Shown: positions 1-52,735 of the stretch, one piece after another
Numbering within the stretch: the stretch's first letter is position 1
Layout: the number at the start of each line of letters is the position of its first letter
Origin: a phage
Length of the DNA stretch: 52,735 nt
Sequence record: PZ662386.1
Direction: 5' to 3' (one strand)
Translations under genes and position numbers: made by a program
The notes under the pieces: generated by a model
The model's database searches: none
Told to the model about the DNA's origin: nothing
What the model saw: the letters and a program-made list of their open reading frames with translations, nothing else

Positions 1-31
1 ATCTGGCCTCCTATCTTATTCGGAGTCGCTT

Positions 32-217
32 ATGCGCACAATACAATGTCCCAACTGCCATTATGAAATTGCAGAAGATGATTTCATAACGCAGCAATGT
101 CCTATCTGTGATTCATATATGCCGCTAAACCGCCTGTATTTAAAGGCCGATTCTGGTTTAGGCAGCATCATTCGCATCAATCCCGTGCAAACTCAGCCAT
201 TAGTGGATTGTGATTAA
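32..217 (+). CDS. small zinc-ribbon protein, function unknown
   Basis: 61-aa ORF with two CxxC pairs (CPNCH...CPICD). Confidence 0.35.
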   Translation: MRTIQCPNCHYEIAEDDFITQQCPICDSYMPLNRLYLKADSGLGSIIRINPVQTQPLVDCD

Positions 218-236
218 AAACAAAGAGAACGAATCA

Positions 237-2255
237 ATGTCAAAGACTGATGACCTCGGACCGGAGTTTAATGATACAGTAGCCTCGTATCTTGCCAAGC
301 ACTACGGTGACGTATTAAAAGTCTCAAGAGAAAGATTCTGTATTCTATCTTTGCCATTGCTCCGTCGATATATTTCAGAAAATACTGCAATAGTTGACAG
401 CTATGAAGAACAAATTCAAGCAGAGTTAGAAGGCCAGGGTCTTGAAAACGATGCTGTATTGCGTTCCGTTTTCAGAGCACAACTTGAGCGTCTTCGCTCT
501 GGCGACAAGAAAGACTCAACTGCCTATGCAGATGAGTTGAAGAAAGGTATTCAAGCAGGTGTTACTGACCGTGTTGCAGGTTCCACATTGGAGGAGCCAA
601 ACTCGGAGCATGATAACACCGATGAACTTGTAGACAAGATTCTGCATGACCCACATAACGTGGACCCAACTGTAATCCCTGCCAAGGTTGCAGAACGTGT
701 TCGCAAAATCTTGATGAAAAGTTTCGAAGCCTTTGGTAAATGGCAGTTCCATATTCAAATGGGATTTCCATTTCAAGCACAAGACTTTCACGATGTGATA
801 TTCAATGTTGGTCAGAAGGTTGTTGATGGTGAGATTGACCGCTTAATAGTGACCATTCCTCCACGACACTCTAAGACTCAGCTTATGAGTATTGCATTGC
901 CCTTGTATTCATTTTGCCACAATGAATCAAGCCATAACATTATCACCTCGTATGCAGAAGACGTTGTTCTTGAATCGAGCGGTTACATCCGTGCTGTAAT
1001 GATGGACCCACTATTTCAACGCATATTCCCGAAGGTGAGAATCGACCCTAACAAACGTTCTCTTGAACGCTGGGGTACAACCAAAGCTGGAGTTATGCAC
1101 GCAGTACCTACTGGTGGTAAGCTAACTGGTAAAGGTGCTGGACTTCTTGTTGCAAAATACTCCGGCTGTTTCGTGGTGGATGACGTTATCAAACCGAAAG
1201 ATGCCTACTCTGACACAGTTCGAGCAGAAATCAACGACCGATTCGATAACACCTTTATGTCACGTCTTGCCAACGATGGTTGCATAACTGATTCATACGG
1301 AAACCAAATTAAGTGTGCCCGTACACCAATGGTTATCATCATGCAGCGAGTTCATGACCAGGATTTAGTTGGTTACATACTCCGTGGTGGCTCTTCTGAC
1401 AAATACCATTATCTCAATATCCCAGCGATTATTGAGAAAGGAGTTGGAAGTGCTGAATGGTATGATAAGTTAATCAAGAAGCAGAACTACACTCACGCTA
1501 TTCCCATTCTGTACAATTTGAACAGGAAGGAAGAGAAGTCTGCATTATGGCCTTCACGTAAGAGTTTAGAATCTCTGGAGGCGATGAAAGAGTCTAACCC
1601 ATACACATACAATTCACAGTATGCTGGCGACCCATCTGCACAAGGCCACGGCCTTATCAAAGAAGATTGGTGGCAAGAGTATGAGCCAGACGTTTTCGAC
1701 AGAAGTCGCGTAGTCAGAAGTTTTATCACAGCGGATACGGCATCAACTGCCAAATCCTATTCTGATTATTCGGTCCTTAAGCATTGGGGCGTGACTAAAG
1801 AGCGTGATGTTTATTGTTTAGATATTATGCTCGGTAAGTTTGAAACTCCAGAACTCAAGACTGCTATTATCGACTTCTGGAACAAATGCAACAAGTTGGA
1901 CTTGAAATGTGTAGGTTGTATTCCTCGTGCATTGTACATGGAAGACAAGTCTGCTGGACAATTCTTGAACCAACAATTTATTAGAGATGGGAGTGTCCGA
2001 GTTTTACCGCTGCCTCGTGATGGCATTAATGGTAATGACAAGGTAACTCGATTCCTTAACGCAATCCCATATTTCTCGCAAAAGAGAATATTCTTCCCTG
2101 CTGGTCATGAACACATTGACCACGTTAGACGTGAAATACTTGGATTCACTTCTTTGGGTAGTGGTACTGGACACGACGATTGCGTCGATAACGTTTCAGA
2201 TATGGTTGCAATCGAATTCTCTGGCCCAAGTGCCAACTACTCCGCATGGATGTAA
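237..2255 (+). CDS. terL: terminase large subunit
   Basis: P-loop-like IPPRHSKTQ, Walker B-like FVVDDV, C-terminal nuclease-like ITADTA and GHDDCVDNVSD motifs; sits before portal; alternative GTG start at 210. Confidence 0.85.
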   Translation: MSKTDDLGPEFNDTVASYLAKHYGDVLKVSRERFCILSLPLLRRYISENTAIVDSYEEQIQAELEGQGLENDAVLRSVFRAQLERLRSGDKKDSTAYADELKKGIQAGVTDRVAGSTLEEPNSEHDNTDELVDKILHDPHNVDPTVIPAKVAERVRKILMKSFEAFGKWQFHIQMGFPFQAQDFHDVIFNVGQKVVDGEIDRLIVTIPPRHSKTQLMSIALPLYSFCHNESSHNIITSYAEDVVLESSGYIRAVMMDPLFQRIFPKVRIDPNKRSLERWGTTKAGVMHAVPTGGKLTGKGAGLLVAKYSGCFVVDDVIKPKDAYSDTVRAEINDRFDNTFMSRLANDGCITDSYGNQIKCARTPMVIIMQRVHDQDLVGYILRGGSSDKYHYLNIPAIIEKGVGSAEWYDKLIKKQNYTHAIPILYNLNRKEEKSALWPSRKSLESLEAMKESNPYTYNSQYAGDPSAQGHGLIKEDWWQEYEPDVFDRSRVVRSFITADTASTAKSYSDYSVLKHWGVTKERDVYCLDIMLGKFETPELKTAIIDFWNKCNKLDLKCVGCIPRALYMEDKSAGQFLNQQFIRDGSVRVLPLPRDGINGNDKVTRFLNAIPYFSQKRIFFPAGHEHIDHVRREILGFTSLGSGTGHDDCVDNVSDMVAIEFSGPSANYSAWM

Positions 2256-2257
2256 AT

Positions 2258-2470
2258 ATGGCGGTTATCACTCGATTAGATGCCCGCTCACGCAAGAACA
2301 ACTCCTTCCAGATTCAAGATTTGGAAGGAAACATTTTATGTGTGATTGAGGCAGTTTCTACCACAGAGAGCGACTGTGTTAAGTTAAAGCACGAGTCAAA
2401 TCTGCGACTCCACACCTCCGACAACATTCAAATTGTTAAGGGTAATGGAACTATTCTAAGGAAGAAATAA
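2258..2470 (+). CDS. small head-tail joining protein (lambda gpW-like position)
   Basis: 70-aa ORF between terminase and portal, start and stop coupled by overlap (TAATG with portal); call by position only. Confidence 0.35.
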   Translation: MAVITRLDARSRKNNSFQIQDLEGNILCVIEAVSTTESDCVKLKHESNLRLHTSDNIQIVKGNGTILRKK

Positions 2471-3786
2471 TGACTTCCAAGAAGAAAAACAATCTTTCTG
2501 TTAAAGTTGCAGATGGGTTAGAAAACCTTGTAACAGGGTTGGGCGGTCAGGCAGATAAGTCCACCTTTAACCAGTGGACTTTCTCAAACAAGAACGCGAA
2601 CTATCGCGAACTTATGAACCGCTTCCGTGAGGATTGGGTGGCACAGAAGGTGTGTACCGTTATTCCTCAAGATATGACGCGTAAGTGGCGACATATTGAT
2701 AGTGAAGAAGGACGCAAAGCGGATAAGAAACTTCGTATTCGTAAGCTGTTCCGTGAAGCATATCAATGGGCCAGATTATATGGGACTTCATTTGTTCTGC
2801 TCGACCTAAAAGGTACGGGCAAACTTGATACACCATTGCGACTGGATAACTTGAAGACTGGATGTATTAAATCCATGAGAGTTATTGACCGCTCACGCTT
2901 ATTTGCCGCAGGGACTATGGTTCTGGACCCTTTGAGTCCTCACTATGGTTTGCCAGAGTATTACACTTTGGCTGGGTATCCCGGCTATATCCATTACACT
3001 CGTTTCCTCCGGTTCGAGGGTACTGAACTGCCGCTGTTCGAATTCCAACGTAACATGTGGTATTCTGATTCGGTACTTATTCCACTGCTGAAAACGATTG
3101 ACCAATTCTATACAACTGCTGCTGCTGCTGCCAGCCTTGCCCAAGAAGCCACCATTGATGTGGTAACTGTTGAAGGTCTACAATCGCTGCTTACATCACC
3201 AGAAGGTGAAGCTGCTGTGATGAAGCGCTTCAAACTTATGAAGCTGGCAAAGAGTATTTATAACGTCTTAATTCTCGACAATACTGAGAAGTATGACACC
3301 AAGTCAATTGCACTATCTGGTGTGAAAGATTTGATTTGGGAATACTTGAAGATAGTTGCTGCCGCAGTTGGTATTCCGGCTACACGTTTCCTTTCTGCAT
3401 CTCCGGACGGTATGAACGCTACGGGCGAATCTGACCTCGTAAACTATATCGACTTGTTGACTGGCTTGCAGACTTCTGTGTTCGACCCTCGTTTAGATGT
3501 GGTAGACAAGATTGTCCAAGCGCACTTTGGCATTGAAGAATATAACTACGAATGGTTAGACATCTTCCCTGAATCCAATGTTGAGAAAGCGAAGCGAGCT
3601 AAAGATTTGGCATTTGCTGTTGACCTGCTGGTTAACAACGGTACTATTACTACCGAAGTTGCAAACGAAGTCATGTTCCATTCGGGCGTGTTCGGAACTT
3701 GTGACCTTGGCAAACCAAATCCTAATCCACCTAACATCCAAAAGGGTAACGCAAGTGAAGCAAAACCAAAACCTGGTTCAGCTTAA
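2470..3786 (+). CDS. portal protein
   Basis: 438-aa ORF directly after terminase, RBS GGAAG, size and position typical of portal. Confidence 0.7.
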   Translation: MTSKKKNNLSVKVADGLENLVTGLGGQADKSTFNQWTFSNKNANYRELMNRFREDWVAQKVCTVIPQDMTRKWRHIDSEEGRKADKKLRIRKLFREAYQWARLYGTSFVLLDLKGTGKLDTPLRLDNLKTGCIKSMRVIDRSRLFAAGTMVLDPLSPHYGLPEYYTLAGYPGYIHYTRFLRFEGTELPLFEFQRNMWYSDSVLIPLLKTIDQFYTTAAAAASLAQEATIDVVTVEGLQSLLTSPEGEAAVMKRFKLMKLAKSIYNVLILDNTEKYDTKSIALSGVKDLIWEYLKIVAAAVGIPATRFLSASPDGMNATGESDLVNYIDLLTGLQTSVFDPRLDVVDKIVQAHFGIEEYNYEWLDIFPESNVEKAKRAKDLAFAVDLLVNNGTITTEVANEVMFHSGVFGTCDLGKPNPNPPNIQKGNASEAKPKPGSA

Positions 3787-4819
3787 CGACGAAGATACCG
3801 TGAATGAAGTAGTTTTGTTGAACGACAAGGCTACTTTAACGACCCGTCGTTTACGTGACTCTGGCGAAATGATTGCAGAATGCACCATCGCTCGTACTGG
3901 CATTATGCTGTACAAGGCAAAAGAGCTTGGTGAAATTGCAAAACATCTGGACCCAGAATCTATTTGCCGTGTTCGTACCAAGCCGGAAGTATTATTTGAC
4001 GAAGCAACTATTGAAGGCTGTCGTTCAATTCCGGTTACTATCGGCCATCCGAAAAATGATGTTAACATCAAGAACAACAAAGAACTCCAGAAAGGGTTCA
4101 TCGAAGGGCGTCCGGTTGCAGACGGTTCTTTCTTGGCTGCATCAATCGTTTTGAATGACGAGCAAGCTATTCGATTAGTTGATTCTGGTGTTGACCAAAT
4201 CTCCTTGGGCCATAATGCTGAACTGGCTGTATCAGAAGATGATGAAGCTGACTTCGATAAAGTTCGCATTATCCCTAACCATGCTGCAATTGTTGTTCGT
4301 GGTCGTGCTCAAACTACCCGCATTGGTGACTCTGGTGAAGAGATTGCCATTGTTGATAAGGCAACCTTTGACGTTGTTGAAGCAGAGCGTGATGCAGCGC
4401 TTGACAAGATTAGCGCCCTTGAGCAGAAACTTGCTGATGCAGAAACTGCACGACTATCCGATGAAGCTATTCAGGCTGAGGTAGACAAACGTGTGGTTGC
4501 TCGTACAGCGCTGCTTGTTGATGTGGCACGTCTTGGCGACGAGTTCTCCAACCTCGATTTCTCCGGCAAAACCGATGCAGAAATTAAGTTGGCTGTAGTT
4601 AATAAATTGCATGACAAGGATTTCAGCGATAAGAGCGAAGACTATATCTCCGCCCGTTTCGATGCGGCTCTTGAAGATTGCGATTCCATTACTTTGGGAG
4701 ATGCCCTGAATCAGTCTATGCAATTCTCTGCTAAGAAAGATTCAGAAGCTCGCAAACCTAAAGTTTCTATTTCCGAAGAAGCTAACAAACGTCGTTTAGA
4801 ACGCTTCAACTCTTTATAA
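3755..4819 (+). CDS. prohead protease / scaffolding protein (putative)
   Basis: Position between portal and capsid genes; C-terminal coiled-coil (ERDAALDKISALEQKLADAE); likely GTG start at 3755 with AGGG RBS; the ORF-track start at 3578 lies inside portal. Confidence 0.5.
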   Translation: MKQNQNLVQLNDEDTVNEVVLLNDKATLTTRRLRDSGEMIAECTIARTGIMLYKAKELGEIAKHLDPESICRVRTKPEVLFDEATIEGCRSIPVTIGHPKNDVNIKNNKELQKGFIEGRPVADGSFLAASIVLNDEQAIRLVDSGVDQISLGHNAELAVSEDDEADFDKVRIIPNHAAIVVRGRAQTTRIGDSGEEIAIVDKATFDVVEAERDAALDKISALEQKLADAETARLSDEAIQAEVDKRVVARTALLVDVARLGDEFSNLDFSGKTDAEIKLAVVNKLHDKDFSDKSEDYISARFDAALEDCDSITLGDALNQSMQFSAKKDSEARKPKVSISEEANKRRLERFNSL

Positions 4820-4828
4820 GGTAAGACA

Positions 4829-5302
4829 ATGCCAAAGCAAGATTGGTCTATTAATACTGGTGAAGCATATGCAGGTGAACAATATGGCCTGGCTACCACC
4901 AACTCCCAGCGCCTGACTTACGTTGCCGAAGAAGAAATGGCAAACTTTGGTCTGGCTGTTGTTCAGGGCACGGCCTCTAATCAGGTTAAACCTGGTATTG
5001 AAGCAGACGGCACTGTTCTGGGCATCACCATGCGCCAGATTAACATCGAATCTGCTACCCGTCCTGGCGACGGCACTGTTGCTATCAAAGTTGGCTGGCC
5101 TCTGGGCGTTATGCTGTCTGGCCCAATCATGGTCAAACTGGTAACTGCAATCACCGATAAAGACATTGGCGTATCTGCCACTGGTCAATTCGGTGGCGTT
5201 GGTGCTGGCTATACTAAAGCAACCAACCTGACTGCCCTGCGTTATCCGGCTGCTGCTGGTGATGTTGTTCCAGTCATGATTAACGTAGTCCCAAAGCCGT
5301 AA
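4829..5302 (+). CDS. head decoration protein (putative, lambda gpD position)
   Basis: 157-aa ORF immediately upstream of major capsid gene, strong RBS AAGGTAAG, highly biased codon usage. Confidence 0.45.
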   Translation: MPKQDWSINTGEAYAGEQYGLATTNSQRLTYVAEEEMANFGLAVVQGTASNQVKPGIEADGTVLGITMRQINIESATRPGDGTVAIKVGWPLGVMLSGPIMVKLVTAITDKDIGVSATGQFGGVGAGYTKATNLTALRYPAAAGDVVPVMINVVPKP

Positions 5303-5595
5303 CGCCACCTCCAGCTCCTACGGTGTCTGCTGTAGCAGGGACTGTAACTGCGGACGCATCTGCCTCTGATGCCACTGTAACTGTGGACAAGCTATTTAAG
5401 TTTGAGAACTCCGCAGCAACAGATTACAACTTCGCCGTTACTCCTGCTGTAGCTGGTGTTTCTGTGGCGGCAAACGGCACTGTGACTGTACTCAATGCAA
5501 CGACTACAGCCACTTCTGCGACAATCAAGGCAACAAATAAAACAGCATCTGGCGTAACTGCAACCAAAGAAATTACCATTACGCCGAAGGCTTAA
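5284..5595 (+). CDS. Ig-like (Big_2-like) C-terminal extension reachable by -1 frameshift from decoration gene
   Basis: -1 frame opens right after a stop at 5281-5283; slippery heptamer C_CCA_AAG at 5290-5296; Pro-rich linker TPPPAPT then Thr/Val/Ala-rich Ig-like sequence. Confidence 0.45.
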   Translation, partial: RSPKAVTPPPAPTVSAVAGTVTADASASDATVTVDKLFKFENSAATDYNFAVTPAVAGVSVAANGTVTVLNATTTATSATIKATNKTASGVTATKEITITPKA

Positions 5596-5603
5596 GTTGC
5601 ACT

Positions 5604-5624
5604 GGCGCAATTAATAGTTGCGCC
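5604..5624 (+). other. perfect 7-bp stem-loop (GGCGCAA / TTGCGCC) between decoration and capsid genes
   Basis: Inverted repeat with 7-nt loop seen directly; no T-run follows, so possibly a processing or stability element. Confidence 0.3.
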
Positions 5625-5650
5625 TCACCAAACAATATGGATTAAATTAC

Positions 5651-6658
5651 ATGCCAAAGATGATTAAACTGGCGGACGGTTCTGAATTCGAACTGAACGA
5701 CGCTATCACCCGTATTCAGGATTCTGGCACTGTTGTCCTGAATGACGACGATGCAGTATTCTTTCAACGCCAGCTTGAGTACATTGAAGCTAAAACTTAT
5801 GACACCCTGTATCCAGAATTGGAAGCTCGTGCAGCTTTCGGTGTGGATACTACTGGTGGTGCTGGCGTAAACACTCTGACCTACCGTTCTTACAACCATG
5901 TTGGTAAAGCACAGGTAATTAACGCTCGTGCAACCGACCTGCCGAAGTCCAGCATTTCTGGTAAAGAATACAGTATCCCTGTTAAATCTGTTGGTACTGC
6001 ATTCGACTACGATATTGATGAAGTGGCATCCGCTGCTGTTACTGGCCTCCCGCTGGAAACTCGTAAAGCAAATGCTGCTATTCGTGGTTATGAGCAGTAT
6101 GTTAACTCTGCTGCATGGTACGGCGATAAAGCTAACGGATTTGTTGGCTTCTTCGAAAACCCAGACATCACCAAAGCAACTGTTGCTCAGGGTGCTGGCG
6201 GTTCTACCAAGTGGGCCGAGAAGACCCCGACCGAAGTTATTGCTGACCTGACTGCTGCTGTGTCTGCAATGTATGCTTCTACTCTGAAAATCATGCGCCC
6301 AGACGAAATCTGGATGCCTGTTGAGCATGAGCAGTACATCTTCAACACTGCACGTTCTGAGCAGTCTGATAAGACGATTGGTCAATTCTTCATTGACAAC
6401 AACCAGTTCATCAACTCCCGTGACAAAATCAAGGGTCTGAACGCAATCAAAGGCCACGGCGATGCTGGTTCCGATTGCTTCGTCGTTGTTTGCCGCAATG
6501 CAATGGGCAACCGTACTTTCCGTCTGCGTGAACCTCTGCCGCTGACCTGGCAACCAGTACAGCTTCATGGTCTGGTTTATGAAGTTCCTGGCCGTGGTCG
6601 TTTCGCTGGCTTCCAAGCGATGTATCCGGCAGCAATCTCCATCAACTCCGGCATCTGA
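5651..6658 (+). CDS. major capsid protein (lambda gpE-like)
   Basis: 335-aa ORF after scaffold and decoration genes, very biased high-expression codon usage; alternative upstream start at 5618. Confidence 0.75.
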   Translation: MPKMIKLADGSEFELNDAITRIQDSGTVVLNDDDAVFFQRQLEYIEAKTYDTLYPELEARAAFGVDTTGGAGVNTLTYRSYNHVGKAQVINARATDLPKSSISGKEYSIPVKSVGTAFDYDIDEVASAAVTGLPLETRKANAAIRGYEQYVNSAAWYGDKANGFVGFFENPDITKATVAQGAGGSTKWAEKTPTEVIADLTAAVSAMYASTLKIMRPDEIWMPVEHEQYIFNTARSEQSDKTIGQFFIDNNQFINSRDKIKGLNAIKGHGDAGSDCFVVVCRNAMGNRTFRLREPLPLTWQPVQLHGLVYEVPGRGRFAGFQAMYPAAISINSGI

Positions 6659-6664
6659 TAAATA

Positions 6665-6684
6665 GGGCGGGAATATTCTCGCCC
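6665..6684 (+). terminator. stem-loop after capsid gene (possible attenuator/terminator)
   Basis: GGGCGGG...CTCGCCC hairpin 7 nt after the capsid stop; weak T-run. Confidence 0.3.
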
Positions 6685-6704
6685 ATAACTTAAGAGAAAT
6701 AGTA

Positions 6705-7145
6705 ATGCAGATTAAGAACAACGAATCACGCAACCTTCAATTCTTCTTCTATAAGAAGGGAAAGTCTGGCAAATCTGAACTGGACTTTGTTCACATTCCT
6801 GGTGGCGCAACTGTAGAAATCGACGATGAAATCTACAAATCTCTTACGGCATCTCTGACGGAAGTTGAAGAACTGCGCGAAGAAGTGGTTCCGCTTGATG
6901 ACGAGAATATCGGTGCTTCTGTTAAGACCGGTAAAGAAGCTCTTGTCATTAAAGAGTATTACAGCACTGGCAAAACTCGCAAAGTCAACCTGGTTAAAGA
7001 AGCAATCAAAGCTGGTTCTCTTACCATTGTTGAACGTGTGAAAGTTGGTATGCCTGACATTGATGCTATTCTGACTAAGAATGGTATTGATATTAAGGGT
7101 ATGCCAGAAGACGTTAAACTGGCACTCTACGATAAGTTGGCGTAA
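6705..7145 (+). CDS. hypothetical head-associated protein
   Basis: 146-aa ORF with RBS AAGAGAAAT; position between capsid and connector genes. Confidence 0.5.
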   Translation: MQIKNNESRNLQFFFYKKGKSGKSELDFVHIPGGATVEIDDEIYKSLTASLTEVEELREEVVPLDDENIGASVKTGKEALVIKEYYSTGKTRKVNLVKEAIKAGSLTIVERVKVGMPDIDAILTKNGIDIKGMPEDVKLALYDKLA

Positions 7146-7535
7146 ATGATAACACTGACCGATTTGGTTAAACGTTATCCGGCAATGGCTGACATGACTC
7201 CTGAGCGTTTTGATATTTTAGTTGAAGATGCAAAACTTATCATGGGGACAATCGAATCGCGTTGGTGTGGGTTTTATAACCCAGCTATGGCATCACTTAT
7301 AGCGCATTGGTCTGCAACAATTGACGACTTAATGCCTGGTGATGCCGCAATGCCAGCTATGCCTGTTAGTCGTACCGATGTGGACGATGTTCAGGTAGAG
7401 TTTAGCGACCGAATCATTTCAACAATTCCTTATGTTGAAGCTGATTTCATGTCTACTGTGTACGGTCAACGTTACTTGCAATGGCGGCGAATGGCATTTG
7501 CTGGGCCGAGGGTTAGCCCTGGGTCGCAGTTTTGA
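7146..7535 (+). CDS. head-tail connector / adaptor (putative)
   Basis: 129-aa ORF in the head-tail joining block; call by position. Confidence 0.4.
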   Translation: MITLTDLVKRYPAMADMTPERFDILVEDAKLIMGTIESRWCGFYNPAMASLIAHWSATIDDLMPGDAAMPAMPVSRTDVDDVQVEFSDRIISTIPYVEADFMSTVYGQRYLQWRRMAFAGPRVSPGSQF

Positions 7536-7894
7536 TTAACCAACGTCGAGCATTTAACCGCTACACAACCACTCGTATGTATCTTGAGGTATATCAAGAA
7601 GGTTACTACGATGACAAAAATAATTGGGTTGGTGATTCATATGCTCCAAAGAAACCCATCCGATGTACTCCCATACCTTATGGTGACAGGGATTCTGGCG
7701 TAAGCGGCCAATCGCTTAAAGCTACAGAAGTCGGAGAGCGCCAACCTGCATTCATGCAAGTACATTCCCGAACTGAAATGCCGATGAAGTCTATCCTAAC
7801 TATCTACGGCCTTCGTTATAAAGTTATTTCTGTTTCAGACTACAAGGCAGCTGGATTCTTTGAAGTCATTGCTGCTAAGGAGCTAGAGAAATGA
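7532..7894 (+). CDS. hypothetical head-tail joining protein
   Basis: 120-aa ORF overlapping neighbours by 4 nt; TTG start. Confidence 0.4.
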   Translation: MINQRRAFNRYTTTRMYLEVYQEGYYDDKNNWVGDSYAPKKPIRCTPIPYGDRDSGVSGQSLKATEVGERQPAFMQVHSRTEMPMKSILTIYGLRYKVISVSDYKAAGFFEVIAAKELEK

Positions 7895-8403
7895 TTTATG
7901 ATGAAGATATTCAGGCGATGAAGGATATTGTGGACGTCTGTGTTGGCGTCCCACGCTTCTCTTATGAGATGCAGATAAACGCACCTCGACCATCTGATAA
8001 CTATGCCGCAATAAAATGTGTGTCGTCAGTTAATCCAGGCTTTGATGAAACTCGAATCGAAGTACGCGATGGTGAGGAGGTATTTGTTACGAGAGGGATT
8101 CGAATCTTAACTTTCTATATTCTCTTCTCACGTCGTGGGAGTGAATATGTTAAGTTTGATAATTCCTTCTTCCGTCCAGATGTTCAGGCCATGCTTAAGA
8201 GCAAAGGCTTTGCGACACTTGACAAAAATCCACTGAATCTTGCCTCGTTAACTCTTGAGACGAATTGGGAATTCCGAGAAGGAATCCAAATCAAATTCAA
8301 TGTTCTACGTGAAGACGTAATGAGCATTGGAACAATGTCTGACGCCAGTGTTGGCGGCAAATTCTACGACGGTGGTGAACCCATCCTAATTAAGGGAATC
8401 TAA
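7891..8403 (+). CDS. neck / tail completion protein (putative)
   Basis: 170-aa ORF with RBS AAGGAG, immediately before sheath gene. Confidence 0.4.
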   Translation: MIYDEDIQAMKDIVDVCVGVPRFSYEMQINAPRPSDNYAAIKCVSSVNPGFDETRIEVRDGEEVFVTRGIRILTFYILFSRRGSEYVKFDNSFFRPDVQAMLKSKGFATLDKNPLNLASLTLETNWEFREGIQIKFNVLREDVMSIGTMSDASVGGKFYDGGEPILIKGI

Positions 8404-9852
8404 ATGGCAATTCCAATTTCCGACATCATCCAGGTCAACATTGCGGTAAGTCCTAACGCTGTTGCCGTGGAAGGTTTTGGTCCTCTTCTGTTTCTGAGCA
8501 AGGAGTTTACTCCAGCCCCAGGCGAAGCTGTTCCTGTTCGTCAATATACCAGCATGGCTGCTGTATCTGCTGATTTCCCATCTGGTGAAATTTATCAAGC
8601 TGCTCTGGCATGGTATTCTCAGAAACCAACTCCAAAGTATTTCCTCGTAGGTGCTATCACCCATGAAGATGTTACTCTGGCAACTCCTGGTACTGTAACC
8701 GCATCTTCTGCTGCGACTCTGGAAACCATTACTGCGTTAACTAATGGTGTTCTGTCTATCAATATTAACGGCGTTGATAAGTCTACTGCACCAATCAACT
8801 TCTCGTCCGCAGACGATTTTGCTGCTGCTGCATCAATGCTTAATGCTGCATTTGTTGCTGCCGACATTCCTGCAACTGTTACGCAGACCACAGGCACTTT
8901 CAAAATCACTACCAACGAAACTGGCGTAAATTCCATCATTGGTAACGTGTACGGTTCTGCTGCTGCGGCATTTAAACTTGACTCTGCTTCAAGCCCTGTG
9001 CATGTTCAAGGTACTGATGAAGTATCTATCGGCACCGACTTGAATGCAATCTTGAACTCTACGTTCGACTTCTTCTTTGTTGCTATTGACCGCAAATACC
9101 GTGGCAGTGCTGAGGGTAATAACCAGATGACTGTTGCCAAGTGGGCAGAAGCAAACGGCAAAGTATTTGGTTGGGCTGATAGCGACCCGCAGATTCTGGT
9201 TCCTGGTGCTGAATCTAGCTTTAAGCGTGCCAAAGAGCAGAACCTCCAACGCACTCTGTTGGTGTATGATGCGTCTGATAATGGCGACGAGTATCCAGAA
9301 GTTTCTATCCTGGGTCGTGCATCGACCGTCAACTTCAACGTTGCAAACTCTTCGCTCGTTCTGGCATTTAAACAAGGTCCAGCTATCAAGACTGCTGACT
9401 TGTCCCCGAACCAGCTTGCTGCACTTGAGCGTGTGAACGGTAACGCATTCATCAACGTTGGCGGGAACACTATGTTCTACAACGGCAAGATGGCTGACGG
9501 CACTTGGTTCGATACCGTGCAGGGCGTTTCTTGGTTAACCTCCAAGATTCGTGCTAACGTGTTCAACCTGTTCTACACCTCCACTACCAAGATTCCTTGG
9601 ACGGACACTGGTGTTGCACTGGTGAACCAGCAAGTAACCCTGGCTCTGGAACTGGCAGTGACAAATGGTCTGATTGCCCCAGGTTACGACAATGAAGGCA
9701 ACTTCTATCCAGATGGCTACAAAGTCTTGTCTACCGACTTGGCTCTGATGCAATCTCAGAAAGGTGCTCGTATCTGGGAAGGCACTTCCTTCATTGCAAT
9801 TGGCTCTGGCGCATTGCAGGGTGCAGTTATCTCTGGCAACTTCGTTCAGTAA
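8404..9852 (+). CDS. tail sheath protein
   Basis: 482-aa ORF followed by 151-aa tube gene and frameshifted chaperone; size and order typical of contractile tails. Confidence 0.65.
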   Translation: MAIPISDIIQVNIAVSPNAVAVEGFGPLLFLSKEFTPAPGEAVPVRQYTSMAAVSADFPSGEIYQAALAWYSQKPTPKYFLVGAITHEDVTLATPGTVTASSAATLETITALTNGVLSININGVDKSTAPINFSSADDFAAAASMLNAAFVAADIPATVTQTTGTFKITTNETGVNSIIGNVYGSAAAAFKLDSASSPVHVQGTDEVSIGTDLNAILNSTFDFFFVAIDRKYRGSAEGNNQMTVAKWAEANGKVFGWADSDPQILVPGAESSFKRAKEQNLQRTLLVYDASDNGDEYPEVSILGRASTVNFNVANSSLVLAFKQGPAIKTADLSPNQLAALERVNGNAFINVGGNTMFYNGKMADGTWFDTVQGVSWLTSKIRANVFNLFYTSTTKIPWTDTGVALVNQQVTLALELAVTNGLIAPGYDNEGNFYPDGYKVLSTDLALMQSQKGARIWEGTSFIAIGSGALQGAVISGNFVQ

Positions 9853-9862
9853 GGTGCGATAA

Positions 9863-10318
9863 GTGAAACAATATTCTTTCTATAATACCGACCTCATTAT
9901 CGACGGTGCTCGTGTAGATGGTTTTACCTCTGGTAACTCTATCATCACTGCTCGTCGTAACGCACCTCAACACCTGCCTGTTATTGACGCGTATGGTAAG
10001 TTGGCTGTAGCTACTACGGCTGACTTATCTGGTACTATTACCTTCCCGCTTCTGCAAACCGCAGACTGGAACGAAATCCTGTACAGCCGTGCTCAGTTAT
10101 CTCAGGCAACTGGTCTGTCTGGCAACAAATCTCTGTGGCAACCGCTCCAGATTCAGATTGTTGACAAGATGGGTGATGTGCTGGTCAACGGTGTAAACGG
10201 CGCTATCTTGCAGCAACCTGCAATTCAGCGTGGTGTGTCCTTCACGTCTAACGTGTGGTCTATCTTTGTAGAGCGCCTCCAGATTAAGACTGGCTCTTAT
10301 CCGGAAATTGGCGTTTAA
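9863..10318 (+). CDS. tail tube protein
   Basis: 151-aa ORF after sheath, GTG start with AAGGTG RBS. Confidence 0.6.
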   Translation: MKQYSFYNTDLIIDGARVDGFTSGNSIITARRNAPQHLPVIDAYGKLAVATTADLSGTITFPLLQTADWNEILYSRAQLSQATGLSGNKSLWQPLQIQIVDKMGDVLVNGVNGAILQQPAIQRGVSFTSNVWSIFVERLQIKTGSYPEIGV

Positions 10319-10329
10319 TTGGAGTAAGT

Positions 10330-10788
10330 ATGGCTTGTGAATTGCTTCAACGTGAATTCACAAACTCCAAAGGCGAAACAGTGTTAGTCGTTGTTCGACA
10401 ATTGTCGGCTTCGGCTGCACTGTCTCTTCACGCGGAGTTGGTAAGCAAGTTAGGCTCACGAGTATTTCCATTCATCGAAGGTAAATATAACTTCGCTGAT
10501 ATTATATACTTGATGCAGCAAGTAGAGCATACCGTATTCACAGAGTTGTTTAAGCGTGTTATCAGCATGCACTCGTCCATAGATGGACAAGAAATCAAAC
10601 CTGCATTATATGATATGCAGTTTAATGGCGAATTGATGTTGTCTTGCCATGTCTTTGCTTTCGTGCTCGAAGCAAACTTCCTTGATTTTTTCAAGCAAGG
10701 GCTCGAAATCAACGAACAGAGACGATTGGAGGCGGAGGAAGCATCCAAGCTGGCAGAGCAGAAGAATTCGAGTCCGGAGACAGTTTAG
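10330..10788 (+). CDS. tail assembly chaperone (short form)
   Basis: 152-aa ORF between tube and tape measure; contains slippery TTTTTTC. Confidence 0.6.
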   Translation: MACELLQREFTNSKGETVLVVVRQLSASAALSLHAELVSKLGSRVFPFIEGKYNFADIIYLMQQVEHTVFTELFKRVISMHSSIDGQEIKPALYDMQFNGELMLSCHVFAFVLEANFLDFFKQGLEINEQRRLEAEEASKLAEQKNSSPETV

Positions 10789-10964
10789 TATCCCTGTTCC
10801 CCGACATAAAATATTTTCTGCATCGTCCTATAATCGAAGACAGTTCTCTCTGCAAGTTACGTGAATTGCAAGATGGAACCTATTCGATTATGGACTTATT
10901 GCTATTCCACGACATTCTCGATTTGCGTAAGAAACTCGAACCAGTAGATGAAGACAATGGCTAA
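10686..10964 (+). CDS. tail assembly chaperone -1 frameshift extension (long form)
   Basis: -1 frame is open from the slippery heptamer T_TTT_TTC (10686-10692), directly after a -1-frame stop (10683-10685), to 10964, overlapping the tape-measure start. Confidence 0.5.
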   Translation, partial: FFQARARNQRTETIGGGGSIQAGRAEEFESGDSLVSLFPDIKYFLHRPIIEDSSLCKLRELQDGTYSIMDLLLFHDILDLRKKLEPVDEDNG

Positions 10965-13900
10965 TCAAAAAGATTTAATGAAGTTGGGCGTTAATGAATT
11001 AATTGCATTAGGCTCTCAAAGCGGTCTGACTTTCCATGCTGGTATGAAGAAGTCGCACATGGTTCAACAACTTAGTGCGAGCGCTGCTTCGGGATGGCTG
11101 GATACAAATGCAGAATTAATGGGTGGGTCATTTGAAGATGACAGTTTAATTACTGAATCTTTGGGTGACTCTTCCATGATTTCAGACGCTGCCCACATTG
11201 CACAAGTGCTTTCAAGTGCTGGCTACACAGAAGCATTTCATGCAGCAATGAATGGCCCATCACACCATGTAGAAGCTGTTCACGCATACATGGAAAGGCT
11301 TGGCGTTAGCACAGATGATGTGTGGATGCACATGCCAAAGCCAAATCCGAACCTGCCGCAAGGTAGCTTCAACATGCTTAATGCCTATATGCGAGATACT
11401 TTGCAAGGGCATCAAGATATTATGCCAGAAATCCCAGGTCATTATGCTGGTGATATTATGGCTGAATACTCCACCAACCGTGGAAACATTGCTGACTCCT
11501 ACAACTACATGGCTCACATGTATGTTGACCGTGAGCAATACAGCAATCATGAACAATACGCAAGAGACATTAGTCGAGTTGCCAAACGTCTGGAACGAGA
11601 GTTACCCTCAGCCTTTAAGGAAGTTGGGTATACATCCGCATCTAATGTAGGAAATAAATCGGCCCCACATATTTCTTACATGGATACACTCCCTCAAATT
11701 GGTTCTCCTTCAATTGTTTCCGGCATTGCACATCCTCGTGCACCTCTTAACGCATCTGGACTTCCTCTTGGTTCTTATGGTTCTGGCATAAATCCAGAAT
11801 ACTCCCTCACTGCATCACTAACTGGTGGCACAGGTTGGAGCGAACCAAGCAAGGCTTTGTATTCTTCTATTAGTGAAGCTGTTAAATCTGCTGCCAAAGT
11901 CTATTCTGGCCCCAAAGGGATGCTGAATACTCGTCACGAAGTATCTGACCGTGACATGATTATGGATAGTGCAACACGCTACACGGATTTGGAAGAAGCC
12001 CGAAGCGGATACGAAAACCTTCGTTCTGAACTTGCAGATGAGCCAGCTTATTCTGCATCAAGTGTTCGAGCTATTCTCGAAAACACTTACGATAAAATGG
12101 ATGCCGAACCTATCAGCATTCCGAAGATGAAGGGAGCTTCACAGCGAGTCGATAAAGATTCGCGGTCAACATCTACAGATTTTACAGCACAACTTGGAGA
12201 GGCCACCAATTGGAACTCTGCAAGAATGCGTCGCGAGGAACTTGCGATTGCAAATATGGATAGTGCTGGATTCCGTGATGTATCAGACTATGGTACAGGA
12301 CGTTCCGAGTCCCCCGTCCGATTCCATGACTTAGAACAGGGTAGCCAAGAGTGGCTGGACTTCCGTAAAAATTATGACATAACTGGCTCAACTGTTGGAA
12401 CCTTCTTAGGAAACAACCCTTACACCCGACCTTGGGCTGGGATGATTGATAAGATTGGTCTATCTCGTAGTAAGGAGCACAGCGATTTCACCAAAAAGAT
12501 GTTCGCTGATGGTCACAGGACGGAAGAAGAAGCACGCGCTCGTGTTGGTAAGGAATTTGGATTCGATATCAAACAAACTGGCGCTATAACAAATGACAAC
12601 TATCCCGCCTTCATGTATTCTCCTGATGGTCTTATTGGGGATGATGCCATTTGGGAGCACAAGAATCCGCAAAGGGCTGGTAAGTTTGCTGACCTTCTTA
12701 AAGGCGACCATCCAGACTACATGGACCAAATTCAATTTGGTTTGCACGTTTCTGGTCGTTCTCGTGCTTTGTTCTCACAAACCATCAACGACGAAACACG
12801 TTCACAATGGATTGAGAAGGACGAAGGATGGTACGAAAGAAACCGAAATCGCCTTGATTCTGTGCTTGGCCGTCTTGATGCTGGGCGAGAGTTTGTTAGA
12901 AACAATGCTGGATTAGAACGAGAAGAGCTAATTGCTGGTGCAAGAAGTGCAATGACTGGTGATGGAATCTGGAAAGATATTCGTCAAAGGTCTACTCGTG
13001 GTTATTCTGCTGCTGCGGGTACTCCAGAAGACCCGTTTATTGGTTCACGTTCTTCGTACAATCCGACACCATCTTACTCCGACTACCAACCAAACTTTGT
13101 AATGCACGAGCAAAACTTTCCTGCAACCACTGGAAATGGTGACACCGGAAATGACTCGATGGCATTGTCTGTTAAGAAGGGTATTCTTGCTGCTCAGGAA
13201 GAAAACAGGCAGAAGGGTATTGGTGCAGATGCAGACTTTGATGGCAAAGCCGATTCAATGGGCTGGAACCGTGAAAGATTTGATGCTGCCAATGGCGGTG
13301 GATATTCTGGAGGTGGTGGTGGTGGTCGTGGCGGCAACTTCACAAGTGGTGGCAACTACTACGATGACTACGGTCGCATGGGTGGTTCGTTAGCTGCTGG
13401 CATTGCTGGTGGCAGTATTGGTTCAGCAACCAACGGAGTTATGCAAGCATTGATGGCAACTCCTGCTGGACGTATGGCTGCTGTAGGCATTGGTGCTATT
13501 CAGATTGGCAATGAAGCTGCTGAATACATGAATGACTTTATCGGCAACTCGCTTGATGCTGGTGTGATAAATCCTAATGAATACTCCTCTATGTCGCAAG
13601 GCTTGGAGATGTTGGGACTCAACTCACAACAAGCGGCACGTCTGAATCAAACCACACATAGTGCCTACAACACCATGCTTAACGGCGACCCCAGCGCCGC
13701 TGTGAACATCGTTCGCGGCAGTAGGGGATTGCTCACCATAGGTGATATTCGTGCGACAGGCGGCGACCCTGTGGCCCTGGCTCGCATCATGCAGGAAAGG
13801 GGCAAGGAGCGTGGCTGGAGTCAGGCCCGTATCGCAGGTGCTGCCGAAATGGCTGGCCTACAGGGTATGGCGAGAGCATACGACCGCACGGAATACAGCC

Positions 13901-14676
13901 ATGAGCAAGCTGGCTCGGTGGTAGAAGCGGGTAGAAACTCCGACTTTGCCGAAGGTATGGCCCAATCGGAAATGTTGCAGGGAAGCCGCGCACGGATGCT
14001 GCCGAGCTATAACGTGCCACAAAGTGTCTTATCTAATGGTGCTCCAATCTTCGAAGCTGGAAGTGCTGCACTTGACGGTGCTCGTACTGGATACAATCAG
14101 GCTCGTGAATTTGCTGGAAGTGTTTATGACTTTATCGCTCAGGAAGAATCCGGTGGTCGTGAATACAACAAGGATGGTTCTCGTGTAATAAGTCGCACTG
14201 GTGCTCGTGGGATAATGCAGATTCTACCTTCGACTGCCCGTGACCCAGGATTTGGAATCAGGCCGTCTGATGGAACTCCGGAAGATGATGCACGAGTTGG
14301 TCGTGAATACTATGACGCAATGTACAAGCGTTATGGCGACCACGAGAAGGCAATGGCTGCTTACACCGATGGTCCTGGCACTGTTGACAAAGCTGTTGAT
14401 AAGAATGGGTTGGATTGGCTTACTGCTGTTCCTGCACAGGCACAGAATCGCGTCAAAGCATTCCGTGAATGGTCCAAGTCTTCTAAATCTTTGGAAGAAG
14501 GTGCTACAGGGTTTACTCGCAATGGAATGTCATACGGTCAAACCCAAACTGTTGTTAATGTTAAGATTGATGCTAAGGTCAACAACCAGACTGCTTCTGC
14601 TACAGTTGCAATTCCTGGTGGTCAGACTGTGACTCAACAAATGAACATGAACAACGGTGCGCAACAAAGACGTTAA
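10948..14676 (+). CDS. tape-measure-position protein with lambda-exonuclease/YqaJ-like nuclease domain and C-terminal SLT lytic transglycosylase domain
   Basis: Follows the frameshifted chaperone; motifs QGSQEWLDFRKNYDITGS and SPDGLIGDDAIWEHKNP (lambda exo type), Gly-rich linker, SLT-like EESGG...GARGIMQI; Rho_N-like N-terminus. Confidence 0.7.
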   Translation: MKTMANQKDLMKLGVNELIALGSQSGLTFHAGMKKSHMVQQLSASAASGWLDTNAELMGGSFEDDSLITESLGDSSMISDAAHIAQVLSSAGYTEAFHAAMNGPSHHVEAVHAYMERLGVSTDDVWMHMPKPNPNLPQGSFNMLNAYMRDTLQGHQDIMPEIPGHYAGDIMAEYSTNRGNIADSYNYMAHMYVDREQYSNHEQYARDISRVAKRLERELPSAFKEVGYTSASNVGNKSAPHISYMDTLPQIGSPSIVSGIAHPRAPLNASGLPLGSYGSGINPEYSLTASLTGGTGWSEPSKALYSSISEAVKSAAKVYSGPKGMLNTRHEVSDRDMIMDSATRYTDLEEARSGYENLRSELADEPAYSASSVRAILENTYDKMDAEPISIPKMKGASQRVDKDSRSTSTDFTAQLGEATNWNSARMRREELAIANMDSAGFRDVSDYGTGRSESPVRFHDLEQGSQEWLDFRKNYDITGSTVGTFLGNNPYTRPWAGMIDKIGLSRSKEHSDFTKKMFADGHRTEEEARARVGKEFGFDIKQTGAITNDNYPAFMYSPDGLIGDDAIWEHKNPQRAGKFADLLKGDHPDYMDQIQFGLHVSGRSRALFSQTINDETRSQWIEKDEGWYERNRNRLDSVLGRLDAGREFVRNNAGLEREELIAGARSAMTGDGIWKDIRQRSTRGYSAAAGTPEDPFIGSRSSYNPTPSYSDYQPNFVMHEQNFPATTGNGDTGNDSMALSVKKGILAAQEENRQKGIGADADFDGKADSMGWNRERFDAANGGGYSGGGGGGRGGNFTSGGNYYDDYGRMGGSLAAGIAGGSIGSATNGVMQALMATPAGRMAAVGIGAIQIGNEAAEYMNDFIGNSLDAGVINPNEYSSMSQGLEMLGLNSQQAARLNQTTHSAYNTMLNGDPSAAVNIVRGSRGLLTIGDIRATGGDPVALARIMQERGKERGWSQARIAGAAEMAGLQGMARAYDRTEYSHEQAGSVVEAGRNSDFAEGMAQSEMLQGSRARMLPSYNVPQSVLSNGAPIFEAGSAALDGARTGYNQAREFAGSVYDFIAQEESGGREYNKDGSRVISRTGARGIMQILPSTARDPGFGIRPSDGTPEDDARVGREYYDAMYKRYGDHEKAMAAYTDGPGTVDKAVDKNGLDWLTAVPAQAQNRVKAFREWSKSSKSLEEGATGFTRNGMSYGQTQTVVNVKIDAKVNNQTASATVAIPGGQTVTQQMNMNNGAQQRR

Positions 14677-14681
14677 TGAGT

Positions 14682-14697
14682 TGGGGAGAAATCCCCA
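14682..14697 (+). other. stem-loop with GAAA tetraloop after tape-measure gene
   Basis: TGGGGA GAAA TCCCCA perfect hairpin. Confidence 0.3.
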
Positions 14698-14707
14698 GCT
14701 TACTTTA

Positions 14708-14725
14708 ACATTAGTTGAATATGTA
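14708..14725 (+). promoter_or_regulatory. degenerate copy of the conserved promoter-like motif
   Basis: ACATTAGTTGaATaTGtA matches the ACATTAGTTGGATGTGAA family in its 5' half; 24 nt upstream of the next gene. Confidence 0.25.
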
Positions 14726-14748
14726 TTAATTTCAATAGGTATATTGCA

Positions 14749-15858
14749 ATGCCGTGGCTACGCAGAGTTGAGGTAATAGTTTCACGTAAAGAAGACCCAA
14801 GCATTCGAACAATATTTAAATCACATCGTATTGATTTTGAAGTTCGTTCTACTGTTGGGTGGCCCGCCGATACAGCAAACATAACTCTGTTTAACTTGTC
14901 ATTAGAAGAAGTTAAGTTCCTCCAGGACAAGACCTACGGAGATATGTATATTGAAATTCGTGCAGGGTATGCAGAAGATGAGCGTTCGGACTCTGGTGGT
15001 GGAACCTCTAGTGGCGGTGTTAAGAAGTTTGGTCAAAAGGCCGAACAGAGCGACCGCGTAACAGTGTCTACATCACTACCAACCATCTTCTCTGGGATTA
15101 TTACAAACGCAGTTGGCTACAGAAAGCCTCCTGAACATGTAACACAATTGTTTTGTATTTCCAAGGCATATGGTGCATCCACTGATTTCAAACAGTTGAC
15201 TGCAATCAAGCCTGGAACCAAGCTCATTGATGCAATGCGCTCAATGTGTTCTGACTATGGATTCAATACCATCTCCACATTTGGTGTTGAAGATTCGGTC
15301 CTTGAAACAGTGATGCCTCGTGGGCGTGTGTTCCATGACACATTCTTAAACGAATTTCGTAACATGCTTGGCGAATACAATTTGTTGTACACTGTTACAA
15401 CTGGTGAAGTGCAAATCTTCCCAGATACCTTTGGTGATAAAGATGCTGTAAACAGAATGTCTAAAGACAGAGAGCCAGTCCAGCTGGATGAAGACTCTGT
15501 TATTGGCAACCCTGTTGCTGGAATCTGCACCTACACTTTAAATACATTCCTAAACCCATCTTTCCAACCAGGTATGATTCTTGATGTATCTCCTTTGCTC
15601 GGTAAGAAGTTGCTTGCTAACGGTGTAACTTCTGTCAATGGTGAAGGTATTGTTCTTAACACTGACCAGTCTGTATTCCGTTGGGCTGTGGAAGACAAAT
15701 ACTTCATCATGGAAGTTGTGCATAGAGGTTCAACTCACACAACCATTTATCAAACATCAATCACTGCAATCTTGGGTGGCAACACAATGATGGGTGGTAA
15801 GGAAGCTGCGTGGCAGGAAATGTATGCTAACAGTGGAATGGCAATGGAGTCATTTTAA
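14749..15858 (+). CDS. baseplate / tail protein (putative)
   Basis: 369-aa ORF directly after tape measure; Gly-rich segment; call by position. Confidence 0.45.
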   Translation: MPWLRRVEVIVSRKEDPSIRTIFKSHRIDFEVRSTVGWPADTANITLFNLSLEEVKFLQDKTYGDMYIEIRAGYAEDERSDSGGGTSSGGVKKFGQKAEQSDRVTVSTSLPTIFSGIITNAVGYRKPPEHVTQLFCISKAYGASTDFKQLTAIKPGTKLIDAMRSMCSDYGFNTISTFGVEDSVLETVMPRGRVFHDTFLNEFRNMLGEYNLLYTVTTGEVQIFPDTFGDKDAVNRMSKDREPVQLDEDSVIGNPVAGICTYTLNTFLNPSFQPGMILDVSPLLGKKLLANGVTSVNGEGIVLNTDQSVFRWAVEDKYFIMEVVHRGSTHTTIYQTSITAILGGNTMMGGKEAAWQEMYANSGMAMESF

Positions 15859-16745
15859 TGTCTATCTTTGATACCGACCTCATTGGTGGTGTGTCCTCTG
15901 GATTGAAGAATTTCAGCTACGGGCATCATCCATCTATTGTTATGTGGTCCAATGGACCTGCATCTCAGAAAGAAGAGGAGTCAGGACTGTTTGGTGGGTT
16001 TGCGAAATCTCTTGAGAGCTTGCCTATTGTTGGTGAATCTGCCGTCGAAAGTTTTAACTCCTTTAAATTCGATGCTATGGTTAGTGAAGAACACGCATCG
16101 GAAACAACTGTAACCAAGTTCCCCGTTAGTTCTGGGTTCCTGGTTAGCGACCATGTTATTAACCAGAACAGGGTACTTAAGTTAACCGCTGTTGCTGTCA
16201 ACATGCAGAACTCCTCCATGTGGACTGCATCTGTACAAGGTTTGTCTGTTGCTTCTGGTGCAATCTTCAATAGTCCGGTTATCCCAATTCTTGGTGGCAT
16301 TGCTGGTGGCGTTGCTTCTGCATTTGAAACAAGCAACCGAATCCAGTCTACCTACGATTTGTTTAACAGCTTCCGTGTTACGGGGCAGAAGTTATACATC
16401 TCCACCATTCTGGGGCCTTATTTGAATTGCGTAGTAACCTCAATCAAAACCAAACATGATAAAATGTCTTCTGCAATGTTGGCAGTTGAAATTATGTTTG
16501 AGGAATTGCAGACAGTTGATGAAGATGCTCTTGCCAGCGAAGCTCGTAAAGCAATGGAATCAATGTCTGACTACTCTGAATTTGCAAAGGTTGCTCAAAG
16601 TTTGGGGATGGGTGTTCTTGGAGGTGTTCCGCTTCCTGGACTTGGTGCTCTTGGCACCCTTCCGACCAAACAGTTATCCAACTTGAAAGGTAAGTTGAGT
16701 AAGCTGGCTTCTCCACTTTCTTCTATCAAGGGGCGTATCCTATGA
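15858..16745 (+). CDS. baseplate protein (putative)
   Basis: 295-aa ORF in baseplate block, start overlaps upstream stop. Confidence 0.4.
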   Translation: MSIFDTDLIGGVSSGLKNFSYGHHPSIVMWSNGPASQKEEESGLFGGFAKSLESLPIVGESAVESFNSFKFDAMVSEEHASETTVTKFPVSSGFLVSDHVINQNRVLKLTAVAVNMQNSSMWTASVQGLSVASGAIFNSPVIPILGGIAGGVASAFETSNRIQSTYDLFNSFRVTGQKLYISTILGPYLNCVVTSIKTKHDKMSSAMLAVEIMFEELQTVDEDALASEARKAMESMSDYSEFAKVAQSLGMGVLGGVPLPGLGALGTLPTKQLSNLKGKLSKLASPLSSIKGRIL

Positions 16746-17104
16746 TTGAGCAGGAACATCAAGCTCTAAAGCAAATTGCCGAACTTCTGCCAACCGGATA
16801 TGTGAAGAGTGTGCCTTACAGCATAAGGAAGGATGTATCGTTTGAGTTTAATGGTGTGACAGTTAAAATGTCTGCACTGTACTTAAACGAACCTCTAAAC
16901 TGCTACATGTTTGACTTGGCGTGGGGAGCTACGAATAAAATATTCGGAATCCCTATTCGATGCGGTATTGATATTCTTAAGCAATACAAGACTCCGCTTC
17001 CAAACATGTATGCAGCTAACACAGTATTCCCTGGTGAAGAAATAACAAGCTACCGACAACTCTACCTATTCATTATTGACGAGAGTGTACTCGAACGTGG
17101 CTAG
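16742..17104 (+). CDS. hypothetical tail protein
   Basis: 120-aa ORF, overlap-coupled. Confidence 0.4.
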   Translation: MIEQEHQALKQIAELLPTGYVKSVPYSIRKDVSFEFNGVTVKMSALYLNEPLNCYMFDLAWGATNKIFGIPIRCGIDILKQYKTPLPNMYAANTVFPGEEITSYRQLYLFIIDESVLERG

Positions 17105-17891
17105 TCATAACAATAACCAAAATGCCCCCGATATTAACACAAGTTATCCAGGGCACATTTACAACTTCGATGAAGCAACCCAAACTTGTGAGGTCCAGCT
17201 TGCAATCGAAAACCTGTTTGTGGGTTATGCCGAAGCCTACACCTTGCAGCCAAAACAAAGGTTGCAGGGTGTTCCTGTGCAGTTTATCCAGGGTGGCGGT
17301 TGGAGTTTAACTCATCCGGTTCCAGATGGTACTCCATGCTACGTCCATTTCTCCCAACGAGGAATAGACCATTGGCTGTCAGAGAACAAGAGCAGTGCTG
17401 GCTTAGTAAACGGGCGACCTGCCCCAGAGTTCAGCCAGCTGTTCTCCCATAATGCTGCCGTATGTACTATCGGGACTCAACCTTTGACCAAAGTTATTCC
17501 AGGATTTAATGGTGGAGTAACAGAACTGCGCAACGCAGATAGGAGCCAAAGACTAACACTGCACGGTGATGGCTTAATTGAAATCATCACTGGTGCTGCG
17601 AAGATTCAAATCACAAAAGATTCGGAGATTCTGGTTGAAGTTACGTCGCAAGCTACAGTTAAAGCGCCGCAGATTACATTGGATGGCGATACGACCGTTA
17701 CAAAATCCTTAACAGTGATGGGCGGCATGGCTGTATCTGGAACCAAAGATGGCTCCACTGCAACGTTCACTGGCGACTTTAAGATGGATGGTAACATGGT
17801 TCAAACTGGTTCCCTCACTCTTAATGGTATTAAGGTTGATGGTCACACTCACACTAACCCAGAAGGCGGCGATGTTGGGCCGATGAAATAA
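17076..17891 (+). CDS. baseplate central spike protein (gpV-like)
   Basis: C-terminal GIKVDGHTHTNPEGGD with HxH motif typical of spike tips; non-ATG start (TTG 17076, or GTG 17085/17097). Confidence 0.55.
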   Translation: MTRVYSNVASHNNNQNAPDINTSYPGHIYNFDEATQTCEVQLAIENLFVGYAEAYTLQPKQRLQGVPVQFIQGGGWSLTHPVPDGTPCYVHFSQRGIDHWLSENKSSAGLVNGRPAPEFSQLFSHNAAVCTIGTQPLTKVIPGFNGGVTELRNADRSQRLTLHGDGLIEIITGAAKIQITKDSEILVEVTSQATVKAPQITLDGDTTVTKSLTVMGGMAVSGTKDGSTATFTGDFKMDGNMVQTGSLTLNGIKVDGHTHTNPEGGDVGPMK

Positions 17892-18262
17892 TGGCTGGAA
17901 ATTTAGCTCTTGATTCAAACCACGACATTATTATCGGTCGTGGAACAACTCGTATTTCAGGTGCTGCTCAAGTCGCTCAATTGGTTAAGTGCAGGTTGCT
18001 GACAATCTTCGGAGAATGGAAGCTCGACAATTCGTTGGGCTTGCCGTGGTTCGAAGCAATCTTCACAAAGCAAGTACGTCCCTCGGATATTGAGGCAGCA
18101 ATAGCCAACATTATCCGTGGAACTGCTGGTGTCCAGCAACTTATATCCATAGATATTGATGCAGACTACCGAGCAAGAAGCCTTGGAATCTCCTTTACTG
18201 CATTGTCTGATTATGGCAACATCACGGAATTCTTAACATGGCAACAATCAAATACGGCGTAA
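17891..18262 (+). CDS. baseplate protein (gpW / gp25-like)
   Basis: 123-aa ORF immediately after the spike gene; size and position. Confidence 0.5.
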   Translation: MAGNLALDSNHDIIIGRGTTRISGAAQVAQLVKCRLLTIFGEWKLDNSLGLPWFEAIFTKQVRPSDIEAAIANIIRGTAGVQQLISIDIDADYRARSLGISFTALSDYGNITEFLTWQQSNTA

Positions 18263-19395
18263 CAGAGAACGGTTTTGTTCGCAAGCCTGTGGCCGACGTT
18301 GTATCAAGTCTTAATAACAAATTCATTGCTGCATTTGGTTCCAACTTTGATATAAGTCCGGAATCTCCTGACGGGCAATATATTGGAATTATGGCCGATG
18401 AAATCGCCTCGTGCTGGGAACAGGCTGAACAAGTATTTAACGCATTCCGTCCAGGTGCTGTATCAGGAATTGGGCTAGACAACGTTTGTGAATTAACAAA
18501 TACTGTTCGATATGTTGACAAGCCTTCTCAAGCAACAGTCTTGTGCGATGGTGATATGGGAACTACTGTTCCTGCTGGTTCTATCGTAACGGATGGCACC
18601 ATGCGCTTTATTCTCGACACAGATGTAACACTTCCAGGTGACGTAACTGTTATTGCAGAGGAGCCTGGTGAGTATTATGTCGCACCGAGAACCATCAACC
18701 AAATCGTAACTCCAGTTGCCGGATGGAATTCTGTAATTAACGAAACAGTTGGCGAGACTGGTATTAACTATGAATCAGACCCACAACTCCGAGCACGTCG
18801 AGAAAAGACTACGGCAGTCAGCAGCACAGCCACAGTCGAAGCCATCTATGCTTCACTCGCTGACCTCGATATTGATTACATTCGTGTTCGTGATAATGAT
18901 ACCGGCTCTCCTATTGGCAATCAGCCTTCGGGCACTGTATTTGTTGTAGTTGATGGCGGTACGAGCAATGATATTGCCCGTCGAATCTACAATGCCAAAA
19001 CTGGCGGAGTTCCGACATATGGCGATATCACAATTACTGTAGCAGACTCGAAAGGCTACCCACACGATATTCATTTCAGCCGACCAACTTACACCGACAT
19101 TTATGTCAAAGGTACATTCCGTCGTCGTGCAAATGCCAACATAAGTTCGAACGATGCTATTCGTCAGCTTACAGATGCAACCATTGAATATCTCAACTCC
19201 CTGCAACCAGGGCAGAGTGTGGTATGGTCCAACATGTTTGCCCCTATCATGGCTGCAACACAGTATCTTGAAATTGATTCGCTGTTTATTGGTATTGCAC
19301 CAAACCCAACTGGCATAGCAACGATAGAATTGGATATCGACAAACGTGCTCGCGGGGTTGCTGCTAACATAACTTACACTGATGTGACGGTATAA
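18238..19395 (+). CDS. baseplate J-like protein
   Basis: 385-aa ORF following gpW-like gene; size and order. Confidence 0.5.
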   Translation: MATIKYGVTENGFVRKPVADVVSSLNNKFIAAFGSNFDISPESPDGQYIGIMADEIASCWEQAEQVFNAFRPGAVSGIGLDNVCELTNTVRYVDKPSQATVLCDGDMGTTVPAGSIVTDGTMRFILDTDVTLPGDVTVIAEEPGEYYVAPRTINQIVTPVAGWNSVINETVGETGINYESDPQLRARREKTTAVSSTATVEAIYASLADLDIDYIRVRDNDTGSPIGNQPSGTVFVVVDGGTSNDIARRIYNAKTGGVPTYGDITITVADSKGYPHDIHFSRPTYTDIYVKGTFRRRANANISSNDAIRQLTDATIEYLNSLQPGQSVVWSNMFAPIMAATQYLEIDSLFIGIAPNPTGIATIELDIDKRARGVAANITYTDVTV

Positions 19396-19396
19396 T

Positions 19397-20038
19397 ATGG
19401 CTGGTAAACATGGCTTAGATATGCTGCTTTCACAGTATGCACTATCGCCAAACCTTCGTAAGTATATTTCAATCTTCTTAGAAGAGTTTGCAGAAGTTAA
19501 ACAGGCCATGACTGACTCAGTTAAGTACAGATACTTAGCAGATTCGTTCGGAGTCATGGTTGACGACCTTGCGTATATTGTGGGAGCTTCTCGTGTAATA
19601 CAAGGTGCTGCGGCACTTGGGTACTTTGGCTTCTACGCCAACCCAGGTGCATTTCCTGCTGGCGATGACAACGACCCAGGTATTGGTGGTATTCTGAAAT
19701 CAGATTACGACAAAGACTCTGGGGACTTTGTTCGAACAGACGGGCAGTTAAAGGATGCAATACGTGCCCGAATCATTAAGATAACTGGCAACTGCACCAT
19801 TGAACAGCTTATCATGTATATTGAGTTGGTCGTAGGAAGGGAACTGAAACTCCAAATCGTAGAAGGGTTTCAGACAATGGACTACATTATTCATGAAGAG
19901 TTGTCTGTGGCTGAGAAAGTTCTCATGGCCTACATGCTCCCGAACTTTAAGCCTGTTGGAGTTAAGATTACCCTAAGAGATACTAAAGGTAACATTGCTC
20001 TGGTTTATGGTTCCAAAGATTATCCTCCGGAGAAATAA
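19397..20038 (+). CDS. baseplate / tail-fibre-associated protein (putative)
   Basis: 213-aa ORF in baseplate block. Confidence 0.4.
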   Translation: MAGKHGLDMLLSQYALSPNLRKYISIFLEEFAEVKQAMTDSVKYRYLADSFGVMVDDLAYIVGASRVIQGAAALGYFGFYANPGAFPAGDDNDPGIGGILKSDYDKDSGDFVRTDGQLKDAIRARIIKITGNCTIEQLIMYIELVVGRELKLQIVEGFQTMDYIIHEELSVAEKVLMAYMLPNFKPVGVKITLRDTKGNIALVYGSKDYPPEK

Positions 20039-21183
20039 TGACTCAACGTCTTAAGTTTAATTTTCCCTGGGCGCAAGATGGCGAAGTTAAAGACCCGGAC
20101 TTGGATACCACTGCGCCAAGTTTTATCGAAAACAGGTACGCCAATCTGGGCTGGGAAGCTGAAAAGCCTCCCAATGAATGGCAGAACTTCTTATCTCAAA
20201 TTAGTGATTTGAAGATTATATCTCTGCTGTTCAGTGGCATTGCTGAGTTTGATTCAAGTGTGACTTATCAAGTTGGTGCAGTATCTTCCCTCAATGGTGT
20301 TGTTCGTGTATACACACCCACAGGTTGGGAAGAAGTGATGGACCTCAAGAGGGTTGACTACCTTAATGACGTCAGTAACTTGAAGTCCCTCTACGATAAT
20401 CACTTGGCTGCAACCAATCCACATAAAGAAACTGTGGATACCATCACAGATAAAACTTATAGCAAAACTGATATAGATGATGCCTTTGGAAGCCCCACAG
20501 ACCCAAGGACCATAGTGTATCATAAGCTACAAACTGGTCGCGTACACCAAGAAACTCCACAACAGCTTGGAACTCTTCCAACATCCGGTGGCAAGTTTTC
20601 CGGACCTGTGTCACTGTTGAGTGGTATGAAGTTTGGAACAAACATCACAATTCAAATGAACCCAGGAAATGGGAGAATTGAGATGCGAGCAGGTAATAGG
20701 ATTCTATCCATTGATGCACTTGGCAATGTTCTGTGGAGCATAGTTGGTGGTGCGGAATATCCAGTGATGACAGAACTGAATTACTCAGAATTTCAGATTC
20801 GCTGGGGAAACAGGTTTGCACTTCCTACACCATATTTGCAAATGGACTTTGCGAGAAGCATTAATGATGGTTCATCTGTTCGTGACTGGACAATAACAAC
20901 CACAGGAACACCAGTGTTTCACCCTAGCGGTGGGTTGAAGATAGATGACAACACTGTCACGTTTTCCGGATTTAATATCACTATTCCGACAACCATAGTT
21001 GCACTCACCAGAAACTCTGCTGGCGCACTTGGGAGGGGCAACTCAGATGCTCCATCTGGAGGATATACGAGCCTAAACACCCTGCTTACAAACTTGGGTG
21101 TATCAGATGCTGCATACATTGTCAGTATTACTTGTTACCCAACACTTACCGCTTATCAGAAATCAATGTTAGTGAGGCCATAA
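20038..21183 (+). CDS. tail fibre / baseplate protein (putative)
   Basis: 381-aa ORF, RBS GGAGAAA. Confidence 0.4.
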   Translation: MTQRLKFNFPWAQDGEVKDPDLDTTAPSFIENRYANLGWEAEKPPNEWQNFLSQISDLKIISLLFSGIAEFDSSVTYQVGAVSSLNGVVRVYTPTGWEEVMDLKRVDYLNDVSNLKSLYDNHLAATNPHKETVDTITDKTYSKTDIDDAFGSPTDPRTIVYHKLQTGRVHQETPQQLGTLPTSGGKFSGPVSLLSGMKFGTNITIQMNPGNGRIEMRAGNRILSIDALGNVLWSIVGGAEYPVMTELNYSEFQIRWGNRFALPTPYLQMDFARSINDGSSVRDWTITTTGTPVFHPSGGLKIDDNTVTFSGFNITIPTTIVALTRNSAGALGRGNSDAPSGGYTSLNTLLTNLGVSDAAYIVSITCYPTLTAYQKSMLVRP

Positions 21184-22568
21184 TGGCAATTCGTCCTAAA
21201 CTGAACCGAGTCTGGACTTCAAACAACTCTGTCGCAAGACGTGACCCAGGGGATGAAAAATATCTCAAGGGTTGGGTTGCAGAGATTCCGACCTATCAGG
21301 TTCTTAACTACCTGCAATACAAGATTGACACCACAATGCTTGCACAAGCAGAGCGTGGAATCTTTGAGTGGGGAAATGATGTAAGTTATGGCGTTGGTAG
21401 TTTGGCTTGGGACGAAACAGACAAGACTATTTATGTTTGTACTGTCACCAGCCCTAACAAAACACTACGCCCAAGTGCAAACTCTGCACAATGGAGTCCA
21501 AGCTCCATCCAAGTTTCTCGTGTAAATTATGACTCAATTGTGGCAGCAATCAATGCACACATTGCAGACATAACTTCAAACCCGCACAAAGTAACTGCTG
21601 CACAAATTGGTGCATACAACAAGTCCGAACTTGATTCGATTGTTGCCAACTATCGTGCAATGGTACAGGCACACGTAACGGACTACAACAACCCGCACCA
21701 ACTTACTGCAACTCAGGTTGGTGCTGTTCCTGTAACTGGTGGCGCATATACTGGTGAAGTTACTTTCACAACTGTGTACCTAAATGATTCCAAAACTGCA
21801 CAGATTGTAAATGACGGTGGATTGTATCTTCGTAATGGAAGCTACTACCTTGGAATCAATGGAACCACAGGAAATCCAGAGGCAGGCACTGCTGCAAGTA
21901 AGTCGCGTATTGTAACGGAACTAAACTTCCCAGATGTTAAGGCAGCACAAGAGCCTGGGTATGCTCACCTGGAACCAACATTCCAAATGAACTTTATAAA
22001 CTCACTTAACATAGTGAGGGGTTCTGGAACAGTGTCTTCTACAGAAGGCATGGATATTCGATACGACCAAGCTAATGGTGGTGTGTTCCTGTTTGACCAG
22101 GGTGGCATTGGACATTCGATAAGCGGTAGCGACGAACTTGTAGCAACTGGTGAAAACGTGCCATTTACGATTGCATTTGACTACTACCCAAACAATCCGA
22201 TAGATTCAACATCCTGGCAGTTTACTCTGGGATTACTTGGGTATAAGGTATTGTTCCGAGTAAACAACAACATGTACCTAGAGATTAGGAACTCTTCTGG
22301 CTCTAACGTGCAAAGATGTGCCAACTCTTATGTTGTAACGCCATATACTTGGAACAGGATTGTTGCAACACATGACGGGACCACATACCGCCTTTATGTA
22401 AATGGTGTGCAGATTGCCGAAGAAGCTGGCGGATTTGCAACGCACAACAACTCTGCCAGTCGTAAGTTCTTTATGAACCTTGCTGCAAATGTCCAGAAAG
22501 CTGTCAGGTTCCGCGGATTTAGGCTCTGGCCGTACTCGCTCAGTGCCAAGCAAGTTTCAACTTTATAG
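21183..22568 (+). CDS. tail fibre protein with NPH-type fibre repeats and lectin-like C-terminal domain
   Basis: Repeats NPHKVTAAQIGA and NPHQLTATQVGA; C-terminal jelly-roll-like segment; ATG at 21183 with GTGAGG RBS (ORF-track start 21132 overlaps upstream gene). Confidence 0.65.
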   Translation: MAIRPKLNRVWTSNNSVARRDPGDEKYLKGWVAEIPTYQVLNYLQYKIDTTMLAQAERGIFEWGNDVSYGVGSLAWDETDKTIYVCTVTSPNKTLRPSANSAQWSPSSIQVSRVNYDSIVAAINAHIADITSNPHKVTAAQIGAYNKSELDSIVANYRAMVQAHVTDYNNPHQLTATQVGAVPVTGGAYTGEVTFTTVYLNDSKTAQIVNDGGLYLRNGSYYLGINGTTGNPEAGTAASKSRIVTELNFPDVKAAQEPGYAHLEPTFQMNFINSLNIVRGSGTVSSTEGMDIRYDQANGGVFLFDQGGIGHSISGSDELVATGENVPFTIAFDYYPNNPIDSTSWQFTLGLLGYKVLFRVNNNMYLEIRNSSGSNVQRCANSYVVTPYTWNRIVATHDGTTYRLYVNGVQIAEEAGGFATHNNSASRKFFMNLAANVQKAVRFRGFRLWPYSLSAKQVSTL

Positions 22569-22576
22569 GATTCAAA

Positions 22577-23617
22577 ATGGCTAAAGGTTATTCTTTAGAT
22601 GCACTAGTCAATGAGCACTACATGAAGTCTCGTACCAGCCTGGAGACTACAAACTTGAACACCCTCACGGGAATGGATAGCGTTGGTGTGTATTACCAAA
22701 ACTTCGATGGCTACGCCTCGACTGCAAACAGTTATCCAGCAGGTGCTCAGGCAGGAACCCTTGAGGTGTTGCCACACAATGCCAACAAATATGGCAGGGT
22801 GTTACAACGGTATACAACATATGGCACACTACGTTGTTGGATTCGTAGCCAGGGCTATGCCACAGAGAATGATGCGTTTACTCCGTGGACAGAGCTAATT
22901 AATGCCAACAACATCTACAATGCCATCTACCCAATCGGTATTGTCGTCCTGTTTGATAATGCCACCAACCCAAACAATGCCTTCACTGGAACTGTGTGGG
23001 AACAAGTCGTCGATGGTCGTGTCGCTCGTGCTGCAACTGGTCCGGAAGCTGGCACGGCTGATGGTCAGATTGGTTCGGTAGCTGGGTCTGATACTTGCAC
23101 TATTTCTGTGGCTAACATGCCAGGCCATACGCACGGAATGCAAAACCACACCCACGGTATTGCAGCCCACTCGCACACGATGGCCCACACTCACACCATC
23201 AACCACGACCACGGTGCTGTAACAACAAGTTCCAGCGGTGCTCATACACACTCCGTGTCCGGCACTGCTGCGAGTAATGGCAAACACACGCACACAGCCG
23301 GAACTGGCTACACTGGTGCAGGTAACTACATTGGTGCAGGTACTGGTACTGGCTTAGGTACGATGACCACAAACTCCGCAGGTGCGCATACTCACTCAGT
23401 GAGTGGAACTGCTGAGTCTTCTGGCGCTCATACGCACTCTGTAGACTTGCCAAACTTCACTGGTACAAGTGGTGGTTCTAGTGCAGGTAACACTGGTGGC
23501 ACTGCCCTGACCACTGGTGGCCCTAACAGTAACGAAACAACCTCAACTGGCAGTGGGACCGCACTCAATGTGCGCAACTCTTCACACTATTACGCCTTCT
23601 GGAAACGGGTGGCTTAA
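22577..23617 (+). CDS. tail fibre / receptor-binding protein with His-x-His repeats
   Basis: Repeated GAHTHSVSGTA units and HTHGMQNHTHGIAAHSH tract; Gly/Thr-rich. Confidence 0.6.
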   Translation: MAKGYSLDALVNEHYMKSRTSLETTNLNTLTGMDSVGVYYQNFDGYASTANSYPAGAQAGTLEVLPHNANKYGRVLQRYTTYGTLRCWIRSQGYATENDAFTPWTELINANNIYNAIYPIGIVVLFDNATNPNNAFTGTVWEQVVDGRVARAATGPEAGTADGQIGSVAGSDTCTISVANMPGHTHGMQNHTHGIAAHSHTMAHTHTINHDHGAVTTSSSGAHTHSVSGTAASNGKHTHTAGTGYTGAGNYIGAGTGTGLGTMTTNSAGAHTHSVSGTAESSGAHTHSVDLPNFTGTSGGSSAGNTGGTALTTGGPNSNETTSTGSGTALNVRNSSHYYAFWKRVA

Positions 23618-23625
23618 GGAAAACA

Positions 23626-23967
23626 ATGGAACGATTATCCATTCAGATGTTTGTGGACCTAATGCACCAATATGGCGTATGGCATGGATTGCTGGCTGGC
23701 CTGACGGCTTTAATCCGTGGGGCATACGAGAGTGAGGGTTTAAGCAAAGCGTTGCTGGATGCGACGCTATGCAGCCTAATCGGCCTGTTTGCATTTCAGG
23801 TCGCTGGCACATTTGAGACTTTCACGACTAACGTCACTATGCAGCTAGTATTGGCTATCGTGATTGGTGTCATCGGTGCAAACCTCATTATCACAACTGT
23901 CAGGGAAAGTTTCTCTGGCGCAATCAAACAACTTAATCCTTTGACGTGGTTCAAGAAGGCACGATGA
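23626..23967 (+). CDS. holin (lambda S-like)
   Basis: 113 aa, 2-3 predicted TM helices; segment LIRGAYESEGLSKALLDATLCSLIGLF resembles lambda S; immediately before endolysin. Confidence 0.7.
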   Translation: MERLSIQMFVDLMHQYGVWHGLLAGLTALIRGAYESEGLSKALLDATLCSLIGLFAFQVAGTFETFTTNVTMQLVLAIVIGVIGANLIITTVRESFSGAIKQLNPLTWFKKAR

Positions 23968-23984
23968 AATGATAAGGAACTCGA

Positions 23985-24539
23985 ATGCTATCATTCAAAG
24001 TTCTTGCACTTCTGACAGCTTTAGTTCACATCAACGCCCCAGCTTCGGTTGGGGCAGTGAATTCTGCTATTACAGATTTTGCAAGTCATTCTTATTTAAA
24101 TGGAAGTCTGAAACTATCTTCTTCACAACGCAAAGAGCTAGAATGCTATACTAAAGTTATCTGGTATGAAGCTCGCGGAGAAGACAAACATGGAAAGATT
24201 CTGGTAGCTAATGTCGTCCGTAATAGAACAGAGTTCGGGAAGCCATTCGCTAACACCGTTTGTGATGTTGTCTATCAACGCAATCAATTTGCATGGACAC
24301 GAGAAGCAAAGAAGAAGAATGCTCAATGGAAGCATGTAGCAAAGATTAATTATGCCACAGAACAACAACAAGTTCTGGACACCATTAATGTTGCAATCTC
24401 TTTTGTATTATTTAATCAACCCTCTGTCACCAAAGCAACCCACTTTTGTACAGCATCGGAGAAGTGCAACTTCAAGAATGTTAAAGGTTTGGGACGTTAT
24501 GGTGGCCATAAATTCTATGAGTATCTAGGAAATCTGTAA
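23985..24539 (+). CDS. endolysin, SleB-like cell-wall hydrolase with N-terminal signal peptide
   Basis: N-terminal hydrophobic signal ([18 protein letters not shown]); SleB/Hydrolase_2-like [29 protein letters not shown]. Confidence 0.75.
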
Positions 24540-25639
24540 TGGCTTACACTACCTTTTCACAAACCAAGAATAACCAACTATTAGAACCAATGTTCTTTGG
24601 TCAGAACGTTAACGTTGCTCGATATGACCAACAGAAGTACAGCATCTTCGAGAAGTTAATCGAGAAGCAGTTATCTTTCTTTTGGCGACCTGAAGAGGTT
24701 GATGTTAGCCAGGACCGAATTGACTATGCTGGTCTGCCTGAATGCGAGAAGCACATCTTTACCAGCAATTTACGATACCAAATCCTGCTTGATTCCATTC
24801 AAGGACGTGGACCAACCACAGTTTTGCTGCCAATTGTGAGCATTCCTGAACTGGAAACTTGGATTGAAACTTGGTCATTCTCGGAGACAATTCACTCCCG
24901 TTCTTACACACATATTATTCGTAATATTGTTACAGACCCGAGTGTCATTTTCGACGAAATTGTGGAGAATGAGCATATTAAAATGCGTGCAATCGGCATA
25001 TCCCAATATTATGACGAACTTCAACACCTAACTTCCATGTGGCATCTGCATGAAGATGAAGTAGACCTTCGTGAGCTTAAGAAGAAGCTATATTTATGCC
25101 TCATGTCCATTAATGCACTGGAAGCAATCCGCTTTTATGTCAGCTTTGCTTGCTCATTTGCCTTCGCTGAACGCAAGTTAATGGAAGGAAATGCCAAGAT
25201 TATTCGCTTAATTGCTCGTGATGAAGCACTCCATTTGACTGGAACTCAACACATGTTGAATCTTCTTGCAAGCGGGGTTGATGACCCAGAAATGGCCGAA
25301 ATTGCCAAAGAATGCCGTCAAGAATGCCAAATAATGTTCGAAAATGTGGCCCAACAAGAGAAAGATTGGGCTGATTATTTGTTCAAAGATGGCTCAATGA
25401 TTGGCTTAAATAAGCAAATTCTGTGCGGATATGTCGAATATATCACAAATATTCGTATGCAAGCAGTTGGATTGGATGCTCCATTCAAAGGTGCCACTAA
25501 CCCGATTCCTTGGATTAACGCATGGTTGAATTCGGATGCTGTACAAGTTGCTCCACAGGAAACGGAGATTAGTTCGTACCTTGTCGGGCAGATTGACTCC
25601 GAAGTTGACACCAATGCTCTAGGCGGATTTGAACTATGA
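24539..25639 (+). CDS. nrdB: ribonucleotide reductase small subunit (class I beta)
   Basis: Iron-ligand motifs [16 protein letters not shown] and [13 protein letters not shown]; 366 aa. Confidence 0.9.
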
Positions 25640-25814
25640 TTGGATATGGTGAAGGCTGACGTTTGTCAGTTAATATGCGAGAAGAGATTCGATGCGTTAT
25701 CGTCGTTTCTCTTTGAGCTAGAATAAAACAAGTAAATTAAATATTTATTATTCCCAATATTGCTACAATATTGAGAGCAATATTAGGAATGCGTAAAGTT
25801 AAAACCAAATGGTA

Positions 25815-25871
25815 CATGGTCGGTCAACTGTACCTGGATAGAAATTCGTTCATGGTCGGTCAGCTGTATCT
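25815..25871 (+). repeat. two copies of a 21-bp direct repeat
   Basis: CATGGTCGGTCAACTGTACCT and CATGGTCGGTCAGCTGTATCT 36 bp apart. Confidence 0.6.
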
Positions 25872-25962
25872 CGCCGAAATTTGTTCGAACAGTTGTCTGA
25901 CTATGAAATAATTTTTTTTTTATAATTTTTTTTTTTATTTTCAATATTGCTACAGAATTAAT

Positions 25963-26040
25963 GAGACTAGAATTCGTAACAAAGCTACGAGACTCGAATT
26001 GTTACGATATTAACGAGACTCAATCTGTGACAATATTATA
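25963..26040 (+). repeat. three tandem 26-bp iteron-like repeats (GAGACT-NGAAT core)
   Basis: GAGACT at 25963, 25989, 26015 with 26-bp period; adjacent poly-T tracts at 25911-25943. Confidence 0.55.
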
Positions 26041-26218
26041 ATCTTATTTTTGGGCCAGCGGGGAGGGGAAGCCCAACGTCCTATCGGACTTAAAATACGG
26101 TCCCTACTCCAACTTTTTCCTACAGCCTATCGGCTTTCAAACAACACCAAGTTAGGCGCTTCGCTTATGGGTCAAGGTCAAAGTCTCCGTGCTGTTGTAA
26201 CAATGGCACAGGTTTGTG

Positions 26219-26236
26219 ATATTAGTTGGACGTGAA
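26219..26236 (+). promoter_or_regulatory. conserved promoter-like motif (candidate phage-RNAP promoter)
   Basis: ATATTAGTTGGACGTGAA, member of the ACATTAGTTGGATGTGAA family; 67 nt upstream of RNAP gene. Confidence 0.4.
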
Positions 26237-26302
26237 TTGTGTAATGGCTACGCTATTATAATCCGTTTCAGTTAAATCATACACAATCTTGGAGACTTAC
26301 AA

Positions 26303-28243
26303 ATGACTACTATCACCACTCAAACTATCAAATCCGTTGTTCCTGCTATCACTGCTCTGGTATACCGTGCCAAAGAGAAACAGAACTATATGCAGCCTCA
26401 GACTTGTGCTATTGCTGCCTTAGCCATCTTCAAGATGATGACGTCTTTCACTCGTGATGACGTTGTTCCTGCCATCGCGATGGTTGAACTGGCTTCTGCT
26501 TCTATTGCTGATGCCAACCGTTATAACAACGATTTGAAAGCAATGCACTATGTTGACCCAGCTATCAACCTCATTGGTCTGGCTAAGCACTTTGGCTTCA
26601 TCACCATGAACGAAGACAAGTCATTCCAACAGACTGACACATGGGTTGAACTGGTTACAACCAAAGACACCGCAGTGCCATTCACTGAGCGTGTTACATC
26701 TGAATCTCGTCGCAAGCCTTTCGTTAAAGGTGGCAAGGTTAAGCCATCTAAGACTCTGAAAGCTGCAATCGAATTCCTGCAAGATACTGAGTACCATGTG
26801 GAGACTGAGATGGTTCGCATCATCCAGTCCATGCTTGAGCAACGTACTTATGGTGGCTTGCAGATGCCAGAAGCAATCCAGACTGAACTCCATGTTTGGA
26901 ACAATGCTGTAGCAATGATGAATCAGGACACACTGTATTCTGACTACTTTGCTGATAACCGTGGTCGCCTGTATCATGTAGCATGTGCTGGTCCTAACCC
27001 ACAATCATCTGACTTTGCTCGTTGCTTGTATTCTCACAATGTTGAGAACATCGTTAAGAAGTTTAACGAAGATGGTTCTACTACCATTGCATACAATATG
27101 TTCATGGCAGAACTGGAAGACATTTCTGGTGGTGAATGGTGCACTGCTAAGCGTTTGACTTATGTTGCTCAGAATCCTGCTGGTTCACTTGCTCGCATGA
27201 TGAACATGCCTAAAGCTGAACGTCCTTCTAAGCCATTCACTTATGTTCGTCTGGCTCTGGATTGGTTCAAGTTTGAGACTACAGGTGAATGCGATTCTCG
27301 TGTAGGCTTTGGCTTAGATGCTAAATGCTCTGGTACTCAATATCTGGCATTCATTGCTGGCAATATGGAAATGGCTCGTGCAACAGGTCTGGTTGATTCT
27401 GAGACTAAAGCATCTGACCCATACCAGTTGAGTCTTCGTGAACTGTTGAAGCTGCTGGACAAGTCTTCAATGAAGCCATCTCCTGAAATCATGGAAGAGT
27501 TCTTGAATCCGAAAGCTGGTCGTAAGTTTATCAAAACTCCGTACATGGCTATTCAATACGGTGGTGGTAAAGCTGCATTAACTGGTTCTTCTGACTTCAT
27601 TAGCTACATGACAGAAGCTCTCCAGATTCCAGTTGAGAAAGCTGAGGCATTTGCTGAACTGTGTGTGGAAGCAATCCATAACGCATTGGGTGCCAAGATT
27701 AACATGTTCATCGAGAAAGCTGCTGATGCTGCATACAACCGTTGTGTTGAACTCAACAAAGAGTACATCACATACCGTCACACTGACGGTCAGGTTGTAA
27801 TGAAGCCTTGCTTCCCATCCCGTGAAATCTGTGAGGCATTCAGCATTCGTGTTGACTCTCAAACTCGTGTTATCTTTGGTCAGATTCAGGAGAATAAGCC
27901 TTGGACCATTCGTGAATCCAATCCAACTAAAGAAGAATTCAAGCGTACTTTCGTTGTTAACTACATTCAAGGTATTGACGCACTGGTTGCTCGTACTGTT
28001 GCAGTTAAAGCTAAAGAAGCTGGCCTTCGTGGTTTCACTTCAATCCATGATTGTTTCCGTTGCTGTTTGGCAGATGCTCCACGTATGATGGAAGTTATTC
28101 GTGCAGCATATGTTGAAATCTTTGTAACCAACAATCAATTCGAGAATCTGTCTAAGCAACTCGGTGGCATTCAGATGTATCATGAGAACATCGTAACCGA
28201 AGAGCTTCTGATGAGCGAACACGCTTACTACTTCTGTCAATAA
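26303..28243 (+). CDS. single-subunit RNA polymerase (T7-like, compact)
   Basis: T7 RNAP-like motifs DNRGRLY...NPQ, DAKCSGTQY, KTPYMAIQYGGG, SIHDCF; only 646 aa. Confidence 0.8.
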   Translation: MTTITTQTIKSVVPAITALVYRAKEKQNYMQPQTCAIAALAIFKMMTSFTRDDVVPAIAMVELASASIADANRYNNDLKAMHYVDPAINLIGLAKHFGFITMNEDKSFQQTDTWVELVTTKDTAVPFTERVTSESRRKPFVKGGKVKPSKTLKAAIEFLQDTEYHVETEMVRIIQSMLEQRTYGGLQMPEAIQTELHVWNNAVAMMNQDTLYSDYFADNRGRLYHVACAGPNPQSSDFARCLYSHNVENIVKKFNEDGSTTIAYNMFMAELEDISGGEWCTAKRLTYVAQNPAGSLARMMNMPKAERPSKPFTYVRLALDWFKFETTGECDSRVGFGLDAKCSGTQYLAFIAGNMEMARATGLVDSETKASDPYQLSLRELLKLLDKSSMKPSPEIMEEFLNPKAGRKFIKTPYMAIQYGGGKAALTGSSDFISYMTEALQIPVEKAEAFAELCVEAIHNALGAKINMFIEKAADAAYNRCVELNKEYITYRHTDGQVVMKPCFPSREICEAFSIRVDSQTRVIFGQIQENKPWTIRESNPTKEEFKRTFVVNYIQGIDALVARTVAVKAKEAGLRGFTSIHDCFRCCLADAPRMMEVIRAAYVEIFVTNNQFENLSKQLGGIQMYHENIVTEELLMSEHAYYFCQ

Positions 28244-28250
28244 GAGAAAC

Positions 28251-28294
28251 AGGGCTGTCATCGAAAGGTGATGGCCCTTTCTTTATTCTTTATT
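28251..28294 (+). terminator. rho-independent terminator after RNAP gene
   Basis: Imperfect GC stem (AGGGC...GATGGCCC) followed by TTTCTTTATTCTTTATT. Confidence 0.55.
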
Positions 28295-28334
28295 AAATAA
28301 ATCCTTTAATTCCCAATATTCGGACAATATTGTT

Positions 28335-29235
28335 GCATGTAATATTGTCCCGATATTCGACATTAGTTGGATGTGAAGTAAAAGAATACGGAGAAATATT
28401 CCGCATGTCATGTTGAATCATTCTAGAAACATTCAGCATGTCAGCTTTGAGTTACAGTGTTGTAATGATGTGGCAATCATTGAACTCCCTGGGAAGGCCA
28501 CCTACAGTTCCAGCAACCATGACACAGAGTAGGAATATCTATCCGAAACTTTGACTTCATCTGTAGCATGTTCAATTGCTCCAATATTGTTCCTTCTCCT
28601 ATTATCAAGGCCCACCCACAAGCCGGGAGATAACTTTAGCAAGACTGGAACTTTTGGACATGCTTCTTTCTTTCAATCAGAATTCGAAAGAAGAGAAGAA
28701 GTCGGACTAAGCCTCTCGTTTGCACGCAGAAGCCGCCCCGATTTTGAGCAACAAATATTGTGACAATTGCGTCGCAGTATGGCATGTAAATATTGCTACA
28801 AATTGGCATGTTGGAATGTGGCAGAATTGTTAGAGGACTAATCACCTCGAAGATACAATCGTCTACCAATCTGGCATGTTAATTTTGTAACAGTATTTGT
28901 GCCAATTTCGCATGTAATAGCTGTATCAGTAGTGACCCAATATTCTTGCAACCCGCATGAATACTGGCTTCCAGCCAAGCGAAGGCTTTATCATCGCATG
29001 TAATATTGTGACAATATTGGGATAAAACCCTTTATTTAAATCATTTAGTTTATTAATTAAATGGTCGGTTTTCTGTACATAGGTATTTAGCTGTTTGTGC
29101 CAAATACAAACAAGTTGGCTGCTTCTACAGAACTCCAGTGCTATAAATGTTCGTGCCAATCTGCTGCGATTTATCTCATTTGGCGGGGTAATATTGTATT
29201 AGATTGGCATGTCATTCTTTCGATTAGTTGCATGT
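28335..29235 (+). repeat. array of about 12 degenerate GCATGT(A)A(T)ATTG-type repeats
   Basis: GCATGT at 28335, 28403, 28436, 28566, 28782, 28806, 28874, 28910, 28996, 29207, 29230 plus a GCATGA variant at 28955; interspersed CAATATTG palindromes. Confidence 0.6.
28360..28377 (+). promoter_or_regulatory. conserved promoter-like motif
   Basis: ACATTAGTTGGATGTGAA exact consensus copy. Confidence 0.4.
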
Positions 29236-29238
29236 GAA
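29221..29238 (+). promoter_or_regulatory. conserved promoter-like motif (variant)
   Basis: CGATTAGTTGCATGTGAA; about 180 nt upstream of the first early ORF. Confidence 0.35.
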
Positions 29239-29419
29239 TAAGACCAAATCTCTGTAAATTCTGTGACAGATTTTAGAGAGATTATGTCTCCAAGCTAATC
29301 ATTGTAGTTCTTCGGCACTTAATGTGTCACATACTCCCTACAACTTTAAGGTGGATTGAGGTAAGACAAGACCTCCACAATCGTTCTGTAGGGAGTTTTC
29401 TTTAACTTGGGAGAATAAA

Positions 29420-29668
29420 ATGGATACTGTGACTAAAGCTGCTTACTTTAAAGACTTGTCAGATGGTCAAATATTTTCTATTCGCTCTGTAAAGTGGATT
29501 AAAGTAAATGAATCAGACAAGTACAATGCTGTAAAGTTCTTTGATTCAAGCAAGGCATGTACTTTTAGTGACAATATTGTTGTAAATATTGAAGTCGAAT
29601 TAGAGCCAGATGATTCAAATGATGAAATCATTCTGCGTAAAACTGTTGGATACACTAAAGGATTCTGA
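29420..29668 (+). CDS. hypothetical early protein
   Basis: 82-aa ORF with RBS; first of a tightly packed, overlap-coupled early gene block. Confidence 0.5.
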   Translation: MDTVTKAAYFKDLSDGQIFSIRSVKWIKVNESDKYNAVKFFDSSKACTFSDNIVVNIEVELEPDDSNDEIILRKTVGYTKGF

Positions 29669-29669
29669 A

Positions 29670-29900
29670 ATGGATTATGCACTGTATCACTATATAAGCA
29701 GGACTGGGCTTGTTCGTCACGCTTTGGTTAACATTAAAACCAAAGACATACTGTTGGCTGGCTTGTCAATTTACGAAAACAATTTAGTATGGAAACGTGT
29801 TGTACATCCTGGACATGTTTGGGATGTAATTCAGTCTGACAAATACCACAAAATTGTTGCAATGGCTAACCGACCAGAGCACATCAAGCCGAGGAAATAA
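29670..29900 (+). CDS. hypothetical early protein
   Basis: ATG at 29670 with AAAGGA RBS; the ORF-track start 29610 overlaps the upstream gene. Confidence 0.45.
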   Translation: MDYALYHYISRTGLVRHALVNIKTKDILLAGLSIYENNLVWKRVVHPGHVWDVIQSDKYHKIVAMANRPEHIKPRK

Positions 29901-29902
29901 TC

Positions 29903-30091
29903 ATGGACTTCATCGTCTACTTTAAGTTAAATGGTGTAGAGCAAAGATTGTACTTCAATTCCTTACTTCGTTTGCAACAGTGGGCGGAGAAGTTTATTGG
30001 TTACGACTTTGAATACATCAACGCATGTACACCTGACGAACATGAGGAAATCGTGTTCAGTTCATTAAGCCAAATTCTGGAGGCCAAGTGA
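29903..30091 (+). CDS. hypothetical early protein
   Basis: 62-aa ORF with GAGGAAA RBS. Confidence 0.45.
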   Translation: MDFIVYFKLNGVEQRLYFNSLLRLQQWAEKFIGYDFEYINACTPDEHEEIVFSSLSQILEAK

Positions 30092-30354
30092 CACAGTTTA
30101 AATTGAAGCCTGACTTAATCGAGCTGGCCTCCTATGAAGAAAAGATTGAATTCATCCAAGAACGTTTGGTTGTCAACTACGGTGGTTGGATTGATGTTTC
30201 TACAAATGAGTTAGTGATTCGTATCAAGAAAGAGTTTGGTATTGAAATCACTAACAAACAGTTTTATGAAGATGTTCTCACAGATAAAGTTATCCGAGGC
30301 ATTACAAACAATTTCATGTCTAGTTTTATGGAAGGTGGGCCACGTTTAAAATGA
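30088..30354 (+). CDS. hypothetical early protein
   Basis: 88-aa ORF, GTG start with GGAGG RBS. Confidence 0.45.
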   Translation: MTQFKLKPDLIELASYEEKIEFIQERLVVNYGGWIDVSTNELVIRIKKEFGIEITNKQFYEDVLTDKVIRGITNNFMSSFMEGGPRLK

Positions 30355-30515
30355 AATTATCTCATTTCAAATCTTTTAAATCTTGCGTCTACGCTGCCGC
30401 CTATGGCAGCTCAAACAAACGCTTGAAGAAAATGGCTAAAGAGGCCAATCCACGTATGCCTGCTCGTGAAGTGGCAAGACGTATTAAATCAATTTACGAA
30501 TATTTGGAGTATTAA
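30351..30515 (+). CDS. small basic protein (54 aa)
   Basis: ATGA overlap with upstream stop; below the 60-aa ORF-track cutoff. Confidence 0.35.
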   Translation: MKLSHFKSFKSCVYAAAYGSSNKRLKKMAKEANPRMPAREVARRIKSIYEYLEY

Positions 30516-30698
30516 GTGAATTATGAGAATCTGCTATTAAGAACTAGTGGTGGGATGCTCATACTGACCACACCCGAGTTTCATTTCACAAGGGTATACT
30601 CCGAAGAATTTAAATCCTGGTTCCCAGCAAATCTAAAAACACGATGGCTTAAAGATTGTGTGCTTGTTGGGAAGAATGTAAAGCTAAGGAGTAAATAA
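30516..30698 (+). CDS. hypothetical early protein
   Basis: 60-aa ORF, GTG start with GGAG RBS. Confidence 0.4.
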   Translation: MNYENLLLRTSGGMLILTTPEFHFTRVYSEEFKSWFPANLKTRWLKDCVLVGKNVKLRSK

Positions 30699-30871
30699 TG
30701 AACGACCAGCAATTCAACACATTCATGCAGCAAATTAATCATCAAGAACTGATGGATGCCATTAAAGGCAAGAAGCCAGTCGAACGTCAATATCGTAAAA
30801 TTGATAATTATATGCCAACAATCATTGCATGTGTTGGTGTTGCTATTGTTCTCTACTTCCTGGTGAAATAA
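30698..30871 (+). CDS. small membrane protein (57 aa, C-terminal TM helix)
   Basis: Strong RBS AAGGAG; hydrophobic C-terminus IIACVGVAIVLYFLV; TAATG coupling. Confidence 0.4.
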   Translation: MNDQQFNTFMQQINHQELMDAIKGKKPVERQYRKIDNYMPTIIACVGVAIVLYFLVK

Positions 30872-30957
30872 TGTCGATTGCTAAGAAACTGTTATTCTGT
30901 ATCGTAATGTTCCCTATGGTGCTGCTCGTTGTGGGCAGCTTCATGTACTTAAACTAA
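30871..30957 (+). CDS. hydrophobic micro-peptide (28 aa)
   Basis: TAATG-coupled; almost entirely hydrophobic (LLFCIVMFPMVLLVVGSF). Confidence 0.3.
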   Translation: MSIAKKLLFCIVMFPMVLLVVGSFMYLN

Positions 30958-30966
30958 GGTAATTAA

Positions 30967-31275
30967 ATGGCTTCTTTACTCGAATTCTCAAATATTGCAA
31001 ATGTTGCTAAGAATTCTATTCCGGAAAATCCGGACGTAATTGCGTACATGCGTGTTGATGTAAGTTTGTTAGCTTTTGTAATGGACCACATCAACCTTGT
31101 TGAAGCGCAGTTATCTCAGTCTTACGAAACAGTTGACACTCTTCGTGGACTTCGTACAGCAGAGCAACAGGCTTATGCTGACCTCATGGAGCAAAAGAAC
31201 AAGCTCCAGGAACAACTGGCAGATGCGCTTCAACAAATTGAAGACATGAAGCCACCAGCAGAGTCAACCGAATAA
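30967..31275 (+). CDS. hypothetical coiled-coil protein
   Basis: 102-aa ORF with RBS; C-terminal heptad-like Gln/Leu-rich segment. Confidence 0.45.
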   Translation: MASLLEFSNIANVAKNSIPENPDVIAYMRVDVSLLAFVMDHINLVEAQLSQSYETVDTLRGLRTAEQQAYADLMEQKNKLQEQLADALQQIEDMKPPAESTE

Positions 31276-31293
31276 TCAAACTTAGGAGTTATT

Positions 31294-31554
31294 ATGGCTA
31301 CCAAAACAGGCATGATGATTGTCCCAAGCCGTAATAACTCTTTAAGCGGCTTTACACCATATAAAATCTACGAAGTTATTTCTGGCACTGGTGAAGCAAA
31401 CCTGTCAGAAGTTGCTTTGAAGTTGGGCCGTATGGTCCACTCCGAAATCTCCTGTAACGTAGTTGATGATGAAGGTAAAATCCGTTTTGTAACAATGGAT
31501 TTCTTTCGTGAATTTAACCTAAAATCTGAATTAGGAGTTCTGTACCATGAATGA
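31294..31554 (+). CDS. hypothetical early protein
   Basis: 86-aa ORF, RBS AGGAG. Confidence 0.45.
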   Translation: MATKTGMMIVPSRNNSLSGFTPYKIYEVISGTGEANLSEVALKLGRMVHSEISCNVVDDEGKIRFVTMDFFREFNLKSELGVLYHE

Positions 31555-31729
31555 GGACGATGTTGTTTGCCCGAAGTGTGGCAGCAATAACATAGACCAT
31601 GTAGCACACGAAGCAGTGGGAATGTACGGTCCCGTAGTTCTGGACAGTGCATTCTGTATAGATTGTGGTTTAAACATTTATCGTGGAAAACTTATAGACA
31701 ATAGTGGGAATATCCCGCCAAAAGGATAA
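31547..31729 (+). CDS. small zinc-ribbon protein
   Basis: CPKCG...CIDCG in 60 aa. Confidence 0.4.
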   Translation: MNEDDVVCPKCGSNNIDHVAHEAVGMYGPVVLDSAFCIDCGLNIYRGKLIDNSGNIPPKG

Positions 31730-31731
31730 TC

Positions 31732-31959
31732 ATGAAATTTAAATGTGTTGCTTCAACCAAAGATTATGTTCCAGTTGGCTTCATCGTTGAAGGTGAAGCT
31801 ATCTCACCTTTGGAATTTAAAGTGACCAAATCGGCTGAGAATGTTTCTCCAGCATTTCGTAAAGGCGCTGTAGTGCCTATGAATGGTGCATTCTGGACAT
31901 GGCAGCGTGACCATGAAGCAGAATTTGCAGATATTTGTGAACAAGGTTTATTGCAATGA
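31732..31959 (+). CDS. small protein, paralog family member 1 (KFKCV family)
   Basis: N-terminal MKFKCV and C-terminal W-x-W motif shared with the next two genes. Confidence 0.5.
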   Translation: MKFKCVASTKDYVPVGFIVEGEAISPLEFKVTKSAENVSPAFRKGAVVPMNGAFWTWQRDHEAEFADICEQGLLQ

Positions 31960-32186
31960 CAAAGTTTAAATGCGTGAAATCAACATCTTCATCTGAACAC
32001 TCTCCGAAAGTTGGTGACGTGATTGAGGGAAGGATTATGCACGTAGAGCGAAGAGGCAAAATTGAGCCTCGCATAATCATCTCAAAAGACAGTGACCGTA
32101 AAGATGCCAATGGCATTCCATACTTCGATGAAGGAGAAAATATTCCTTTAGAGGGTGGAATCTGGTCCTGGGAAGAAGTTAAGTAA
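31956..32186 (+). CDS. small protein, paralog family member 2
   Basis: MTKFKCVKS...GIWSWEEVK; ATGA-coupled. Confidence 0.5.
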   Translation: MTKFKCVKSTSSSEHSPKVGDVIEGRIMHVERRGKIEPRIIISKDSDRKDANGIPYFDEGENIPLEGGIWSWEEVK

Positions 32187-32249
32187 TTTCCTCAACCACT
32201 TTTGTAATGAGAGTGGTTGCTGAATATTAATCAACTTGGAGTGCATGAA

Positions 32250-32450
32250 ATGGCCAAATTCAAATGTGTAAAAGGTTTTGAATACGTTCCAGAAGGAACA
32301 ATTCTCGAGGGTATCCAAATAAAGGACAGACTCATACTGACCAAGCCATCTGAACTTCTTGGGATTGACGGAAATCCGAGGTTCCGTGAAGGTGACGACT
32401 TACCAATGGTAGGTAATTTATGGGTTTGGGAGGAGTTAAAGAGCAAATGA
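32250..32450 (+). CDS. small protein, paralog family member 3
   Basis: MAKFKCVKG...NLWVWEELK; ATG at 32250 with GGAG RBS. Confidence 0.5.
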   Translation: MAKFKCVKGFEYVPEGTILEGIQIKDRLILTKPSELLGIDGNPRFREGDDLPMVGNLWVWEELKSK

Positions 32451-32737
32451 AACAGCGTACTCGTTTACAACGTGACCCAGCCACAGGTCGCATGTTGCCA
32501 GCATATTTGAAAGTTGGTGACTTAGTTTATACTAAAGATTATGCATTTGATATTTGTCCAAACAAAGTTTATGTTGTTCTTGCCACCAGCTTGTCAAAAC
32601 CTAAAGTGCTATTTGGCGCACTTGAGCCAATTCAGTTAACCGGAACTCAGTTTGTCATTAAAGATGACTCTGGCCTTACGCGCATCTTCAGTCTTGAAGG
32701 TGGATTATCCAAGTGGGAGAAGGTGAAACGTGGGTAA
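32447..32737 (+). CDS. hypothetical early protein
   Basis: ATG at 32447 with GGAGGAG RBS; ATGA coupling. Confidence 0.45.
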   Translation: MKQRTRLQRDPATGRMLPAYLKVGDLVYTKDYAFDICPNKVYVVLATSLSKPKVLFGALEPIQLTGTQFVIKDDSGLTRIFSLEGGLSKWEKVKRG

Positions 32738-32963
32738 GAATTATATCGAAATGTTTAAGCGATTGTCTATAAATGGGCAGGAGTTCTTGTTAAACGATGT
32801 AAGACAAGATATTGAATTGTCTGACAAGTATTCTTATTTTGCCCAAAAGACAATTGTGAAGTGGACATTCTCTTACGTGTCCGCCAGTATTCCAGTAGAA
32901 ACGCTTGTAATTAGCGGTTCTGGTGATTCAGTTTTAGCAGCTTTGGAGAAACTAAAGCAATGA
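32730..32963 (+). CDS. hypothetical early protein
   Basis: 77-aa ORF, GTG start. Confidence 0.4.
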   Translation: MGKNYIEMFKRLSINGQEFLLNDVRQDIELSDKYSYFAQKTIVKWTFSYVSASIPVETLVISGSGDSVLAALEKLKQ

Positions 32964-33247
32964 ACAAGAATTCAATCTTACGTTATGTTGGTAAAACAAA
33001 TTACAGCTTTACCTACGGTAAGAAGTACAAAATCGTCGCAGGTCGTGGTGACGGGGTTCCTCGCAACAACGGTACACTCGGTGCGTATATTCAATCTCCT
33101 TTGGGTTTTGTCGTTAATGACGATAACCGCAATTTATGTTATCGTACATTCTCCGATAATTGGGAACTTGTGAAAGATTCTGGTGAAGTTAGTTGGTATA
33201 AACCTGAATCAAACGTGGACCCAATTCCAATTTCAAAGGTGATGTGA
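32960..33247 (+). CDS. hypothetical early protein
   Basis: 95-aa ORF, overlap-coupled. Confidence 0.4.
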   Translation: MNKNSILRYVGKTNYSFTYGKKYKIVAGRGDGVPRNNGTLGAYIQSPLGFVVNDDNRNLCYRTFSDNWELVKDSGEVSWYKPESNVDPIPISKVM

Positions 33248-33477
33248 TGAACTGGGTTATGAAAGATATTGTAGTACCTTTCGTACTAATGTTGCTGTCT
33301 GTTCTGGTTGTCATTGGACTGCCTACATATTTTGTATACAAATATGAATGCAAAACCTTTGCAGAATTGCAGCAAGCAGAGTTCAAATACACAATCAATG
33401 GTAGTTGCTACATTAAATCACCAAGCGGTGAGTGGATTACCAAAGATATGTGGTACTTTGACAAACTGACTCGTTAA
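33244..33477 (+). CDS. small membrane protein
   Basis: N-terminal TM helix (IVVPFVLMLLSVLVVIGL). Confidence 0.4.
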   Translation: MMNWVMKDIVVPFVLMLLSVLVVIGLPTYFVYKYECKTFAELQQAEFKYTINGSCYIKSPSGEWITKDMWYFDKLTR

Positions 33478-33519
33478 ATTAACAATGGGCATCTCTTGTA
33501 GGTGTCCATGATTAATCTA

Positions 33520-33537
33520 ACATTAGTTGGATGTGAG
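33520..33537 (+). promoter_or_regulatory. conserved promoter-like motif
   Basis: ACATTAGTTGGATGTGAG; 71 nt upstream of the SSB-tail gene. Confidence 0.4.
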
Positions 33538-33608
33538 GGACAAAGCTATTCCGTGGTTAGCAATGTCACTGAAACTTAAACTGTAATTAACTTAAGAGAA
33601 TCTTAATC

Positions 33609-33965
33609 ATGGCACAATATTCAGATGTAAACACTGGCATCATCGGTCCTAACGGCTTCAAGAAAGACCCAAAACATCCTGACATTCGTGGACGTATTAA
33701 CGTTGACGGAATCTGGTATTGGGTGTCTGGTTGGAACAAGCAAGCAAATGGCAATGAATTTACCTCGCTGGCACTCACCATTATGACCCAAGAGCAGGTT
33801 GATGAAATGATGCGTAAGCGTGAAGAGAAAGCTAAAGCCAAAGCTCAACCTCAAGCCGCTGCACAACAGCAACAGCAACGTCAGCAACCTTCTGCTGCAC
33901 AGCAACAGCAGGGTAATTACAATCCGAACGAGCCGAAAGACTTCGACGACGACATTCCATTCTAA
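33609..33965 (+). CDS. small protein with bacterial SSB-type C-terminal tail (DFDDDIPF)
   Basis: Last 8 residues DFDDDIPF preceded by a Gln/Ala/Pro-rich linker; N-terminal ~75 aa possibly a small OB-like domain. Confidence 0.6.
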   Translation: MAQYSDVNTGIIGPNGFKKDPKHPDIRGRINVDGIWYWVSGWNKQANGNEFTSLALTIMTQEQVDEMMRKREEKAKAKAQPQAAAQQQQQRQQPSAAQQQQGNYNPNEPKDFDDDIPF

Positions 33966-34087
33966 TTGGGGATGCCCTATGAAAATTCTATGTTTTATAG
34001 GGCTACATAATTGGGAAATTTCACATGAAAACGATTATGTAACCTTTTGGGTTTGTAGGCATTGTTCAGCAATGCGTGAGGAATATC

Positions 34088-34984
34088 ATGGCAACTAACG
34101 TTATTGAAATACCTGCCAACTTAGTCAAAACTGGCGACGTTGTAATTCATGAAGGTAAAGAGTATCTGATTGGGTATGTCTTCAGAATGGGTGTAGTTCA
34201 ACTGCAATATTCTGGTGGATGTTTCAATTTTGAGTGGGACCAGGCAGTCAAAATCTTGGATAAACGTCCTACTACAGACTCCTTTGCAAAACCGGGAGCA
34301 ACAACACGCGCAGTATTGGCAAGTCAAGTTCGACCCGGCAACACCTTATCTTATGGAATCAGGCTCTTTAAGATAAAGGAAGTTAAAGACCTGGGGGAAA
34401 GTGAGGTTCGCTTAATCCACGAAATAGGATACTTTGACTTTTTACACAACCGCGTAGTCCATATTGTTAACGAGCAACCAGCTTTGGAAACTCCAACAAT
34501 GGCATTCAACACTGAGATAAAGCCAGTGTTCCTTCCTTACGAGGGAGCAGTGAAACCATTCTCAGATGAAGAAGATGTTAAAGGTGCTGATGTTGAAGTT
34601 GGCGATGTTATCCGGTACAAGGGTAATTGGGCAACTGTTACAAACACGTACAAGCATCCAAACTCGCCATACAATAAAGTCAATATTGACTACGATGGTG
34701 TAAAAGGTTTGCAAGTGCGCCTGACACTAACTGGAACTTATTCGAGAAAGGTAAGAGCAGTAATGGAAACATTAAATATTCAAAATGCAATCGAAGCACA
34801 ACGTATTCTTCTGCAAAAGCTGGAGCAAATGCTTGATTTAACCCAGCTTCCCCCAACAGAAGATGGCAAGATGGCAATTGGCAATGCATCAATTCGTGTG
34901 GACAAGGCAACAGTTGTTAAGGCCGCACGCGATGAAATGAAAGCTGCCGCAAACAAATCAGCAGAGCTTATCAAGAAGCTGTAA
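34088..34984 (+). CDS. hypothetical protein (298 aa)
   Basis: ATG at 34088 with GAGGAA RBS; no motif recognised. Confidence 0.5.
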   Translation: MATNVIEIPANLVKTGDVVIHEGKEYLIGYVFRMGVVQLQYSGGCFNFEWDQAVKILDKRPTTDSFAKPGATTRAVLASQVRPGNTLSYGIRLFKIKEVKDLGESEVRLIHEIGYFDFLHNRVVHIVNEQPALETPTMAFNTEIKPVFLPYEGAVKPFSDEEDVKGADVEVGDVIRYKGNWATVTNTYKHPNSPYNKVNIDYDGVKGLQVRLTLTGTYSRKVRAVMETLNIQNAIEAQRILLQKLEQMLDLTQLPPTEDGKMAIGNASIRVDKATVVKAARDEMKAAANKSAELIKKL

Positions 34985-35031
34985 TTAACAGAGGTCATTC
35001 CACTTCGAGTGGCCTCGATTAATTATCAGAG

Positions 35032-35301
35032 GTGCCTATGGAAGTATGGTTTGAAAGATACATTTACAAACATGGTGTGCGAGGTAAATCAAGATACTCA
35101 GTAACATTCCTTACGGTGAGGGTGACAAAGGCTGTTCGCTCAAGCAAGGCCTACTATGTCAGAGAGAGGCTGCGTAAAGCTACCATAACAGTTGTCCCGA
35201 AATACATGAAGAATGGCAGGAAATATGAAAACTCTGGGGTTTTAGCACGCTCAGAGAACTATGCACTTAATCTGTTTAAGGAAGTATATAATGAAGTTTA
35301 A
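35032..35301 (+). CDS. hypothetical basic protein
   Basis: 89-aa Lys/Arg-rich ORF with RBS. Confidence 0.4.
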   Translation: MPMEVWFERYIYKHGVRGKSRYSVTFLTVRVTKAVRSSKAYYVRERLRKATITVVPKYMKNGRKYENSGVLARSENYALNLFKEVYNEV

Positions 35302-35644
35302 GTATATTGTAACCTACGTCATAGCACTAATTGTTTTCGGCGTCTTAACCTTTAAATCTGAAGCCAAACAGGTTAAATTTGGTTGCGACGGCTTTGATGT
35401 AACTTTGGACCAGTTTGAAAACAGACCTATTGTAGCATCAATCACATTTGAGCCAGGTACTTGGGTCGAAGTTCCGGAAAGTGGGGATTCAAACACCATT
35501 CACCTATTCAATATAGTCAATAGTAAACTTGCAGTTATGGGTATGGACCATCATGGCTCACTATTTCTGCAAATTTATCGCGATTATGACTTCTATCAGG
35601 CCCACCAGCCTCAACACAGTTTAAGATGTTTGGAGAGAAAATGA
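35291..35644 (+). CDS. hypothetical secreted/membrane protein
   Basis: N-terminal signal/TM segment (IVTYVIALIVFGVLTF); RBS AAGGAAG. Confidence 0.45.
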   Translation: MKFKYIVTYVIALIVFGVLTFKSEAKQVKFGCDGFDVTLDQFENRPIVASITFEPGTWVEVPESGDSNTIHLFNIVNSKLAVMGMDHHGSLFLQIYRDYDFYQAHQPQHSLRCLERK

Positions 35645-35874
35645 CGTCATCCGAATTTACCATTGATGGAGTACCGTACTTACTTGAATCCAGTTGCGAA
35701 TATCGTCACTGGTCAGTAATTCGCGACCGAGTAGTCAAATTCTTGGAGCGAGTAGGGAAAGATGCAGCTATTCTGACTACAGCCACAGTAGAAGGGACAA
35801 CCGAAATCAATCGGGAGCTTGTATCTTTTAAATTAACCATCAACCCAACAGGAAATCCATTCCGTGAAAGTTGA
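35641..35874 (+). CDS. hypothetical protein
   Basis: ATGA-coupled 77-aa ORF. Confidence 0.4.
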   Translation: MTSSEFTIDGVPYLLESSCEYRHWSVIRDRVVKFLERVGKDAAILTTATVEGTTEINRELVSFKLTINPTGNPFRES

Positions 35875-36133
35875 AGAACTGGCTGACCAACTTAAGGCAG
35901 CAAAACGAGAGTCTGCAAATCAATCAGAACGCGTTGCAAAACTGAAAGGGCAAGGCTCAACGTCTGAAGAAATCCAGTTATTTACAGATAATGTCTGGTT
36001 TTCAATGAATCGTGCACAATTTATCGAGATTCAGGAAGAACGTCTTACTGAACTGGAGAAGCGTGTAGAAACACTTGAGAGCTTGCTTGTAACACTGCAA
36101 GAAACTCTGGACCAGGAACTGAAAAATGTCTAA
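35864..36133 (+). CDS. hypothetical coiled-coil protein
   Basis: 89-aa ORF, GTG start. Confidence 0.4.
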   Translation: MKVEELADQLKAAKRESANQSERVAKLKGQGSTSEEIQLFTDNVWFSMNRAQFIEIQEERLTELEKRVETLESLLVTLQETLDQELKNV

Positions 36134-36542
36134 CGTTAAGCTGGGCCAACGCTCCCTTGACCGACTCAAAGGTGTAAATCCTTCATTGGTGGCAGTTTTC
36201 AAGCGTGCATGTGAAACAATGCCGTTTGATGTAACTGTTCTTGAAGGATTGCGTACTTATGAGCGTCAACAAGAGCTTTTAAAGCAAGGTGCAACCAAAG
36301 TTTCAGTTAGCCGACACATGTCAGGCAATGCTTTAGACATTGCACCATATCCGATTGACTGGAATGACCTCGAACGATTCAAAGTTTTAGCTCATCATAT
36401 ATTCAAAGCTGCAAAAGAGCTTGGAATTACCATTCGTTGGGGTGGGAACTGGAGCCGTATTGATGAAAATCAGCCGTATCCACCACTTGCACCAGGTAAG
36501 AAGAAGCTGATTGATATGCCGCACTTTGAACTTCCAGCATAA
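36126..36542 (+). CDS. peptidase M15 family peptidoglycan hydrolase (VanY / L-Ala-D-Glu peptidase-like)
   Basis: Zinc-ligand pattern SRHMSGNALD ... DMPHFE. Confidence 0.65.
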   Translation: MSNVKLGQRSLDRLKGVNPSLVAVFKRACETMPFDVTVLEGLRTYERQQELLKQGATKVSVSRHMSGNALDIAPYPIDWNDLERFKVLAHHIFKAAKELGITIRWGGNWSRIDENQPYPPLAPGKKKLIDMPHFELPA

Positions 36543-36550
36543 ATTCATCA

Positions 36551-36841
36551 ATGGAGCATCCGATGGAATATCAGGAGATACCGAAAGAGTTAGAGCGTAT
36601 GCAATCTCGCACATCTCGTGCAGAGGCAGAACTCCACCAGCATTTGTCAAACTATGTGCACGATTCCCGAAAACTTAGGTCCGAAATTGCGGTTGATGGT
36701 TGTTGCTATCTAGTAACATACGACGAGAAGACCGCCATCTTAGACGTATTAGTAAAGAGTGGAAAAGAGCGAATCGAACAGCTCAAAATCCTTAATGCGG
36801 AACTTCAAGGTATGTGGGAGAAACTCAATGCAAAACGATAA
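36551..36841 (+). CDS. hypothetical protein
   Basis: 96-aa ORF. Confidence 0.4.
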   Translation: MEHPMEYQEIPKELERMQSRTSRAEAELHQHLSNYVHDSRKLRSEIAVDGCCYLVTYDEKTAILDVLVKSGKERIEQLKILNAELQGMWEKLNAKR

Positions 36842-37388
36842 CATTACTCAAGCAGTAGAACAGCTTAAGTCCTGGCGTAGAGATGAAACCTTATTGGTTC
36901 GTTTCTACACAGACGTCTACAAAGGCGAAAGCAGTTCTGAATTTGTAGATGCGTGGATTGATGGCCTGTCTTGGCGTCACTATGATTTCGACATGCGGGA
37001 TTATTTGCATGAAGAATACGGCATTGAATATCCTGAAACTGGTACATACGACATTCTGGAATCAAGCGAAGAAGACGTTACAGAAGTTTGCTTTGCTAAC
37101 GGCCTGTTCAGCATTCGTAAGTACGATAAGTTCAATGAACTGCTCGTTGACACCGACTTGGATGTAATTCTTGCTGCATTCCGTAGTGGTGATATCGATA
37201 TTTTCACTGTAGACGATTTGAATGACAAGGTTGTTTGCCGATGTGATTCAATTGCGGATTATTTCCAGCAATATGATGGCATAGAAGTTCCAGACCATCT
37301 TCGTCCATATATTGATTGGGATGCAGTTGCAAGAGATTACGGAAGCGATTACACTTTCTCCGAAGGGATACTATTCTCAAATGCGTGA
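36828..37388 (+). CDS. hypothetical strongly acidic protein
   Basis: ATG at 36828 with GGGAGA RBS; Asp/Glu-rich throughout. Confidence 0.45.
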   Translation: MQNDNITQAVEQLKSWRRDETLLVRFYTDVYKGESSSEFVDAWIDGLSWRHYDFDMRDYLHEEYGIEYPETGTYDILESSEEDVTEVCFANGLFSIRKYDKFNELLVDTDLDVILAAFRSGDIDIFTVDDLNDKVVCRCDSIADYFQQYDGIEVPDHLRPYIDWDAVARDYGSDYTFSEGILFSNA

Positions 37389-37620
37389 TTTAAATATTGC
37401 TGAACTTGAGGCGGGATTGATTGTTCACCACCAGCCTCGAAACACTTTCTATCGTATTCTTGGGCCTACAAAGATTAAAACTCACTGCGGAAGTTGGGTG
37501 GATGGGTTTGCTTACCAAGAGGTGAAGAAGTACGGGGACCATACTTTCTTAAGTATTGATTCCTCTACTATCTACACACGACCGAAAGAGCTATTCGACT
37601 CAGACTGGAAAACACTATAG
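37381..37620 (+). CDS. hypothetical protein
   Basis: 79-aa ORF from ATG 37381 overlapping upstream stop. Confidence 0.35.
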   Translation: MRDLNIAELEAGLIVHHQPRNTFYRILGPTKIKTHCGSWVDGFAYQEVKKYGDHTFLSIDSSTIYTRPKELFDSDWKTL

Positions 37621-37689
37621 TTCCAGGCGGGTTTCTTCGAAGTGCCAAGCGGGTTTTGTACTCGCATTGGCCTTCGGCTTTAGTCTGAA

Positions 37690-37707
37690 ACATTAGTGGG
37701 ATTTGAT
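37690..37707 (+). promoter_or_regulatory. conserved promoter-like motif (variant)
   Basis: ACATTAGTGGGATTTGAT preceded by TCTGAAAC, as in other copies. Confidence 0.35.
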
Positions 37708-37830
37708 TCTGACCACTTAGGGAAGAAAGGCATTATACACTTGTCGCCAAACGGGTGTCAAGCACTTTCTTCATTTATTTTAATTTATTCTTATTATTCT
37801 TTTTGTTTGGAATATTGGAATAATTCTGAA

Positions 37831-37848
37831 ACATTAATTGGAATTGAA
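37831..37848 (+). promoter_or_regulatory. conserved promoter-like motif (variant)
   Basis: ACATTAATTGGAATTGAA preceded by TTCTGAAAC. Confidence 0.35.
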
Positions 37849-38002
37849 TTAGTGTAATTCTGTCTGTACTCTTTTCCACTAGCAATTGTAGAGGGAGTCC
37901 ACTGCAATAAGCGCAGCCTCAAACAACCAAGTCTGGACAACTTGGGAAGAGAGTACAGCACAAAATTACATTAGTTTGAATTGAAACAACATCAGATAAG
38001 AG

Positions 38003-38067
38003 CTTTGTAACTAGGTAGTCCGTCTGGTACCAAGACGTGTGAGAACGTTCGATTCGTTCTACAAAGC
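38003..38067 (+). ncRNA. tRNA-like element lacking a canonical D-arm
   Basis: Perfect 7-bp acceptor-like stem CTTTGTA/TACAAAG, 5-bp hairpin with 7-nt loop (CGTCT GGTACCA AGACG), and T-arm GAACG TTCGATT CGTTC. Confidence 0.3.
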
Positions 38068-38618
38068 TCTTTTCGATGGAATGTTTCCATCATATACATT
38101 TAACTTTTAACATAGGCCAAAGGGCCGGAATACTTATCCACAGAAAGCTATTCACTTGTTATAGGCGATGTATTGGGATGAATTGGAACTAAATAAGCAA
38201 GCTGTTAGGGCTGAATAATTAGAGGGTTATGCCTCATGCTTATGTTAGTCATTCGAAAATAGGTTTGTGCCACAAGCTGCTGGTGCTCTGAGGAAGTCGG
38301 ACAAACAGGGCTTAGAGTGGCATAATCCGCACAAAACCGCGCCACCAGCTATGCCAAAGCAGGTGGATTGGGTGAATGTATTGGGAAGGGTTGCAAAGCC
38401 TCTGTGACACGCCTGAGCCGCAAGGCGACGACACTCATGTGATTAGCGTATCGCACCCTAACGGGAGTAACCCTTCGCCAATGCAGTTATCCAGAATTGA
38501 CACAAACGGTAGGCAGTGGCCCGATTTTCGGCCTTCCTGCGCTACCCTGTGGCCTGTTCCTGGGCCAAAAGATGAGAAGAGAAGTCACAAACACTGAATC
38601 GAAAATTGGAGAGTTCCT

Positions 38619-38939
38619 ATGATTCGCAAGCATTCTGCTAAAGTTTTGACGTTGAGAAATGTACTAATGTTCCCTTCAAGTGGGGAAGGAGAGGAAGAAA
38701 CAATCCACTTCGTTCTCGTTGGTGGGCGTTGGTACTATAACGGCACCAATTCTTTCCACGTAAGTCTGTCGGAGAAAGATGGATTCTGGAAGCACACCTT
38801 TAAGGAGTTGCTTGAAAGCAGTGCCAACTACACCCTTGCCGAAGTTAAGAAATATTTCTACTGCGGCCCAAACAAGTCCATGCAAATCGCAACTCGCAAT
38901 TGGACAACAAACCAACCGATTTACGGAGTTCCATTTTGA
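38619..38939 (+). CDS. hypothetical protein
   Basis: 106-aa ORF with GGAGAG RBS. Confidence 0.45.
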   Translation: MIRKHSAKVLTLRNVLMFPSSGEGEEETIHFVLVGGRWYYNGTNSFHVSLSEKDGFWKHTFKELLESSANYTLAEVKKYFYCGPNKSMQIATRNWTTNQPIYGVPF

Positions 38940-39226
38940 ACTTACAAGACAAATCTAAAGAAGAGTTGATTGAGATTATTCAGAAAGAGCACGAACTCGC
39001 TGGCATCACAATTAACTTTGAACTCCAGGCAATGCAAGCTGTTGCTTTGGGTCACGGTCTAATGGCTACACTCATTCATGCCAAGAATGTGTTGGGCGTT
39101 AACGACGAAAAATACCAAATTCTGGAGAAAGCTGCGCAAGGGCGGATTTCGCAGTGCTTGGTGACATTAGTTGATTTGGGAATCGACGCAGAAACTGCGA
39201 ACAAACGTATCCTACAAGGCCACTAA
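38900..39226 (+). CDS. hypothetical protein
   Basis: 108-aa ORF; start uncertain (ATG 38900 or TTG 38933 with GGAG RBS). Confidence 0.4.
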   Translation: MDNKPTDLRSSILNLQDKSKEELIEIIQKEHELAGITINFELQAMQAVALGHGLMATLIHAKNVLGVNDEKYQILEKAAQGRISQCLVTLVDLGIDAETANKRILQGH

Positions 39227-39227
39227 A

Positions 39228-39902
39228 ATGTCTTATCATGATGATGACAAAGAGATTGCACTATCAACGTGTAAGCAATGGCTCAATGATAATGATGCCG
39301 TCTATCTTGCCAAGGAAGATGTTATCATTATGTGGGTCCATTTTAATCCAGAATCGAAGCGCGGTGAGTGGCAACGCTACAAGATGAAAGAGGCTTGCCG
39401 CATAATTAAAGCCACACGCGCTGGCTTCTCTGCTATGAAGTACATCAAGCCAGAGATGCTAATGCTTGCTGCACAGGAAGAAGAACGTGCATATAAGCAA
39501 GCTGTTAAATCTCGTTCAACTGTTCCTCCAGAGTTCTTTAATTTGGAGCGCGCTGGACACTTCAACAATTTAGAAATGTTGACACTGTGCCTGTTGCAAG
39601 AATTAGTTGGAAGAGGACAAAACATTGAAGCTGTTTGTCTTGGAGAACTCATGAAAGAGTTGTTCTCGGCAAAGGGCTTTGCTGTGCCAAACCGAACTTT
39701 ACGCTGGAAATTGTTGCGAGCAGTCGCGCAAGAAGCTGGTGTAGTTGTTCGTGACAGAACAAACCGACTCACTGTAACTGGAGTTGGGCGTTTTGTAGCA
39801 ATCCAGATTGAGGGTTATGACGAATCAATCATCACTGAACTCACTGTCGCTGAGACAAAGGATTTAGTAAATAAAACACTAGAACGATTCAATAGATATT
39901 GA
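39228..39902 (+). CDS. hypothetical protein (224 aa)
   Basis: ATG at 39228 just after upstream stop; no motif recognised. Confidence 0.45.
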   Translation: MSYHDDDKEIALSTCKQWLNDNDAVYLAKEDVIIMWVHFNPESKRGEWQRYKMKEACRIIKATRAGFSAMKYIKPEMLMLAAQEEERAYKQAVKSRSTVPPEFFNLERAGHFNNLEMLTLCLLQELVGRGQNIEAVCLGELMKELFSAKGFAVPNRTLRWKLLRAVAQEAGVVVRDRTNRLTVTGVGRFVAIQIEGYDESIITELTVAETKDLVNKTLERFNRY

Positions 39903-39931
39903 GTCGTTTGACGAATCAGAGCAGTTCTGAA

Positions 39932-39949
39932 ACATTAGTTGGATGTGGA
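39932..39949 (+). promoter_or_regulatory. conserved promoter-like motif
   Basis: ACATTAGTTGGATGTGGA preceded by TTCTGAAAC; 77 nt upstream of the acidic-protein gene. Confidence 0.4.
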
Positions 39950-40025
39950 AAGAGAAAGGCTCTTTAATTTTATCTAAGTCACGTCACCGTGGCGTGCAAA
40001 ACTATTCAATATAAGGTATATACAA

Positions 40026-40364
40026 ATGGCTAAGATTGTAACCGTAACTCAGTACGAAGCTAACGATGGTTCACTGTTCCTGACCGAAGCAGAGTGTAAT
40101 GCACATGACTTCAAACTGGAAAACGGTGCTAAAATTGAGAAAGCTGCCGAAGCGTACCTGAACACCGTTGGCGCTATCGACCGTTCTCGCTCCATGCAGA
40201 AGAACACCATCGAGCAGTTCCTGGCATTCTACCTGCCGTGGGTTGAAGCTGGTGAGCCGGAAGTTGAGCGTACTAAGTTTGATACTCCGAAAGAAGCTAA
40301 AGTTGCTGACGCAGGTGTTGCCGAAGCTGCCGAAGCTGCTGTTGAAGAAGCTCCGGTATTCTAA
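40026..40364 (+). CDS. small acidic protein with high-expression codon usage
   Basis: 112 aa, Glu/Asp/Ala-rich C-terminus; first gene after a promoter-like motif. Confidence 0.5.
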   Translation: MAKIVTVTQYEANDGSLFLTEAECNAHDFKLENGAKIEKAAEAYLNTVGAIDRSRSMQKNTIEQFLAFYLPWVEAGEPEVERTKFDTPKEAKVADAGVAEAAEAAVEEAPVF

Positions 40365-41268
40365 GGTGCCAATGGCAAACTTGAGAGACTAAGCTAAATC
40401 GATCTGGCATGCACTGGAATATTTCCGGTGCTGCCTTGAACCCACTCCAGAGTGAGTGAGTGGGCTTCAATGAGCATTCTTGTGATTAGAGTTGGGAGGT
40501 AGGCCGATGCCCAAGCTCATGGCCCAGGCAAGAGTGTTCATTGAAGTAGTTTTCTGAGTCTTACGACGGGCCTAAACTGCCTGAAGTTATTGCGACTGTT
40601 TTATTCATTTAAAATAAATGCAAATGATTCTGAAATGCGAGTTGCGGCTTAATTAAATTTAAGTCCTCTCCGTGGTCTTCCAATCCCACGTAACCAAATT
40701 TGGCGCATTGTGGCTTCGAGATGTGATTAATAAATCGGAGCAATAATTAATTTGTATTCTGCGATGCAATGCAGGCTTAAGTCCCCAGTGCGCGTGGGGA
40801 TGTGACAGAGTACAAACTTAATTATGCAGTTGGATATTTCTAGAGGACGGACGAGCACACTGGAATGTCTTCAATTGGTTTAGTGTGAGAAGCTGTGCCA
40901 ATATGAAACGTAACTCCTTGGGGAAGTGCTCCTCTGGATTTCCCTCCACACAGGAATCTCAAGCCTGTGGCAGCGACTTCGAAGCTGCACTGCGTAACCT
41001 AAATTCACCCTAAAGTGAGTTGCCCTGAGTATGGAAATAAACTGCTCATAACCGATGGTATCTACAAAGGTAGATTAAATCAGGTTGCCTGTTGGTACTT
41101 GGGTTCAACACCTGCTTGCACTCGCAAAGTAGTGCCTCGTACCTGAGATGAAGTGAGTCGGGACCATCAATCCCACGTTATGTCAAAACACAGTAGGCGA
41201 CTCACGGATTCTACAAGCCTCGCAGTTCGGGAAAACCTGCGTTATCAAAACCCCCCCCACTCATATTT

Positions 41269-41361
41269 GGACGAGTAGCTCAGAAGGTCTGCTCCAGAGC
41301 TTAGTCAGGTAGAGCAATCTGTTCGACAGATGTGTCGTTGGTTCGAATCCAACCTCGTCCA
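41269..41361 (+). tRNA. tRNA-like gene, non-canonical (93 nt; possible UCG anticodon)
   Basis: Perfect 7-bp acceptor stem GGACGAG/CTCGTCC, TAGCTCAG...AGGTAGAGC D-arm interrupted by ~23 nt, canonical T-arm GTTGG TTCGAAT CCAAC; anticodon arm ambiguous. Confidence 0.4.
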
Positions 41362-41394
41362 CCTACTTTAATAATCCGCAACACTGGAGTCCTT

Positions 41395-41535
41395 ATGGAT
41401 TTTGATGCACTTGATAACTTAGACTTCGGTGCTGCCGAAGAAGCAATTGAAGAACTTAAGAAGAAGCAGGACGAAGAAGCAATCGTTCCTGGTGAGGGCG
41501 ATAACGACTGCTCAAGCGGTGCTTGCGCCATCTAA
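41395..41535 (+). CDS. small acidic protein
   Basis: 46-aa ORF with GGAG RBS immediately after the tRNA-like element. Confidence 0.3.
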   Translation: MDFDALDNLDFGAAEEAIEELKKKQDEEAIVPGEGDNDCSSGACAI

Positions 41536-41543
41536 GGTGATTT

Positions 41544-41780
41544 ATGCAACAGCTTAAATCAATAGTTCTTGGCGTCCTGACTGCATTTGGTATTCTAATT
41601 GCAGTGTTCCTCAAAGGCAAAAGCTCAGGCAAAGCCGAGGAGCGTCAGGAAGCCACAGAGAAGCAACTAGATTCATTAAAAGAATCTATCGAGATTAAAT
41701 CGCATGTTCAGAAAGAAGTGTCTAGCAGTTCTGATAGCAATGTCGATAGTGAGTTGCTCTCAAAGTGGGTTCGTAAGTGA
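41544..41780 (+). CDS. i-spanin-like protein (Rz-like)
   Basis: N-terminal TM helix then charged coiled-coil region; the lipoprotein ORF is embedded in its 3' end. Confidence 0.45.
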   Translation: MQQLKSIVLGVLTAFGILIAVFLKGKSSGKAEERQEATEKQLDSLKESIEIKSHVQKEVSSSSDSNVDSELLSKWVRK

Positions 41781-41913
41781 TTATTGCTTAATTGCACAAC
41801 CAATCTATTTGGATATTGCAGAAGTGAAAATCTTATCACGCGAAACCAAAACACAGATTTTAGTCCACAATGAAACGTGGGCACAAAAGTGTTCTCAACT
41901 TACCCGACAGTGA
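41704..41913 (+). CDS. o-spanin-like lipoprotein (Rz1-like)
   Basis: Signal peptide with lipobox-like IVSC; overlaps the 3' end of the upstream gene in another frame. Confidence 0.45.
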   Translation: MFRKKCLAVLIAMSIVSCSQSGFVSDYCLIAQPIYLDIAEVKILSRETKTQILVHNETWAQKCSQLTRQ

Positions 41914-42290
41914 GTGAACAAATGCTCGCCAACGCATTTCATTTGGCAGTCCGGTACGGGACTTTAAACACACGTATATCATAGTCGAGGGAGTGTGCGA
42001 CTTTAAATAACGAGACTCTAGCAACTTGTTGCGATGGTGGTGTAAGCCCACGCGTTTGGAAGCAGGACTCCAACTCAAACAAACCTGCAAATTGCTCTGG
42101 GCATAACAATTGAAATTGCTGCCTCGCATTGAACGCGAGAAAGTTCAGGTAGTCACTTCCTAGAACAGTGGCCGGGAACAGACCTAGACAAAGTGCTTGA
42201 GAACGTTAGCTCTGTCTTGCCAGCATTAATGGCACGTTGGCCGCGTAAAGGCCACAGCGTCTGACCAACGTATCGGTCAACTAATTCAAT

Positions 42291-42358
42291 GGGATTTTCG
42301 TATGTACGGGCTTGACCGTGGTGAAACGACCTGACTGGTTCGATTCCAGTAAATCCCC
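42291..42358 (+). ncRNA. tRNA-like element (68 nt, truncated cloverleaf)
   Basis: Perfect 7-bp acceptor-like stem GGGATTT/AAATCCC, T-arm ACTGG TTCGATT CCAGT, one internal hairpin. Confidence 0.3.
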
Positions 42359-42474
42359 CGAACAATGGATTCGTAGAGTTAATGAAACCTGCACAACGGG
42401 CTAGGTGAAACATCTGAGGCCGACCGTGTAATTGTGAACGTGGAGTTCACCGAATCCACCAAATCAATGGGCTA

Positions 42475-42541
42475 GTGCAAATGTCAGTCACTAGAAGATG
42501 TGTTGCAAAACGTCTTCCATGATGTGCAAAGTGTCAGTCAC
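42475..42541 (+). repeat. direct repeat GTGCAAA(T/GT)GTCAGTCAC x2
   Basis: Copies at 42475-42491 and 42524-42541; flanked by repeated CCACCAAAT. Confidence 0.5.
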
Positions 42542-42967
42542 GTGCCCACCAAATACGGAGACGCTCGAACTTCCAACCACCGCTGGGGAAGTAGAAGTTT
42601 GTAGAACTCCGCCATTTTCCTAACAGTTATGCCTCTGTTCAAAAGGCTCATGTAAGCGTCTGGCATACCGTAGCGATACGGCTTAGTTGCGCTGATTGTG
42701 ATGTGTCGAAAGAAAGTTCAGGCTTTCGTTTGAGTTCCTCCTCATCTCGAAGTTAGCTGTATTCAAAATACAGACTATGTTCCTATTCACATGAAATATG
42801 CAAGTCAGGGTTCTTAATGTTCAAACATGATGCGAGCATTAAGCGGGTTTATACTTTCCCCGATGGTCCCCATAAACAAGGTTGATTCACTTGGGCGGTT
42901 CGAATCAAATTTAATAAGTGTTTTGTAATAGTCAGGGCACTTACTTAAATTTTAACTGGAGAGAAAC

Positions 42968-43198
42968 ATGAAAACTGCTGAAATTGCCGAAGAGATTTAC
43001 AAGGCCGTAATAGCCAGCCAAATTACAAGTGAAGTTCTGCACATGAATATTGAAGAAGTTCGCAATGCCTTTGGTGGTTTTGCAATCTTGTCAATAGAAG
43101 CTGCGGAAGCACTGACAAGCACGTACAATCAACGCGAATATGAAAAGCGTTCTGTACTAAATGCGTCGATGAAAGAAATTCAGGCGTCATTAAAATAA
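42968..43198 (+). CDS. hypothetical protein
   Basis: 76-aa ORF with GGAGAG RBS, first gene of replication block. Confidence 0.45.
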   Translation: MKTAEIAEEIYKAVIASQITSEVLHMNIEEVRNAFGGFAILSIEAAEALTSTYNQREYEKRSVLNASMKEIQASLK

Positions 43199-43253
43199 TA
43201 CCATTATCATGGTGCGGAGCTAATTATCTCCCACCATATGAACCGGAGAGCAA

Positions 43254-43904
43254 ATGATTACTGCAACACTCGTTGACCACATGGGCAGCGACCTTACAAC
43301 TGTTAATGCTGCACGAGCTTCTTATGGTGCAGAGTCCCACGAGATGACATTGCGCGACGAAAAGCTCATTGAATTTCTCGCAAGGCATAAGCACAATACA
43401 CCTTTTGCCCATGCGTATGTAACATTACGCTGCACTGCACCAATCTTTGTTGCACGCCAACTTGGTAAGCACCAGGTGGGCTTTCGTTGGAACGAAGTTA
43501 GCCGTCGTTACAAAGATGGCGAAGCAATCGAAATTGAATGCTTTGTACCTGATGTGGTGTTTGGTCGTCCTGAAAAGTTGATGACTCAGACTGCACAACC
43601 ATTGCCACAGGATTTTGCTGACGATATTCACTATCGCATGGAAAGCCACAACAAGGCTTGCATTGCAGAATATGAAACGTTAATTGGTTTGGGGATTGCT
43701 CCAGAGCAAGCCCGAATGGTGTTGCCACAATCCATGATGACTACATGGATTTGGACTGGCTCTTTACTGGGCTGGGCCAACATGTACAAGCAACGCTCTA
43801 CAGAGCACGCCCAATATGAGGCACGTTTGTTTGCAAAAGAAGTCAATAAAATTATGTCAGAGTTGTTTCCTGTTTGCTGGGAGGCACTCATTAAACAGGA
43901 ATAA
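43254..43904 (+). CDS. ThyX-like flavin-dependent thymidylate synthase homolog (divergent motif)
   Basis: ThyX-like core FVARQLGKHQVGFRWNEVSRRY, with the canonical RHR apparently replaced by KHQ. Confidence 0.55.
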   Translation: MITATLVDHMGSDLTTVNAARASYGAESHEMTLRDEKLIEFLARHKHNTPFAHAYVTLRCTAPIFVARQLGKHQVGFRWNEVSRRYKDGEAIEIECFVPDVVFGRPEKLMTQTAQPLPQDFADDIHYRMESHNKACIAEYETLIGLGIAPEQARMVLPQSMMTTWIWTGSLLGWANMYKQRSTEHAQYEARLFAKEVNKIMSELFPVCWEALIKQE

Positions 43905-45671
43905 ATGATGAACGTTAAGCAATGTGTGGCTAAGATTAAGCACGATGTACCAGACTGTAAATCCACATCTGGCAAGTCTTTACAGGTTTGGTTGAATGTC
44001 GATGAAGCTGGTAATAAGAATTTTTCTGGTTACTGTTTTGCATGTGGCGTTCTAGTACCAAATCCTTATGGCAATAATCCGGAGAACATTCCAGAGATTA
44101 AAGTCAAAACTCCTGAAGAAATTCAGGAAGAAGTTGATGAAATCACTGCTTGTCCTCCGTTTGATTTAACCCATCGCAGCATTGAGCCAGAATTTTGGAA
44201 AGCTGCTGGTGTTCGACTTCTGTATTCAGAGTATGATGGAAAGACTCCAAATGCTCTGGCACATGGCTACACCAAAAATGGTAAACTTGTTCGTTGGAAG
44301 ATTAAACTTCTGAACAAGAAGGTTATGTGGTCAGTTGGCGACACCCAGGGTAACGACCCTTACAACTGGATGGCTGCAAAAGCAATTGGCGGTAAGACAC
44401 TGTTCATCACAGAAGGTGAAGAAGACTGTATCGCATTGCGCCAAATCCTCAAAACTATGAACCGTGGTGGTGCATACGAAGATTTGGATTTTGCTGTAAT
44501 TAGTTTGAGTGACGGAAGTGATTCCGTACACAAATGTTTGTCACCAGTTGCAGAAGAAATTAAGCAACGTTGGGAACAGGTTGTTATCGTATTTGATGAT
44601 GATGAACCTGGACGTAAAGCTGCAAAAGAAGCGTGTCGATTGTTGCCTGGCGCAATGATTGCAACACTTCCAGCTAACGATGCCAACGATTGTTTGAAGC
44701 GTGGCTTGCTCAAAGCTACTCAATCTGCTGTTGTGTTTCGTGCTGCTCGACCTTTGCCAACTGCCCTTGTCGATAAAAAGCTTCTTATGGAAGAACTGGA
44801 CGATGAAGTTGAGCAAGGTGTTGACTACCCTTGGACGCGAATGACTGAGCTAATGTTTGGTCAACGTCGTGCTGAGGTAATCACAATTGGTGGTGCAGAA
44901 GGTGGCGGTAAGACTACTATGTCTCGCCAGATTGTACACCACAACATTGTCCAGCATGATTGGGGAGTGTTCACAGCGTACATGGAAGAGCCTCCATCCG
45001 AAACATTACGCCGTATGGCTGGCCTTAATGACAACTTGCCATATTGGGAGCCTGCGTTCACTCGCGAAGACCCTCGATATGATGAAGCGAAGTTCCGTCA
45101 AACTGCTGCGAAGATGCTTCGTAACATGGAGATTTGGGACCGCAAGCAAGCTGGAGAAGACCCTTATGAAACCTGGGATGGGTTAAAGACGATTCTTCGT
45201 CAGATTGGACCAGACATTGATATGTTTGTCCTTGATAACTTAACCTACTTATCGGAAGGGATTTCTGCCTCAGAGAAGAACGACTTCTTAGGTAAGCTGT
45301 ATGCAGATATTACTAAGCTGGCAGACCAATATCAGTTCCATGTAAATATCTTGTCGCACCTTAACCCTGTGGCAAAAGGTCAACGACCTCATGAGGATGG
45401 TGGACGTATTAAGAAGTCAGACTTTACTGGCTCCCGTGCTGCTGCTAAATATTCTCATGGCATGTTCGGCTTTGAGCGTAATAGCCAGGCAGTTGACCCA
45501 AACTGTTCTATCATTCGTTCCATTAAGGCTCGTAAGAGTGGTAAAACAGAAGGCTTCAAGACATACTACGACACCGAATCCGGTCGAATCATCCAACGTT
45601 CTTGGGATGACTCACTGTTCGAAACCAAAGAGATTGTTCAACTCACTAAGAAGAACGGTCCACACCAATAA
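43905..45671 (+). CDS. primase-helicase (T7 gp4-like)
   Basis: N-terminal Cys zinc motif, TOPRIM (ITEGEEDCIAL, VFDDDEPGRKA), Walker A GGAEGGGKTT, Walker B MFVLDNLT. Confidence 0.85.
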   Translation: MMNVKQCVAKIKHDVPDCKSTSGKSLQVWLNVDEAGNKNFSGYCFACGVLVPNPYGNNPENIPEIKVKTPEEIQEEVDEITACPPFDLTHRSIEPEFWKAAGVRLLYSEYDGKTPNALAHGYTKNGKLVRWKIKLLNKKVMWSVGDTQGNDPYNWMAAKAIGGKTLFITEGEEDCIALRQILKTMNRGGAYEDLDFAVISLSDGSDSVHKCLSPVAEEIKQRWEQVVIVFDDDEPGRKAAKEACRLLPGAMIATLPANDANDCLKRGLLKATQSAVVFRAARPLPTALVDKKLLMEELDDEVEQGVDYPWTRMTELMFGQRRAEVITIGGAEGGGKTTMSRQIVHHNIVQHDWGVFTAYMEEPPSETLRRMAGLNDNLPYWEPAFTREDPRYDEAKFRQTAAKMLRNMEIWDRKQAGEDPYETWDGLKTILRQIGPDIDMFVLDNLTYLSEGISASEKNDFLGKLYADITKLADQYQFHVNILSHLNPVAKGQRPHEDGGRIKKSDFTGSRAAAKYSHGMFGFERNSQAVDPNCSIIRSIKARKSGKTEGFKTYYDTESGRIIQRSWDDSLFETKEIVQLTKKNGPHQ

Positions 45672-45736
45672 CAGAGCTGCTACGCTGCATGGTTCGCCCA
45701 CCAGCGTAGCCCTCACCAATCCATTGGAGCCATACT

Positions 45737-47671
45737 GTGTTGTATCCTTGGGAAAATATGTACGCCAGTGACATTGAAACAACTGGCCTGTTGGAGCAAA
45801 TGCGCAAGCAAGCTGCACCACGTCTTCACAACATCGGGCATATTGATGTTCTAACTCGTGAAGAAACTGTAATAGAGTGGACCGACAGAAAGTCTATCCA
45901 GGCATTTCTGGATACAGGCCCGACACTAATCATGCACAACGGCGCAACCTTTGACTTCGAAGCACTGAGGTTCCTGGGCTACGACGTTTCAAAATGTACC
46001 TTAATTGATACTTTGTTTATCAGTTGGTATCTGCAACCTCGTCGTGTTAAGCACGGCTTAGAAGGTTACGGCGAAGAGTTTGGTGTGCCAAAACCGGTCA
46101 TTGAAGATTGGGAAAATCAAACTCAAGAAGAGTACAACCATCGTGTGATGGAAGACTGCAAGATTCAGTTGAAGCTGTGGGAACAGCAATACATTCAACT
46201 CTTGAAGATTTATAAATCTCCTGGCGAAGTTAAACGCTTCGTTGAGTACCTGATGACAAAAGCTCGTCAGCAAGTTATTCAACAACGTACTCGCTGGAAG
46301 TTGAACATTGAGAAGGCATTGGCATTTAAGGCCAAGCTGGAGCCAATGATTAAAGAGAAGACGGACGCATTGGAAGCATCAATGCCGCGTGTTCCAGAGT
46401 ATGTTATCAAAACCCGTCCAGCTAAATGCCACAAGATGAATGGGCAACTGTCTGCCACTGGAATTAAGTGGAAGGCTATTTGTGATGCGAACGGCTTGGA
46501 CTGGAAAGACCCAGACCTGGCTATAAAAGTTCTTAAAGGTTACAAGAAGCCTAATGCTGGTTCACATGTTCAAATCAAAGATTGGTTGTTCAGCCTAGGT
46601 TGGGAACCAGAAACCTTTAAGTTTGACCGCAACAAGGAAACAGGTGAAACTCGCCAGATTCCACAAATCACTGTGAAGGATGAAGATGGCAATCCTGAAA
46701 TATGTCCGAGCTTGCATAAGCTGGCGGAAAGAAACCCCGACTCTGGTATTCAACATCTTATTGGGATGGGCGTGTATAAACACCGTCTGTCTGTTGTTAA
46801 TGGCTTCCTTCGCGACGTCGATGAAGATGGGTTCCTTACTGCACGATGTGGTGGCCTTACCAATACTTTACGCCTTAAACATCGCGAACTTGTTAACCTC
46901 CCTTCTATTCGTGTATTTGGCGGTGAAGAACTGCGTTCAATGTTGGAAGCGTGGCGTGAAGACTACGAACAGTTAGGCTCTGACTTATGCTCTCTGGAAG
47001 ACCGCTGTAAGCACCACTTCCAGTGGATGTATGACCCTGAATACGTTAAGAAGCAGCTGGCACCAGACTACGATGCTCACCTTGCAATCGGCGTAATTGG
47101 TGGATTTATTACAGAACAGGAATCTCAGGACCACAAGGACGGGATTAAGAAGTGTAAACAACGTCCAATGTTTAAGACCACAAACTATGCTTGTCAGTAT
47201 GGTGCTGGTGTACCAACTGTAGCTCGTTCTGCTGGCTGTGACCAGACTACTGCTGCACGACTGCATAAAGCATATTGGGACTTGAACTGGTCTATTAAAG
47301 AGATTGCTGCAAACACCAAAGTTATCACAGTTGATGGTCAGATGTGGCAACAGAATCCAGTAAACAAATTCTGGTATTCATTGCGTACAGAGAAAGACCG
47401 CTTCTCCACATTGTGTCAGGGTACTGGTGCATATGTGTTTGATGTTTGGTGTAACAACATCATTGCAATTTGTAATGAACGTTGGGGCTGTGACCCACTT
47501 CTGTCCGGACAATTCCACGATGAATTGATTCTCCAAGTTAAGAAAGGTTTCCGTGATTTGTGGACGGACTTGCTTAATGAGGCAATGGACCGAACCAACA
47601 AAGAACTTAAACTTAACCGTGATTGTGCATGTGATGTGCAGTTCGGTGATAACTACGCGGAGATTCACTAA
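45737..47671 (+). CDS. DNA polymerase, family A, with 3'-5' exonuclease domain
   Basis: Exo motifs DIETTGL and HNGATFDFEAL; Pol motif B KTTNYACQYG; motif C QFHDELIL; GTG start. Confidence 0.85.
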   Translation: MLYPWENMYASDIETTGLLEQMRKQAAPRLHNIGHIDVLTREETVIEWTDRKSIQAFLDTGPTLIMHNGATFDFEALRFLGYDVSKCTLIDTLFISWYLQPRRVKHGLEGYGEEFGVPKPVIEDWENQTQEEYNHRVMEDCKIQLKLWEQQYIQLLKIYKSPGEVKRFVEYLMTKARQQVIQQRTRWKLNIEKALAFKAKLEPMIKEKTDALEASMPRVPEYVIKTRPAKCHKMNGQLSATGIKWKAICDANGLDWKDPDLAIKVLKGYKKPNAGSHVQIKDWLFSLGWEPETFKFDRNKETGETRQIPQITVKDEDGNPEICPSLHKLAERNPDSGIQHLIGMGVYKHRLSVVNGFLRDVDEDGFLTARCGGLTNTLRLKHRELVNLPSIRVFGGEELRSMLEAWREDYEQLGSDLCSLEDRCKHHFQWMYDPEYVKKQLAPDYDAHLAIGVIGGFITEQESQDHKDGIKKCKQRPMFKTTNYACQYGAGVPTVARSAGCDQTTAARLHKAYWDLNWSIKEIAANTKVITVDGQMWQQNPVNKFWYSLRTEKDRFSTLCQGTGAYVFDVWCNNIIAICNERWGCDPLLSGQFHDELILQVKKGFRDLWTDLLNEAMDRTNKELKLNRDCACDVQFGDNYAEIH

Positions 47672-47916
47672 TGCGTGTTTTGGCTCTATACGACCGACAT
47701 GAACAGAAGATTCACCAAGCTGCTGGCGATGTGCCAGCTACACAACTGGCGCTGTCTGCAATTGAGATGAACGCCTTGGCATTATTTGGAAGTGGTTTTG
47801 ATGACAACGAAGTCTACAAAACTGCAATCACTGCTCTGAAAGAATCGAAAGATTTCTCAGATACACAATCTATCCTGTCCGACCTGGACATTGACTCTCA
47901 CATTATTGAAATTTAA
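47671..47916 (+). CDS. hypothetical protein
   Basis: 81-aa ORF coupled to the polymerase stop. Confidence 0.4.
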   Translation: MRVLALYDRHEQKIHQAAGDVPATQLALSAIEMNALALFGSGFDDNEVYKTAITALKESKDFSDTQSILSDLDIDSHIIEI

Positions 47917-47927
47917 AGGTACTCAAA

Positions 47928-48794
47928 ATGGCATTTGCTGCTCCTACACTGGCCTCGAACAAGACTCCTTCTGCTGCACCATTACTGGAAGCGGGTGGTT
48001 ATCCTGCTCGTGTTTGCCGTATTATCGACCTGGGCTTACAGCCTGGTTCTGCTAAATATCCTACTCCGTCCCTGAAACTTCTGGTTACTTTCGAACTGCT
48101 CGACGAGTACATGAAAGAGGTTGACAGTGAAGGTAAAATGGTCATGGTTCAAGACCCAGACGAAGATGACGGCATCATGATGGCGAAGAATCTTGAAGAC
48201 AAGCCGCGTTGGTTTGACTTTGAGTTTACCTATAATGCTGATGGCTTCATGGGTGAGAACTCCCACATCTACAAATTCGCTAAGGCGATTGATGCACTGG
48301 AAGTTAAACCTAATCTGGAACAAGGCATTCAGGGCCATCCTGCCAAGAACCTGCCGGATTGGTTGGGCGAACCTCTGATTGTTGGTATTGTTCAGTATAC
48401 CAAGCAGTCCGGTAAGAATGCTGGCCAGGTTGCGAACAAAGTTGCTACCTTCTCTCCGATGAAATCCAAAGAGAAGAAGGAAGCTAAAGCACTGGTTAAC
48501 CCTACTGTCTTCTTCGACATGTCTGAGCCGGACCTGGAAGTATTCAACAAACTGCCAGGTGGCGAATCTCCTTATGCAATCAAGAACCGTATTACTTCCG
48601 GTGTTGATTTCTACAAGACTAAGCTGTCTGCACTGTTAGGCGGTAAACCTGCCGATGAAGGCGCTGTGCCGAATCAGGCTTCTGATGAAGAAGTTGATGC
48701 AGCTATGAAAGCTGAACTGGAAGCACAGGCTGCTGCAAAAGCACAGCGTGAAGCAGAAGGTGGTGCTGCTGGCGGTACGGGTATGCCGTTCTAA
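47928..48794 (+). CDS. putative ssDNA-binding protein (T7 gp2.5-like role)
   Basis: Strongly biased codon usage, acidic C-terminal region ending in Phe (GTGMPF); position inside replication module. Confidence 0.35.
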   Translation: MAFAAPTLASNKTPSAAPLLEAGGYPARVCRIIDLGLQPGSAKYPTPSLKLLVTFELLDEYMKEVDSEGKMVMVQDPDEDDGIMMAKNLEDKPRWFDFEFTYNADGFMGENSHIYKFAKAIDALEVKPNLEQGIQGHPAKNLPDWLGEPLIVGIVQYTKQSGKNAGQVANKVATFSPMKSKEKKEAKALVNPTVFFDMSEPDLEVFNKLPGGESPYAIKNRITSGVDFYKTKLSALLGGKPADEGAVPNQASDEEVDAAMKAELEAQAAAKAQREAEGGAAGGTGMPF

Positions 48795-48802
48795 TTATAA
48801 AT

Positions 48803-49864
48803 ATGGCTCCTTCGGGAGCCTTTAATTTGGAGCTTACCAAAGTGAGTAAGAAACGAGTTTTGTTGCTGGTAGACGGCGACATGGTTGCATTCAGTCACTG
48901 TGCTGCTGAGGAATACGGCAAAGATTCAGAAGATATTAACTTTGCTAAGATTCAAATGTCAATGGATTCCAAGATGGAATTCCTTGCGAAACGTGTAGGA
49001 GCTACAGAAGTAGTTACCTGCATTTCACCATCCAAAACATTCCGTAACGTTCTTGCCGAGAATTACAAAGGCAATCGTGATGATGTTTGGCGACCAGAAA
49101 ACTTGAAGAATGCGAAAGCACATCTTATGGTTGCCTGGAATGGCGTATGGATGAAAGGTCTGGAAGCAGATGACCTCCTTGCTGTATTTGCACGTCATGA
49201 ATATGAAATGACAATGGGTAAACGTAATGAGATTAAGAGCCTCAAGCGCATTGGTCCTTGCACATATGATGAAGTATGGATTGCGTCGTTGGACAAAGAC
49301 TTGCGACAAATCGGTCAGAACGGTAGTGTTGGCCCAGTAATTAAACATTACCAATGGGAACGAGAAACCCAGGGTATTGGTGAGAAGGTTGTAACTCCGA
49401 AGGATTACGGCGAACTCAGATTAATCATCAAGGACAATGGCAAGTCGAAGAAGAAAGAAGTTAAAGGCAATGGCCCTAAATTCTTCTTGCATCAGTTGCT
49501 TATTGGCGACTCAACGGATAACGTCATGGGTTGCGGAGTTCTTGAAGAAAGAATTTACAAAACTGGTGCCAAAGCTGGAGAAACTTATTTCCGTCGTGAT
49601 GGCATTGGTGCAGTTGCTTCATTCGAAATGCTGGATGGCACAACATCCTATGCAGAAGGTTTGAAGAAAGTTATTGGTGCATATATTGTGCGCTTCGGAG
49701 ATGGTTGGGAACAAGAGCTGCTCAAAGTGGGCCGTCTTGTTTACATGCACCATCAAATTGAAAAGGGTAATTGTGTTCGCTTGTGGCATTACAAGAACAT
49801 TAACGAATACTTTGACCTTAAAGAGAATCGTATCCTCACTCAAGAAGAGTACCTCCAGAAATAA
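48803..49864 (+). CDS. 5'-3' exonuclease / flap endonuclease (T7 gp6-like)
   Basis: LLLVDGDMVAFSHCAAEE resembles T7 gp6 VMDGDWLVFQAMSAAE; true start may be GTG 48842 with GGAG RBS. Confidence 0.65.
   Translation: MAPSGAFNLELTKVSKKRVLLLVDGDMVAFSHCAAEEYGKDSEDINFAKIQMSMDSKMEFLAKRVGATEVVTCISPSKTFRNVLAENYKGNRDDVWRPENLKNAKAHLMVAWNGVWMKGLEADDLLAVFARHEYEMTMGKRNEIKSLKRIGPCTYDEVWIASLDKDLRQIGQNGSVGPVIKHYQWERETQGIGEKVVTPKDYGELRLIIKDNGKSKKKEVKGNGPKFFLHQLLIGDSTDNVMGCGVLEERIYKTGAKAGETYFRRDGIGAVASFEMLDGTTSYAEGLKKVIGAYIVRFGDGWEQELLKVGRLVYMHHQIEKGNCVRLWHYKNINEYFDLKENRILTQEEYLQK
48805..48828 (+). terminator. UUCG-tetraloop hairpin plus T-rich run
   Basis: GGCTCC TTCG GGAGCC followed by TTTAATTT; overlaps the first codons of the next ORF. 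Confidence 0.4.
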
Positions 49865-49875
49865 TTGGAGTTGGA

Positions 49876-50400
49876 ATGGCTTACGGTTATTGTGGAACGG
49901 AAGCCAAGTTTGTATCTTGGCTCCAATCTGCTATTCGAAGTGTTTGGTCTAAACACCCAAGCAAACTCGCGCTGATACAATCTCGACGCATTGCATTGAA
50001 GGTCGGCGACTCAAAGAAACCAATCTTCCACATTCAGTGCTACCATTGCAAGAAGTTGTATAAGCTCAAAGAGATTGAAGTAAACCACAAAGTTCAAGTT
50101 GGTGGCCTCCTCAAATTGGAAGACCTGCACCGCTTTGTGGACAACCTTCTACTGGTTCAGCCAGAAGATTTGGAATTGCTGTGTAAAGATTGTCACGGCA
50201 TTATTACATACATGGAACGATATGGCGTATCACGACGTGATGCAGTCATTGAGAAGAAGTGTATTGCATTTGCCAAATTATCTGACGAAGAGCAAATTGC
50301 CAAGTGCAATCTTGCTAAAATAGAGCCAGTTCCTAAAACCAAAATCGGACGCAAGAACGCTGTTCGAGAATACCTGAGAAAGAATCTTAATGTCTATTAA
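49876..50400 (+). CDS. HNH-family endonuclease (possible endonuclease VII-like resolvase)
   Basis: CYHCKK ... EVNHK ... CKDCHG zinc/HNH pattern. Confidence 0.45.
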   Translation: MAYGYCGTEAKFVSWLQSAIRSVWSKHPSKLALIQSRRIALKVGDSKKPIFHIQCYHCKKLYKLKEIEVNHKVQVGGLLKLEDLHRFVDNLLLVQPEDLELLCKDCHGIITYMERYGVSRRDAVIEKKCIAFAKLSDEEQIAKCNLAKIEPVPKTKIGRKNAVREYLRKNLNVY

Positions 50401-51145
50401 GCTCCTCGATGATGGTACAAGATATACAAAGGCTCACGCACATGATTATGAAGACCCAGAATGTCAAATCAAAGGACGCTGTGAACTCTTCATCAAGATT
50501 GACGGAATTCGAGCTATCCGTAATAAATCAGGTGGTGTCTGGAGTCGTAATTCCAAACCCTTACCTCATTTGGACCACTTACAGTTTAGAGATGCTGAAA
50601 TATTCCGTAATAGTTGGAATGAGACTTCTAGCATCCTCGGACGTATTGACCCGCCAAGCATCCCACTAACCCAAGACAATGTGTATGAGTTGAGTGATGG
50701 TGCTGTTGACCCACGACTGTACATCGGCTGGTGCAAAGACCCAAGCAATGAAAACCTTAAGGCATTGATGGATAAATATCTGGCGCTTGGTCATGAAGGT
50801 ATCATTGTCCGTGATGCAAAAGGTAAATGGTGGAAGATTGTACCATATAAATATGCCGATGTGAAGATTACTGGTATGAAAGAAGGTACTGGTGCTCTTA
50901 AAGGTATGTGTGGTTCTATCTCTTCGAACTACGGCAGTGCTGGTTCAATGGTGAAAGATTGCCTGGCAGACCACGGTATTCCAGAATCTAACACATTGAT
51001 TCGTAAGTGGTTGTGGGAACATCGCCACGAACTAATTGGTTCGATTATGCAAGTTCGATATCGTGAGAAGACAGAAGCTGGTAAGTTCCGGTTCCCGTCA
51101 CTCGTTCGTTTACGTGCAGACAAAAGTGAGGAAAGTTTTGATTAA
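50390..51145 (+). CDS. ATP-dependent DNA ligase (compact)
   Basis: Motif I KIDGIR, motif IV-like EGIIVRD, motif V-like WWKIVPYK. Confidence 0.6.
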   Translation: MSIKLLDDGTRYTKAHAHDYEDPECQIKGRCELFIKIDGIRAIRNKSGGVWSRNSKPLPHLDHLQFRDAEIFRNSWNETSSILGRIDPPSIPLTQDNVYELSDGAVDPRLYIGWCKDPSNENLKALMDKYLALGHEGIIVRDAKGKWWKIVPYKYADVKITGMKEGTGALKGMCGSISSNYGSAGSMVKDCLADHGIPESNTLIRKWLWEHRHELIGSIMQVRYREKTEAGKFRFPSLVRLRADKSEESFD

Positions 51146-51764
51146 GCGATTAGCTGTTATTCTTAATGGACCTCCTGGCTGCGGTAAAGACACCATTGCA
51201 AATAAGATTGTTGCTGCCGAGGAACCATACTTTCTCGGTAAGCGCAAGTTCATTAAACACCAGTTTAAGGATGCACTGTATGAGCATACTGCCAAACACT
51301 TTCAAGTTGATGTGGACAAGTTTATCCACTACGCTTCGGACCGTGACCTCAAAGACTCTATCTCCCTTGCAGGTCTTGGTGGCAGAACACCTCGTCAGGC
51401 TCTTATTCACGTTAGTGAAGACGTGTATAAGCCTCGCCACGGACAAGACTACTTCGGTAAGGTTGAAGCTGCTCGTGTTAAAGAACTCGCGGGGCGTATG
51501 GGTGGCATTATTAATGTCATTTATCCCGATGGCGGTTTTGGTGATGAAGTCGTTGCCATTGAGTCTGCTTATGATTTTGTCCTCGTTGTGCGTTTGCATC
51601 GTGATGGTTTTGATTTCACGGGCGATTCTCGCAGATACATCAACCTCCCAGACACACCTACCCGCGTAACAGTGGACGAACATTTAGTTGATGGTAAAGT
51701 GGGTGATTCTGTATTCAAAGTGTTCAACTGGATTGAACGCGTAACTTATCAAGTAGAGAAATAA
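51138..51764 (+). CDS. P-loop nucleotide kinase (dNMP kinase-like)
   Basis: Walker A NGPPGCGKDT; TTG start with GAGGAAAG RBS (ORF-track start 51036 lies inside ligase). Confidence 0.5.
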   Translation: MIKRLAVILNGPPGCGKDTIANKIVAAEEPYFLGKRKFIKHQFKDALYEHTAKHFQVDVDKFIHYASDRDLKDSISLAGLGGRTPRQALIHVSEDVYKPRHGQDYFGKVEAARVKELAGRMGGIINVIYPDGGFGDEVVAIESAYDFVLVVRLHRDGFDFTGDSRRYINLPDTPTRVTVDEHLVDGKVGDSVFKVFNWIERVTYQVEK

Positions 51765-51766
51765 TC

Positions 51767-52363
51767 ATGTCTTGTATGACCCAAGTTGTTGCAGTTAAAC
51801 GAGTGCATCCTAATGCGAAATTACCTGTGTACGCTACTGTTGGCGCTGCTGCTGCTGACGTTTGCACTATCTCCGATAGCACTGTTGTTATCAATCCCGG
51901 CTGCTCTGTTGTTTTCGATACTGGCCTCCAATTCGAGATTCCAACTGGATACGAACTCAAAGTACATAGCCGTTCTGGTCATGGCTTTAAGTCTGGCATT
52001 CGCCTGGCAAACTGCACAGGAATTCTGGACTCCGATTATCGTGGCAATCTTATGGTTAAGTTGCACAACGATTCGGACACAGCCTTTGTGGTTCAGCCAG
52101 GTGAACGTATTTGTCAAGTGCAAGTTAGTAAAGCTACTCAACACCATTTCGTCGAAGTTGACCGCTTGAATGCAACTGGTCGTGGCGAAGGTGGGTTTGG
52201 CTCAACTGGTCGTGTAGAACTTGGTCAGTACGAAAGACCACATATTCCTGACGGTTCACACTCACACAGCATCTCTGTTGCTGGCGATGGTGGTGTGAAA
52301 GTGTCTTTGCCAGGAACTGTTGAAATCGGTGCCCACACTCACGGGGCCGAACGTTACAAATAA
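51767..52363 (+). CDS. dut: dUTPase with C-terminal extension
   Basis: All five dUTPase motifs (RSG, GILDSDYRGNL, ERICQ, RGEGGFGSTGR) plus ~45 extra C-terminal residues containing SHSHS and AHTHG. Confidence 0.85.
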   Translation: MSCMTQVVAVKRVHPNAKLPVYATVGAAAADVCTISDSTVVINPGCSVVFDTGLQFEIPTGYELKVHSRSGHGFKSGIRLANCTGILDSDYRGNLMVKLHNDSDTAFVVQPGERICQVQVSKATQHHFVEVDRLNATGRGEGGFGSTGRVELGQYERPHIPDGSHSHSISVAGDGGVKVSLPGTVEIGAHTHGAERYK

Positions 52364-52381
52364 ATCTGGAACCTATCTGAA

Positions 52382-52711
52382 ATGAAACTGTCCTCACCTG
52401 TTGTAGTAAATAACCGCAAAGTTAAATTTGCATATCTCAAGTCTAATGTCACCTCTACTGGTGGCGGGACTTATCTCACCCGTGCACTTGCAGTTCGCAA
52501 CGAAACAGGTGCGGATGTTATCGTTTTCATGCTTCCTCATGGTGAAAACACAATCAAGAACGTCGAACGTATCAAGCGTGGGCGCGAAGATTTAATGTCG
52601 GCTGTCAAGCCGCTGATACTGCCATTTAAGATTGTGGTGGTTGTTGGTTCTACCCAAGCATATCTTGAAGATTTCTATAAAGATATGGCCTGGAGCGATA
52701 TTAAATATTAA
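52382..52711 (+). CDS. hypothetical protein
   Basis: 109-aa ORF after dUTPase; followed by AGGGAGG RBS for a gene beyond the window. Confidence 0.45.
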   Translation: MKLSSPVVVNNRKVKFAYLKSNVTSTGGGTYLTRALAVRNETGADVIVFMLPHGENTIKNVERIKRGREDLMSAVKPLILPFKIVVVVGSTQAYLEDFYKDMAWSDIKY

Positions 52712-52735
52712 GCGACACGCATAATTAGGGAGGCT

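Follow-up and report, generated by a model that had tools for sequence, protein, structure and literature searches.

The window, by which we mean the whole 52,735-nucleotide stretch of phage DNA analysed (record PZ662386.1), opens with a run of head genes; these, like the other genes described below unless a strand is stated, lie on the + strand. A terminase large subunit (TerL; 210..2255; phrog_38, E 3e-96; Pfam Terminase_6C), which has 99% amino acid identity to its counterparts in phages DE15 and GJ1 and no match to lambda gpA, precedes a 74-aa ORF upstream of the portal gene (2246-2470; phrog_12735, of unknown function), a portal protein (2470..3786; Phage_portal_3, E 3e-75), a prohead protease-like protein (3755..4819; DUF2213, E 1e-30; phrog_530 "head maturation protease", E 9e-72), a capsid cement or decoration protein (4829..5302; Phage_cement, the family of E217 gp24 and Pam3 gp6, E 1e-16) and the major capsid protein (5618..6658; Major_capside, E 3e-48; phrog_264). 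The protease-like gene probably starts at GTG 3755, following the annotation of GJ1 gp51. Head-tail connector genes and a tail terminator (6705..8403; DUF4054, Phage_tail_terminator_9) lead into the tail module, where the sheath (8404-9852; phrog_205 "tail sheath", E 2e-101; DUF3383; best solved match, the Pam3 sheath) bears out the contractile tail of the original prediction. Beyond it lie a tube-like protein (9863-10318), so named from the place of its gene, a KPP10_Orf10 match below threshold and a match to phrog_280 "virion structural protein"; a tail assembly chaperone (10330-10788; Phage_TAC_15); and a protein of 1242 aa (10948..14676), whose size and place after the chaperone suggest a candidate tape measure, and which contains an internal YqaJ-type nuclease domain (nt 12349-12759; YqaJ, E 4e-13) and, at its C-terminus, a domain of the lytic transglycosylase type (nt 14125-14406; SLT, E 5e-13). 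Baseplate and tail-fibre genes (14749..23617; Dit_like, DUF2612, Laminin_G_3, Gp10_C, and a sub-threshold Pam3_gp18) end in a distal tail fibre (22577-23617) only 69-72% identical to those of DE15 and GJ1.

The head genes had been described as lambda-like. Their order (TerL, 74-aa ORF, portal, protease-like, cement, capsid) does parallel lambda A-W-B-C-D-E, but the parallel does not extend to homology: when lambda Nu1, A, W, B, C, Nu3, D, E, FI and FII were compared with the window proteins, none gave a significant match (best E above 0.1), and the cement protein had no match to gpD. We take Terminase_6C, Phage_portal_3, DUF2213, Phage_cement and Major_capside not to be the Pfam families of the lambda proteins. 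As judged by these comparisons, the likeness of the head to lambda is one of synteny, without detectable homology. Among solved structures, the portal comes closest to the Pam3 portal (E 5e-37) and E217 gp19, and the capsid to chain 8hdt (E 3e-32), an entry deposited under the name "Major capsid" that, from neighbouring entry codes, we take to be the Pam3 capsid. Because head and tail proteins share Pam3 and E217 as their nearest solved relatives, the structural half is not in itself a lambda/myovirus mosaic; head and tail instead form one coherent myovirus module.

Downstream of the fibre genes is a lysis cassette comprising a holin (23626-23967) and an endolysin (23985-24539; Hydrolase_2), the latter annotated in DE15 as a SAR endolysin. 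The predicted resemblance of the holin to lambda S was confirmed, both by its family (Phage_holin_3_1, PF05106 "Lysis protein S", E 7e-8) and by a direct match to S (phmmer E 7e-8; BLASTP 27% over 73 aa). Apart from this cassette, at a separate locus, lies an overlapping Rz/Rz1-like spanin pair (41544-41780 and 41704-41913; phrog_1026 "Rz-like spanin" in a pooled scan; Mangalitsa gp37/gp38 annotation). The gene for a ribonucleotide reductase small subunit (24539..25639; Ribonuc_red_sm, E 3.5e-48) borders an AT-rich region (25640..26302, +) predicted to be an early control region with sigma-70-like promoters, in a place equivalent to that of a host promoter annotated in GJ1; the count of sigma-70-like sites near the RNA polymerase gene was not above that in shuffled sequence. 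This region contains a 26-nt tandem repeat (25987-26038) and the conventional record start of relatives, DE15 position 6 corresponding to window position 25673. The single-subunit RNA polymerase that follows (26303..28243; 646 aa; RNA_pol PF00940, E 1.5e-18; phrog_414, E 1e-97) had been called T7-like, which holds for the family, whereas its pairwise likeness to T7 RNA polymerase is marginal (E 0.003 in a search of PDB; 24-27% identity in two segments). It aligns with positions 154-816 only of the phrog_414 profile and has a shorter N-terminus than the T7 enzyme (646 vs 883 aa), and is shown to be a divergent, N-terminally short single-subunit enzyme.

Directly 3' of the polymerase gene is an intrinsic-terminator-like hairpin (28251..28278, +; a 12-bp stem with 6 G-C pairs, then a T-run). 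Both gene and hairpin fall within a region (26090..28698) that blastn mapping places, by homology, as the counterpart of the direct terminal repeat annotated in Mangalitsa, described in the Mangalitsa paper as 3,234 bp long with the polymerase gene at its start. It is present as one copy in the assembled window, and the left genome end is probably near 26090. A 19-nt promoter-like motif, AACATTAGTTGGATGTGAA, has its best copy at 28359..28377 and others starting at 14707, 26218, 33519, 37689, 37830 and 39931; every copy is on the + strand, and nearly all are intergenic. There are seven matches (0.03 expected), and the motif is the top direct-repeat family in the window. In GJ1 it is what has been annotated as "putative phage promoters"; the motif is a predicted promoter, and according to the ICTV profile the promoters of Chaseviridae "have not yet been identified".

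An early/middle region of about 45 small ORFs (28410..40364) yielded Peptidase_M15_4, ArdA, SSB and anti-restriction families in pooled Pfam and PHROG scans; with coordinates taken from the DE15 and GJ1 annotations, these families place an SSB at 33609-33965, an M15 peptidase endolysin at 36126-36542 and an ArdA-like antirestriction protein at 36759-37388. Beyond lies a tRNA-like gene (41269-41363) whose acceptor stem is 7 bp long and whose T arm is canonical, while its D region has extra nucleotides. It scores 27.9 bits with the Rfam tRNA model, just under the 29-bit gathering score, and is detected by ARAGORN only in intron mode; its equivalent in SA91KD scores 45.6 bits, and in GJ1 and ST32 the corresponding gene is annotated as "tRNA-Arg", which the ST32 paper also reports. 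This gene, an ORF-poor conserved block of about 1 kb (41985-42967) and the circular permutation discussed below were features absent from the original prediction. Two candidate small ORFs on the - strand also lie in this gene-poor stretch (41860-42129 and 42153-42413), and one or both may be real; some depositors have annotated their equivalents (Mangalitsa gp39, DE15 gp40).

An ORF-free block at 42623..42906 (+) is conserved across Chaseviridae genera and is predicted, with strong covariation, to form a pseudoknotted multi-helix RNA. In the model, an H-type pseudoknot stands at the 5' side (42623-42647) and positions 42658-42667 pair with 42797-42806 in a long-range helix; one hairpin is of the GNRA kind (42668-42681), another (42729-42751) has UUCCUCCUCAU as its conserved loop, and a 3' hairpin (42884-42906) and several variable hairpins make up the rest. 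When 19 distinct sequences, drawn from several genera, were aligned, 90.7% of pair cells were paired, compared with 30-46% in slid controls, and 69 cells showed double changes, compared with at most 16. The element had no match in Rfam and is present in 56 phage records, all Chaseviridae-like. This conserved folded RNA of about 285 bases looks to be the sole undescribed item in the genome.

Replication and nucleotide metabolism genes occupy the remainder of the window. A flavin-dependent thymidylate synthase ThyX (43254..43904; Thy1, E 1.6e-42) adjoins a bifunctional primase-helicase (43905..45671; Toprim, DnaB_C) whose top PDB matches are T7 gp4 structures, nearly full length (E 5e-30), and which has 26% identity to T7 gp4A over 495 aa. 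These are followed by a family A DNA polymerase (45737..47671; DNA_pol_A, E 8e-11; 22% identity to T7 gp5 over 354 aa, E 1e-7), for which a sequence search of PDB gave no match at E 0.01 or better; a 5'-3' exonuclease (FEN; 48803-49864; 5_3_exonuc_N; T7 gp6, E 0.006); an ORF labelled HNH endonuclease-like solely from the annotation of GJ1 gp41, in which Pfam found nothing (49876-50400); an ATP-dependent DNA ligase (50390-51145; DNA_ligase_OB_2; T7 ligase, E 6e-6); and a dUTPase (51767-52363; dUTPase). The T7-like primase-helicase, Pol A, exonuclease and ligase anticipated earlier were all recovered by the Pfam, PHROG and T7 comparisons, and together with the SSB this replication set is shown, at the level of protein sequence, to be remotely homologous to that of T7.

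By analogy with T7 and from the annotations of depositors, host sigma-70 RNA polymerase would transcribe the phage polymerase gene, which sits in the terminal repeat between the AT-rich promoter region (about 25.77-26.04 kb) and what is predicted to be a strong terminator (28251-28278). The phage polymerase might then read the remaining genome left to right from AACATTAGTTGGATGTGAA, present in at least seven copies, the gp4/Pol A machinery would replicate the DNA, and the Terminase_6-type TerL would package a molecule that is not permuted and carries terminal repeats some 3 kb long.

The claim that every credible gene is on the + strand is sustained: 92 non-overlapping + strand ORFs cover 91.7% of the window, most - strand ORFs of at least 60 aa lie largely within + strand genes, and the ten largest or least-overlapped of these had no credible PHROG match. 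Cumulative GC skew rises monotonically along the window, and the ST32 paper describes a single orientation for all ORFs of ST32 and GJ1. We likewise agree that the phage is virulent, as scans of the ORFs turned up no family of integrases, recombinases, excisionases or HTH repressors. By homology to Mangalitsa, the linear phage genome is taken to be terminally redundant and the window to be a circular permutation of it, the record having been opened arbitrarily just upstream of the terminase gene; the end (52735) and start (1) of the window adjoin in DE15 (28092/28093).

Comparison with deposited genomes identifies the sequence as the complete genome of an E. coli phage that is virulent and belongs to Carltongylesvirus, a genus in the family Chaseviridae. 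It is collinear with upwards of 20 deposited Carltongylesvirus phages, sharing 91-97% identity along the full length; by megablast, 22 phage records cover at least 80% of one half of the window and 34 at least 80% of the other. The best of these, DE15 (NC_079184), has 96.7% identity over 99% of one half and 94.9% over 92% of the other (95.9% with 96% of the window aligned by reciprocal blastn), and phiEcoM-GJ1 (NC_010106) has 91% identity over 90% of the genome. Counterparts in DE15 were found for 87 of the 93 + strand ORFs, 73 of them at 90% amino acid identity or more, including the RNA polymerase (100%) and the terminase and capsid (99% each). The records of GJ1, DE15, Mangalitsa and SA91KD are classified under Chaseviridae, Cleopatravirinae, Carltongylesvirus; Bp10, Bp7 and ST32 are, with SA91KD, other close members. 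In our own VIRIDIC-like estimate, similarity to the window is 91.4% for DE15 and 81.7% for GJ1, and since every database record compared in full falls below the 95% species cut-off, the phage is not identical to any named one and represents at most a new species. The genus having already been described, the genome is ordinary as a finding.

The published hallmark of Chaseviridae is a myovirus tail with a single-subunit RNA polymerase and one transcription direction, and the ICTV profile describes lytic myoviruses of 52-56 kb with such a polymerase, their own DNA polymerase and helicase/primase, and terminal repeats about 3 kb long; the pairing of contractile tail and T7-type RNA polymerase has been in print since 2008 (phiEcoM-GJ1; Jamalludeen et al. 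2008). The suggestion of a new or poorly characterised lineage, in which a lambda-type head and lysis module came together with a contractile tail and a T7-type module for transcription and replication, could draw on the head gene order, the holin of the lambda S family and the T7-related primase-helicase, Pol A, ligase and RNA polymerase. The combination of contractile tail with T7-type genes does stand, but the lambda-like head does not, with portal, capsid, cement protein and sheath all pointing to Pam3/E217-type myoviruses, and the full-length matches lie in an ICTV-classified genus treated in several papers, so that the label of a poorly characterised lineage is wrong; we consider such an origin very improbable. 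The "mosaic" is an ancient, stable architecture of the whole virus family rather than a recent recombinant.

Even less credence is due to an assembly chimera of two phages, in which the structural half of a myovirus was joined to the replication half of a T7-like phage. The slight difference in composition between halves (GC 0.39-0.42 at 28-38 kb, 0.44-0.49 elsewhere) would fit one, but the identical collinear arrangement recurs in dozens of independently sequenced isolates, and the junctions at 52735/1 and about 25.6 kb are both contiguous in DE15. A temperate element or prophage with lysogeny genes too divergent to recognise has scarcely any probability either: one of the roughly 45 small early ORFs without assigned function could in principle encode a novel repressor, but the relatives were isolated as lytic phages, and searches of bacterial genome contigs with the RNA-element core pattern gave short local matches only and no full element, which weakly and indirectly argues against this reading. 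We are nearly certain that a strictly lytic E. coli myovirus of Carltongylesvirus (Chaseviridae, Cleopatravirinae), with phiEcoM-GJ1 as prototype, best explains the window as a whole.

Set against known systems, this lytic myovirus has in common with lambda the head gene order and the PF05106 holin; it differs in its head proteins, in lacking a siphovirus tail, int, xis and cI, and in having spanins that are not adjacent to the holin and endolysin. With T7 (Autographiviridae) it shares a single-subunit RNA polymerase near the left end, a remaining genome read one way, the gp4-type primase-helicase, Pol A, FEN exonuclease, ATP ligase and direct terminal repeats, but homology is only remote (22-27% identity), T7 has a podovirus tail, T7 gp8, gp10A and gp19 have no significant match to the portal, head and terminase proteins of the window, and the window-type repeat is about 3 kb and holds the polymerase gene. 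Two myoviruses with solved virion structures, cyanophage Pam3 and Pseudomonas phage E217, are the nearest solved relatives of the portal, of the sheath (E 2e-17) and probably of the capsid, and their Pfam families take in the cement protein and, below threshold, one baseplate protein; the relationship is only at protein-family level, hosts differ, and to our knowledge neither has a T7-type RNA polymerase and replication module. DE15, collinear over the whole genome, differs in its distal tail fibre (69% identical) and in several insertions missing from the window, including an HNH gene and a 282-bp duplication, while the window has unique small ORFs (33244-33477, 35032-35301, 36551-36841) and carries short insertions at two places, near 42.3 and 42.55 kb. 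GJ1, of the type species Carltongylesvirus GJ1, carries three HNH homing endonuclease genes (gp34, gp36, gp47) that are missing from the window, and its tape-measure-like protein is only 75% identical, but it has the architecture and order of genes seen in the window, the promoter-like motif and tRNA-like gene, and coding in a single orientation.

Nucleotide comparison places this phage within an established genus. When the two halves of the window were used to interrogate 50,697 phage records by megablast, both returned collinear, near full-length matches to more than 20 members of Carltongylesvirus. The top record, Escherichia phage vB_EcoM_DE15 (DE15; NC_079184), matched bases 1-25000 at 96.7% identity over 99% and bases 27736-52735 at 94.9% over 92%, and was followed by Bp10, Bp7, SA91KD, ST32, flopper and the type phage phiEcoM-GJ1 (GJ1; NC_010106); these relatives are recorded under Caudoviricetes; Chaseviridae; Cleopatravirinae; Carltongylesvirus, with GJ1 as the species Carltongylesvirus GJ1. 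Jamalludeen et al. 2008 is said to be the founding paper, and members of the genus are in use for E. coli biocontrol work. By our own VIRIDIC-style estimate from reciprocal blastn, intergenomic similarity was 91.4% to DE15 (96% of the window aligned, with 95.9% identity in the aligned part) and 81.7% to GJ1 (90% aligned, 91.0% identity), values that correspond to relatedness at genus level, for which ICTV practice takes about 70% or more nucleotide relatedness over the genome. Assignment to an existing species calls for >95% nucleotide identity along the whole genome, and DE15, the closest of the records collected up to August 2025, lies below this at 91.4% by our own estimate, DE15 and GJ1 being those compared in full and TH53, Bp10, Bp7, SA91KD and ST32 having a product of coverage and identity below that of DE15 by megablast only; the window may therefore represent, on this sequence comparison, a further species of Carltongylesvirus.

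Positions 28092 and 28093 of DE15 correspond to window positions 52735 and 1, and the DE15 record starts at about window 25,640-25,673. Because the window ends are adjacent in DE15, the window is a complete genome whose arbitrary opening point lies just ahead of the terminase gene. Its 52,735 bp, with one repeat copy, and GC content of 44.2% lie within the family range of 52-56 kb and 39.3-52.5% G+C. Of 93 candidate + strand ORFs, 87 have a protein counterpart in DE15, and for 73 of these identity is at least 90%; identities to DE15 and GJ1, respectively, are 99% and 99% for the terminase, 99% and 96% for the capsid, and 100% and 92% for the RNA polymerase (RNAP). The original prediction had described a lambda/T7/myovirus mosaic that may represent a poorly characterised lineage, naming close full-length matches to a well-described genus as what would speak against this. 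The observation was for the most part right; reading it as a poorly characterised mosaic lineage was not borne out, since just such matches were found and the phage is a member of a well-described genus. Among database records related to these enterobacterial phages, PP952070.1 ("Staphylococcus phage Pel53", host Staphylococcus hyicus) shows 88-89% nucleotide identity to them; the host given there is probably mistaken, or else the phage derived from an enterobacterial contaminant.

The head genes are ordered TerL, 74-aa ORF, portal, protease-like, cement and capsid, in parallel with lambda A-W-B-C-D-E. The proposed "lambda-like head" holds for this gene order but not for homology, as ten lambda head proteins compared with all window ORFs by phmmer and BLASTP gave no significant match; a Lambdavirus head module, in which terminase, portal, protease, decoration and capsid correspond to lambda A, B, C, D and E, was accordingly not found. 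Pfam domains of the module are Terminase_6C, Phage_portal_3, DUF2213, Phage_cement (E217 gp24/Pam3 gp6) and Major_capside. Sequence searches of the PDB gave no match with TerL; the closest solved structures for portal and sheath were those of cyanophage Pam3, with E217, another myovirus of solved virion structure, second for the portal, and the best capsid match, chain 8hdt, is one we take to be probably Pam3 as well. With portal, sheath and probably capsid nearest to Pam3/E217, head and tail are thus, judged from these matches, one myovirus-type module of the Pam3/E217 kind rather than a lambda head joined to a foreign tail. The practical correction is that a gene order like lambda's is no evidence for lambda ancestry.

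A predicted contractile tail, also part of the original description, agrees with a sheath gene matching phrog_205 (E 2e-101), for which the Pam3 sheath is the best solved match. At gene level this tail sheath marks a myovirus, as in Chaseviridae. Autographiviridae combine a podovirus structural module with a single-subunit RNAP; the RNAP is present here but the tail is contractile, and head, portal and terminase proteins have no significant match to T7 gp8, gp10A or gp19. The 1242-aa tape-measure-like virion protein encoded at 10948-14676 (+) contains an internal YqaJ-type nuclease domain (about 12349-12759, E 4e-13), which is lambda-exonuclease-like and unusual in such a protein, together with a C-terminal lytic transglycosylase (SLT; about 14125-14406). 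Between the cement and capsid genes, the 282-bp segment 5307-5588 has two tandem alignments in DE15, which means that a small head-module gene holds a variable number of copies: ORF 5323-5595 encodes 90 aa in the window versus 184 aa in DE15, and the region is unannotated in GJ1. The most diverged large gene is that of the distal tail fibre (22577-23617, +), with 69-72% amino acid identity to DE15 and GJ1, while its neighbours are 97-100% identical to DE15; this divergence is consistent with host-range switching by fibre exchange.

Identification of a holin of lambda S type was upheld by PF05106 (33.2 bits against a cut-off of 23.8) and by a phmmer match to lambda S (E 7e-8). Lysis genes occur at three loci, 23626-24539, 36126-36542 and 41544-41913: the holin and a Hydrolase_2 endolysin follow the tail fibres at the first, a second endolysin (Peptidase_M15_4) lies among middle genes at the second, and the spanins are 5 kb further on at the third. 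The M15 endolysin, between SSB and primase-helicase, occupies the position of T7 lysozyme (gp3.5).

The phage encodes its own DNA polymerase (Pfam DNA_pol_A) and helicase/primase (Toprim and DnaB_C). Matches to T7 proteins range from 26% identity over 495 aa for the primase-helicase and gp4, with T7 gp4 structures as the top PDB matches (E 5e-30), through 22% over 354 aa for Pol A and gp5 (E 1e-7) and 25% over 147 aa for the ligase and gp1.3 (E 6e-6), to E 0.006 for the exonuclease and gp6 and 24-27% in two segments (E 0.002) for RNAP and gp1; a PDB sequence search with the DNA polymerase gave no match. The RNAP is recognized by Pfam RNA_pol (E 1.5e-18) and phrog_414 (E 1e-97); at 646 aa it aligns to phrog_414 only at profile positions 154-816, so its N-terminus is short. 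The RNAP and replication genes described as T7-like are therefore present, but the weak pairwise matches and the shortened RNAP limit the likeness to remote homology at family level. A ribonucleotide reductase small subunit gene lies at 24539-25639 (+) with no large-subunit gene in the genome; its product presumably partners the large subunit of the host, or serves some other purpose.

Sequence upstream of the RNAP gene (26303-28243) is AT-rich and contains a 26-nt tandem repeat as well as sigma-70-like hexamers, although sigma-70-like sites near this gene are not enriched relative to shuffled sequence; a strong terminator-like hairpin (28251-28278) lies directly 3' of it. A 19-nt motif, AACATTAGTTGGATGTGAA, occurs in seven copies against 0.03 expected, all on the + strand, starting at 14707, 26218, 28359, 33519, 37689, 37830 and 39931, mostly ahead of gene blocks, and is the motif that the GJ1 annotation calls "putative phage promoters"; according to the ICTV profile, promoters of Chaseviridae have not yet been identified experimentally. 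The same profile describes non-permuted linear genomes with terminal repeats of about 3 kb, and the paper and record of Mangalitsa, another Carltongylesvirus phage, give a 3,234-bp terminal repeat, determined by PhageTerm and starting with the RNAP gene, which maps to window 26090-28698, present in one copy. Repeated motifs of 29-30 nt (TTATTCCCAATATTGCTACAATATT and others) are found at 25744-25772, 25931-25959 and 28303-28331, and also at 28328/28989, with T-runs at 25905-25940; these repeats and long T-runs lie on either side of the RNAP gene, close to where the terminal repeat is predicted to begin and end, and may be linked to end formation or early promoters.

By analogy with T7, the phage RNAP would be expressed by host RNA polymerase and would itself go on to transcribe middle and late genes in a single direction. 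Replication would proceed by means of the gp4-like primase-helicase, Pol A, FEN exonuclease, ligase and SSB, with dNTP supply supported by ThyX, dUTPase and the RNR small subunit, and TerL would package the non-permuted, terminally redundant genome.

Coding on one strand, as originally proposed, was confirmed: 92 non-overlapping + strand ORFs cover 91.7% of the window, cumulative GC skew rises monotonically along it, and the promoter-like motif is confined to the + strand. Most - strand ORFs of at least 60 aa lie largely inside + strand genes, and ten - strand ORFs, including all those lying in gaps, have no credible PHROG match. The ST32 paper reports one orientation for all ORFs of ST32 and GJ1, and a tRNA-Arg. 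The only serious challenge to strict unidirectionality is an 86-aa - strand ORF at 42153-42413, open in five genomes, also across an in-frame 75-nt insertion, with an annotated equivalent in Mangalitsa gp39; it has no family match and no conserved start, and the underlying DNA is 99-100% identical. Likewise in accord with the initial description, no integrase, recombinase or repressor family was found in any scan of the window ORFs, a gene content that suggests a lytic lifestyle.

About 1 kb (41985-42967) between the spanin genes (41544-41913) and a small ORF before thyX contains no + strand ORF of more than 41 aa and was left unannotated by most depositors; nearly all deposited genomes are blank over 42623-42906. 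A comparable gene-poor gap occupies the equivalent place in Faunus (Faunusvirus), 4HA13 (Sabourvirus) and PP101 (Suwonvirus); parts of the region are more conserved than coding sequence, and blocks of it can be aligned in other genera at 75-97% identity. Within the block 42616-42912, alignment with other genera reveals invariant single-stranded motifs between hairpins whose sequence varies while pairing is kept. From this pattern we predict that 42623-42906 (+) encodes an undescribed structured RNA of about 285 nt, specific to Chaseviridae, a proposal to which we assign an even chance.

The modeled RNA begins with an H-type pseudoknot (42623-42647), in which stem S1 (ACAG/CUGU) is interleaved with S2 (GCCU/AGGC). 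A long-range helix, P2, pairs 42658-42667 with 42797-42806 (GUCUGGCAUA/UAUGCAAGUC) and closes a multi-hairpin domain comprising the GNRA hairpin P3 (42668-42681; CCGUA-GCGA-UACGG), the variable hairpin P5 (42707-42728), P6 (42729-42751; UUUGAG/CUCGAA), which bears an invariant 11-nt loop, UUCCUCCUCAU, with an anti-Shine-Dalgarno-like CCUCC, and P7 (42757-42773), also variable and missing in one lineage. A core nearly invariant in sequence (42777-42813) is followed at 42813-42873 by the variable hairpins P8 and P10, the latter inside P9, and by the 3' hairpin P11 (42884-42906). In most lineages a second CCUCC lies just 5' of the pseudoknot.

Covariation was assessed in 19 distinct sequences, those from other genera being 60-72% identical to the window, with a control in which 3' partners were slid by 1-3 columns. 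In the proposed structure, which was derived from the same sequences, standard pairs occupy 90.7% of pair cells, versus 30-46% in the slid control; 23 pairs are changed on both sides (3-9 in the control), as are 69 cells (4-16). Across 500 shuffles of the alignment columns, the values seen for percentage paired, for pairs and cells with a double change and for covariation score were never attained; further pair types were unexceptional in number, with 84 of the 500 shuffles matching them. Both pseudoknot stems are 100% paired, with compensatory changes, and P2 switches from C-G to U-A in four sequences. Frequent G-U pairs favour an RNA from the + strand. Independent minimum-free-energy folds of the middle segment recovered the P5/P6/P7 layout in most lineages, and folding of the block as a single sequence gave stability no greater than that of shuffles (z +0.35). 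The variable hairpins are partly misaligned because the alignment is MAFFT-based.

The element is present in 56 phage records, every one of them Chaseviridae-like, as well as in viral and metagenomic contigs of the same Chaseviridae-like character, with a diverged copy in a Loessnervirus phage. Contigs of bacterial genomes yielded only short local matches and not the element, and a ThyX-anchored search for more distant loci returned contigs from outside Chaseviridae that lack it. Rfam 15 gave no gathering-level match in the whole window and none over 42623-42906 at E up to 10, and a literature search found no link of Chaseviridae to ncRNA, non-coding RNA or riboswitch. Two sets of matches were set aside: an exact 17-mer, CACATGAAATATGCAAG, in unrelated viral contigs lies in a protein-coding context (...HMKYA...RRETW...), which we take to be that of class II ribonucleotide reductase, and was judged a coincidence amplified by a large gene family; and six metagenome matches (Ga03079xx contigs) were low-complexity junk.

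The candidate could be a stable non-coding RNA. Alternatively, it could act in cis as a leader, pairing with ribosome-binding sites to control how the downstream replication operon is translated; that the exposed CCUCC sequences, in the P6 loop and 5' of the pseudoknot, pair with Shine-Dalgarno sequences is offered as a hypothesis only. Growth of these phages is best at low temperature, which makes a role in temperature sensing conceivable, although this is pure speculation. To our knowledge, complex folded RNAs of about 285 nt are rare in phages, and we know of no promoter or regulatory RNA yet defined experimentally in Chaseviridae.

The gene-poor stretch and its surroundings also hold tRNA-like elements. 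ARAGORN at default settings and Rfam at gathering thresholds reported no tRNA and no RNA family in the window. At relaxed settings a tRNA-like gene is seen at 41269-41363 (+), whose 7-bp acceptor stem and T arm are perfect; it has extra D-region nucleotides and an Rfam tRNA score of 27.9 bits (cut-off, 29 bits), and in GJ1 and ST32 it is annotated as tRNA-Arg. The SA91KD counterpart is 6 nt shorter and scores as a bona fide tRNA, called Ser(gct) by ARAGORN. A second tRNA-like sequence (42291-42357, +; Rfam tRNA-Sec, 18.8 bits, E 0.93) lies within 75 nt of inserted sequence that GJ1, DE15, Mangalitsa and SA91KD lack, and has an acceptor stem (GGGAUUU/AAAUCCC) and T arm (CUGG-UUCGAUU-CCAG) without normal D and anticodon arms. 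An ARAGORN "tRNA-Tyr with 48-nt intron" at 42223-42359, obtained at a relaxed threshold, was rejected for acceptor-stem mismatches. In PM1 the equivalent region carries a genuine tRNA-Cys, and the stretch may be a site of tRNA gene gain and decay.

Conserved blocks accompany these elements. The 38-nt sequence CAAATTGCTCTGGGCATAACAATTGAAATTGCTGCCTC (42088-42125, +) is 95-97% identical in Faunus and 4HA13, of different genera, and 42100-42250 is 99-100% identical in four relatives of the genus; sequence 42088-42250 is single-copy in the genome, and 42090-42300 (+), folded as a single sequence, is no more stable than shuffles (z -0.14). A further block (42455-42552, +), 77-79% identical in Suwonvirus and Loessnervirus phages, lies downstream of the spanin genes here but upstream of them in PM1 and PP101. 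Its two direct repeats, GTGCAAA(G)TGTCAGTCAC, 49 nt apart (42475, 42524) and flanked by CCACCAAA, look like a putative paired binding site.

The structured-RNA candidate may be the only part of this genome that is new, and, being large, covarying and family-wide with exposed anti-SD-like loops, it could matter more than the architecture; the sequence as a whole adds at most one more species-level variant to Carltongylesvirus. The architecture is already known as a defining trait of Chaseviridae, which the ICTV profile describes as lytic myoviruses of Gammaproteobacteria with linear, terminally redundant, non-permuted genomes of 52-56 kb, encoding a single-subunit RNAP and a DNA polymerase and helicase/primase of their own; the number of Carltongylesvirus genomes is put at 17 in a 2026 paper. 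Compared with its relatives, the phage is distinguished by its diverged distal tail fibre (69-72% identical), by fewer HNH homing endonuclease genes than GJ1, by a few unique small ORFs, and by two short insertions in the gene-poor block at 42 kb.

What the first reader, a model, noticed from the sequence alone, without database searches (positions are those of the whole stretch)
5284..5595. Candidate -1 programmed frameshift fusing an Ig-like domain to the head decoration protein
The decoration ORF ends at 5302. The -1 frame opens right after its own stop (5281-5283) and runs to 5595. The slippery heptamer C_CCA_AAG (5290-5296) sits in the 16-nt overlap. The shifted product starts with a Pro-rich linker (TPPPAPT) and continues as a Thr/Val/Ala-rich Ig-like sequence. 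Frameshift-added Ig-like domains on phage structural proteins are a known theme.
Basis: partly seen in the sequence, partly recalled or inferred. Interest (0 to 1): 0.55.

Follow-up and report, generated by a model that had tools for sequence, protein, structure and literature searches.

The report
Frameshift adds Ig domain to cement protein
This phage very probably makes two versions of its capsid cement (decoration) protein, a short one and, when the ribosome slips back one base at CCCAAAG, a longer one with an immunoglobulin-like domain; the trick is known for other phage proteins, but databases do not annotate it for this phage family.

Summary
ORF 4829-5302 encodes a capsid cement/decoration protein. 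The heptamer C_CCA_AAG (5290-5296) is in register, one codon before the stop. The -1 frame is open from 5284 to 5595. It encodes a Pro-rich linker and a confidently modelled Ig-like domain.

The window is a phiEcoM-GJ1-like coliphage (Chaseviridae, subfamily Cleopatravirinae). One sequence alone is only suggestive; comparison decides it.
- In 23 of 32 distinct related junctions, NNC_CCA_AAR is kept in register with the stop 0-1 codon later. The preceding residue varies over six amino acids, always with a C-ending codon.
- The -1 ORFs have no usable start: no ATG (Myduc has one 33 codons from its end), only unconserved GTG/TTG, no convincing ribosome-binding site.
- Substitutions fall at third positions of the -1 frame, even in the linker.
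- Relatives without the Ig ORF lack the heptamer.
- The Ig module is swapped between phages whose cement proteins are 94% identical.

Best explanation: a programmed -1 ribosomal frameshift gives a 255-aa, 25.8-kDa cement-Ig fusion as a minority product. No conserved RNA stimulator was found; the adjacent stop codon may help. This is a new member of a known kind. No inspected GenBank record annotates it, and no paper found describes it. No protein-level evidence exists.

The parts
4829..5302 (+). Capsid cement (decoration) gene, 0-frame product of 157 aa and 16.3 kDa
   Evidence: Pfam Phage_cement PF22758, E 1.4e-16. PHROG 563, head and packaging. AlphaFold model with pLDDT 82 matches the Pam3 capsid cement chain 8hdt_G (TM 0.70) and the T1, HFTV1, XM1, TW1 and phi29 gp8.5-base decoration proteins. 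Gene order is protease/scaffold, cement, major capsid protein.
5281..5283 (+). TAA in the -1 frame; upstream limit of the 16-nt overlap in which a shift can be productive
5290..5296 (+). Slippery heptamer C_CCA_AAG, the -1 frameshift site
   Evidence: In register. Invariant as NNC_CCA_AAR in 23 of 32 distinct related junctions, with six different preceding amino acids that all use C-ending codons. Best -1 heptamer in E. coli: 0.48% alone, 4.7% with the IS911 stimulators, 54% with the IS3 pseudoknot (PMC4066793).
5300..5302 (+). 0-frame stop codon TAA, one codon after the heptamer; ends the short product and may stimulate the shift
   Evidence: The stop lies 0 or 1 codon after the heptamer in every heptamer-bearing relative, and is sometimes doubled as TAGTAG. 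A stop in the same position is needed for frameshifting in pea enation mosaic virus (PMC5009743). A stimulatory role here is inferred.
5296..5319 (+). Pro-rich linker (AVTPPPAP) in the -1 frame; base 5296 is read twice
   Evidence: Conserved as protein while third codon positions vary. In the first 16 codons, differences at positions 1/2/3 are 98/92/409. It lies upstream of every possible start codon.
5320..5592 (+). Ig-like beta-sandwich domain in the -1 frame
   Evidence: AlphaFold pLDDT 94, nine strands. Foldseek PDB: T5 pb6 Ig-like domain E 2e-4 and TM 0.63; also phi29 gp8, invasin and a Rib domain. PHROG 13745, E 1.5e-7. Distant homologues are repeats in giant proteins and the C-terminal domain of a protein with weak, sub-threshold Pfam matches to phage tail tube families. 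Substitutions fall at codon position 3: 1205/925/3888.
5593..5595 (+). TAA stop of the -1 frame; end of the 255-aa fusion, CDS join(4829..5296,5296..5595)
5318..5335 (+). Small hairpin (7 pairs, 4-nt loop) 21 nt after the heptamer; doubtful as a stimulator
   Evidence: RNAalifold consensus over 11 relatives. Two pairs show compensatory changes but 2-3 sequences break them, and the covariation term is +0.44 (unfavourable). The spacing is longer than the usual 5-9 nt. z-scores of the downstream folds are modest and the structures differ between lineages.

Best explanation
The capsid cement (decoration) gene is decoded in two ways. Most ribosomes read ...GTC CCA AAG CCG and stop at TAA (5300-5302). 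This gives the 157-aa cement protein.

A minority of ribosomes slip back one base while tRNA-Pro and tRNA-Lys sit on C_CCA_AAG (5290-5296). The tRNAs re-pair with CCC and AAA. These ribosomes then read GCC GTA ACG CCA... in the -1 frame as far as 5595. The result is a 255-aa protein: the complete cement domain, a Pro-rich linker, and an Ig-like domain.

Both forms share the capsid-binding domain. The long form should therefore co-assemble into the capsid at a low, fixed ratio and display a few Ig-like domains on the head surface. There they would plausibly make weak contacts with carbohydrates on cells or in mucus.

What is shown: the sequence anatomy, the cement and Ig-like folds, and the evolutionary signature of recoding. 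What is inferred: the slip itself, its efficiency, a stimulatory role for the adjacent stop codon, incorporation into virions, and the adhesive function.
For: 1. Anatomy. The heptamer is in register, one codon before the stop, and a 103-codon -1 ORF bridges the junction.

2. Motif strength. C_CC.A_AA.G is the most efficient -1 heptamer in E. coli (PMC4066793).

3. Nucleotide-level conservation. 23 of 32 distinct cement junctions keep NNC_CCA_AAR in register. They come from isolates of Escherichia, Yersinia, Erwinia, Pantoea, Pectobacterium, Dickeya and Aeromonas phages and from metagenome contigs, with cement identity down to 57%. The preceding codon is GTC, GGC, GCC, CTC, ATC or TCC: six amino acids, always ending in C. 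The product of the window's own codon-usage fractions for these codons is about 3e-5. In the global protein database, 69 of 91 cement homologues end in PK or PKx.

4. No independent start. No -1 ORF contains an ATG except Myduc, whose only ATG lies 33 codons from the end. GTG and TTG positions are not conserved, and at most 4-5-nt matches to the Shine-Dalgarno consensus precede them. In five of the lineages (L014, L016, L017, L023, L024) the first possible start lies 89-167 nt past the stop, which would truncate the domain. Gene callers and GenBank submitters disagree on the start or leave the 300 nt unannotated.

5. Coding signature. Differences concentrate at position 3 of the -1 frame across the extension and also in the linker just after the heptamer.

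6. Co-occurrence. Fifteen lineages without an Ig ORF lack the heptamer. One of them has a cement protein 89% identical to the window's.

7. Cassette exchange at the junction. Y2 and Farigoule have cement proteins 94% identical but extensions 21% identical. The window and Y2 have cement 57% identical but extensions 74% identical. Unrelated Ig modules all use the same slip site and linker. One extension type matches Pfam Ig_2 above threshold, and the window's type resembles group-2 bacterial Ig-like (Big_2) domains by fold.

8. Precedent. Ig-like C-terminal extensions made by frameshifting are known for T3, Lactobacillus phage A2 and Listeria phages (PMC5009743).
Against: - There is no protein-level evidence. 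No virion proteomics for this family could be found or read.
- No conserved stimulatory RNA structure sits at the canonical 5-9 nt spacing, and there is no upstream Shine-Dalgarno-like element.
- The bare heptamer gave only 0.48% in a reporter. The long form could therefore be very rare, perhaps a couple of copies per capsid.
- Proteus phage Myduc has an Ig-like -1 ORF but only the tetramer A_AAG next to TAA (GCA_AAG_TAA), not the heptamer.
- RefSeq curators annotate the downstream ORF as a separate 'Ig domain containing protein'.
- One metagenome contig (L053) keeps the heptamer but has a -1 frame of only 15 codons.
Confidence: 0.87

Rival explanations
1. The downstream ORF is an ordinary separate gene. 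It would be translated from GTG 5323, or another internal GTG/TTG, into a free Ig-like protein of about 90 aa that binds the capsid by itself, as T4 Hoc does.
For: Several GenBank and RefSeq records annotate it this way. A GTG exists at 5323. Gene callers produce ORFs of 70-91 aa.
Against: GTG 5323 is absent in close relatives such as L010-L014. No ATG is present in any lineage except one near the 3' end in Myduc. No convincing ribosome-binding site precedes any candidate. In five of the lineages (L014, L016, L017, L023, L024) the first start codon would delete a third to two thirds of the domain. The Pro-rich linker upstream of all candidate starts evolves as protein in the -1 frame. A single Ig domain has no separate capsid-binding part. 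The heptamer would have no reason to be conserved or to co-occur with the ORF.
Confidence: 0.05
2. The fusion is made at the RNA level, by RNA polymerase slippage that deletes or adds a base at CCCAAAG, rather than by the ribosome.
For: It would give the same fused protein. Transcriptional slippage is used by some phages and insertion sequences (PMC5009743, the review read).
Against: The runs are only C3 and A3. By general knowledge, productive slippage needs homopolymers of roughly seven or more bases. The conserved pattern is the two-tRNA re-pairing pattern X_XXY_YYZ in a fixed register, which matters to ribosomes and not to polymerases.
Confidence: 0.02
3. Ribosomes that terminate at TAA 5300-5302 reinitiate nearby in the -1 frame (termination-reinitiation coupling). 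This would give a separate Ig protein without a ribosome-binding site.
For: The stop codon always lies next to the start of the -1 coding region. Coupled restarts are common in phage operons (general knowledge).
Against: There is no start codon within reach of the stop in most lineages; the nearest is 23-167 nt away and is not conserved. The linker codons between the stop and any start are protein-constrained. This model does not explain the heptamer.
Confidence: 0.03
4. The -1 ORF is a decaying remnant or a chance open frame, and the heptamer is there only because the protein ends in Pro-Lys.
For: CCCAAAG occurs at chance frequency in the window. Some lineages have lost the ORF.
Against: There is strong purifying selection in the -1 frame: 2811 synonymous against 1642 non-synonymous codon differences, with a position-3 excess. 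The fold is modelled confidently. The C before CCA is conserved across six different amino acids. Intact modules are exchanged repeatedly.
Confidence: 0.02

Closest known systems
Lactobacillus phage A2 major head protein (gp5A/5B) and coliphage T3 gene 10A/10B: -1 frameshift that adds a C-terminal Ig-like extension
   Same: A -1 ribosomal frameshift near the 3' end of an abundant capsid gene yields a minority product with an Ig-like C-terminal extension that co-assembles with the short form (PMC5009743). From memory, and not checked here, the A2 site is C_CCA_AAA, almost the same heptamer.
   Different: In those phages the carrier is the major capsid protein. Here it is an auxiliary cement/decoration protein of the Pam3 gp6 / E217 gp24 family. 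No stimulatory stem-loop is evident here, and the stop codon sits 0-1 codon after the site.
Phage lambda G/GT tail assembly chaperone frameshift (G_GGA_AAG)
   Same: An X_XXA_AAG heptamer decoded by the shift-prone tRNA-Lys, close to the end of the upstream ORF. G_GGA_AAG and C_CCA_AAG are named together as highly shift-prone in E. coli (PMC5009743). From general knowledge, lambda needs no strong RNA structure and makes a fixed low ratio of long product.
   Different: The lambda product is a non-virion assembly chaperone. Here the product is expected to be a virion surface protein. The window seems to have its own G/GT-type site at 10686-10692.
Listeria phages A118, A500 and PSA: capsid and tail proteins with frameshift extensions
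   Same: Recoding at the 3' end of major structural genes gives C-terminally extended virion proteins (PMC5009743).
   Different: The direction varies (+1 in PSA), the carrier proteins differ, and the hosts are Gram-positive.
Decoration proteins that carry display domains in frame: T5 pb10, T4 Hoc, phi29 head fibre gp8.5
   Same: Capsid decoration proteins that expose Ig-like or fibrous domains on the head surface. The base of phi29 gp8.5 is a structural match to this cement protein.
   Different: In those proteins every copy carries the display domain, because it is in frame or the whole protein is a separate gene. Here only the frameshifted fraction would carry it.
Pam3 gp6 / E217 gp24 structural cement proteins (Pfam PF22758)
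   Same: Sequence-family member and best structural match (8hdt_G, TM 0.70).
   Different: Pfam PF22758 is described simply as a structural cement protein. I found no report of a recoded extension on cement proteins in the papers searched.

Membership tests
Programmed -1 ribosomal frameshift site (heptamer type) | X_XXY_YYZ heptamer in the 0-frame register, inside the overlap of the two frames | tested here: met
   C_CCA_AAG at 5290-5296, register confirmed; it is the only such heptamer in the ORF.
Programmed -1 ribosomal frameshift site (heptamer type) | Heptamer conserved at nucleotide level in relatives, beyond what the protein sequence requires | tested here: met
   23 of 32 distinct junctions keep it. 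The preceding codon always ends in C across six different amino acids. CCA is always used for Pro, although it makes up 41% of Pro codons in the window.
Programmed -1 ribosomal frameshift site (heptamer type) | The downstream -1 ORF is protein-coding from the shift site onward and has no initiation signal of its own | tested here: met
   Excess of position-3 differences, including in the linker. No ATG apart from one near the 3' end in Myduc, only unconserved GTG/TTG, and at most 4-5-nt Shine-Dalgarno-like matches.
Programmed -1 ribosomal frameshift site (heptamer type) | Stimulatory element: RNA hairpin or pseudoknot 5-9 nt downstream, or an upstream Shine-Dalgarno-like sequence | tested here: inconclusive
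   No conserved structure at canonical spacing. Hairpins are lineage-specific, with z-scores from about +0.3 to -4.9. A weak consensus hairpin lies 21 nt downstream. There is no Rfam match. A 0-frame stop 0-1 codon downstream is universally conserved and has a precedent as a stimulator.
Programmed -1 ribosomal frameshift site (heptamer type) | The trans-frame protein is detected | not testable with these tools
   No proteomic data were found. The phiEcoM-GJ1 and Y2 papers are not held in the library. The ST32 and PP101 papers contain none of the searched terms (frameshift, mass spectrometry).
Phage_cement (Pfam PF22758; E217 gp24 / Pam3 gp6) | Score above the Pfam gathering threshold over the full domain | tested here: met
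   61.4 bits against a cut-off of 27; residues 4-152 match profile positions 4-146 of 146.
Phage_cement (Pfam PF22758; E217 gp24 / Pam3 gp6) | Fold of a capsid decoration/cement protein | tested here: met
   Foldseek: Pam3 capsid chain 8hdt_G at E 1.3e-5 and TM 0.70; also T1, HFTV1, FCWL1, XM1 and TW1 decoration proteins. A sequence profile alone found no PDB entry.
Phage_cement (Pfam PF22758; E217 gp24 / Pam3 gp6) | Located on the outer capsid surface with an exposed C-terminus | not testable with these tools
   Only a monomer model is available. The last 5-7 residues have lower confidence.
Ig-like domains of phage structural proteins (Big_2 / I-set classes) | Match to a Pfam Ig-like family above threshold | tested here: not met
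   The window's extension has no Pfam hit. The extension of lineage L018 reaches Ig_2 at 28.2 bits against 27. The others are sub-threshold Ig_3 or Big_2 matches.
Ig-like domains of phage structural proteins (Big_2 / I-set classes) | Ig-like beta-sandwich fold similar to known phage Ig-like domains | tested here: met
   pLDDT 94. Matches the T5 pb6 C-terminal domain (E 2e-4), phi29 gp8, invasin, Rib and cadherin/Ig domains. PHROG 13745 at E 1.5e-7.
Independent gene (rival model) | Conserved start codon with a ribosome-binding site | tested here: not met
   Annotated starts also disagree between records.

The most novel reading that the evidence does not exclude
The slip site plus Pro-rich linker may act as a conserved docking point for interchangeable surface-display cassettes. 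Unrelated modules are swapped behind the same CCCAAAG, even within one phage species: Big_2-like, I-set-like, tandem duplicates, and possibly a 214-aa domain in contig L053. Frameshifting may be driven only by the heptamer and the adjacent 0-frame stop codon, with no RNA structure. That would give each capsid a few copies of an exchangeable adhesin.
Probability: 0.35. Interest if true: 0.6.

Novelty: new member of a known kind. Interest (0 to 1): 0.45.

Why it matters
- Annotation. It would correct more than a hundred Chaseviridae genomes. In the records inspected, the roughly 300 nt between the cement and major capsid genes are either left blank or called as a small gene with an arbitrary start.
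- A new carrier. It adds a cement/decoration protein to the list of phage structural proteins that receive an Ig-like domain by recoding. Until now that list was mainly major capsid and major tail proteins.
- A natural experiment. The family shows module exchange at a recoding site and frameshifting without an obvious RNA stimulator.
- Practical use. These lytic phages are being developed against E. coli, Erwinia, Pectobacterium and Yersinia. A low-copy surface Ig domain may affect adherence to mucus or plant surfaces and immunogenicity. The site could also serve as a built-in low-valency display position.

Tried and rejected
- In-frame cement-Ig fusions. All 91 cement homologues found are 145-178 aa and none carries an Ig domain. 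The longer ones (P0005, P0042, P0052, P0062) have only short Ala/Pro tails, and the capsid gene follows directly. This 'Rosetta stone' support was therefore not obtained.
- Stimulatory RNA. Single-sequence folds, RNAalifold and Rfam gave no conserved element at canonical spacing. I treat the hairpin at 5318-5335 as doubtful.
- Terminator or promoter between the two ORFs. No promoter-like site was found. The only terminator-like hit (5246-5259) is within chance expectation.
- Literature. Ten look-ups found no description of this frameshift in Chaseviridae and no virion proteomics. The phiEcoM-GJ1 and Y2 genome papers are not held.
- Modelling the whole fusion.
- PDB sequence-profile search with the cement alignment found nothing. 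The fold search succeeded instead.
- The metagenome scan added few new lineages.
- Stop-codon readthrough is rejected. The 0 frame after TAA hits TAG ten codons later, and the +1 frame is open for only 26 codons.
Full report
**What the window is.** The region is 91-95% identical over 1.1 kb to phiEcoM-GJ1-like coliphages (BSBP01, Bp7, ST32, phiEcoM-GJ1). These belong to the family Chaseviridae, subfamily Cleopatravirinae, genus Carltongylesvirus. The local gene order is:
- portal, 2470-3786;
- protease/scaffold, 3578-4819 (Pfam DUF2213);
- the ORF in question, 4829-5302;
- a stretch of about 300 nt;
- major capsid protein, ATG at 5651, ending at 6658 (Pfam Major_capside).

**Checking the observation.**
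- ORF 4829-5302 encodes 157 aa ending ...INVVPKP and stops at TAA 5300-5302.
- The -1 frame has TAA at 5281-5283 and is then open for 103 codons up to the TAA at 5593-5595.
- CCCAAAG at 5290-5296 lies as GT[C CCA AAG] CCG TAA, which is the X_XXY_YYZ register. It is the only in-register heptamer of that kind in the ORF.
- A -1 slip gives ...VVPK-AVTPPPAPTVSAVAGTVTADAS..., a product of 255 aa and 25.8 kDa. The short form is 16.3 kDa.

On its own the motif is not remarkable: it occurs 7 times in the window against 6.5 expected. My rough estimate is that an in-register slippery heptamer in a 16-nt overlap arises by chance at about 0.15-1.6% of gene junctions. The case therefore has to be made by comparison with relatives.

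**What the two parts are.**

*Upstream ORF.* It matches Pfam Phage_cement (E217 gp24 / Pam3 gp6) at 61.4 bits against a threshold of 27, over the full profile. It also matches a head-and-packaging PHROG. An AlphaFold model (pLDDT 82) matches the cement chain of the cyanophage Pam3 capsid best (8hdt_G, TM 0.70). Next come decoration proteins of T1, HFTV1, FCWL1, XM1 and TW1, and the base of the phi29 head fibre. 'Head decoration protein' is therefore correct.

*Extension.* It has no Pfam hit but matches PHROG 13745, 'Ig domain containing protein', at E 1.5e-7. Its AlphaFold model is an all-beta sandwich with pLDDT 94. The best PDB matches are the Ig-like domain of the T5 tail tube protein pb6 (E 2e-4, TM 0.63), the Ig-like domain of the phi29 capsid protein, invasin, and a Rib domain.

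*Distant relatives of the extension.* A full HMMER scan finds two kinds:
- repeats in giant proteins, with 34 copies in one 5070-aa protein;
- a C-terminal domain next to a Big_2 domain in a protein with weak, sub-threshold Pfam matches to phage tail tube families.

**Comparative test of the frameshift.** I collected the junction from 43 loci, which gave 32 distinct sequences. They came from IMG/VR and GenBank. Further loci came from a metagenome scan and from contig look-ups.

1. *Heptamer conservation.* 23 of the 32 distinct junctions have NNC_CCA_AAG (once AAA) in register, with the 0-frame stop 0 or 1 codon later. The cement proteins of these loci are as little as 57% identical to the window's.
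   - They cover Carltongylesvirus, Loessnervirus (Y2, SSEM1, Fifi451, EaPF9, Farigoule, Mauresque), PM1, Faunus, 4HA13, Aeromonas phiA050 and uncultured contigs.
   - The residue before Pro-Lys is V, G, A, L, I or S, always with the C-ending codon. Using the window's codon usage, the product of those fractions is about 3e-5.
   - Among 91 cement homologues in the protein database, 69 end in PK or PKx.

2. *No usable start in the -1 ORF.*
   - No lineage has an ATG, except Myduc, where the only ATG lies 33 codons from the end.
   - GTG and TTG codons are at non-conserved positions, preceded by at most 4-5-nt matches to the Shine-Dalgarno consensus.
   - GTG 5323 of the window is missing in L010-L014.
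   - In five of the lineages (L014, L016, L017, L023, L024) the first candidate start is 89-167 nt past the stop, inside the domain.
   - Accordingly, annotators place the start at three different positions or leave the region empty. Predicted proteins in the database are 70-91 aa long.

3. *Coding signature.* Among 13 phages with the window-type extension, pairwise differences at codon positions 1/2/3 of the -1 frame are 1205/925/3888. In the first 16 codons, which cover the heptamer and the linker and lie upstream of any start, they are 98/92/409. The linker is therefore translated in the -1 frame.

4. *Co-occurrence.* Lineages without an Ig ORF lack the heptamer.
   - These are L025, the Shewanella and Aeromonas chaseviruses and more distant loci L029-L035, four contigs with short Ala/Pro tails, and L057-L059.
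   - One of them (P0005/L047) has a cement protein 89% identical to the window's but reads TCC AAA GGT at the site.

5. *Exceptions.*
   - Proteus phage Myduc has a 123-codon Ig-like -1 ORF behind GCA_AAG_TAA. That is only the A_AAG tetramer next to a stop. A_AA.G is the best tetramer in E. coli.
   - Contig L053 keeps the heptamer and linker but leaves the -1 frame after 15 codons. A 214-aa ORF then follows in the 0 frame. This may be an indel in the contig or a different module.

**Module exchange.** The extension does not follow the phylogeny of the cement protein.

| Pair | Cement identity | Extension identity |
|---|---|---|
| Y2 vs Farigoule (same species) | 94% | 21% |
| EaPF9 vs Fifi451 | 94% | 26% |
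| window vs Y2 | 57% | 74% |

One extension type reaches the Pfam Ig_2 threshold, and others give weak Ig_3 or Big_2 matches. JL1, flopper and L048 carry two tandem linker-Ig copies. Different cassettes thus sit behind the same slip site and Pro-rich linker.

**Mechanism.** C_CC.A_AA.G is the most efficient -1 heptamer measured in E. coli. It gives 0.48% alone, 4.7% with the IS911 stimulators and 54% with the IS3 pseudoknot. It is also under-represented in frame in E. coli genes (z = -4.9) (PMC4066793).

I found no conserved stimulator.
- Folds of the 70-90 nt downstream differ between lineages and have modest z-scores.
- The consensus for the window's lineage is a 7-pair hairpin 21 nt downstream (5318-5335). 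It shows some compensatory changes but also broken pairs, and its covariation term is unfavourable.
- Rfam finds nothing.
- No Shine-Dalgarno-like sequence lies upstream of the heptamer.

The one context feature kept everywhere is the 0-frame stop 0-1 codon after the heptamer, sometimes doubled. A stop in exactly that position is required for frameshifting in pea enation mosaic virus (PMC5009743). I therefore infer, without proof, that slow termination helps the slip, and that the long form is a minor product.

**Rivals.**
- Independent initiation, termination-reinitiation and a decaying ORF are all contradicted by points 1-4 above.
- Transcriptional slippage is unlikely on runs of only three bases.
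- Readthrough is excluded, because the 0 frame hits TAG ten codons after the stop.

**Comparison with what is known.** Ig-like C-terminal extensions made by frameshifting are an established theme. Examples are T3 gene 10, Lactobacillus phage A2, and Listeria phages A118, A500 and PSA (PMC5009743). Two things are new here:
- the carrier is a cement protein of the Pam3 gp6 / E217 gp24 family;
- the phage group is the subfamily Cleopatravirinae of Chaseviridae.

None of the 11 GenBank records I inspected annotates a frameshift. No paper in the searchable library that names Chaseviridae or its genera mentions one in this gene. Two key genome papers could not be read, so prior mention cannot be fully excluded.

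**Verdict.** My confidence that the fusion is made by -1 ribosomal frameshifting is about 0.87. It is a new member of a known kind, of moderate interest. Its value lies in correcting annotation, in the clear cassette exchange at a recoding site, and in an apparently structure-independent, stop-adjacent slip site that can be tested directly.

Noticed in passing
window 10330-10961 (heptamer at 10686-10692): T_TTT_TTC is in register with ORF 10330-10788, the gene just upstream of the tape measure gene (10948-14676). The -1 frame stays open for 92 codons to 10961. This looks like the usual tail assembly chaperone G/GT-type -1 frameshift.
   Followed up: partly
window 5604-5624: A 7-bp hairpin (GGCGCAA-ttaatag-TTGCGCC) lies between the end of the Ig ORF and the capsid gene ATG at 5651. 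It has no T-run, so it is not a typical terminator. It could be an RNA processing or stability element.
   Followed up: no
L003 (JL1), L004/L014 (flopper), L048: Some close relatives carry two tandem copies of linker plus Ig domain in the -1 ORF (197 codons). This is a recent duplication of the cassette.
   Followed up: partly
L053 1466-2164 (contig OGVK01000246.1): The heptamer and Pro-rich linker are kept, but the -1 frame ends after 15 codons. A 214-aa ORF with no Pfam match follows in the 0 frame, which is open from the cement stop codon onward. This is either an indel in the contig or a different, larger module at the same place.
   Followed up: partly
L028 / L042 (Proteus phage Myduc) junction: The junction reads GCA_AAG_TAA followed by a 123-codon Ig-like -1 ORF. 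Only the A_AAG tetramer next to a stop is present, not the full heptamer. This may be a single-tRNA slip variant of the same device.
   Followed up: partly
L057, P0071, P0074: These cement proteins end ...ALPKAAAAPSA*. The Pro-Lys and an Ala/Pro linker are now in frame 0 and no Ig ORF follows. They look like remnants left after loss of the cassette.
   Followed up: no
GenBank PP952070.1 (hit H21): A record named 'Staphylococcus phage Pel53' (host Staphylococcus hyicus) is 88.7% identical over this 1.1-kb region to the coliphage group. The host label seems doubtful.
   Followed up: no
P0107: A 5070-aa protein contains 34 repeats related to the window's Ig-like module. The module therefore also occurs as a repeat unit in giant proteins, which I presume to be bacterial surface proteins.
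   Followed up: no

What the first reader, a model, noticed from the sequence alone, without database searches (positions are those of the whole stretch)
10686..10964. Canonical -1 frameshift in the tail assembly chaperone (slippery T_TTT_TTC)
The -1 frame is closed by a stop at 10683-10685 and then open from the heptamer TTTTTTC (10686-10692) to 10964, overlapping the tape-measure start. This is the classic chaperone short/long-form arrangement. The +1-frame ORF in the six-frame track (10649-10864) is therefore probably spurious. The frameshift also supports the tape-measure assignment of the nuclease-bearing protein.
Basis: seen in the sequence. Interest (0 to 1): 0.45.

Follow-up and report, generated by a model that had tools for sequence, protein, structure and literature searches.

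The report
Tail chaperone -1 frameshift, conserved family-wide
The tail-assembly chaperone gene of this GJ1-like (Chaseviridae) E. coli phage carries the classic "slippery" T_TTT_TTC site, which most likely lets a fraction of ribosomes slip back one base and make a longer 211-aa chaperone; this is an ordinary, well-known phage trick that is simply not annotated in the database records I checked for this family.

Summary
The chaperone ORF 10330-10788 reads ..GAT TTT TTC AAG.., so T_TTT_TTC (10686-10692) is in the phase needed for a -1 slip. The -1 frame has a TGA at 10683-85 and then stays open to TAA 10962-64, overlapping the tape-measure start. The predicted fusion is 211 aa.

The window is a Carltongylesvirus-type phage. 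Across about 45 related loci in both Chaseviridae subfamilies:
- The in-phase heptamer is kept, with two variants: G_TTT_TTC in Faunus and T_TTT_TTT in one spring-water myovirus.
- The -1 frame stays open for 80-125 codons.
- It encodes a conserved ~50-aa domain (Pfam DUF6889, phrog_4364) with third-position-biased substitutions.
- Almost none have a start codon upstream of that domain.
- The +1 ORF decays to 2-47 codons outside the Escherichia/Yersinia-type group.

Other Phe codons in the gene switch freely between TTT and TTC. The two in the heptamer do not. TTTTTTC occurs once in the window against about 18 expected. One metagenomic protein carries both domains in a single frame.

No conserved stimulatory RNA structure was found. 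No database record joins the two ORFs, and I found no paper describing this for Chaseviridae.

Verdict: real and mechanistically ordinary, a new member of the lambda G/GT kind. In passing, a second conserved candidate frameshift (C_CCA_AAG, 5290-5296) appends an Ig-like domain to a head-associated protein.

The parts
10330..10788 (+). Tail assembly chaperone, short (zero-frame) form, the 'G' analogue: 152 aa, 17.3 kDa, stop TAG 10786-88
10683..10685 (+). TGA stop in the -1 frame directly before the heptamer. It sets the 5' limit of the permitted shift window in this genome. It is not conserved in relatives, so it is incidental.
   Evidence: In 4HA13, PP101, Y2 and others the -1 frame opens 1-22 codons further upstream.
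10686..10692 (+). Slippery heptamer T_TTT_TTC (zero-frame codons Phe120 TTT and Phe121 TTC). Proposed site of tandem -1 slippage of two tRNA-Phe.
   Evidence: In phase. Only copy in the window, against 18.5 expected. In-phase copy in all related loci except G_TTT_TTC in Faunus and T_TTT_TTT in ctfzr933. Codon use is TTT 28/28 and TTC 27/28 here, while other conserved Phe columns mix both codons.
10692..10964 (+). -1-frame extension, the 'T' analogue: 90 codons plus TAA 10962-64. The GT product is 10330-10692 joined to 10692-10964, with C10692 read twice (211 aa, 23.9 kDa).
   Evidence: Translation. The protein sequence is conserved across genera. tblastn finds it in 110 phage records, often where nothing is annotated. 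No ATG, GTG or TTG lies upstream of the conserved domain.
10728..10739 (+). GGA GGC GGA GGA: the Gly4 motif of the -1 frame, inside the region where the two frames overlap
   Evidence: The G positions are invariant while the -1-frame third positions vary among 20 Cleopatravirinae sequences. Those changes alter the zero-frame amino acids, so the -1 frame is the more constrained one here.
10797..10937 (+). Conserved C-terminal domain of the T part (FPDIKYFLHRPIIEDSSLCKLRELQDGTYSIMDLLLFHDILDLRKKL), lying beyond the zero-frame stop. Corresponds to Pfam DUF6889 and phrog_4364.
   Evidence: phrog_4364 E 4.3e-18. The window's own DUF6889 score is 20.5-21.2 bits, below the 23.9 cut-off, but 12 of 14 relatives match, best E 1.8e-9. 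Substitutions at codon positions 1/2/3 are 506/232/1113. Invariant residues R45, C54, L59, G62, D68, L69, H73, D77.
10699..10775 (+). Possible local hairpin: GGGCUCGAA (10699-10707) paired with UUCGAGUCC (10767-10775), beginning 6 nt after the heptamer. It is NOT supported as a conserved stimulator.
   Evidence: Predicted in the minimum-free-energy fold, but z is only -0.75. Kept in the Escherichia/Yersinia/Pectobacterium group and lost in Loessnervirus, Faunus, Myduc and Nefertitivirinae. 68.3% of cells paired against 66.8% in shuffles, no covariation. RNAalifold predicts no consensus pairs.
10957..14676 (+). Tape-measure-position protein. The conserved start ATG 10957 sits in ATGGCTAA, which overlaps the T stop codon. 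The ORF listing extends the ORF to ATG 10948, which is not conserved.
   Evidence: Mangalitsa lacks the upstream ATG. Pfam YqaJ (residues 468-604) and SLT (1060-1153). phrog_19855.
10649..10864 (+). +1-frame ORF (71 aa): spurious
   Evidence: No PHROG match. The +1 frame is open for only 2-47 codons outside the Escherichia/Yersinia-type group, where it stays at 56-91.

Best explanation
Gene 10330-10788 encodes the tail assembly chaperone of a contractile-tailed Chaseviridae phage. It is decoded in two ways.

Most ribosomes read straight through to TAG 10786-88 and make the 152-aa short form.

A minority shift at T_TTT_TTC (10686-10692). With tRNA-Phe on UUU in the P site and tRNA-Phe on UUC in the A site, both slip one base 5' and re-pair with UUU-UUU. 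Reading then resumes at CAA (10692) in the -1 frame and ends at TAA 10962-64. The product is a 211-aa long form: the first 121 residues of the chaperone fold, then a Gly-rich and acidic linker, then a ~50-aa conserved C-terminal domain (the DUF6889 type).

By analogy with lambda G/GT, the shared N-terminal domain coats the tape-measure protein. The rare C-terminal domain is expected to recruit the tube or sheath subunits, and neither form should end up in the virion.

What is shown and what is inferred:
- Shown here: the sequence anatomy, its family-wide conservation, the coding signature of the -1 frame, and the absence of an independent start.
- Inferred: that the shift is ribosomal, how efficient it is, and what the T domain binds.
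- The heptamer appears to act without a conserved RNA stimulator.
For: **Anatomy**
- Phase, stops and the 211-aa fusion are as described.
- Gene order is sheath (DUF3383), tube, chaperone, tape-measure-position protein.

**Conservation of the site**
- An in-phase T_TTT_TTC is present in 14 of 15 annotated Cleopatravirinae loci.
- It is present in 5 of 5 Nefertitivirinae loci from Aeromonas, Shewanella and Vibrio phages.
- It is present in 28 of 29 IMG/VR loci, down to 36-39% protein identity.
- The exceptions are G_TTT_TTC in Faunus (the single exception in both the first and third sets) and T_TTT_TTT in the unclassified spring-water myovirus ctfzr933.
- Phe120 is TTT in 28/28 and Phe121 is TTC in 27/28 sequences. 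Three other conserved Phe columns use both codons: 14/10, 22/5 and 17/8.

**The -1 frame is coding**
- It is open for 80-117 codons in every locus and always ends at the tape-measure start.
- Substitutions beyond the zero-frame stop fall 506/232/1113 on codon positions 1/2/3.
- The Gly4 codons inside the overlap keep their G positions and vary only at -1-frame third positions.
- Its peptide matches phrog_4364 at E 4.3e-18, and 12 of 14 homologues match Pfam DUF6889.

**No independent expression**
- Almost no relative has ATG, GTG or TTG upstream of the conserved domain. SSEM1 has none in the whole T part.
- The GJ1 annotators had to start their ORF at ATC.

**Bracketing of the shift site**
- In this window the -1 frame opens exactly at the heptamer.
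- In L046-L050 the zero frame stops 11-12 codons after it.
- The shift must therefore occur within about 45 nt that include the heptamer.

**The two domains belong together**
- P0075 (194 aa) has Phage_TAC_15 and DUF6889 in one frame. It lies next to a paralogue with Phage_TAC_15 only.

**The motif is competent**
- In E. coli, U_UU.U_UU.C belongs to the high-efficiency class H_HH.U_UU.Y. It shifts at more than 0.1% without stimulators, and U_UU.C is the second most shift-prone tetramer (PMC4066793).
- The motif is otherwise purged from this genome: 1 copy against 18.5 expected.
Against: - There is no experimental evidence. All 46 database homologues of the fusion are short-form proteins of 135-159 aa, and no GenBank or RefSeq record I looked at joins the ORFs.
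- No conserved stimulatory structure or upstream SD-like element was found, and there is no Rfam match. Efficiency may therefore be low, as it is in lambda.
- Faunus carries G_TTT_TTC, where P-site re-pairing would be imperfect.
- Heptamer conservation is partly confounded. The Asp-Phe-Phe motif is itself conserved protein sequence, and the downstream block is dual-coding.
- The sequence cannot separate ribosomal slippage from insertion of one U by RNA polymerase on the T6 tract.
- The T domain was modelled with low confidence (pLDDT 40-64), and its binding partner is unknown.
Confidence: 0.87

Rival explanations
1. Transcriptional slippage. The RNA polymerase (these phages encode a T7-like enzyme, and the host enzyme is also available) occasionally inserts one extra U while copying the T6 tract. 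Standard translation of that minority mRNA would give exactly the same 211-aa protein.
For: - The site is a homopolymeric T6 run, T7 in ctfzr933.
- No RNA stimulator of ribosomal frameshifting is conserved.
- The predicted protein is identical under both mechanisms, so none of the comparative evidence discriminates between them.
- PMC4066793 notes that U7 and A7 runs are avoided in all frames in E. coli, possibly because of slippage by the polymerase.
Against: - From general knowledge, not tested here: productive transcriptional slippage in bacteria and phages usually needs runs of about 8-9 or more A or T. The tract here is 6, and only 5 in Faunus.
- The 3' C and the exact X_XXY_YYZ phase are conserved: TTC in 27/28 sequences, and T before the first TTT in all but Faunus. 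That matters for tRNA re-pairing and not for polymerase slippage.
- U_UU.U_UU.C is a proven efficient ribosomal shift site in E. coli.
Confidence: 0.07
2. The conserved C-terminal domain is a separate small protein translated from its own internal start. This is how several records annotate it: 31-73-aa 'hypothetical proteins' in GJ1, PM1, PP101, PYps16N, Myduc, PA_03, SppYZU05 and pAh6-C.
For: - Gene callers and annotators call small ORFs in this frame.
- phrog_4364 is a 54-position family built from such ORFs.
- The representative search returns mostly orphan proteins of 35-110 aa.
Against: - The annotated starts are not homologous to each other, and they fall inside or just before the conserved domain.
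- In the window the first ATG, GTG or TTG in the -1 frame is at T residue 59, inside the domain. SSEM1 has none at all. Only two candidate starts have an SD-like sequence upstream (Faunus residue 54, pAh6-C residue 49), and neither precedes the whole conserved domain.
- The GJ1 ORF starts at ATC.
- Conservation of the -1-frame protein begins right at the heptamer (QARARN.. and GGGG), upstream of every candidate start.
- tblastn alignments to Aeromonas phages start at query residues 1-3.
Confidence: 0.03
3. Chance or fossil. The -1 open frame and the heptamer are coincidental or a decayed remnant, and only the 152-aa protein is made.
For: None beyond the lack of experimental data and the lack of annotation in database records.
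Against: - The frame is open in about 45 loci spanning two subfamilies, against P of about 0.004 for a single sequence.
- The substitution pattern is that of purifying selection on a coding frame.
- Synonymous sites of the heptamer are frozen.
- A natural in-frame fusion of the two domains exists.
Confidence: 0.02

Closest known systems
Bacteriophage lambda G / GT tail assembly chaperones (Levin et al. 1993; Xu et al. 2004, 2013, 2014, as summarised in PMC5009743)
   Same: - The gene sits directly upstream of the tape-measure gene.
- A short product comes from standard decoding and a longer one from a -1 shift near the 3' end.
- The extension has no start of its own and ends at the tape-measure gene.
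- Lambda, as I recall, also relies essentially on its heptamer, and here no conserved RNA stimulator is detectable.
   Different: - The heptamer is T_TTT_TTC (two tRNA-Phe) rather than G_GGA_AAG (my recollection of the lambda site).
- This is a contractile-tailed phage.
- There is no detectable sequence similarity to lambda G or T. The domains are Pfam Phage_TAC_15 and DUF6889.
- The ratio of products and the partner of the T domain are unknown here.
TAC-N / TAC-NC of Vandenendeviridae (Pakpunavirus, phage Adele) and Andersonviridae myophages (PMC12846349)
   Same: - Myophage chaperone locus in which the downstream piece is routinely annotated as a separate hypothetical protein.
- A -1 frame uninterrupted in all relatives.
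- A conserved poly-T shift motif (GTTTTT), identical to the Faunus variant G_TTT_TTC found here.
- The case there was argued from comparative genomics only, as here.
   Different: - Different phage families.
- I did not test whether their chaperones are homologous to Phage_TAC_15 and DUF6889.
- In Chaseviridae the dominant motif is the full X_XXY_YYZ heptamer T_TTT_TTC.
P2 E / E+E' chaperones of contractile-tailed phages (summarised in PMC5009743; site details from memory)
   Same: Contractile tail. Gene order sheath, tube, chaperone pair, tape measure. A -1 frameshift on a T-rich heptamer (TTTTTTG in P2, from memory).
   Different: No sequence relationship was tested. P2 efficiency is reported as 2- to 3-fold higher than lambda, and nothing is known here.
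Two-gene solution in metagenomic contig L052 (ERZ25070720 ctg115445l)
   Same: The same two domains appear: a 171-aa protein with Phage_TAC_15 only, followed by a 194-aa protein with Phage_TAC_15 plus DUF6889. The motif ..NFGVFF.. sits at the position equivalent to ..NFLDFF...
   Different: Short and long forms are separate, in-frame genes, so no recoding is needed. The next gene is Dit-like rather than a recognisable tape measure.

Membership tests
Programmed -1 frameshift tail assembly chaperone pair (lambda G/GT kind; Xu et al. 2004) | Gene lies between the major tail (tube) gene and the tape-measure gene | tested here: met
   Sheath 8404-9852, tube 9863-10318, chaperone 10330-10788, tape-measure-position protein from 10957. 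Same order in all relatives.
Programmed -1 frameshift tail assembly chaperone pair (lambda G/GT kind; Xu et al. 2004) | A second ORF overlaps the 3' end in the -1 frame, has no initiation signal of its own, and ends near the tape-measure start | tested here: met
   -1 frame open 10686-10964. The first possible start codon is at T residue 59, inside the conserved domain. The stop overlaps the tape-measure ATG.
Programmed -1 frameshift tail assembly chaperone pair (lambda G/GT kind; Xu et al. 2004) | In-phase slippery X_XXY_YYZ sequence within the overlap | tested here: met
   T_TTT_TTC at 10686-10692, the only such heptamer in the gene. It is in the efficient class in E. coli (PMC4066793).
Programmed -1 frameshift tail assembly chaperone pair (lambda G/GT kind; Xu et al. 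2004) | Arrangement conserved among relatives despite sequence divergence | tested here: met
   About 45 loci in two subfamilies plus unclassified contigs. Frozen synonymous sites. Coding signature of the -1 frame.
Programmed -1 frameshift tail assembly chaperone pair (lambda G/GT kind; Xu et al. 2004) | Both products made at a fixed ratio, both needed for tail assembly, neither present in virions; the T part binds the major tail protein | not testable with these tools
   Needs western blot or mass spectrometry, a reporter assay and genetics. I found no proteomic data for this locus in the searchable literature.
Pfam PF21822 Phage_TAC_15 | Score above the gathering cut-off (22 bits) | tested here: met
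   67.1 bits, E 2.9e-18, residues 20-126. All 46 homologues carry PF21822.
Pfam PF21829 DUF6889 | Score above the gathering cut-off (23.9 bits) | tested here: inconclusive
   The window's T part scores 20.5-21.2 bits, just below the cut-off. 12 of 14 aligned homologues match at E <= 0.01, best 1.8e-9. The in-frame fusion P0075 scores 46.8 bits.
Stimulated -1 PRF signals (dnaX / IS3-type: heptamer plus downstream hairpin or pseudoknot and/or upstream SD-like element) | Conserved downstream structure 5-9 nt after the heptamer, or an SD-like element 6-17 nt upstream | tested here: not met
   The local 9-bp stem has z of -0.75 to -1.9 and no covariation: 68.3% paired against 66.8% in shuffles. RNAalifold finds no consensus pairs. 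The upstream sequence GAAGCAAACTTCCTTGA has no SD-like element. No Rfam match.
Programmed transcriptional slippage | Long homopolymeric A/T tract (typically about 8-9 nt or more, from general knowledge), independent of reading phase | tested here: not met
   The tract is T6 here and T5 in Faunus, and the phase and the 3' C are conserved. The mechanism itself cannot be excluded without RNA data.

The most novel reading that the evidence does not exclude
The shift may not be a plain lambda-like, unstimulated ribosomal slip. Two unusual readings remain open.

(a) The long form is made largely by insertion of a U by the phage's own T7-like RNA polymerase on a tract of only six T.

(b) The strongly conserved 24-nt block directly after the heptamer (CAAGGGCTCGAAATGAACGAACAG, columns 11-34 of alignment A3) acts as a non-hairpin stimulator, for example through mRNA-rRNA contacts, rather than being conserved only because it is dual-coding.

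A separate and more modest point is that DUF6889 would be identified as the 'T' domain of the whole Phage_TAC_15 chaperone class. In one lineage the same two forms are encoded as two genes instead of by recoding.
Probability: 0.1. Interest if true: 0.45.

Novelty: new member of a known kind. Interest (0 to 1): 0.25.

Why it matters
The main value is annotation.

- Every GenBank, RefSeq and IMG/VR relative I examined either leaves the 176-nt stretch between chaperone and tape measure empty or fills it with an arbitrary small 'hypothetical protein'. One of these starts at ATC.
- The comparative evidence shows that this stretch is the C-terminal part of a 209-215-aa long chaperone.
- This assigns a role to Pfam DUF6889 and phrog_4364, both listed as function unknown: they are the frameshift-encoded domain of Phage_TAC_15 chaperones.
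- It adds Chaseviridae to the phage groups that use the G/GT strategy.
- It gives independent positional support for calling the unusual protein with nuclease and transglycosylase domains the tape measure.

It does not change how tail assembly or frameshifting is understood.

Tried and rejected
- **Downstream stimulatory RNA.** The stem 10699-10707 / 10767-10775 looked attractive because it has a 6-nt spacer. Its folding z-scores are unremarkable. It is lost outside the close relatives. It shows no covariation, and RNAalifold gives no consensus structure. Rejected as a conserved element.
- **Hairpin enclosing the heptamer.** The CTTGA-T5-TCAAG palindrome appears in the 341-nt fold. The palindrome is not kept outside the close relatives, so I did not pursue it.
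- **Rfam scan of 10300-11100.** Nothing found.
- **Independent initiation of the T part.** Rejected from the start-codon and SD survey.
- **The +1 ORF.** Rejected.
- **Other shift sites.** There is no other in-phase XXXYYYZ heptamer in the gene.
- **Homology search with the fusion protein.** It returned only short-form proteins and no annotated fusion.
- **Sequence search of the T profile against PDB.** No hit.
- **AF2 on the T part.** Low confidence because the alignment had no depth there.
- **Literature searches.** Chaseviridae or GJ1 with frameshift or tail assembly chaperone, and DUF6889, found nothing specific. The Vladimirov et al. 2022 paper on T4-like chaperones is not held.
- **'-1 frame extends past the stop' as a statistic.** Not discriminating in this compact genome.
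Full report
**What the window is.** Megablast of 8400-15000 gives 97.8% identity over the full length to Escherichia phage vB_EcoM_DE15, and 84-97% to ST32, Bp7, flopper, Mangalitsa and other members of Chaseviridae, Cleopatravirinae, Carltongylesvirus. phiEcoM-GJ1 matches 10300-11000 at 99.0%. These are myophages of about 52-55 kb.

The local gene order is:
- tail sheath, 8404-9852 (Pfam DUF3383, E 3e-65)
- tube, 9863-10318
- a 152-aa ORF, 10330-10788
- a 1242-aa protein ending at 14676, with YqaJ-like nuclease and SLT transglycosylase domains

**Check of the observation.** It holds to the base.
- Zero-frame codons are ..CTT GAT TTT TTC AAG.. (L-D-F-F-K), so TTTTTTC at 10686-10692 is in the X_XXY_YYZ phase.
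- The -1 frame reads TGA at 10683-85 and is then open for 92 codons to TAA 10962-64.
- Slipping on the heptamer gives a 211-aa, 23.9-kDa product, against 152 aa and 17.3 kDa for the short form.
- It is the only in-phase XXXYYYZ heptamer in the gene.
- TTTTTTC occurs once on either strand of the whole 52.7-kb window, against 18.5 +/- 4.4 in dinucleotide-preserving shuffles. The motif is strongly avoided everywhere except here.
- A -1 frame that runs past a stop codon is not unusual in this compact genome, because neighbouring genes often sit in that frame (33 of 78 ORFs). I did not rely on that feature.

**Identity of the gene.**
- The 152-aa protein matches Pfam Phage_TAC_15 (67 bits, E 2.9e-18) and phrog_11820 'tail assembly chaperone' (E 2.5e-75).
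- An AlphaFold2 model built on 26 homologues is confident for residues 1-125, with pLDDT above 90.
- Foldseek alone was not significant.

**Comparative test of the frameshift.** I collected three sets of related loci:
- 15 annotated Cleopatravirinae loci: Carltongylesvirus, Sabourvirus, Yersinia PYps phages, Suwonvirus, Loessnervirus, Faunusvirus and Myducvirus
- 5 Nefertitivirinae loci from Aeromonas, Shewanella and Vibrio phages, plus one unclassified spring-water myovirus
- 29 IMG/VR loci, reaching down to 36-39% protein identity

In every one the -1 frame is open for 80-117 codons and ends at or overlapping the start of the next large gene. The heptamer T_TTT_TTC is present in phase at the homologous Phe-Phe position.

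There are two exceptions. Faunus has G_TTT_TTC, which is the GTTTTT motif recently proposed for the chaperones of Vandenendeviridae and Andersonviridae (PMC12846349). Myovirus ctfzr933 has T_TTT_TTT.

The synonymous sites of the heptamer are frozen. Among 28 distinct sequences Phe120 is TTT in 28 and Phe121 is TTC in 27. Three other conserved Phe columns in the same gene use both codons: 14/10, 22/5 and 17/8.

**The -1 frame is translated.**
- The -1 peptide aligns from the first residue after the heptamer (QARARN.RT...GGGG) through a variable acidic linker to a strongly conserved block, YFLHRPxIxxxxLCxLxELxDGxYSxxDLxxFHxILDLRxxL. Eight residues are invariant.
- Beyond the zero-frame stop, where only one frame can be coding, substitutions among Cleopatravirinae fall 506/232/1113 on -1-frame codon positions 1/2/3.
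- Inside the overlap, the four Gly codons (10728-10739) keep all their G positions and vary only at -1-frame third positions. Those changes alter the zero-frame amino acids. The -1 frame is therefore already being read about 35 nt after the heptamer.
- The peptide matches phrog_4364 at E 4.3e-18.
- 12 of 14 homologues match Pfam DUF6889, best E 1.8e-9. The window's own score, 21 bits, is just under the 23.9-bit cut-off.
- tblastn finds the peptide in 110 phage records. In several nothing is annotated under the match.

**The T part has no independent start.** In the window the first ATG, GTG or TTG in the -1 frame is at T residue 59, inside the conserved block. Almost no relative has a start upstream of the block, and SSEM1 has none anywhere in the T part. 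Only two candidate starts follow an SD-like sequence (Faunus residue 54, pAh6-C residue 49), and neither precedes the whole block. The small 'hypothetical proteins' annotated in GJ1, PM1, PP101, PYps16N, Myduc, PA_03, SppYZU05 and pAh6-C start at non-homologous positions. The GJ1 one starts at ATC.

**Position of the shift.** In this window the -1 frame opens exactly at the heptamer. In the most divergent loci (L046-L050) the zero frame ends 11-12 codons after it. Taken together, the shift has to occur within about 45 nt that contain the heptamer and no other slippery motif.

**A natural fusion of the two domains.** An exhaustive HMMER search with the T part returned 31 proteins. Nearly all are orphans of 35-110 aa. 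One, P0075 (194 aa), carries Phage_TAC_15 (residues 9-114) and DUF6889 (153-187) in one reading frame. Its contig encodes a 171-aa paralogue with Phage_TAC_15 only, immediately upstream. That lineage makes a short and a long chaperone from two genes, which shows the two domains belong in one polypeptide.

**Mechanism.** The best-supported mechanism is tandem -1 slippage of two tRNA-Phe from UUU-UUC to UUU-UUU.
- In E. coli, U_UU.U_UU.C falls in the most efficient heptamer class (H_HH.U_UU.Y) and shifts at more than 0.1% without stimulators. U_UU.C is the second most shift-prone tetramer after A_AA.G (PMC4066793). This also makes the Faunus variant plausible.
- I looked for a stimulator and did not find a conserved one.
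- A 9-bp stem (10699-10707 with 10767-10775, spacer 6 nt) is predicted in the window and its close relatives. Its folding z-scores are only -0.5 to -1.9.
- That stem is absent in Loessnervirus, Faunus, Myduc and Nefertitivirinae. Pairing is 68.3% against 66.8% in shuffles, with no covariation.
- RNAalifold predicts no consensus pairs, and Rfam has no match.
- There is no SD-like element upstream.
- The strong nucleotide conservation just after the heptamer is most simply explained by dual coding.

The function of the two forms is inferred from lambda G/GT (PMC5009743) and was not tested. In that model the G domain coats the tape measure, the T domain recruits tail subunits, and both are absent from virions.

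**Rivals.**
- Transcriptional slippage on T6 would give the same protein and cannot be excluded from sequence. The tract is short, only T5 in Faunus, and both the phase and the 3' C are conserved. That fits tRNA re-pairing better (about 0.07).
- An independently initiated small protein (about 0.03) and chance (about 0.02) are contradicted by the start-codon survey and the conservation data.
- The +1 ORF 10649-10864 has no family match. Its frame collapses to 2-47 codons outside the Escherichia/Yersinia-type group, where it stays at 56-91 codons.

**Comparison with what is known, and novelty.** This is the G/GT strategy described for lambda and generalised by Xu et al. 2004. A near-identical comparative argument was published for Pakpunavirus-type myophages.
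- None of the roughly 20 GenBank and RefSeq records I opened joins the two ORFs.
- All 46 database homologues of the fusion are short forms.
- Full-text searches found nothing on a chaperone frameshift in Chaseviridae or on DUF6889.

I file it as a new member of a known kind. It is useful for annotation and unsurprising to a specialist.

**Seen in passing.** A second candidate -1 frameshift lies at C_CCA_AAG (5290-5296), two codons before the stop of a head-associated structural gene (4829-5302, phrog_563). It leads into a Pro/Ala/Thr-rich linker and an Ig-like domain ending at 5595. It is conserved in 4HA13, Faunus, Y2 and Aeromonas phiA050.

Noticed in passing
window 4829-5595 (heptamer 5290-5296): Second candidate -1 frameshift. 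The gene 4829-5302 (157 aa, phrog_563 'virion structural protein') lies between the head protease and the major head protein and ends ..GTC CCA AAG CCG TAA, with an in-phase C_CCA_AAG. The -1 frame continues for 99 codons to 5595. It encodes a Pro/Ala/Thr-rich linker (PKAVTPPPAPTV..) and an Ig-like domain (phrog_13745, E 1.5e-7). Heptamer, phase and an open -1 frame of 101-125 codons are also present in 4HA13, Faunus, Y2 and Aeromonas phiA050, while the +1 frame is open for only 17-26 codons. The ORF that can be called on its own (5323-5595) starts with GTG and has no evident SD. No record joins the two ORFs.
   Followed up: partly
window 10948-10964: The tape-measure ORF as listed starts at ATG 10948. 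That ATG is missing in Mangalitsa and other relatives. The conserved start is ATG 10957, within ATGGCTAA, where the TAA is the stop of the -1-frame chaperone extension. The same ATGGCTAA or TGATG overlap recurs across the family, which may allow translational coupling.
   Followed up: partly
window 10957-14676: The protein in the tape-measure position (1242 aa from ATG 10948, 1239 aa from ATG 10957) carries a YqaJ-like nuclease domain (residues 468-604, E 4e-13) and a C-terminal SLT lytic transglycosylase domain (1060-1153, E 5e-13). Database records call it variously tail fiber, endonuclease, virion structural protein or tape measure. A nuclease domain inside a tape measure is unusual.
   Followed up: no
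L052 3493-5174 (ENA ERZ25070720 ctg115445l): A metagenomic phage contig encodes two adjacent chaperone genes. The first is 171 aa with Phage_TAC_15 only. The second is 194 aa with Phage_TAC_15 plus DUF6889 in a single frame. A Dit-like gene follows directly, with no recognisable tape measure between them. This appears to be a two-gene alternative to the frameshift.
   Followed up: partly
L009 1236-1242 (Erwinia phage Faunus); L018 1435-1441 (Myoviridae sp. ctfzr933): These are the only deviations from T_TTT_TTC: G_TTT_TTC in Faunus, where the preceding codon is GAG, and T_TTT_TTT in the spring-water myovirus. The Faunus form equals the GTTTTT motif reported for Pakpunavirus and Andersonviridae chaperones.
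   Followed up: partly
window 25912-25936: Two long T runs (T10 at 25912 and T11 at 25926) lie a few bases apart. They are the only other T runs of 6 or more in the window, and there are no A runs of 6 or more on this strand.
   Followed up: no
PP952070.1 (hit H35): A record named 'Staphylococcus phage Pel53' (host given as Staphylococcus hyicus) is 96% identical over this chaperone region to these E. coli Chaseviridae phages. The host label looks doubtful.
   Followed up: no
L016 1645-1866 (phiEcoM-GJ1, EF460875.1): The original GJ1 annotation contains a 73-aa 'hypothetical phage protein' in the -1 frame whose first codon is ATC. This shows that the open frame was noticed but no proper start codon could be found.
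   Followed up: yes

What the first reader, a model, noticed from the sequence alone, without database searches (positions are those of the whole stretch)
10948..14676. Tape-measure-position protein carries a lambda-exonuclease/YqaJ-type nuclease domain plus an SLT domain
The 1242-aa ORF sits where a contractile-tail tape measure is expected, right after the frameshifted chaperone. It is not a plain helical ruler. It contains QGSQEWLDFRKNYDITGS and, about 95 residues later, SPDGLIGDDAIWEHKNP, which line up with the lambda exonuclease N-terminal motif and its catalytic D...E-x-K core. A Gly-rich low-complexity linker and a C-terminal SLT-like segment (EESGG...GARGIMQI) follow; the N-terminus resembles a Rho_N-like helix. 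An SLT domain in a tape measure is common; a PD-(D/E)xK exonuclease there is not something I recognise. It suggests a virion-delivered nuclease that could act on host or competitor DNA during entry.
Basis: partly seen in the sequence, partly recalled or inferred. Interest (0 to 1): 0.8.

Follow-up and report, generated by a model that had tools for sequence, protein, structure and literature searches.

The report
Phage tape-measure protein carrying an exonuclease
The protein that fills the tail tube of this E. coli phage, and is shot into the cell ahead of the DNA, carries a well-conserved, apparently active lambda-exonuclease-type DNA-end nuclease as well as the usual cell-wall-cutting domain; this combination is widespread in the phage's relatives but I found no paper describing it.

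Summary
Observation confirmed. ORF 10948-14676 (1242 aa) belongs to a phiEcoM-GJ1-like myophage (Chaseviridae, Carltongylesvirus). It follows the sheath, tube and a tail assembly chaperone with a conserved -1 frameshift site, which is the tape-measure slot.

Residues ~454-672 are a lambda-exonuclease/YqaJ domain:
- Pfam E 4e-13.
- AlphaFold pLDDT 88.

The catalytic D560/E570/K572 and the 5'-phosphate pocket (R473, S481, S558, Q594) are invariant in 59 homologues down to ~42% identity. The triad, R473 and Q594 also survive in far more distant tape-measure-slot proteins. This is the best-conserved part of the protein. Residues ~1056-1180 are an SLT transglycosylase.

Published virion mass spectrometry detected the 4HA13 homologue at 64-67% coverage. 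The "Rho_N-like" N-terminus is not supported by any profile.

The role is inferred: an exonuclease that needs dsDNA ends, delivered with a linear genome bearing ~3 kb terminal repeats, most plausibly resects the phage's own ends. Attack on foreign DNA is not excluded.

Databases call the protein tail fiber, tape measure or "putative endonuclease". The nuclease cassette is also exchanged between genera.

Novelty: new variant of a known kind. Interest 0.68.

The parts
10948..14676 (+). Tape-measure-slot gene, 1242 aa (probable true start ATG 10957 = M4)
   Evidence: ORF list. Full-length match to phrog_19855 'virion structural protein'. 88 full-length homologues of 1197-1284 aa. Homologues start at MAN....
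   Evidence: AF2 helices 4-11, 15-24, 35-47 with pLDDT 50-76. No Pfam hit at E<=10.
11182..12087 (+). aa 79-380: conserved, folded, mostly helical region of unknown family
   Evidence: AF2 pLDDT ~75-88. 7% invariant columns, including H128 and H165. No Pfam or PDB sequence hit.
12088..12306 (+). aa 381-453: predicted disordered linker
   Evidence: pLDDT <50. Lowest conservation in the N-terminal half.
12307..12963 (+). aa 454-672: lambda-exonuclease / YqaJ PD-(D/E)XK nuclease domain
12625..12663 (+). Catalytic core codons D560 (12625-12627), E570 (12655-12657), K572 (12661-12663)
   Evidence: They align to lambda exonuclease D119/E129/K131. Invariant in 59/59 homologues and in all distant tape-measure-slot proteins tested.
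12964..13518 (+). aa 673-857: Gly-rich, mostly disordered segment ending in the most hydrophobic stretch of the protein (aa ~830-853)
   Evidence: pLDDT <50 over 708-857. 20% Gly; Kyte-Doolittle maximum 1.2 at aa 835-853.
13519..13983 (+). aa 858-1012: conserved helical block (candidate ruler or membrane-conduit part)
   Evidence: pLDDT 83-90, helices 839-870 through 1001-1017. Identity 0.59-0.73 across the family. No family hit.
14113..14487 (+). aa 1056-1180: SLT lytic transglycosylase domain; catalytic E1067 at 14146-14148
   Evidence: Pfam PF01464 E 4.9e-13. PDB Slt70-type hits with the family profile. E1067-S1068 present in 58/59.
14488..14673 (+). aa 1181-1242: C-terminal tail, expected tail-tip anchor by analogy with Pa193
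   Evidence: pLDDT is low for 1180-1200, where the model ends. In Pa193 the last ~20 residues of the tape measure bind the tail tip as three copies (PMC11456595). This assignment is an inference.
10330..10963 (+). Tail assembly chaperone with -1 programmed frameshift (0 frame 10330-10788; slippery T-TTT-TTC 10686-10692; -1 frame to 10963)
   Evidence: Phage_TAC_15 E 2.9e-18. Frame analysis and conservation in L001 and L002.
8404..10318 (+). Tail sheath (8404-9852) and tail tube (9863-10318), upstream context
   Evidence: DUF3383/phrog_205 tail sheath E 2e-101; KPP10_Orf10/phrog_280.
14749..16745 (+). Baseplate hub (14749-15858) and Dit-like tail protein (15858-16745), downstream context
   Evidence: phrog_196 baseplate hub E 1.5e-51; Dit_like E 2.8e-20.

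Best explanation
This is the tail tape measure / ejection protein of a Chaseviridae myophage. It is built as beads on a string: an N-terminal helical region, a disordered linker, a lambda-exonuclease-family nuclease, a Gly-rich disordered stretch, a helical block, an SLT transglycosylase and a C-terminal anchor. SHOWN: the gene position; both domain identities; the intact and invariant active site and 5'-phosphate pocket; conservation of the fusion across a wide lineage; presence of a homologue in virions. INFERRED: three copies lie in the tail lumen with the C-terminus at the tip, as in Pa193. On infection the protein leaves C-terminus first, so SLT meets the peptidoglycan, the hydrophobic/helical part meets the inner membrane, and the nuclease-bearing N-terminal half, which sits nearest the DNA end, arrives last, with the genome. 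Inside the narrow tube the nuclease copies cannot form the toroidal trimer that the closest solved relatives (lambda exonuclease, LHK-Exo) use, so the enzyme would be off in the virion and could assemble from the three released copies in the cell. Its substrate is a 5'-phosphorylated dsDNA end. MOST LIKELY ROLE (the least certain step): 5'->3' resection of the phage's own ~3 kb direct terminal repeats immediately on entry, before any phage gene is expressed. That would give long 3' tails that can anneal for circle or concatemer formation and that are poor RecBCD entry sites.
For: Position: sheath-tube-TAC(-1 PRF)-gene-hub. No other ORF over 500 aa lies in the tail module. Nuclease identity. 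Residue map lambda R28/S35/S117/D119/E129/K131/Q157 = R473/S481/S558/D560/E570/K572/Q594, with the roles of these residues taken from PMC3239189. All are invariant in 59 homologues down to ~42% identity; the nuclease region has 22% invariant columns against 3-8% elsewhere. D/E/K, R473 and Q594 are kept in ten more distant tape-measure-slot proteins whose domains are 31-41% identical; S481 and S558 vary in a few of them. The same slot was confirmed in L002, L005, L006, L008 and Aeromonas phage phiA050. Virion presence: 4HA13 homologue at 64-67% coverage by LC-MS/MS. Three tape-measure copies with the C-terminus at the tip in a tail module sharing Pfam families (E217/Pa193 families). The closest solved relatives are toroidal trimers acting on dsDNA ends with 5'-phosphate preference. 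Chaseviridae genomes are linear and non-permuted with ~2.3-3 kb direct terminal repeats. The phage has a separate endolysin (Peptidase_M15_4, 36126-36542) and a separate FEN-type 5'-3' exonuclease (48803-49864), so neither passenger domain is simply the phage's only copy of a housekeeping function.
Against: No activity, oligomeric state, cellular location or substrate has been measured for any member. The MS coverage is not resolved to peptides, so retention of the nuclease domain in mature virions is probable rather than proven, and that preparation also contained a non-structural SSB. No single-strand annealing protein was recognised in the genome by Pfam or PHROGs, which weakens an annealing-based circularisation model unless host proteins or the phage SSB do the annealing. 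A processive exonuclease next to one's own genome is a hazard that needs a control mechanism I can only postulate. Sequence homology to a structurally validated tape measure (PB1 gp39 / Pa193 gp41) is limited to the SLT segment (hhalign probability 12%). The score against NCBIfam TIGR03033 (54 bits) is below that model's curated cutoff of 68.
Confidence: 0.55

Rival explanations
1. Offensive nuclease: the delivered domain degrades host, plasmid, prophage or co-infecting-phage DNA at entry.
For: Active site intact and strongly conserved. The protein is delivered by the virion. The central nuclease cassette is swapped between genera, with two ~60%-identical alleles among near-identical phages; that pattern is typical of modules that interact with host or competitor factors.
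Against: Lambda-exonuclease-type enzymes need dsDNA ends, and a circular chromosome or plasmid offers none until something cuts it. Only about three copies per virion would be delivered (by analogy). Nothing in the protein looks like an endonuclease that could make entry sites.
Confidence: 0.2
2. Producer-cell role: the nuclease works late in infection, while the newly made protein is still free in the cytoplasm. It would act as the phage's lambda-Exo/RecE-type recombination or concatemer-processing exonuclease, and its presence in the virion would be incidental.
For: No stand-alone YqaJ/RecE-type gene elsewhere in the genome. Many copies of the protein exist late in infection.
Against: The phage already has a T7 gp6-like FEN exonuclease. 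There is no obvious reason for a cytoplasmic recombination enzyme to be kept fused inside a tail-lumen protein in every lineage examined, including those where the flanks are unrecognisably diverged. No annealase partner was found.
Confidence: 0.15
3. Non-catalytic use: the domain serves only as a trimerisation or plug module or as a DNA-end clamp (a T4 gp2-like end protector), without cutting DNA.
For: The closest relatives are trimers, and tape measures are trimers. The 5'-phosphate pocket alone could hold a DNA end.
Against: The catalytic residues D560, E570 and K572 are invariant across every member examined. Purely structural domains normally lose such residues.
Confidence: 0.07
4. It is a tail fibre, as many database records and one paper say.
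For: Annotations 'tail fiber' or 'putative tail fiber' in DE15, SA91KD, flopper, ST32, GJ1 and the PYps phages; 'large main tail fiber protein' in PMC8762354.
Against: The slot directly after the frameshifted TAC. SLT and nuclease domains with helical and disordered segments and no fibre-like repeats or beta-structure. Separate fibre-sized genes lie downstream at 20038-25639. 4HA13, Mangalitsa, PP101 and PYps23T records call it a tape measure.
Confidence: 0.02

Closest known systems
Lambda exonuclease (Red-alpha) and LHK-Exo (PDB 1avq/3slp, 3syy); Pfam YqaJ PF09588
   Different: Those are free ~200-226 aa enzymes that pair with an annealase (Red-beta, LHK-Bet). Here the domain is embedded at aa ~454-672 of a 1242-aa virion protein, and no annealase was recognised in the genome. 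Trimer formation and activity are untested.
Tape measure proteins with passenger enzymatic domains, e.g. PB1 gp39 / Pa193 gp41 (SLT); mycobacteriophage TM4 tape measure with a peptidoglycan-hydrolase motif (cited in PMC11456595); T5 pb2 (my own knowledge)
   Same: Gene slot after the tail chaperone, virion protein, muralytic domain in the C-terminal half, related sheath/tube/TAC/baseplate families.
   Different: The known passengers act on the cell wall. This one also carries a DNA exonuclease plus a ~300-aa unknown N-terminal domain, and it is ~380 aa longer than the PB1/Pa193 tape measure. Sequence similarity to PB1 gp39 is limited to SLT.
Virion-delivered DNA-end or DNA-processing proteins (T4 gp2 end-protection protein; N4 virion RNA polymerase; podovirus ejection proteins such as T7 gp16 with SLT) - my own knowledge
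   Same: Proteins injected with or ahead of the genome that act before phage gene expression.
   Different: None of these is a PD-(D/E)XK exonuclease, and none resides in a contractile-tail tape measure. No homology was tested or claimed.
Herpesvirus / baculovirus alkaline nucleases and giant-virus YqaJ/R354 nucleases
   Different: Those are replication/recombination or MIMIVIRE enzymes, not parts of an injection device.

Membership tests
Lambda exonuclease / YqaJ family (PF09588, TIGR03033) | Profile match above the curated threshold | tested here: met
   Pfam 50.2 bits against a cutoff of 22, E 4.4e-13. Caveat: NCBIfam TIGR03033 gives E 1.7e-14 and 54.2 bits, but that model's curated cutoff is 68.05, so it is below that stricter threshold.
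Lambda exonuclease / YqaJ family (PF09588, TIGR03033) | PD-(D/E)XK catalytic Asp...Glu-x-Lys (lambda D119, E129, K131) | tested here: met
   D560, E570, K572 aligned with identical spacing. Invariant 59/59 and in all distant members.
Lambda exonuclease / YqaJ family (PF09588, TIGR03033) | 5'-phosphate binding pocket (lambda R28, S35, S117, Q157) | tested here: met
   R473, S481, S558, Q594. Pocket definition from PMC3239189. All four invariant in the 59-member family. R and Q are kept in all distant members; S481 and S558 vary in a few.
Lambda exonuclease / YqaJ family (PF09588, TIGR03033) | Lambda-exonuclease fold | tested here: met
Lambda exonuclease / YqaJ family (PF09588, TIGR03033) | Toroidal homotrimer; processive Mg2+-dependent 5'->3' dsDNA exonuclease activity | not testable with these tools
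   Only monomer prediction is available. Needs AF-multimer, SEC-MALS and nuclease assays.
Two-component (exonuclease + annealase) recombinase | [quoted passage not shown] | tested here: inconclusive
   None recognised by Pfam or PHROGs among mid-size non-structural ORFs, even at E<=1. Three proteins of unknown function (34076-34984, 39171-39902, 47928-48794) remain unassigned.
Tail tape measure protein | Gene lies directly after the tail assembly chaperone pair made by -1 frameshifting, between the tube and baseplate genes | tested here: met
   The same order is seen in 4HA13, L002, L005, L008 and phiA050.
Tail tape measure protein | Component of the virion | tested here: met
   From the literature, not from this phage: the 64%-identical 4HA13 homologue (P0023) was found by LC-MS/MS at 64-67% coverage (PMC9699118).
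Tail tape measure protein | Length proportional to tail length (~1.5 A per residue) | tested here: inconclusive
   1242 aa x 1.5 A = 186 nm, against reported uncontracted tails of 116-166 nm. Without the two globular enzyme domains (~345 aa) it is ~135 nm. This is a back-of-envelope figure, and no tail measurement exists for this isolate.
Tail tape measure protein | Homology to a structurally validated tape measure (Pa193 gp41 / PB1 gp39) | tested here: not met
   hhalign finds only the SLT segment, probability 12%, E 0.0024. No tape-measure PHROG or Pfam family hits. Tape measures are notoriously divergent, so this lowers confidence in homology, not in the role.
Tail tape measure protein | Three copies in the tail lumen, C-terminus at the tail tip | not testable with these tools
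   Known for Pa193. Needs cryo-EM of a Chaseviridae tail.
SLT lytic transglycosylase (PF01464) | Profile match above threshold and catalytic Glu in the E-S motif | tested here: met
   49.1 bits against 21.3. E1067-S1068 in 58/59 homologues. Slt70-type PDB hits.
Rho_N / HeH-type N-terminal motif | Profile match | tested here: not met
   No Pfam family for aa 1-455 at E<=10. Only a helix-loop-helix in a low-confidence part of the model.
Tail fibre (database annotation) | Fibre-like architecture or receptor-binding domain; position among the fibre genes | tested here: not met
   Helical and disordered segments plus two enzyme domains. Located in the tape-measure slot.

The most novel reading that the evidence does not exclude
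After ejection, the three tape-measure copies assemble their nuclease domains into a lambda-exonuclease-like toroid at the cytoplasmic end of the injection conduit, and the phage's own genome is threaded through it. The leading ~3 kb terminal repeat would then be resected as it enters. Genome entry would be mechanically coupled to making a recombination-ready, RecBCD-resistant 3' tail, with the unusually long terminal repeats of Chaseviridae serving as the sacrificial or annealing substrate.
Probability: 0.12. Interest if true: 0.9.

Novelty: new variant of a known kind. Interest (0 to 1): 0.68.

Why it matters
Tape measure proteins are known to carry cell-wall hydrolases, but I found no description of one carrying a DNA exonuclease in the literature I could search. 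If the domain is active and reaches the cytoplasm, this phage family brings a ready-made DNA-end processing enzyme into the cell before any gene is expressed. That raises several testable questions:
- How linear terminally redundant genomes are circularised or protected from RecBCD in the first seconds of infection.
- How a virion keeps a processive nuclease from destroying the genome packed next to it.
- What selective pressure drives exchange of the nuclease cassette between genera.

It also corrects a widespread mis-annotation ('tail fiber') in a phage group that is being developed for biocontrol of STEC, Yersinia, Erwinia and Pectobacterium.

Tried and rejected
- **Domain-only word-index search:** found just one hit. 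That is a limit of the index, not a biological result. The exhaustive search and the full-length search replaced it.
- **Tail-fibre reading:** rejected; see the rival explanations.
- **Rho_N-like N-terminus:** no profile support.
- **Homology to the PB1/Pa193 tape measure:** only the SLT segment aligns.
- **Unassigned regions (aa 1-455, 651-1060, 1168-1242):** searched against Pfam at E<=10, and against PDB sequences with the family profile; nothing found.
- **Terminal repeat in the window:** looked for a direct terminal repeat as a possible substrate; none is present, so the assembly holds one copy. Genome-end information therefore comes from the literature.
- **Annealase partner:** none recognised.
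- **Loss of the nuclease domain in some homologues:** considered because five entries lacked PF09588 in the precomputed Pfam list. Rejected: all of them keep the invariant catalytic residues in the alignment.
- **ORFs between the TAC and the YqaJ protein in L006:** tested as possible split-off pieces of this protein; no similarity.
- **Original phiEcoM-GJ1 paper (PMC2223254):** not held in the library.
- **Prior description in the literature:** searches for 'tape measure' + YqaJ / nuclease domain / Chaseviridae found none.


Full report
**What is there.** The window is essentially a complete genome of a phiEcoM-GJ1-like E. coli myophage. It is 97% identical at the nucleotide level to vB_EcoM_DE15 and 95-96% to flopper and ST32 (family Chaseviridae, subfamily Cleopatravirinae, genus Carltongylesvirus). 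It encodes a large terminase, portal, capsid and tail module, followed by a T7-like RNA polymerase, primase-helicase, PolA, a FEN-type 5'-3' exonuclease, a ligase and nucleotide-metabolism genes. The ORF in the finding is real: 10948-14676, + strand, 1242 aa. The family alignment suggests that translation starts three codons later, at ATG 10957.

**The slot.** Upstream lie the tail sheath (8404-9852), the tube (9863-10318) and a Phage_TAC_15 chaperone (10330-10788). Downstream lie the baseplate hub and a Dit-like protein.

The chaperone carries a textbook -1 slippery heptamer, T-TTT-TTC, at 10686-10692 and in the right phase. The -1 frame opens exactly at that site and stays open to 10963. The heptamer, its phase and the ~90-aa extension peptide are conserved in 4HA13 and in a very distant locus. 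No other ORF in the tail module exceeds 500 aa. By position, this is the tape measure gene. The common database label 'tail fiber' is wrong.

**The nuclease.**
- Pfam YqaJ covers aa 468-604 (E 4.4e-13, 50 bits against a cutoff of 22).
- PHROG RecE-like exonuclease families match at E 6e-18 to 1e-13.
- NCBIfam's 'lambda-exonuclease family protein' matches at E 1.7e-14, though below that model's strict cutoff.
- A profile of 59 family members finds LHK-Exo (E 9e-17) and lambda exonuclease (E 2e-7) in the PDB.
- An AlphaFold model of aa 420-700 is confident (pLDDT 87.9, pTM 0.83).

In native lambda-exonuclease numbering the alignment gives W24=W469, R28=R473, S35=S481, S117=S558, D119=D560, E129=E570, K131=K572, Y154=Y591 and Q157=Q594. 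D/E/K are the catalytic residues. R28/S35/S117/Q157 form the 5'-phosphate pocket that gives these enzymes their preference for 5'-phosphorylated dsDNA ends and their processivity (PMC3239189).

**Conservation.** I collected 88 full-length homologues (39-94% identity, 1197-1284 aa) and aligned 59 of them. Every residue listed above is invariant. The nuclease region has 22% invariant columns, against 3-8% in all other regions, so it is the most constrained part of the protein.

An exhaustive HMMER scan with the domain alone found further large proteins (962-1534 aa) whose embedded YqaJ domain is only 31-41% identical. All those examined keep D/E/K plus the Arg and Gln of the pocket. Every one whose context I could read sits after a Phage_TAC_15 chaperone, in a tail module with E217/Pa193-type sheath and baseplate genes: L002, L005, L006, L008 and Aeromonas phage phiA050. 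In one of them (P0176) only the nuclease domain is still recognisably related to this family.

So the nuclease has been kept intact in this slot through very deep divergence. That argues strongly for catalytic function.

**The rest of the protein.** The SLT domain (aa 1060-1153, E 4.9e-13) keeps its catalytic Glu-Ser in 58 of 59 members. A full-length model (aa 1-1200, mean pLDDT 66.6) shows beads on a string:
- aa 1-53: a small helical N-terminus.
- aa 79-380: a folded, mostly helical region of unknown family (pLDDT 75-88).
- aa 381-453: a disordered linker.
- aa 454-672: the nuclease.
- aa 673-857: a 20%-Gly disordered stretch that ends in the most hydrophobic segment of the protein.
- aa 858-1012: a conserved helical block.
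- aa 1056-1180: SLT.
- A short C-terminal tail.

The unassigned parts match no profile, even at E<=10.

**Virion evidence and the comparison with a validated tape measure.** LC-MS/MS of 4HA13 particles detected the 64%-identical homologue (128 kDa, labelled 'tail tape measure protein') at 64-67% sequence coverage (PMC9699118).

In Pa193, whose tail shares Pfam families with this lineage, the 858-aa tape measure is present in three copies with its C-terminus bound at the tail tip (PMC11456595). Its PB1 orthologue has an SLT domain but no YqaJ domain, and it resembles the present family only through SLT. SLT is therefore the ordinary passenger and the exonuclease is the unusual one.

**How it most likely works.** What is shown is a virion tape-measure-slot protein with an intact lambda-exonuclease-type active site. 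The rest is inferred.
- If the C-terminus is at the tip, the protein leaves C-terminus first. The domain order then matches the order of barriers: SLT meets the wall, the hydrophobic/helical block meets the membrane, and the nuclease and N-terminal domain reach the cytoplasm next to the DNA end.
- The closest solved relatives act as toroidal trimers. Such a ring cannot form inside a tail tube. Three released copies could form it, which would give a simple off/on switch.
- These enzymes need a dsDNA end. Chaseviridae genomes are linear and non-permuted with ~2.3-3 kb direct terminal repeats, so the entering genome is the obvious substrate.
- Resection of the repeats would give 3' tails for annealing (circle or concatemer formation), and those tails are also poor RecBCD substrates. 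That last point is from my own knowledge.

Against this reading, no annealase was recognised and nothing has been measured.

**An unexpected extra.** The nuclease-bearing centre of the gene is mosaic.
- Against phiEcoM-GJ1, the flanks of this protein are 87-90% identical, but aa 300-700 are 55% identical and the nuclease region 60%.
- GJ1's nuclease region is 99% identical to that of phage MLP1, whose flanks are only 66-77% identical to GJ1.
- This window's nuclease region is closest (79-83%) to the 4HA13/PYps group, whose flanks are 61-69% identical.

So the cassette is exchanged between genera while its active site stays fixed. That hints at selection from a host or competitor factor.

**Novelty.** The sequences are public. 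Automated Pfam labels exist, and one GenBank record says 'putative endonuclease'. I found no paper that notes or discusses a nuclease in a tape measure. The papers that mention the gene call it a tail fibre or a tape measure. I rate it a new variant of a known kind, namely a tape measure with a passenger enzyme, with interest 0.68. The architecture is solid and widespread, the biology is open, and the experiments are straightforward.

Noticed in passing
window 11850-13050 (aa ~300-700 of the ORF): Mosaic cassette. This central, nuclease-bearing segment is only 55-60% identical to phiEcoM-GJ1, while the flanks are 87-90% identical. GJ1's version is 99% identical to that of phage MLP1, a different lineage. 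At least two alleles circulate within one genus, with the catalytic residues unchanged.
   Followed up: partly
window 11182-12087 (aa 79-380): A conserved, confidently folded, mostly helical N-terminal domain with invariant His128 and His165 and no match in Pfam, PHROGs (other than its own family) or PDB sequences. Function unknown.
   Followed up: partly
window 10948-10959: Most homologues begin at the query's Met4 (MAN...), so the real start codon is probably ATG 10957, not 10948.
   Followed up: partly
window 10686-10963: -1 programmed frameshift site of the tail chaperone (T-TTT-TTC). The extension overlaps the start of the tape measure gene. The record annotations I read (4HA13) list the chaperone without a frameshift product.
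   Followed up: yes
window 1-52735: No direct terminal repeat is present in the window, although the family is reported to have ~3 kb repeats. The assembly evidently holds a single copy and starts just upstream of the terminase gene.
   Followed up: partly
L005 (GCA_002206365.2, contig NJFP02000002.1, 2817582-2835148): A distant relative of the whole tail module, including a 1188-aa YqaJ+SLT protein, lies inside a 4.8 Mb bacterial contig. That suggests a prophage, although Chaseviridae are described as strictly lytic.
   Followed up: no
L006 3869-6998: In this metagenomic relative, two extra ORFs (515 and 350 aa, unrelated to the present protein) plus a 109-aa ORF lie between the chaperone and a 962-aa YqaJ protein that lacks a recognisable SLT domain.
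   Followed up: partly
L007 3033-6812 (Aeromonas phage phiA050, PP763568.1): The deposited annotation fragments a continuous 1259-aa YqaJ+SLT ORF and labels only its last ~405 aa, as 'putative tail fiber'.
   Followed up: yes
PP952070.1 (Staphylococcus phage Pel53) and NC_079184.1 gp42: A record labelled as a Staphylococcus hyicus phage is 91% identical at the nucleotide level to these E. coli phages, so the host label is doubtful. In DE15 a 74-aa ORF in the replication module is annotated 'tail tape measure protein', which is almost certainly an error.
   Followed up: no
window 36126-36542: The phage has a separate Peptidase_M15_4 endolysin (E 1e-8). The SLT domain in the tape measure is therefore an entry enzyme, not the lysis enzyme.
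   Followed up: partly
window 5642-6733 (- strand): A 363-aa ORF runs antisense across the whole major capsid gene (5618-6658). It is probably a chance open frame; not examined.
   Followed up: no
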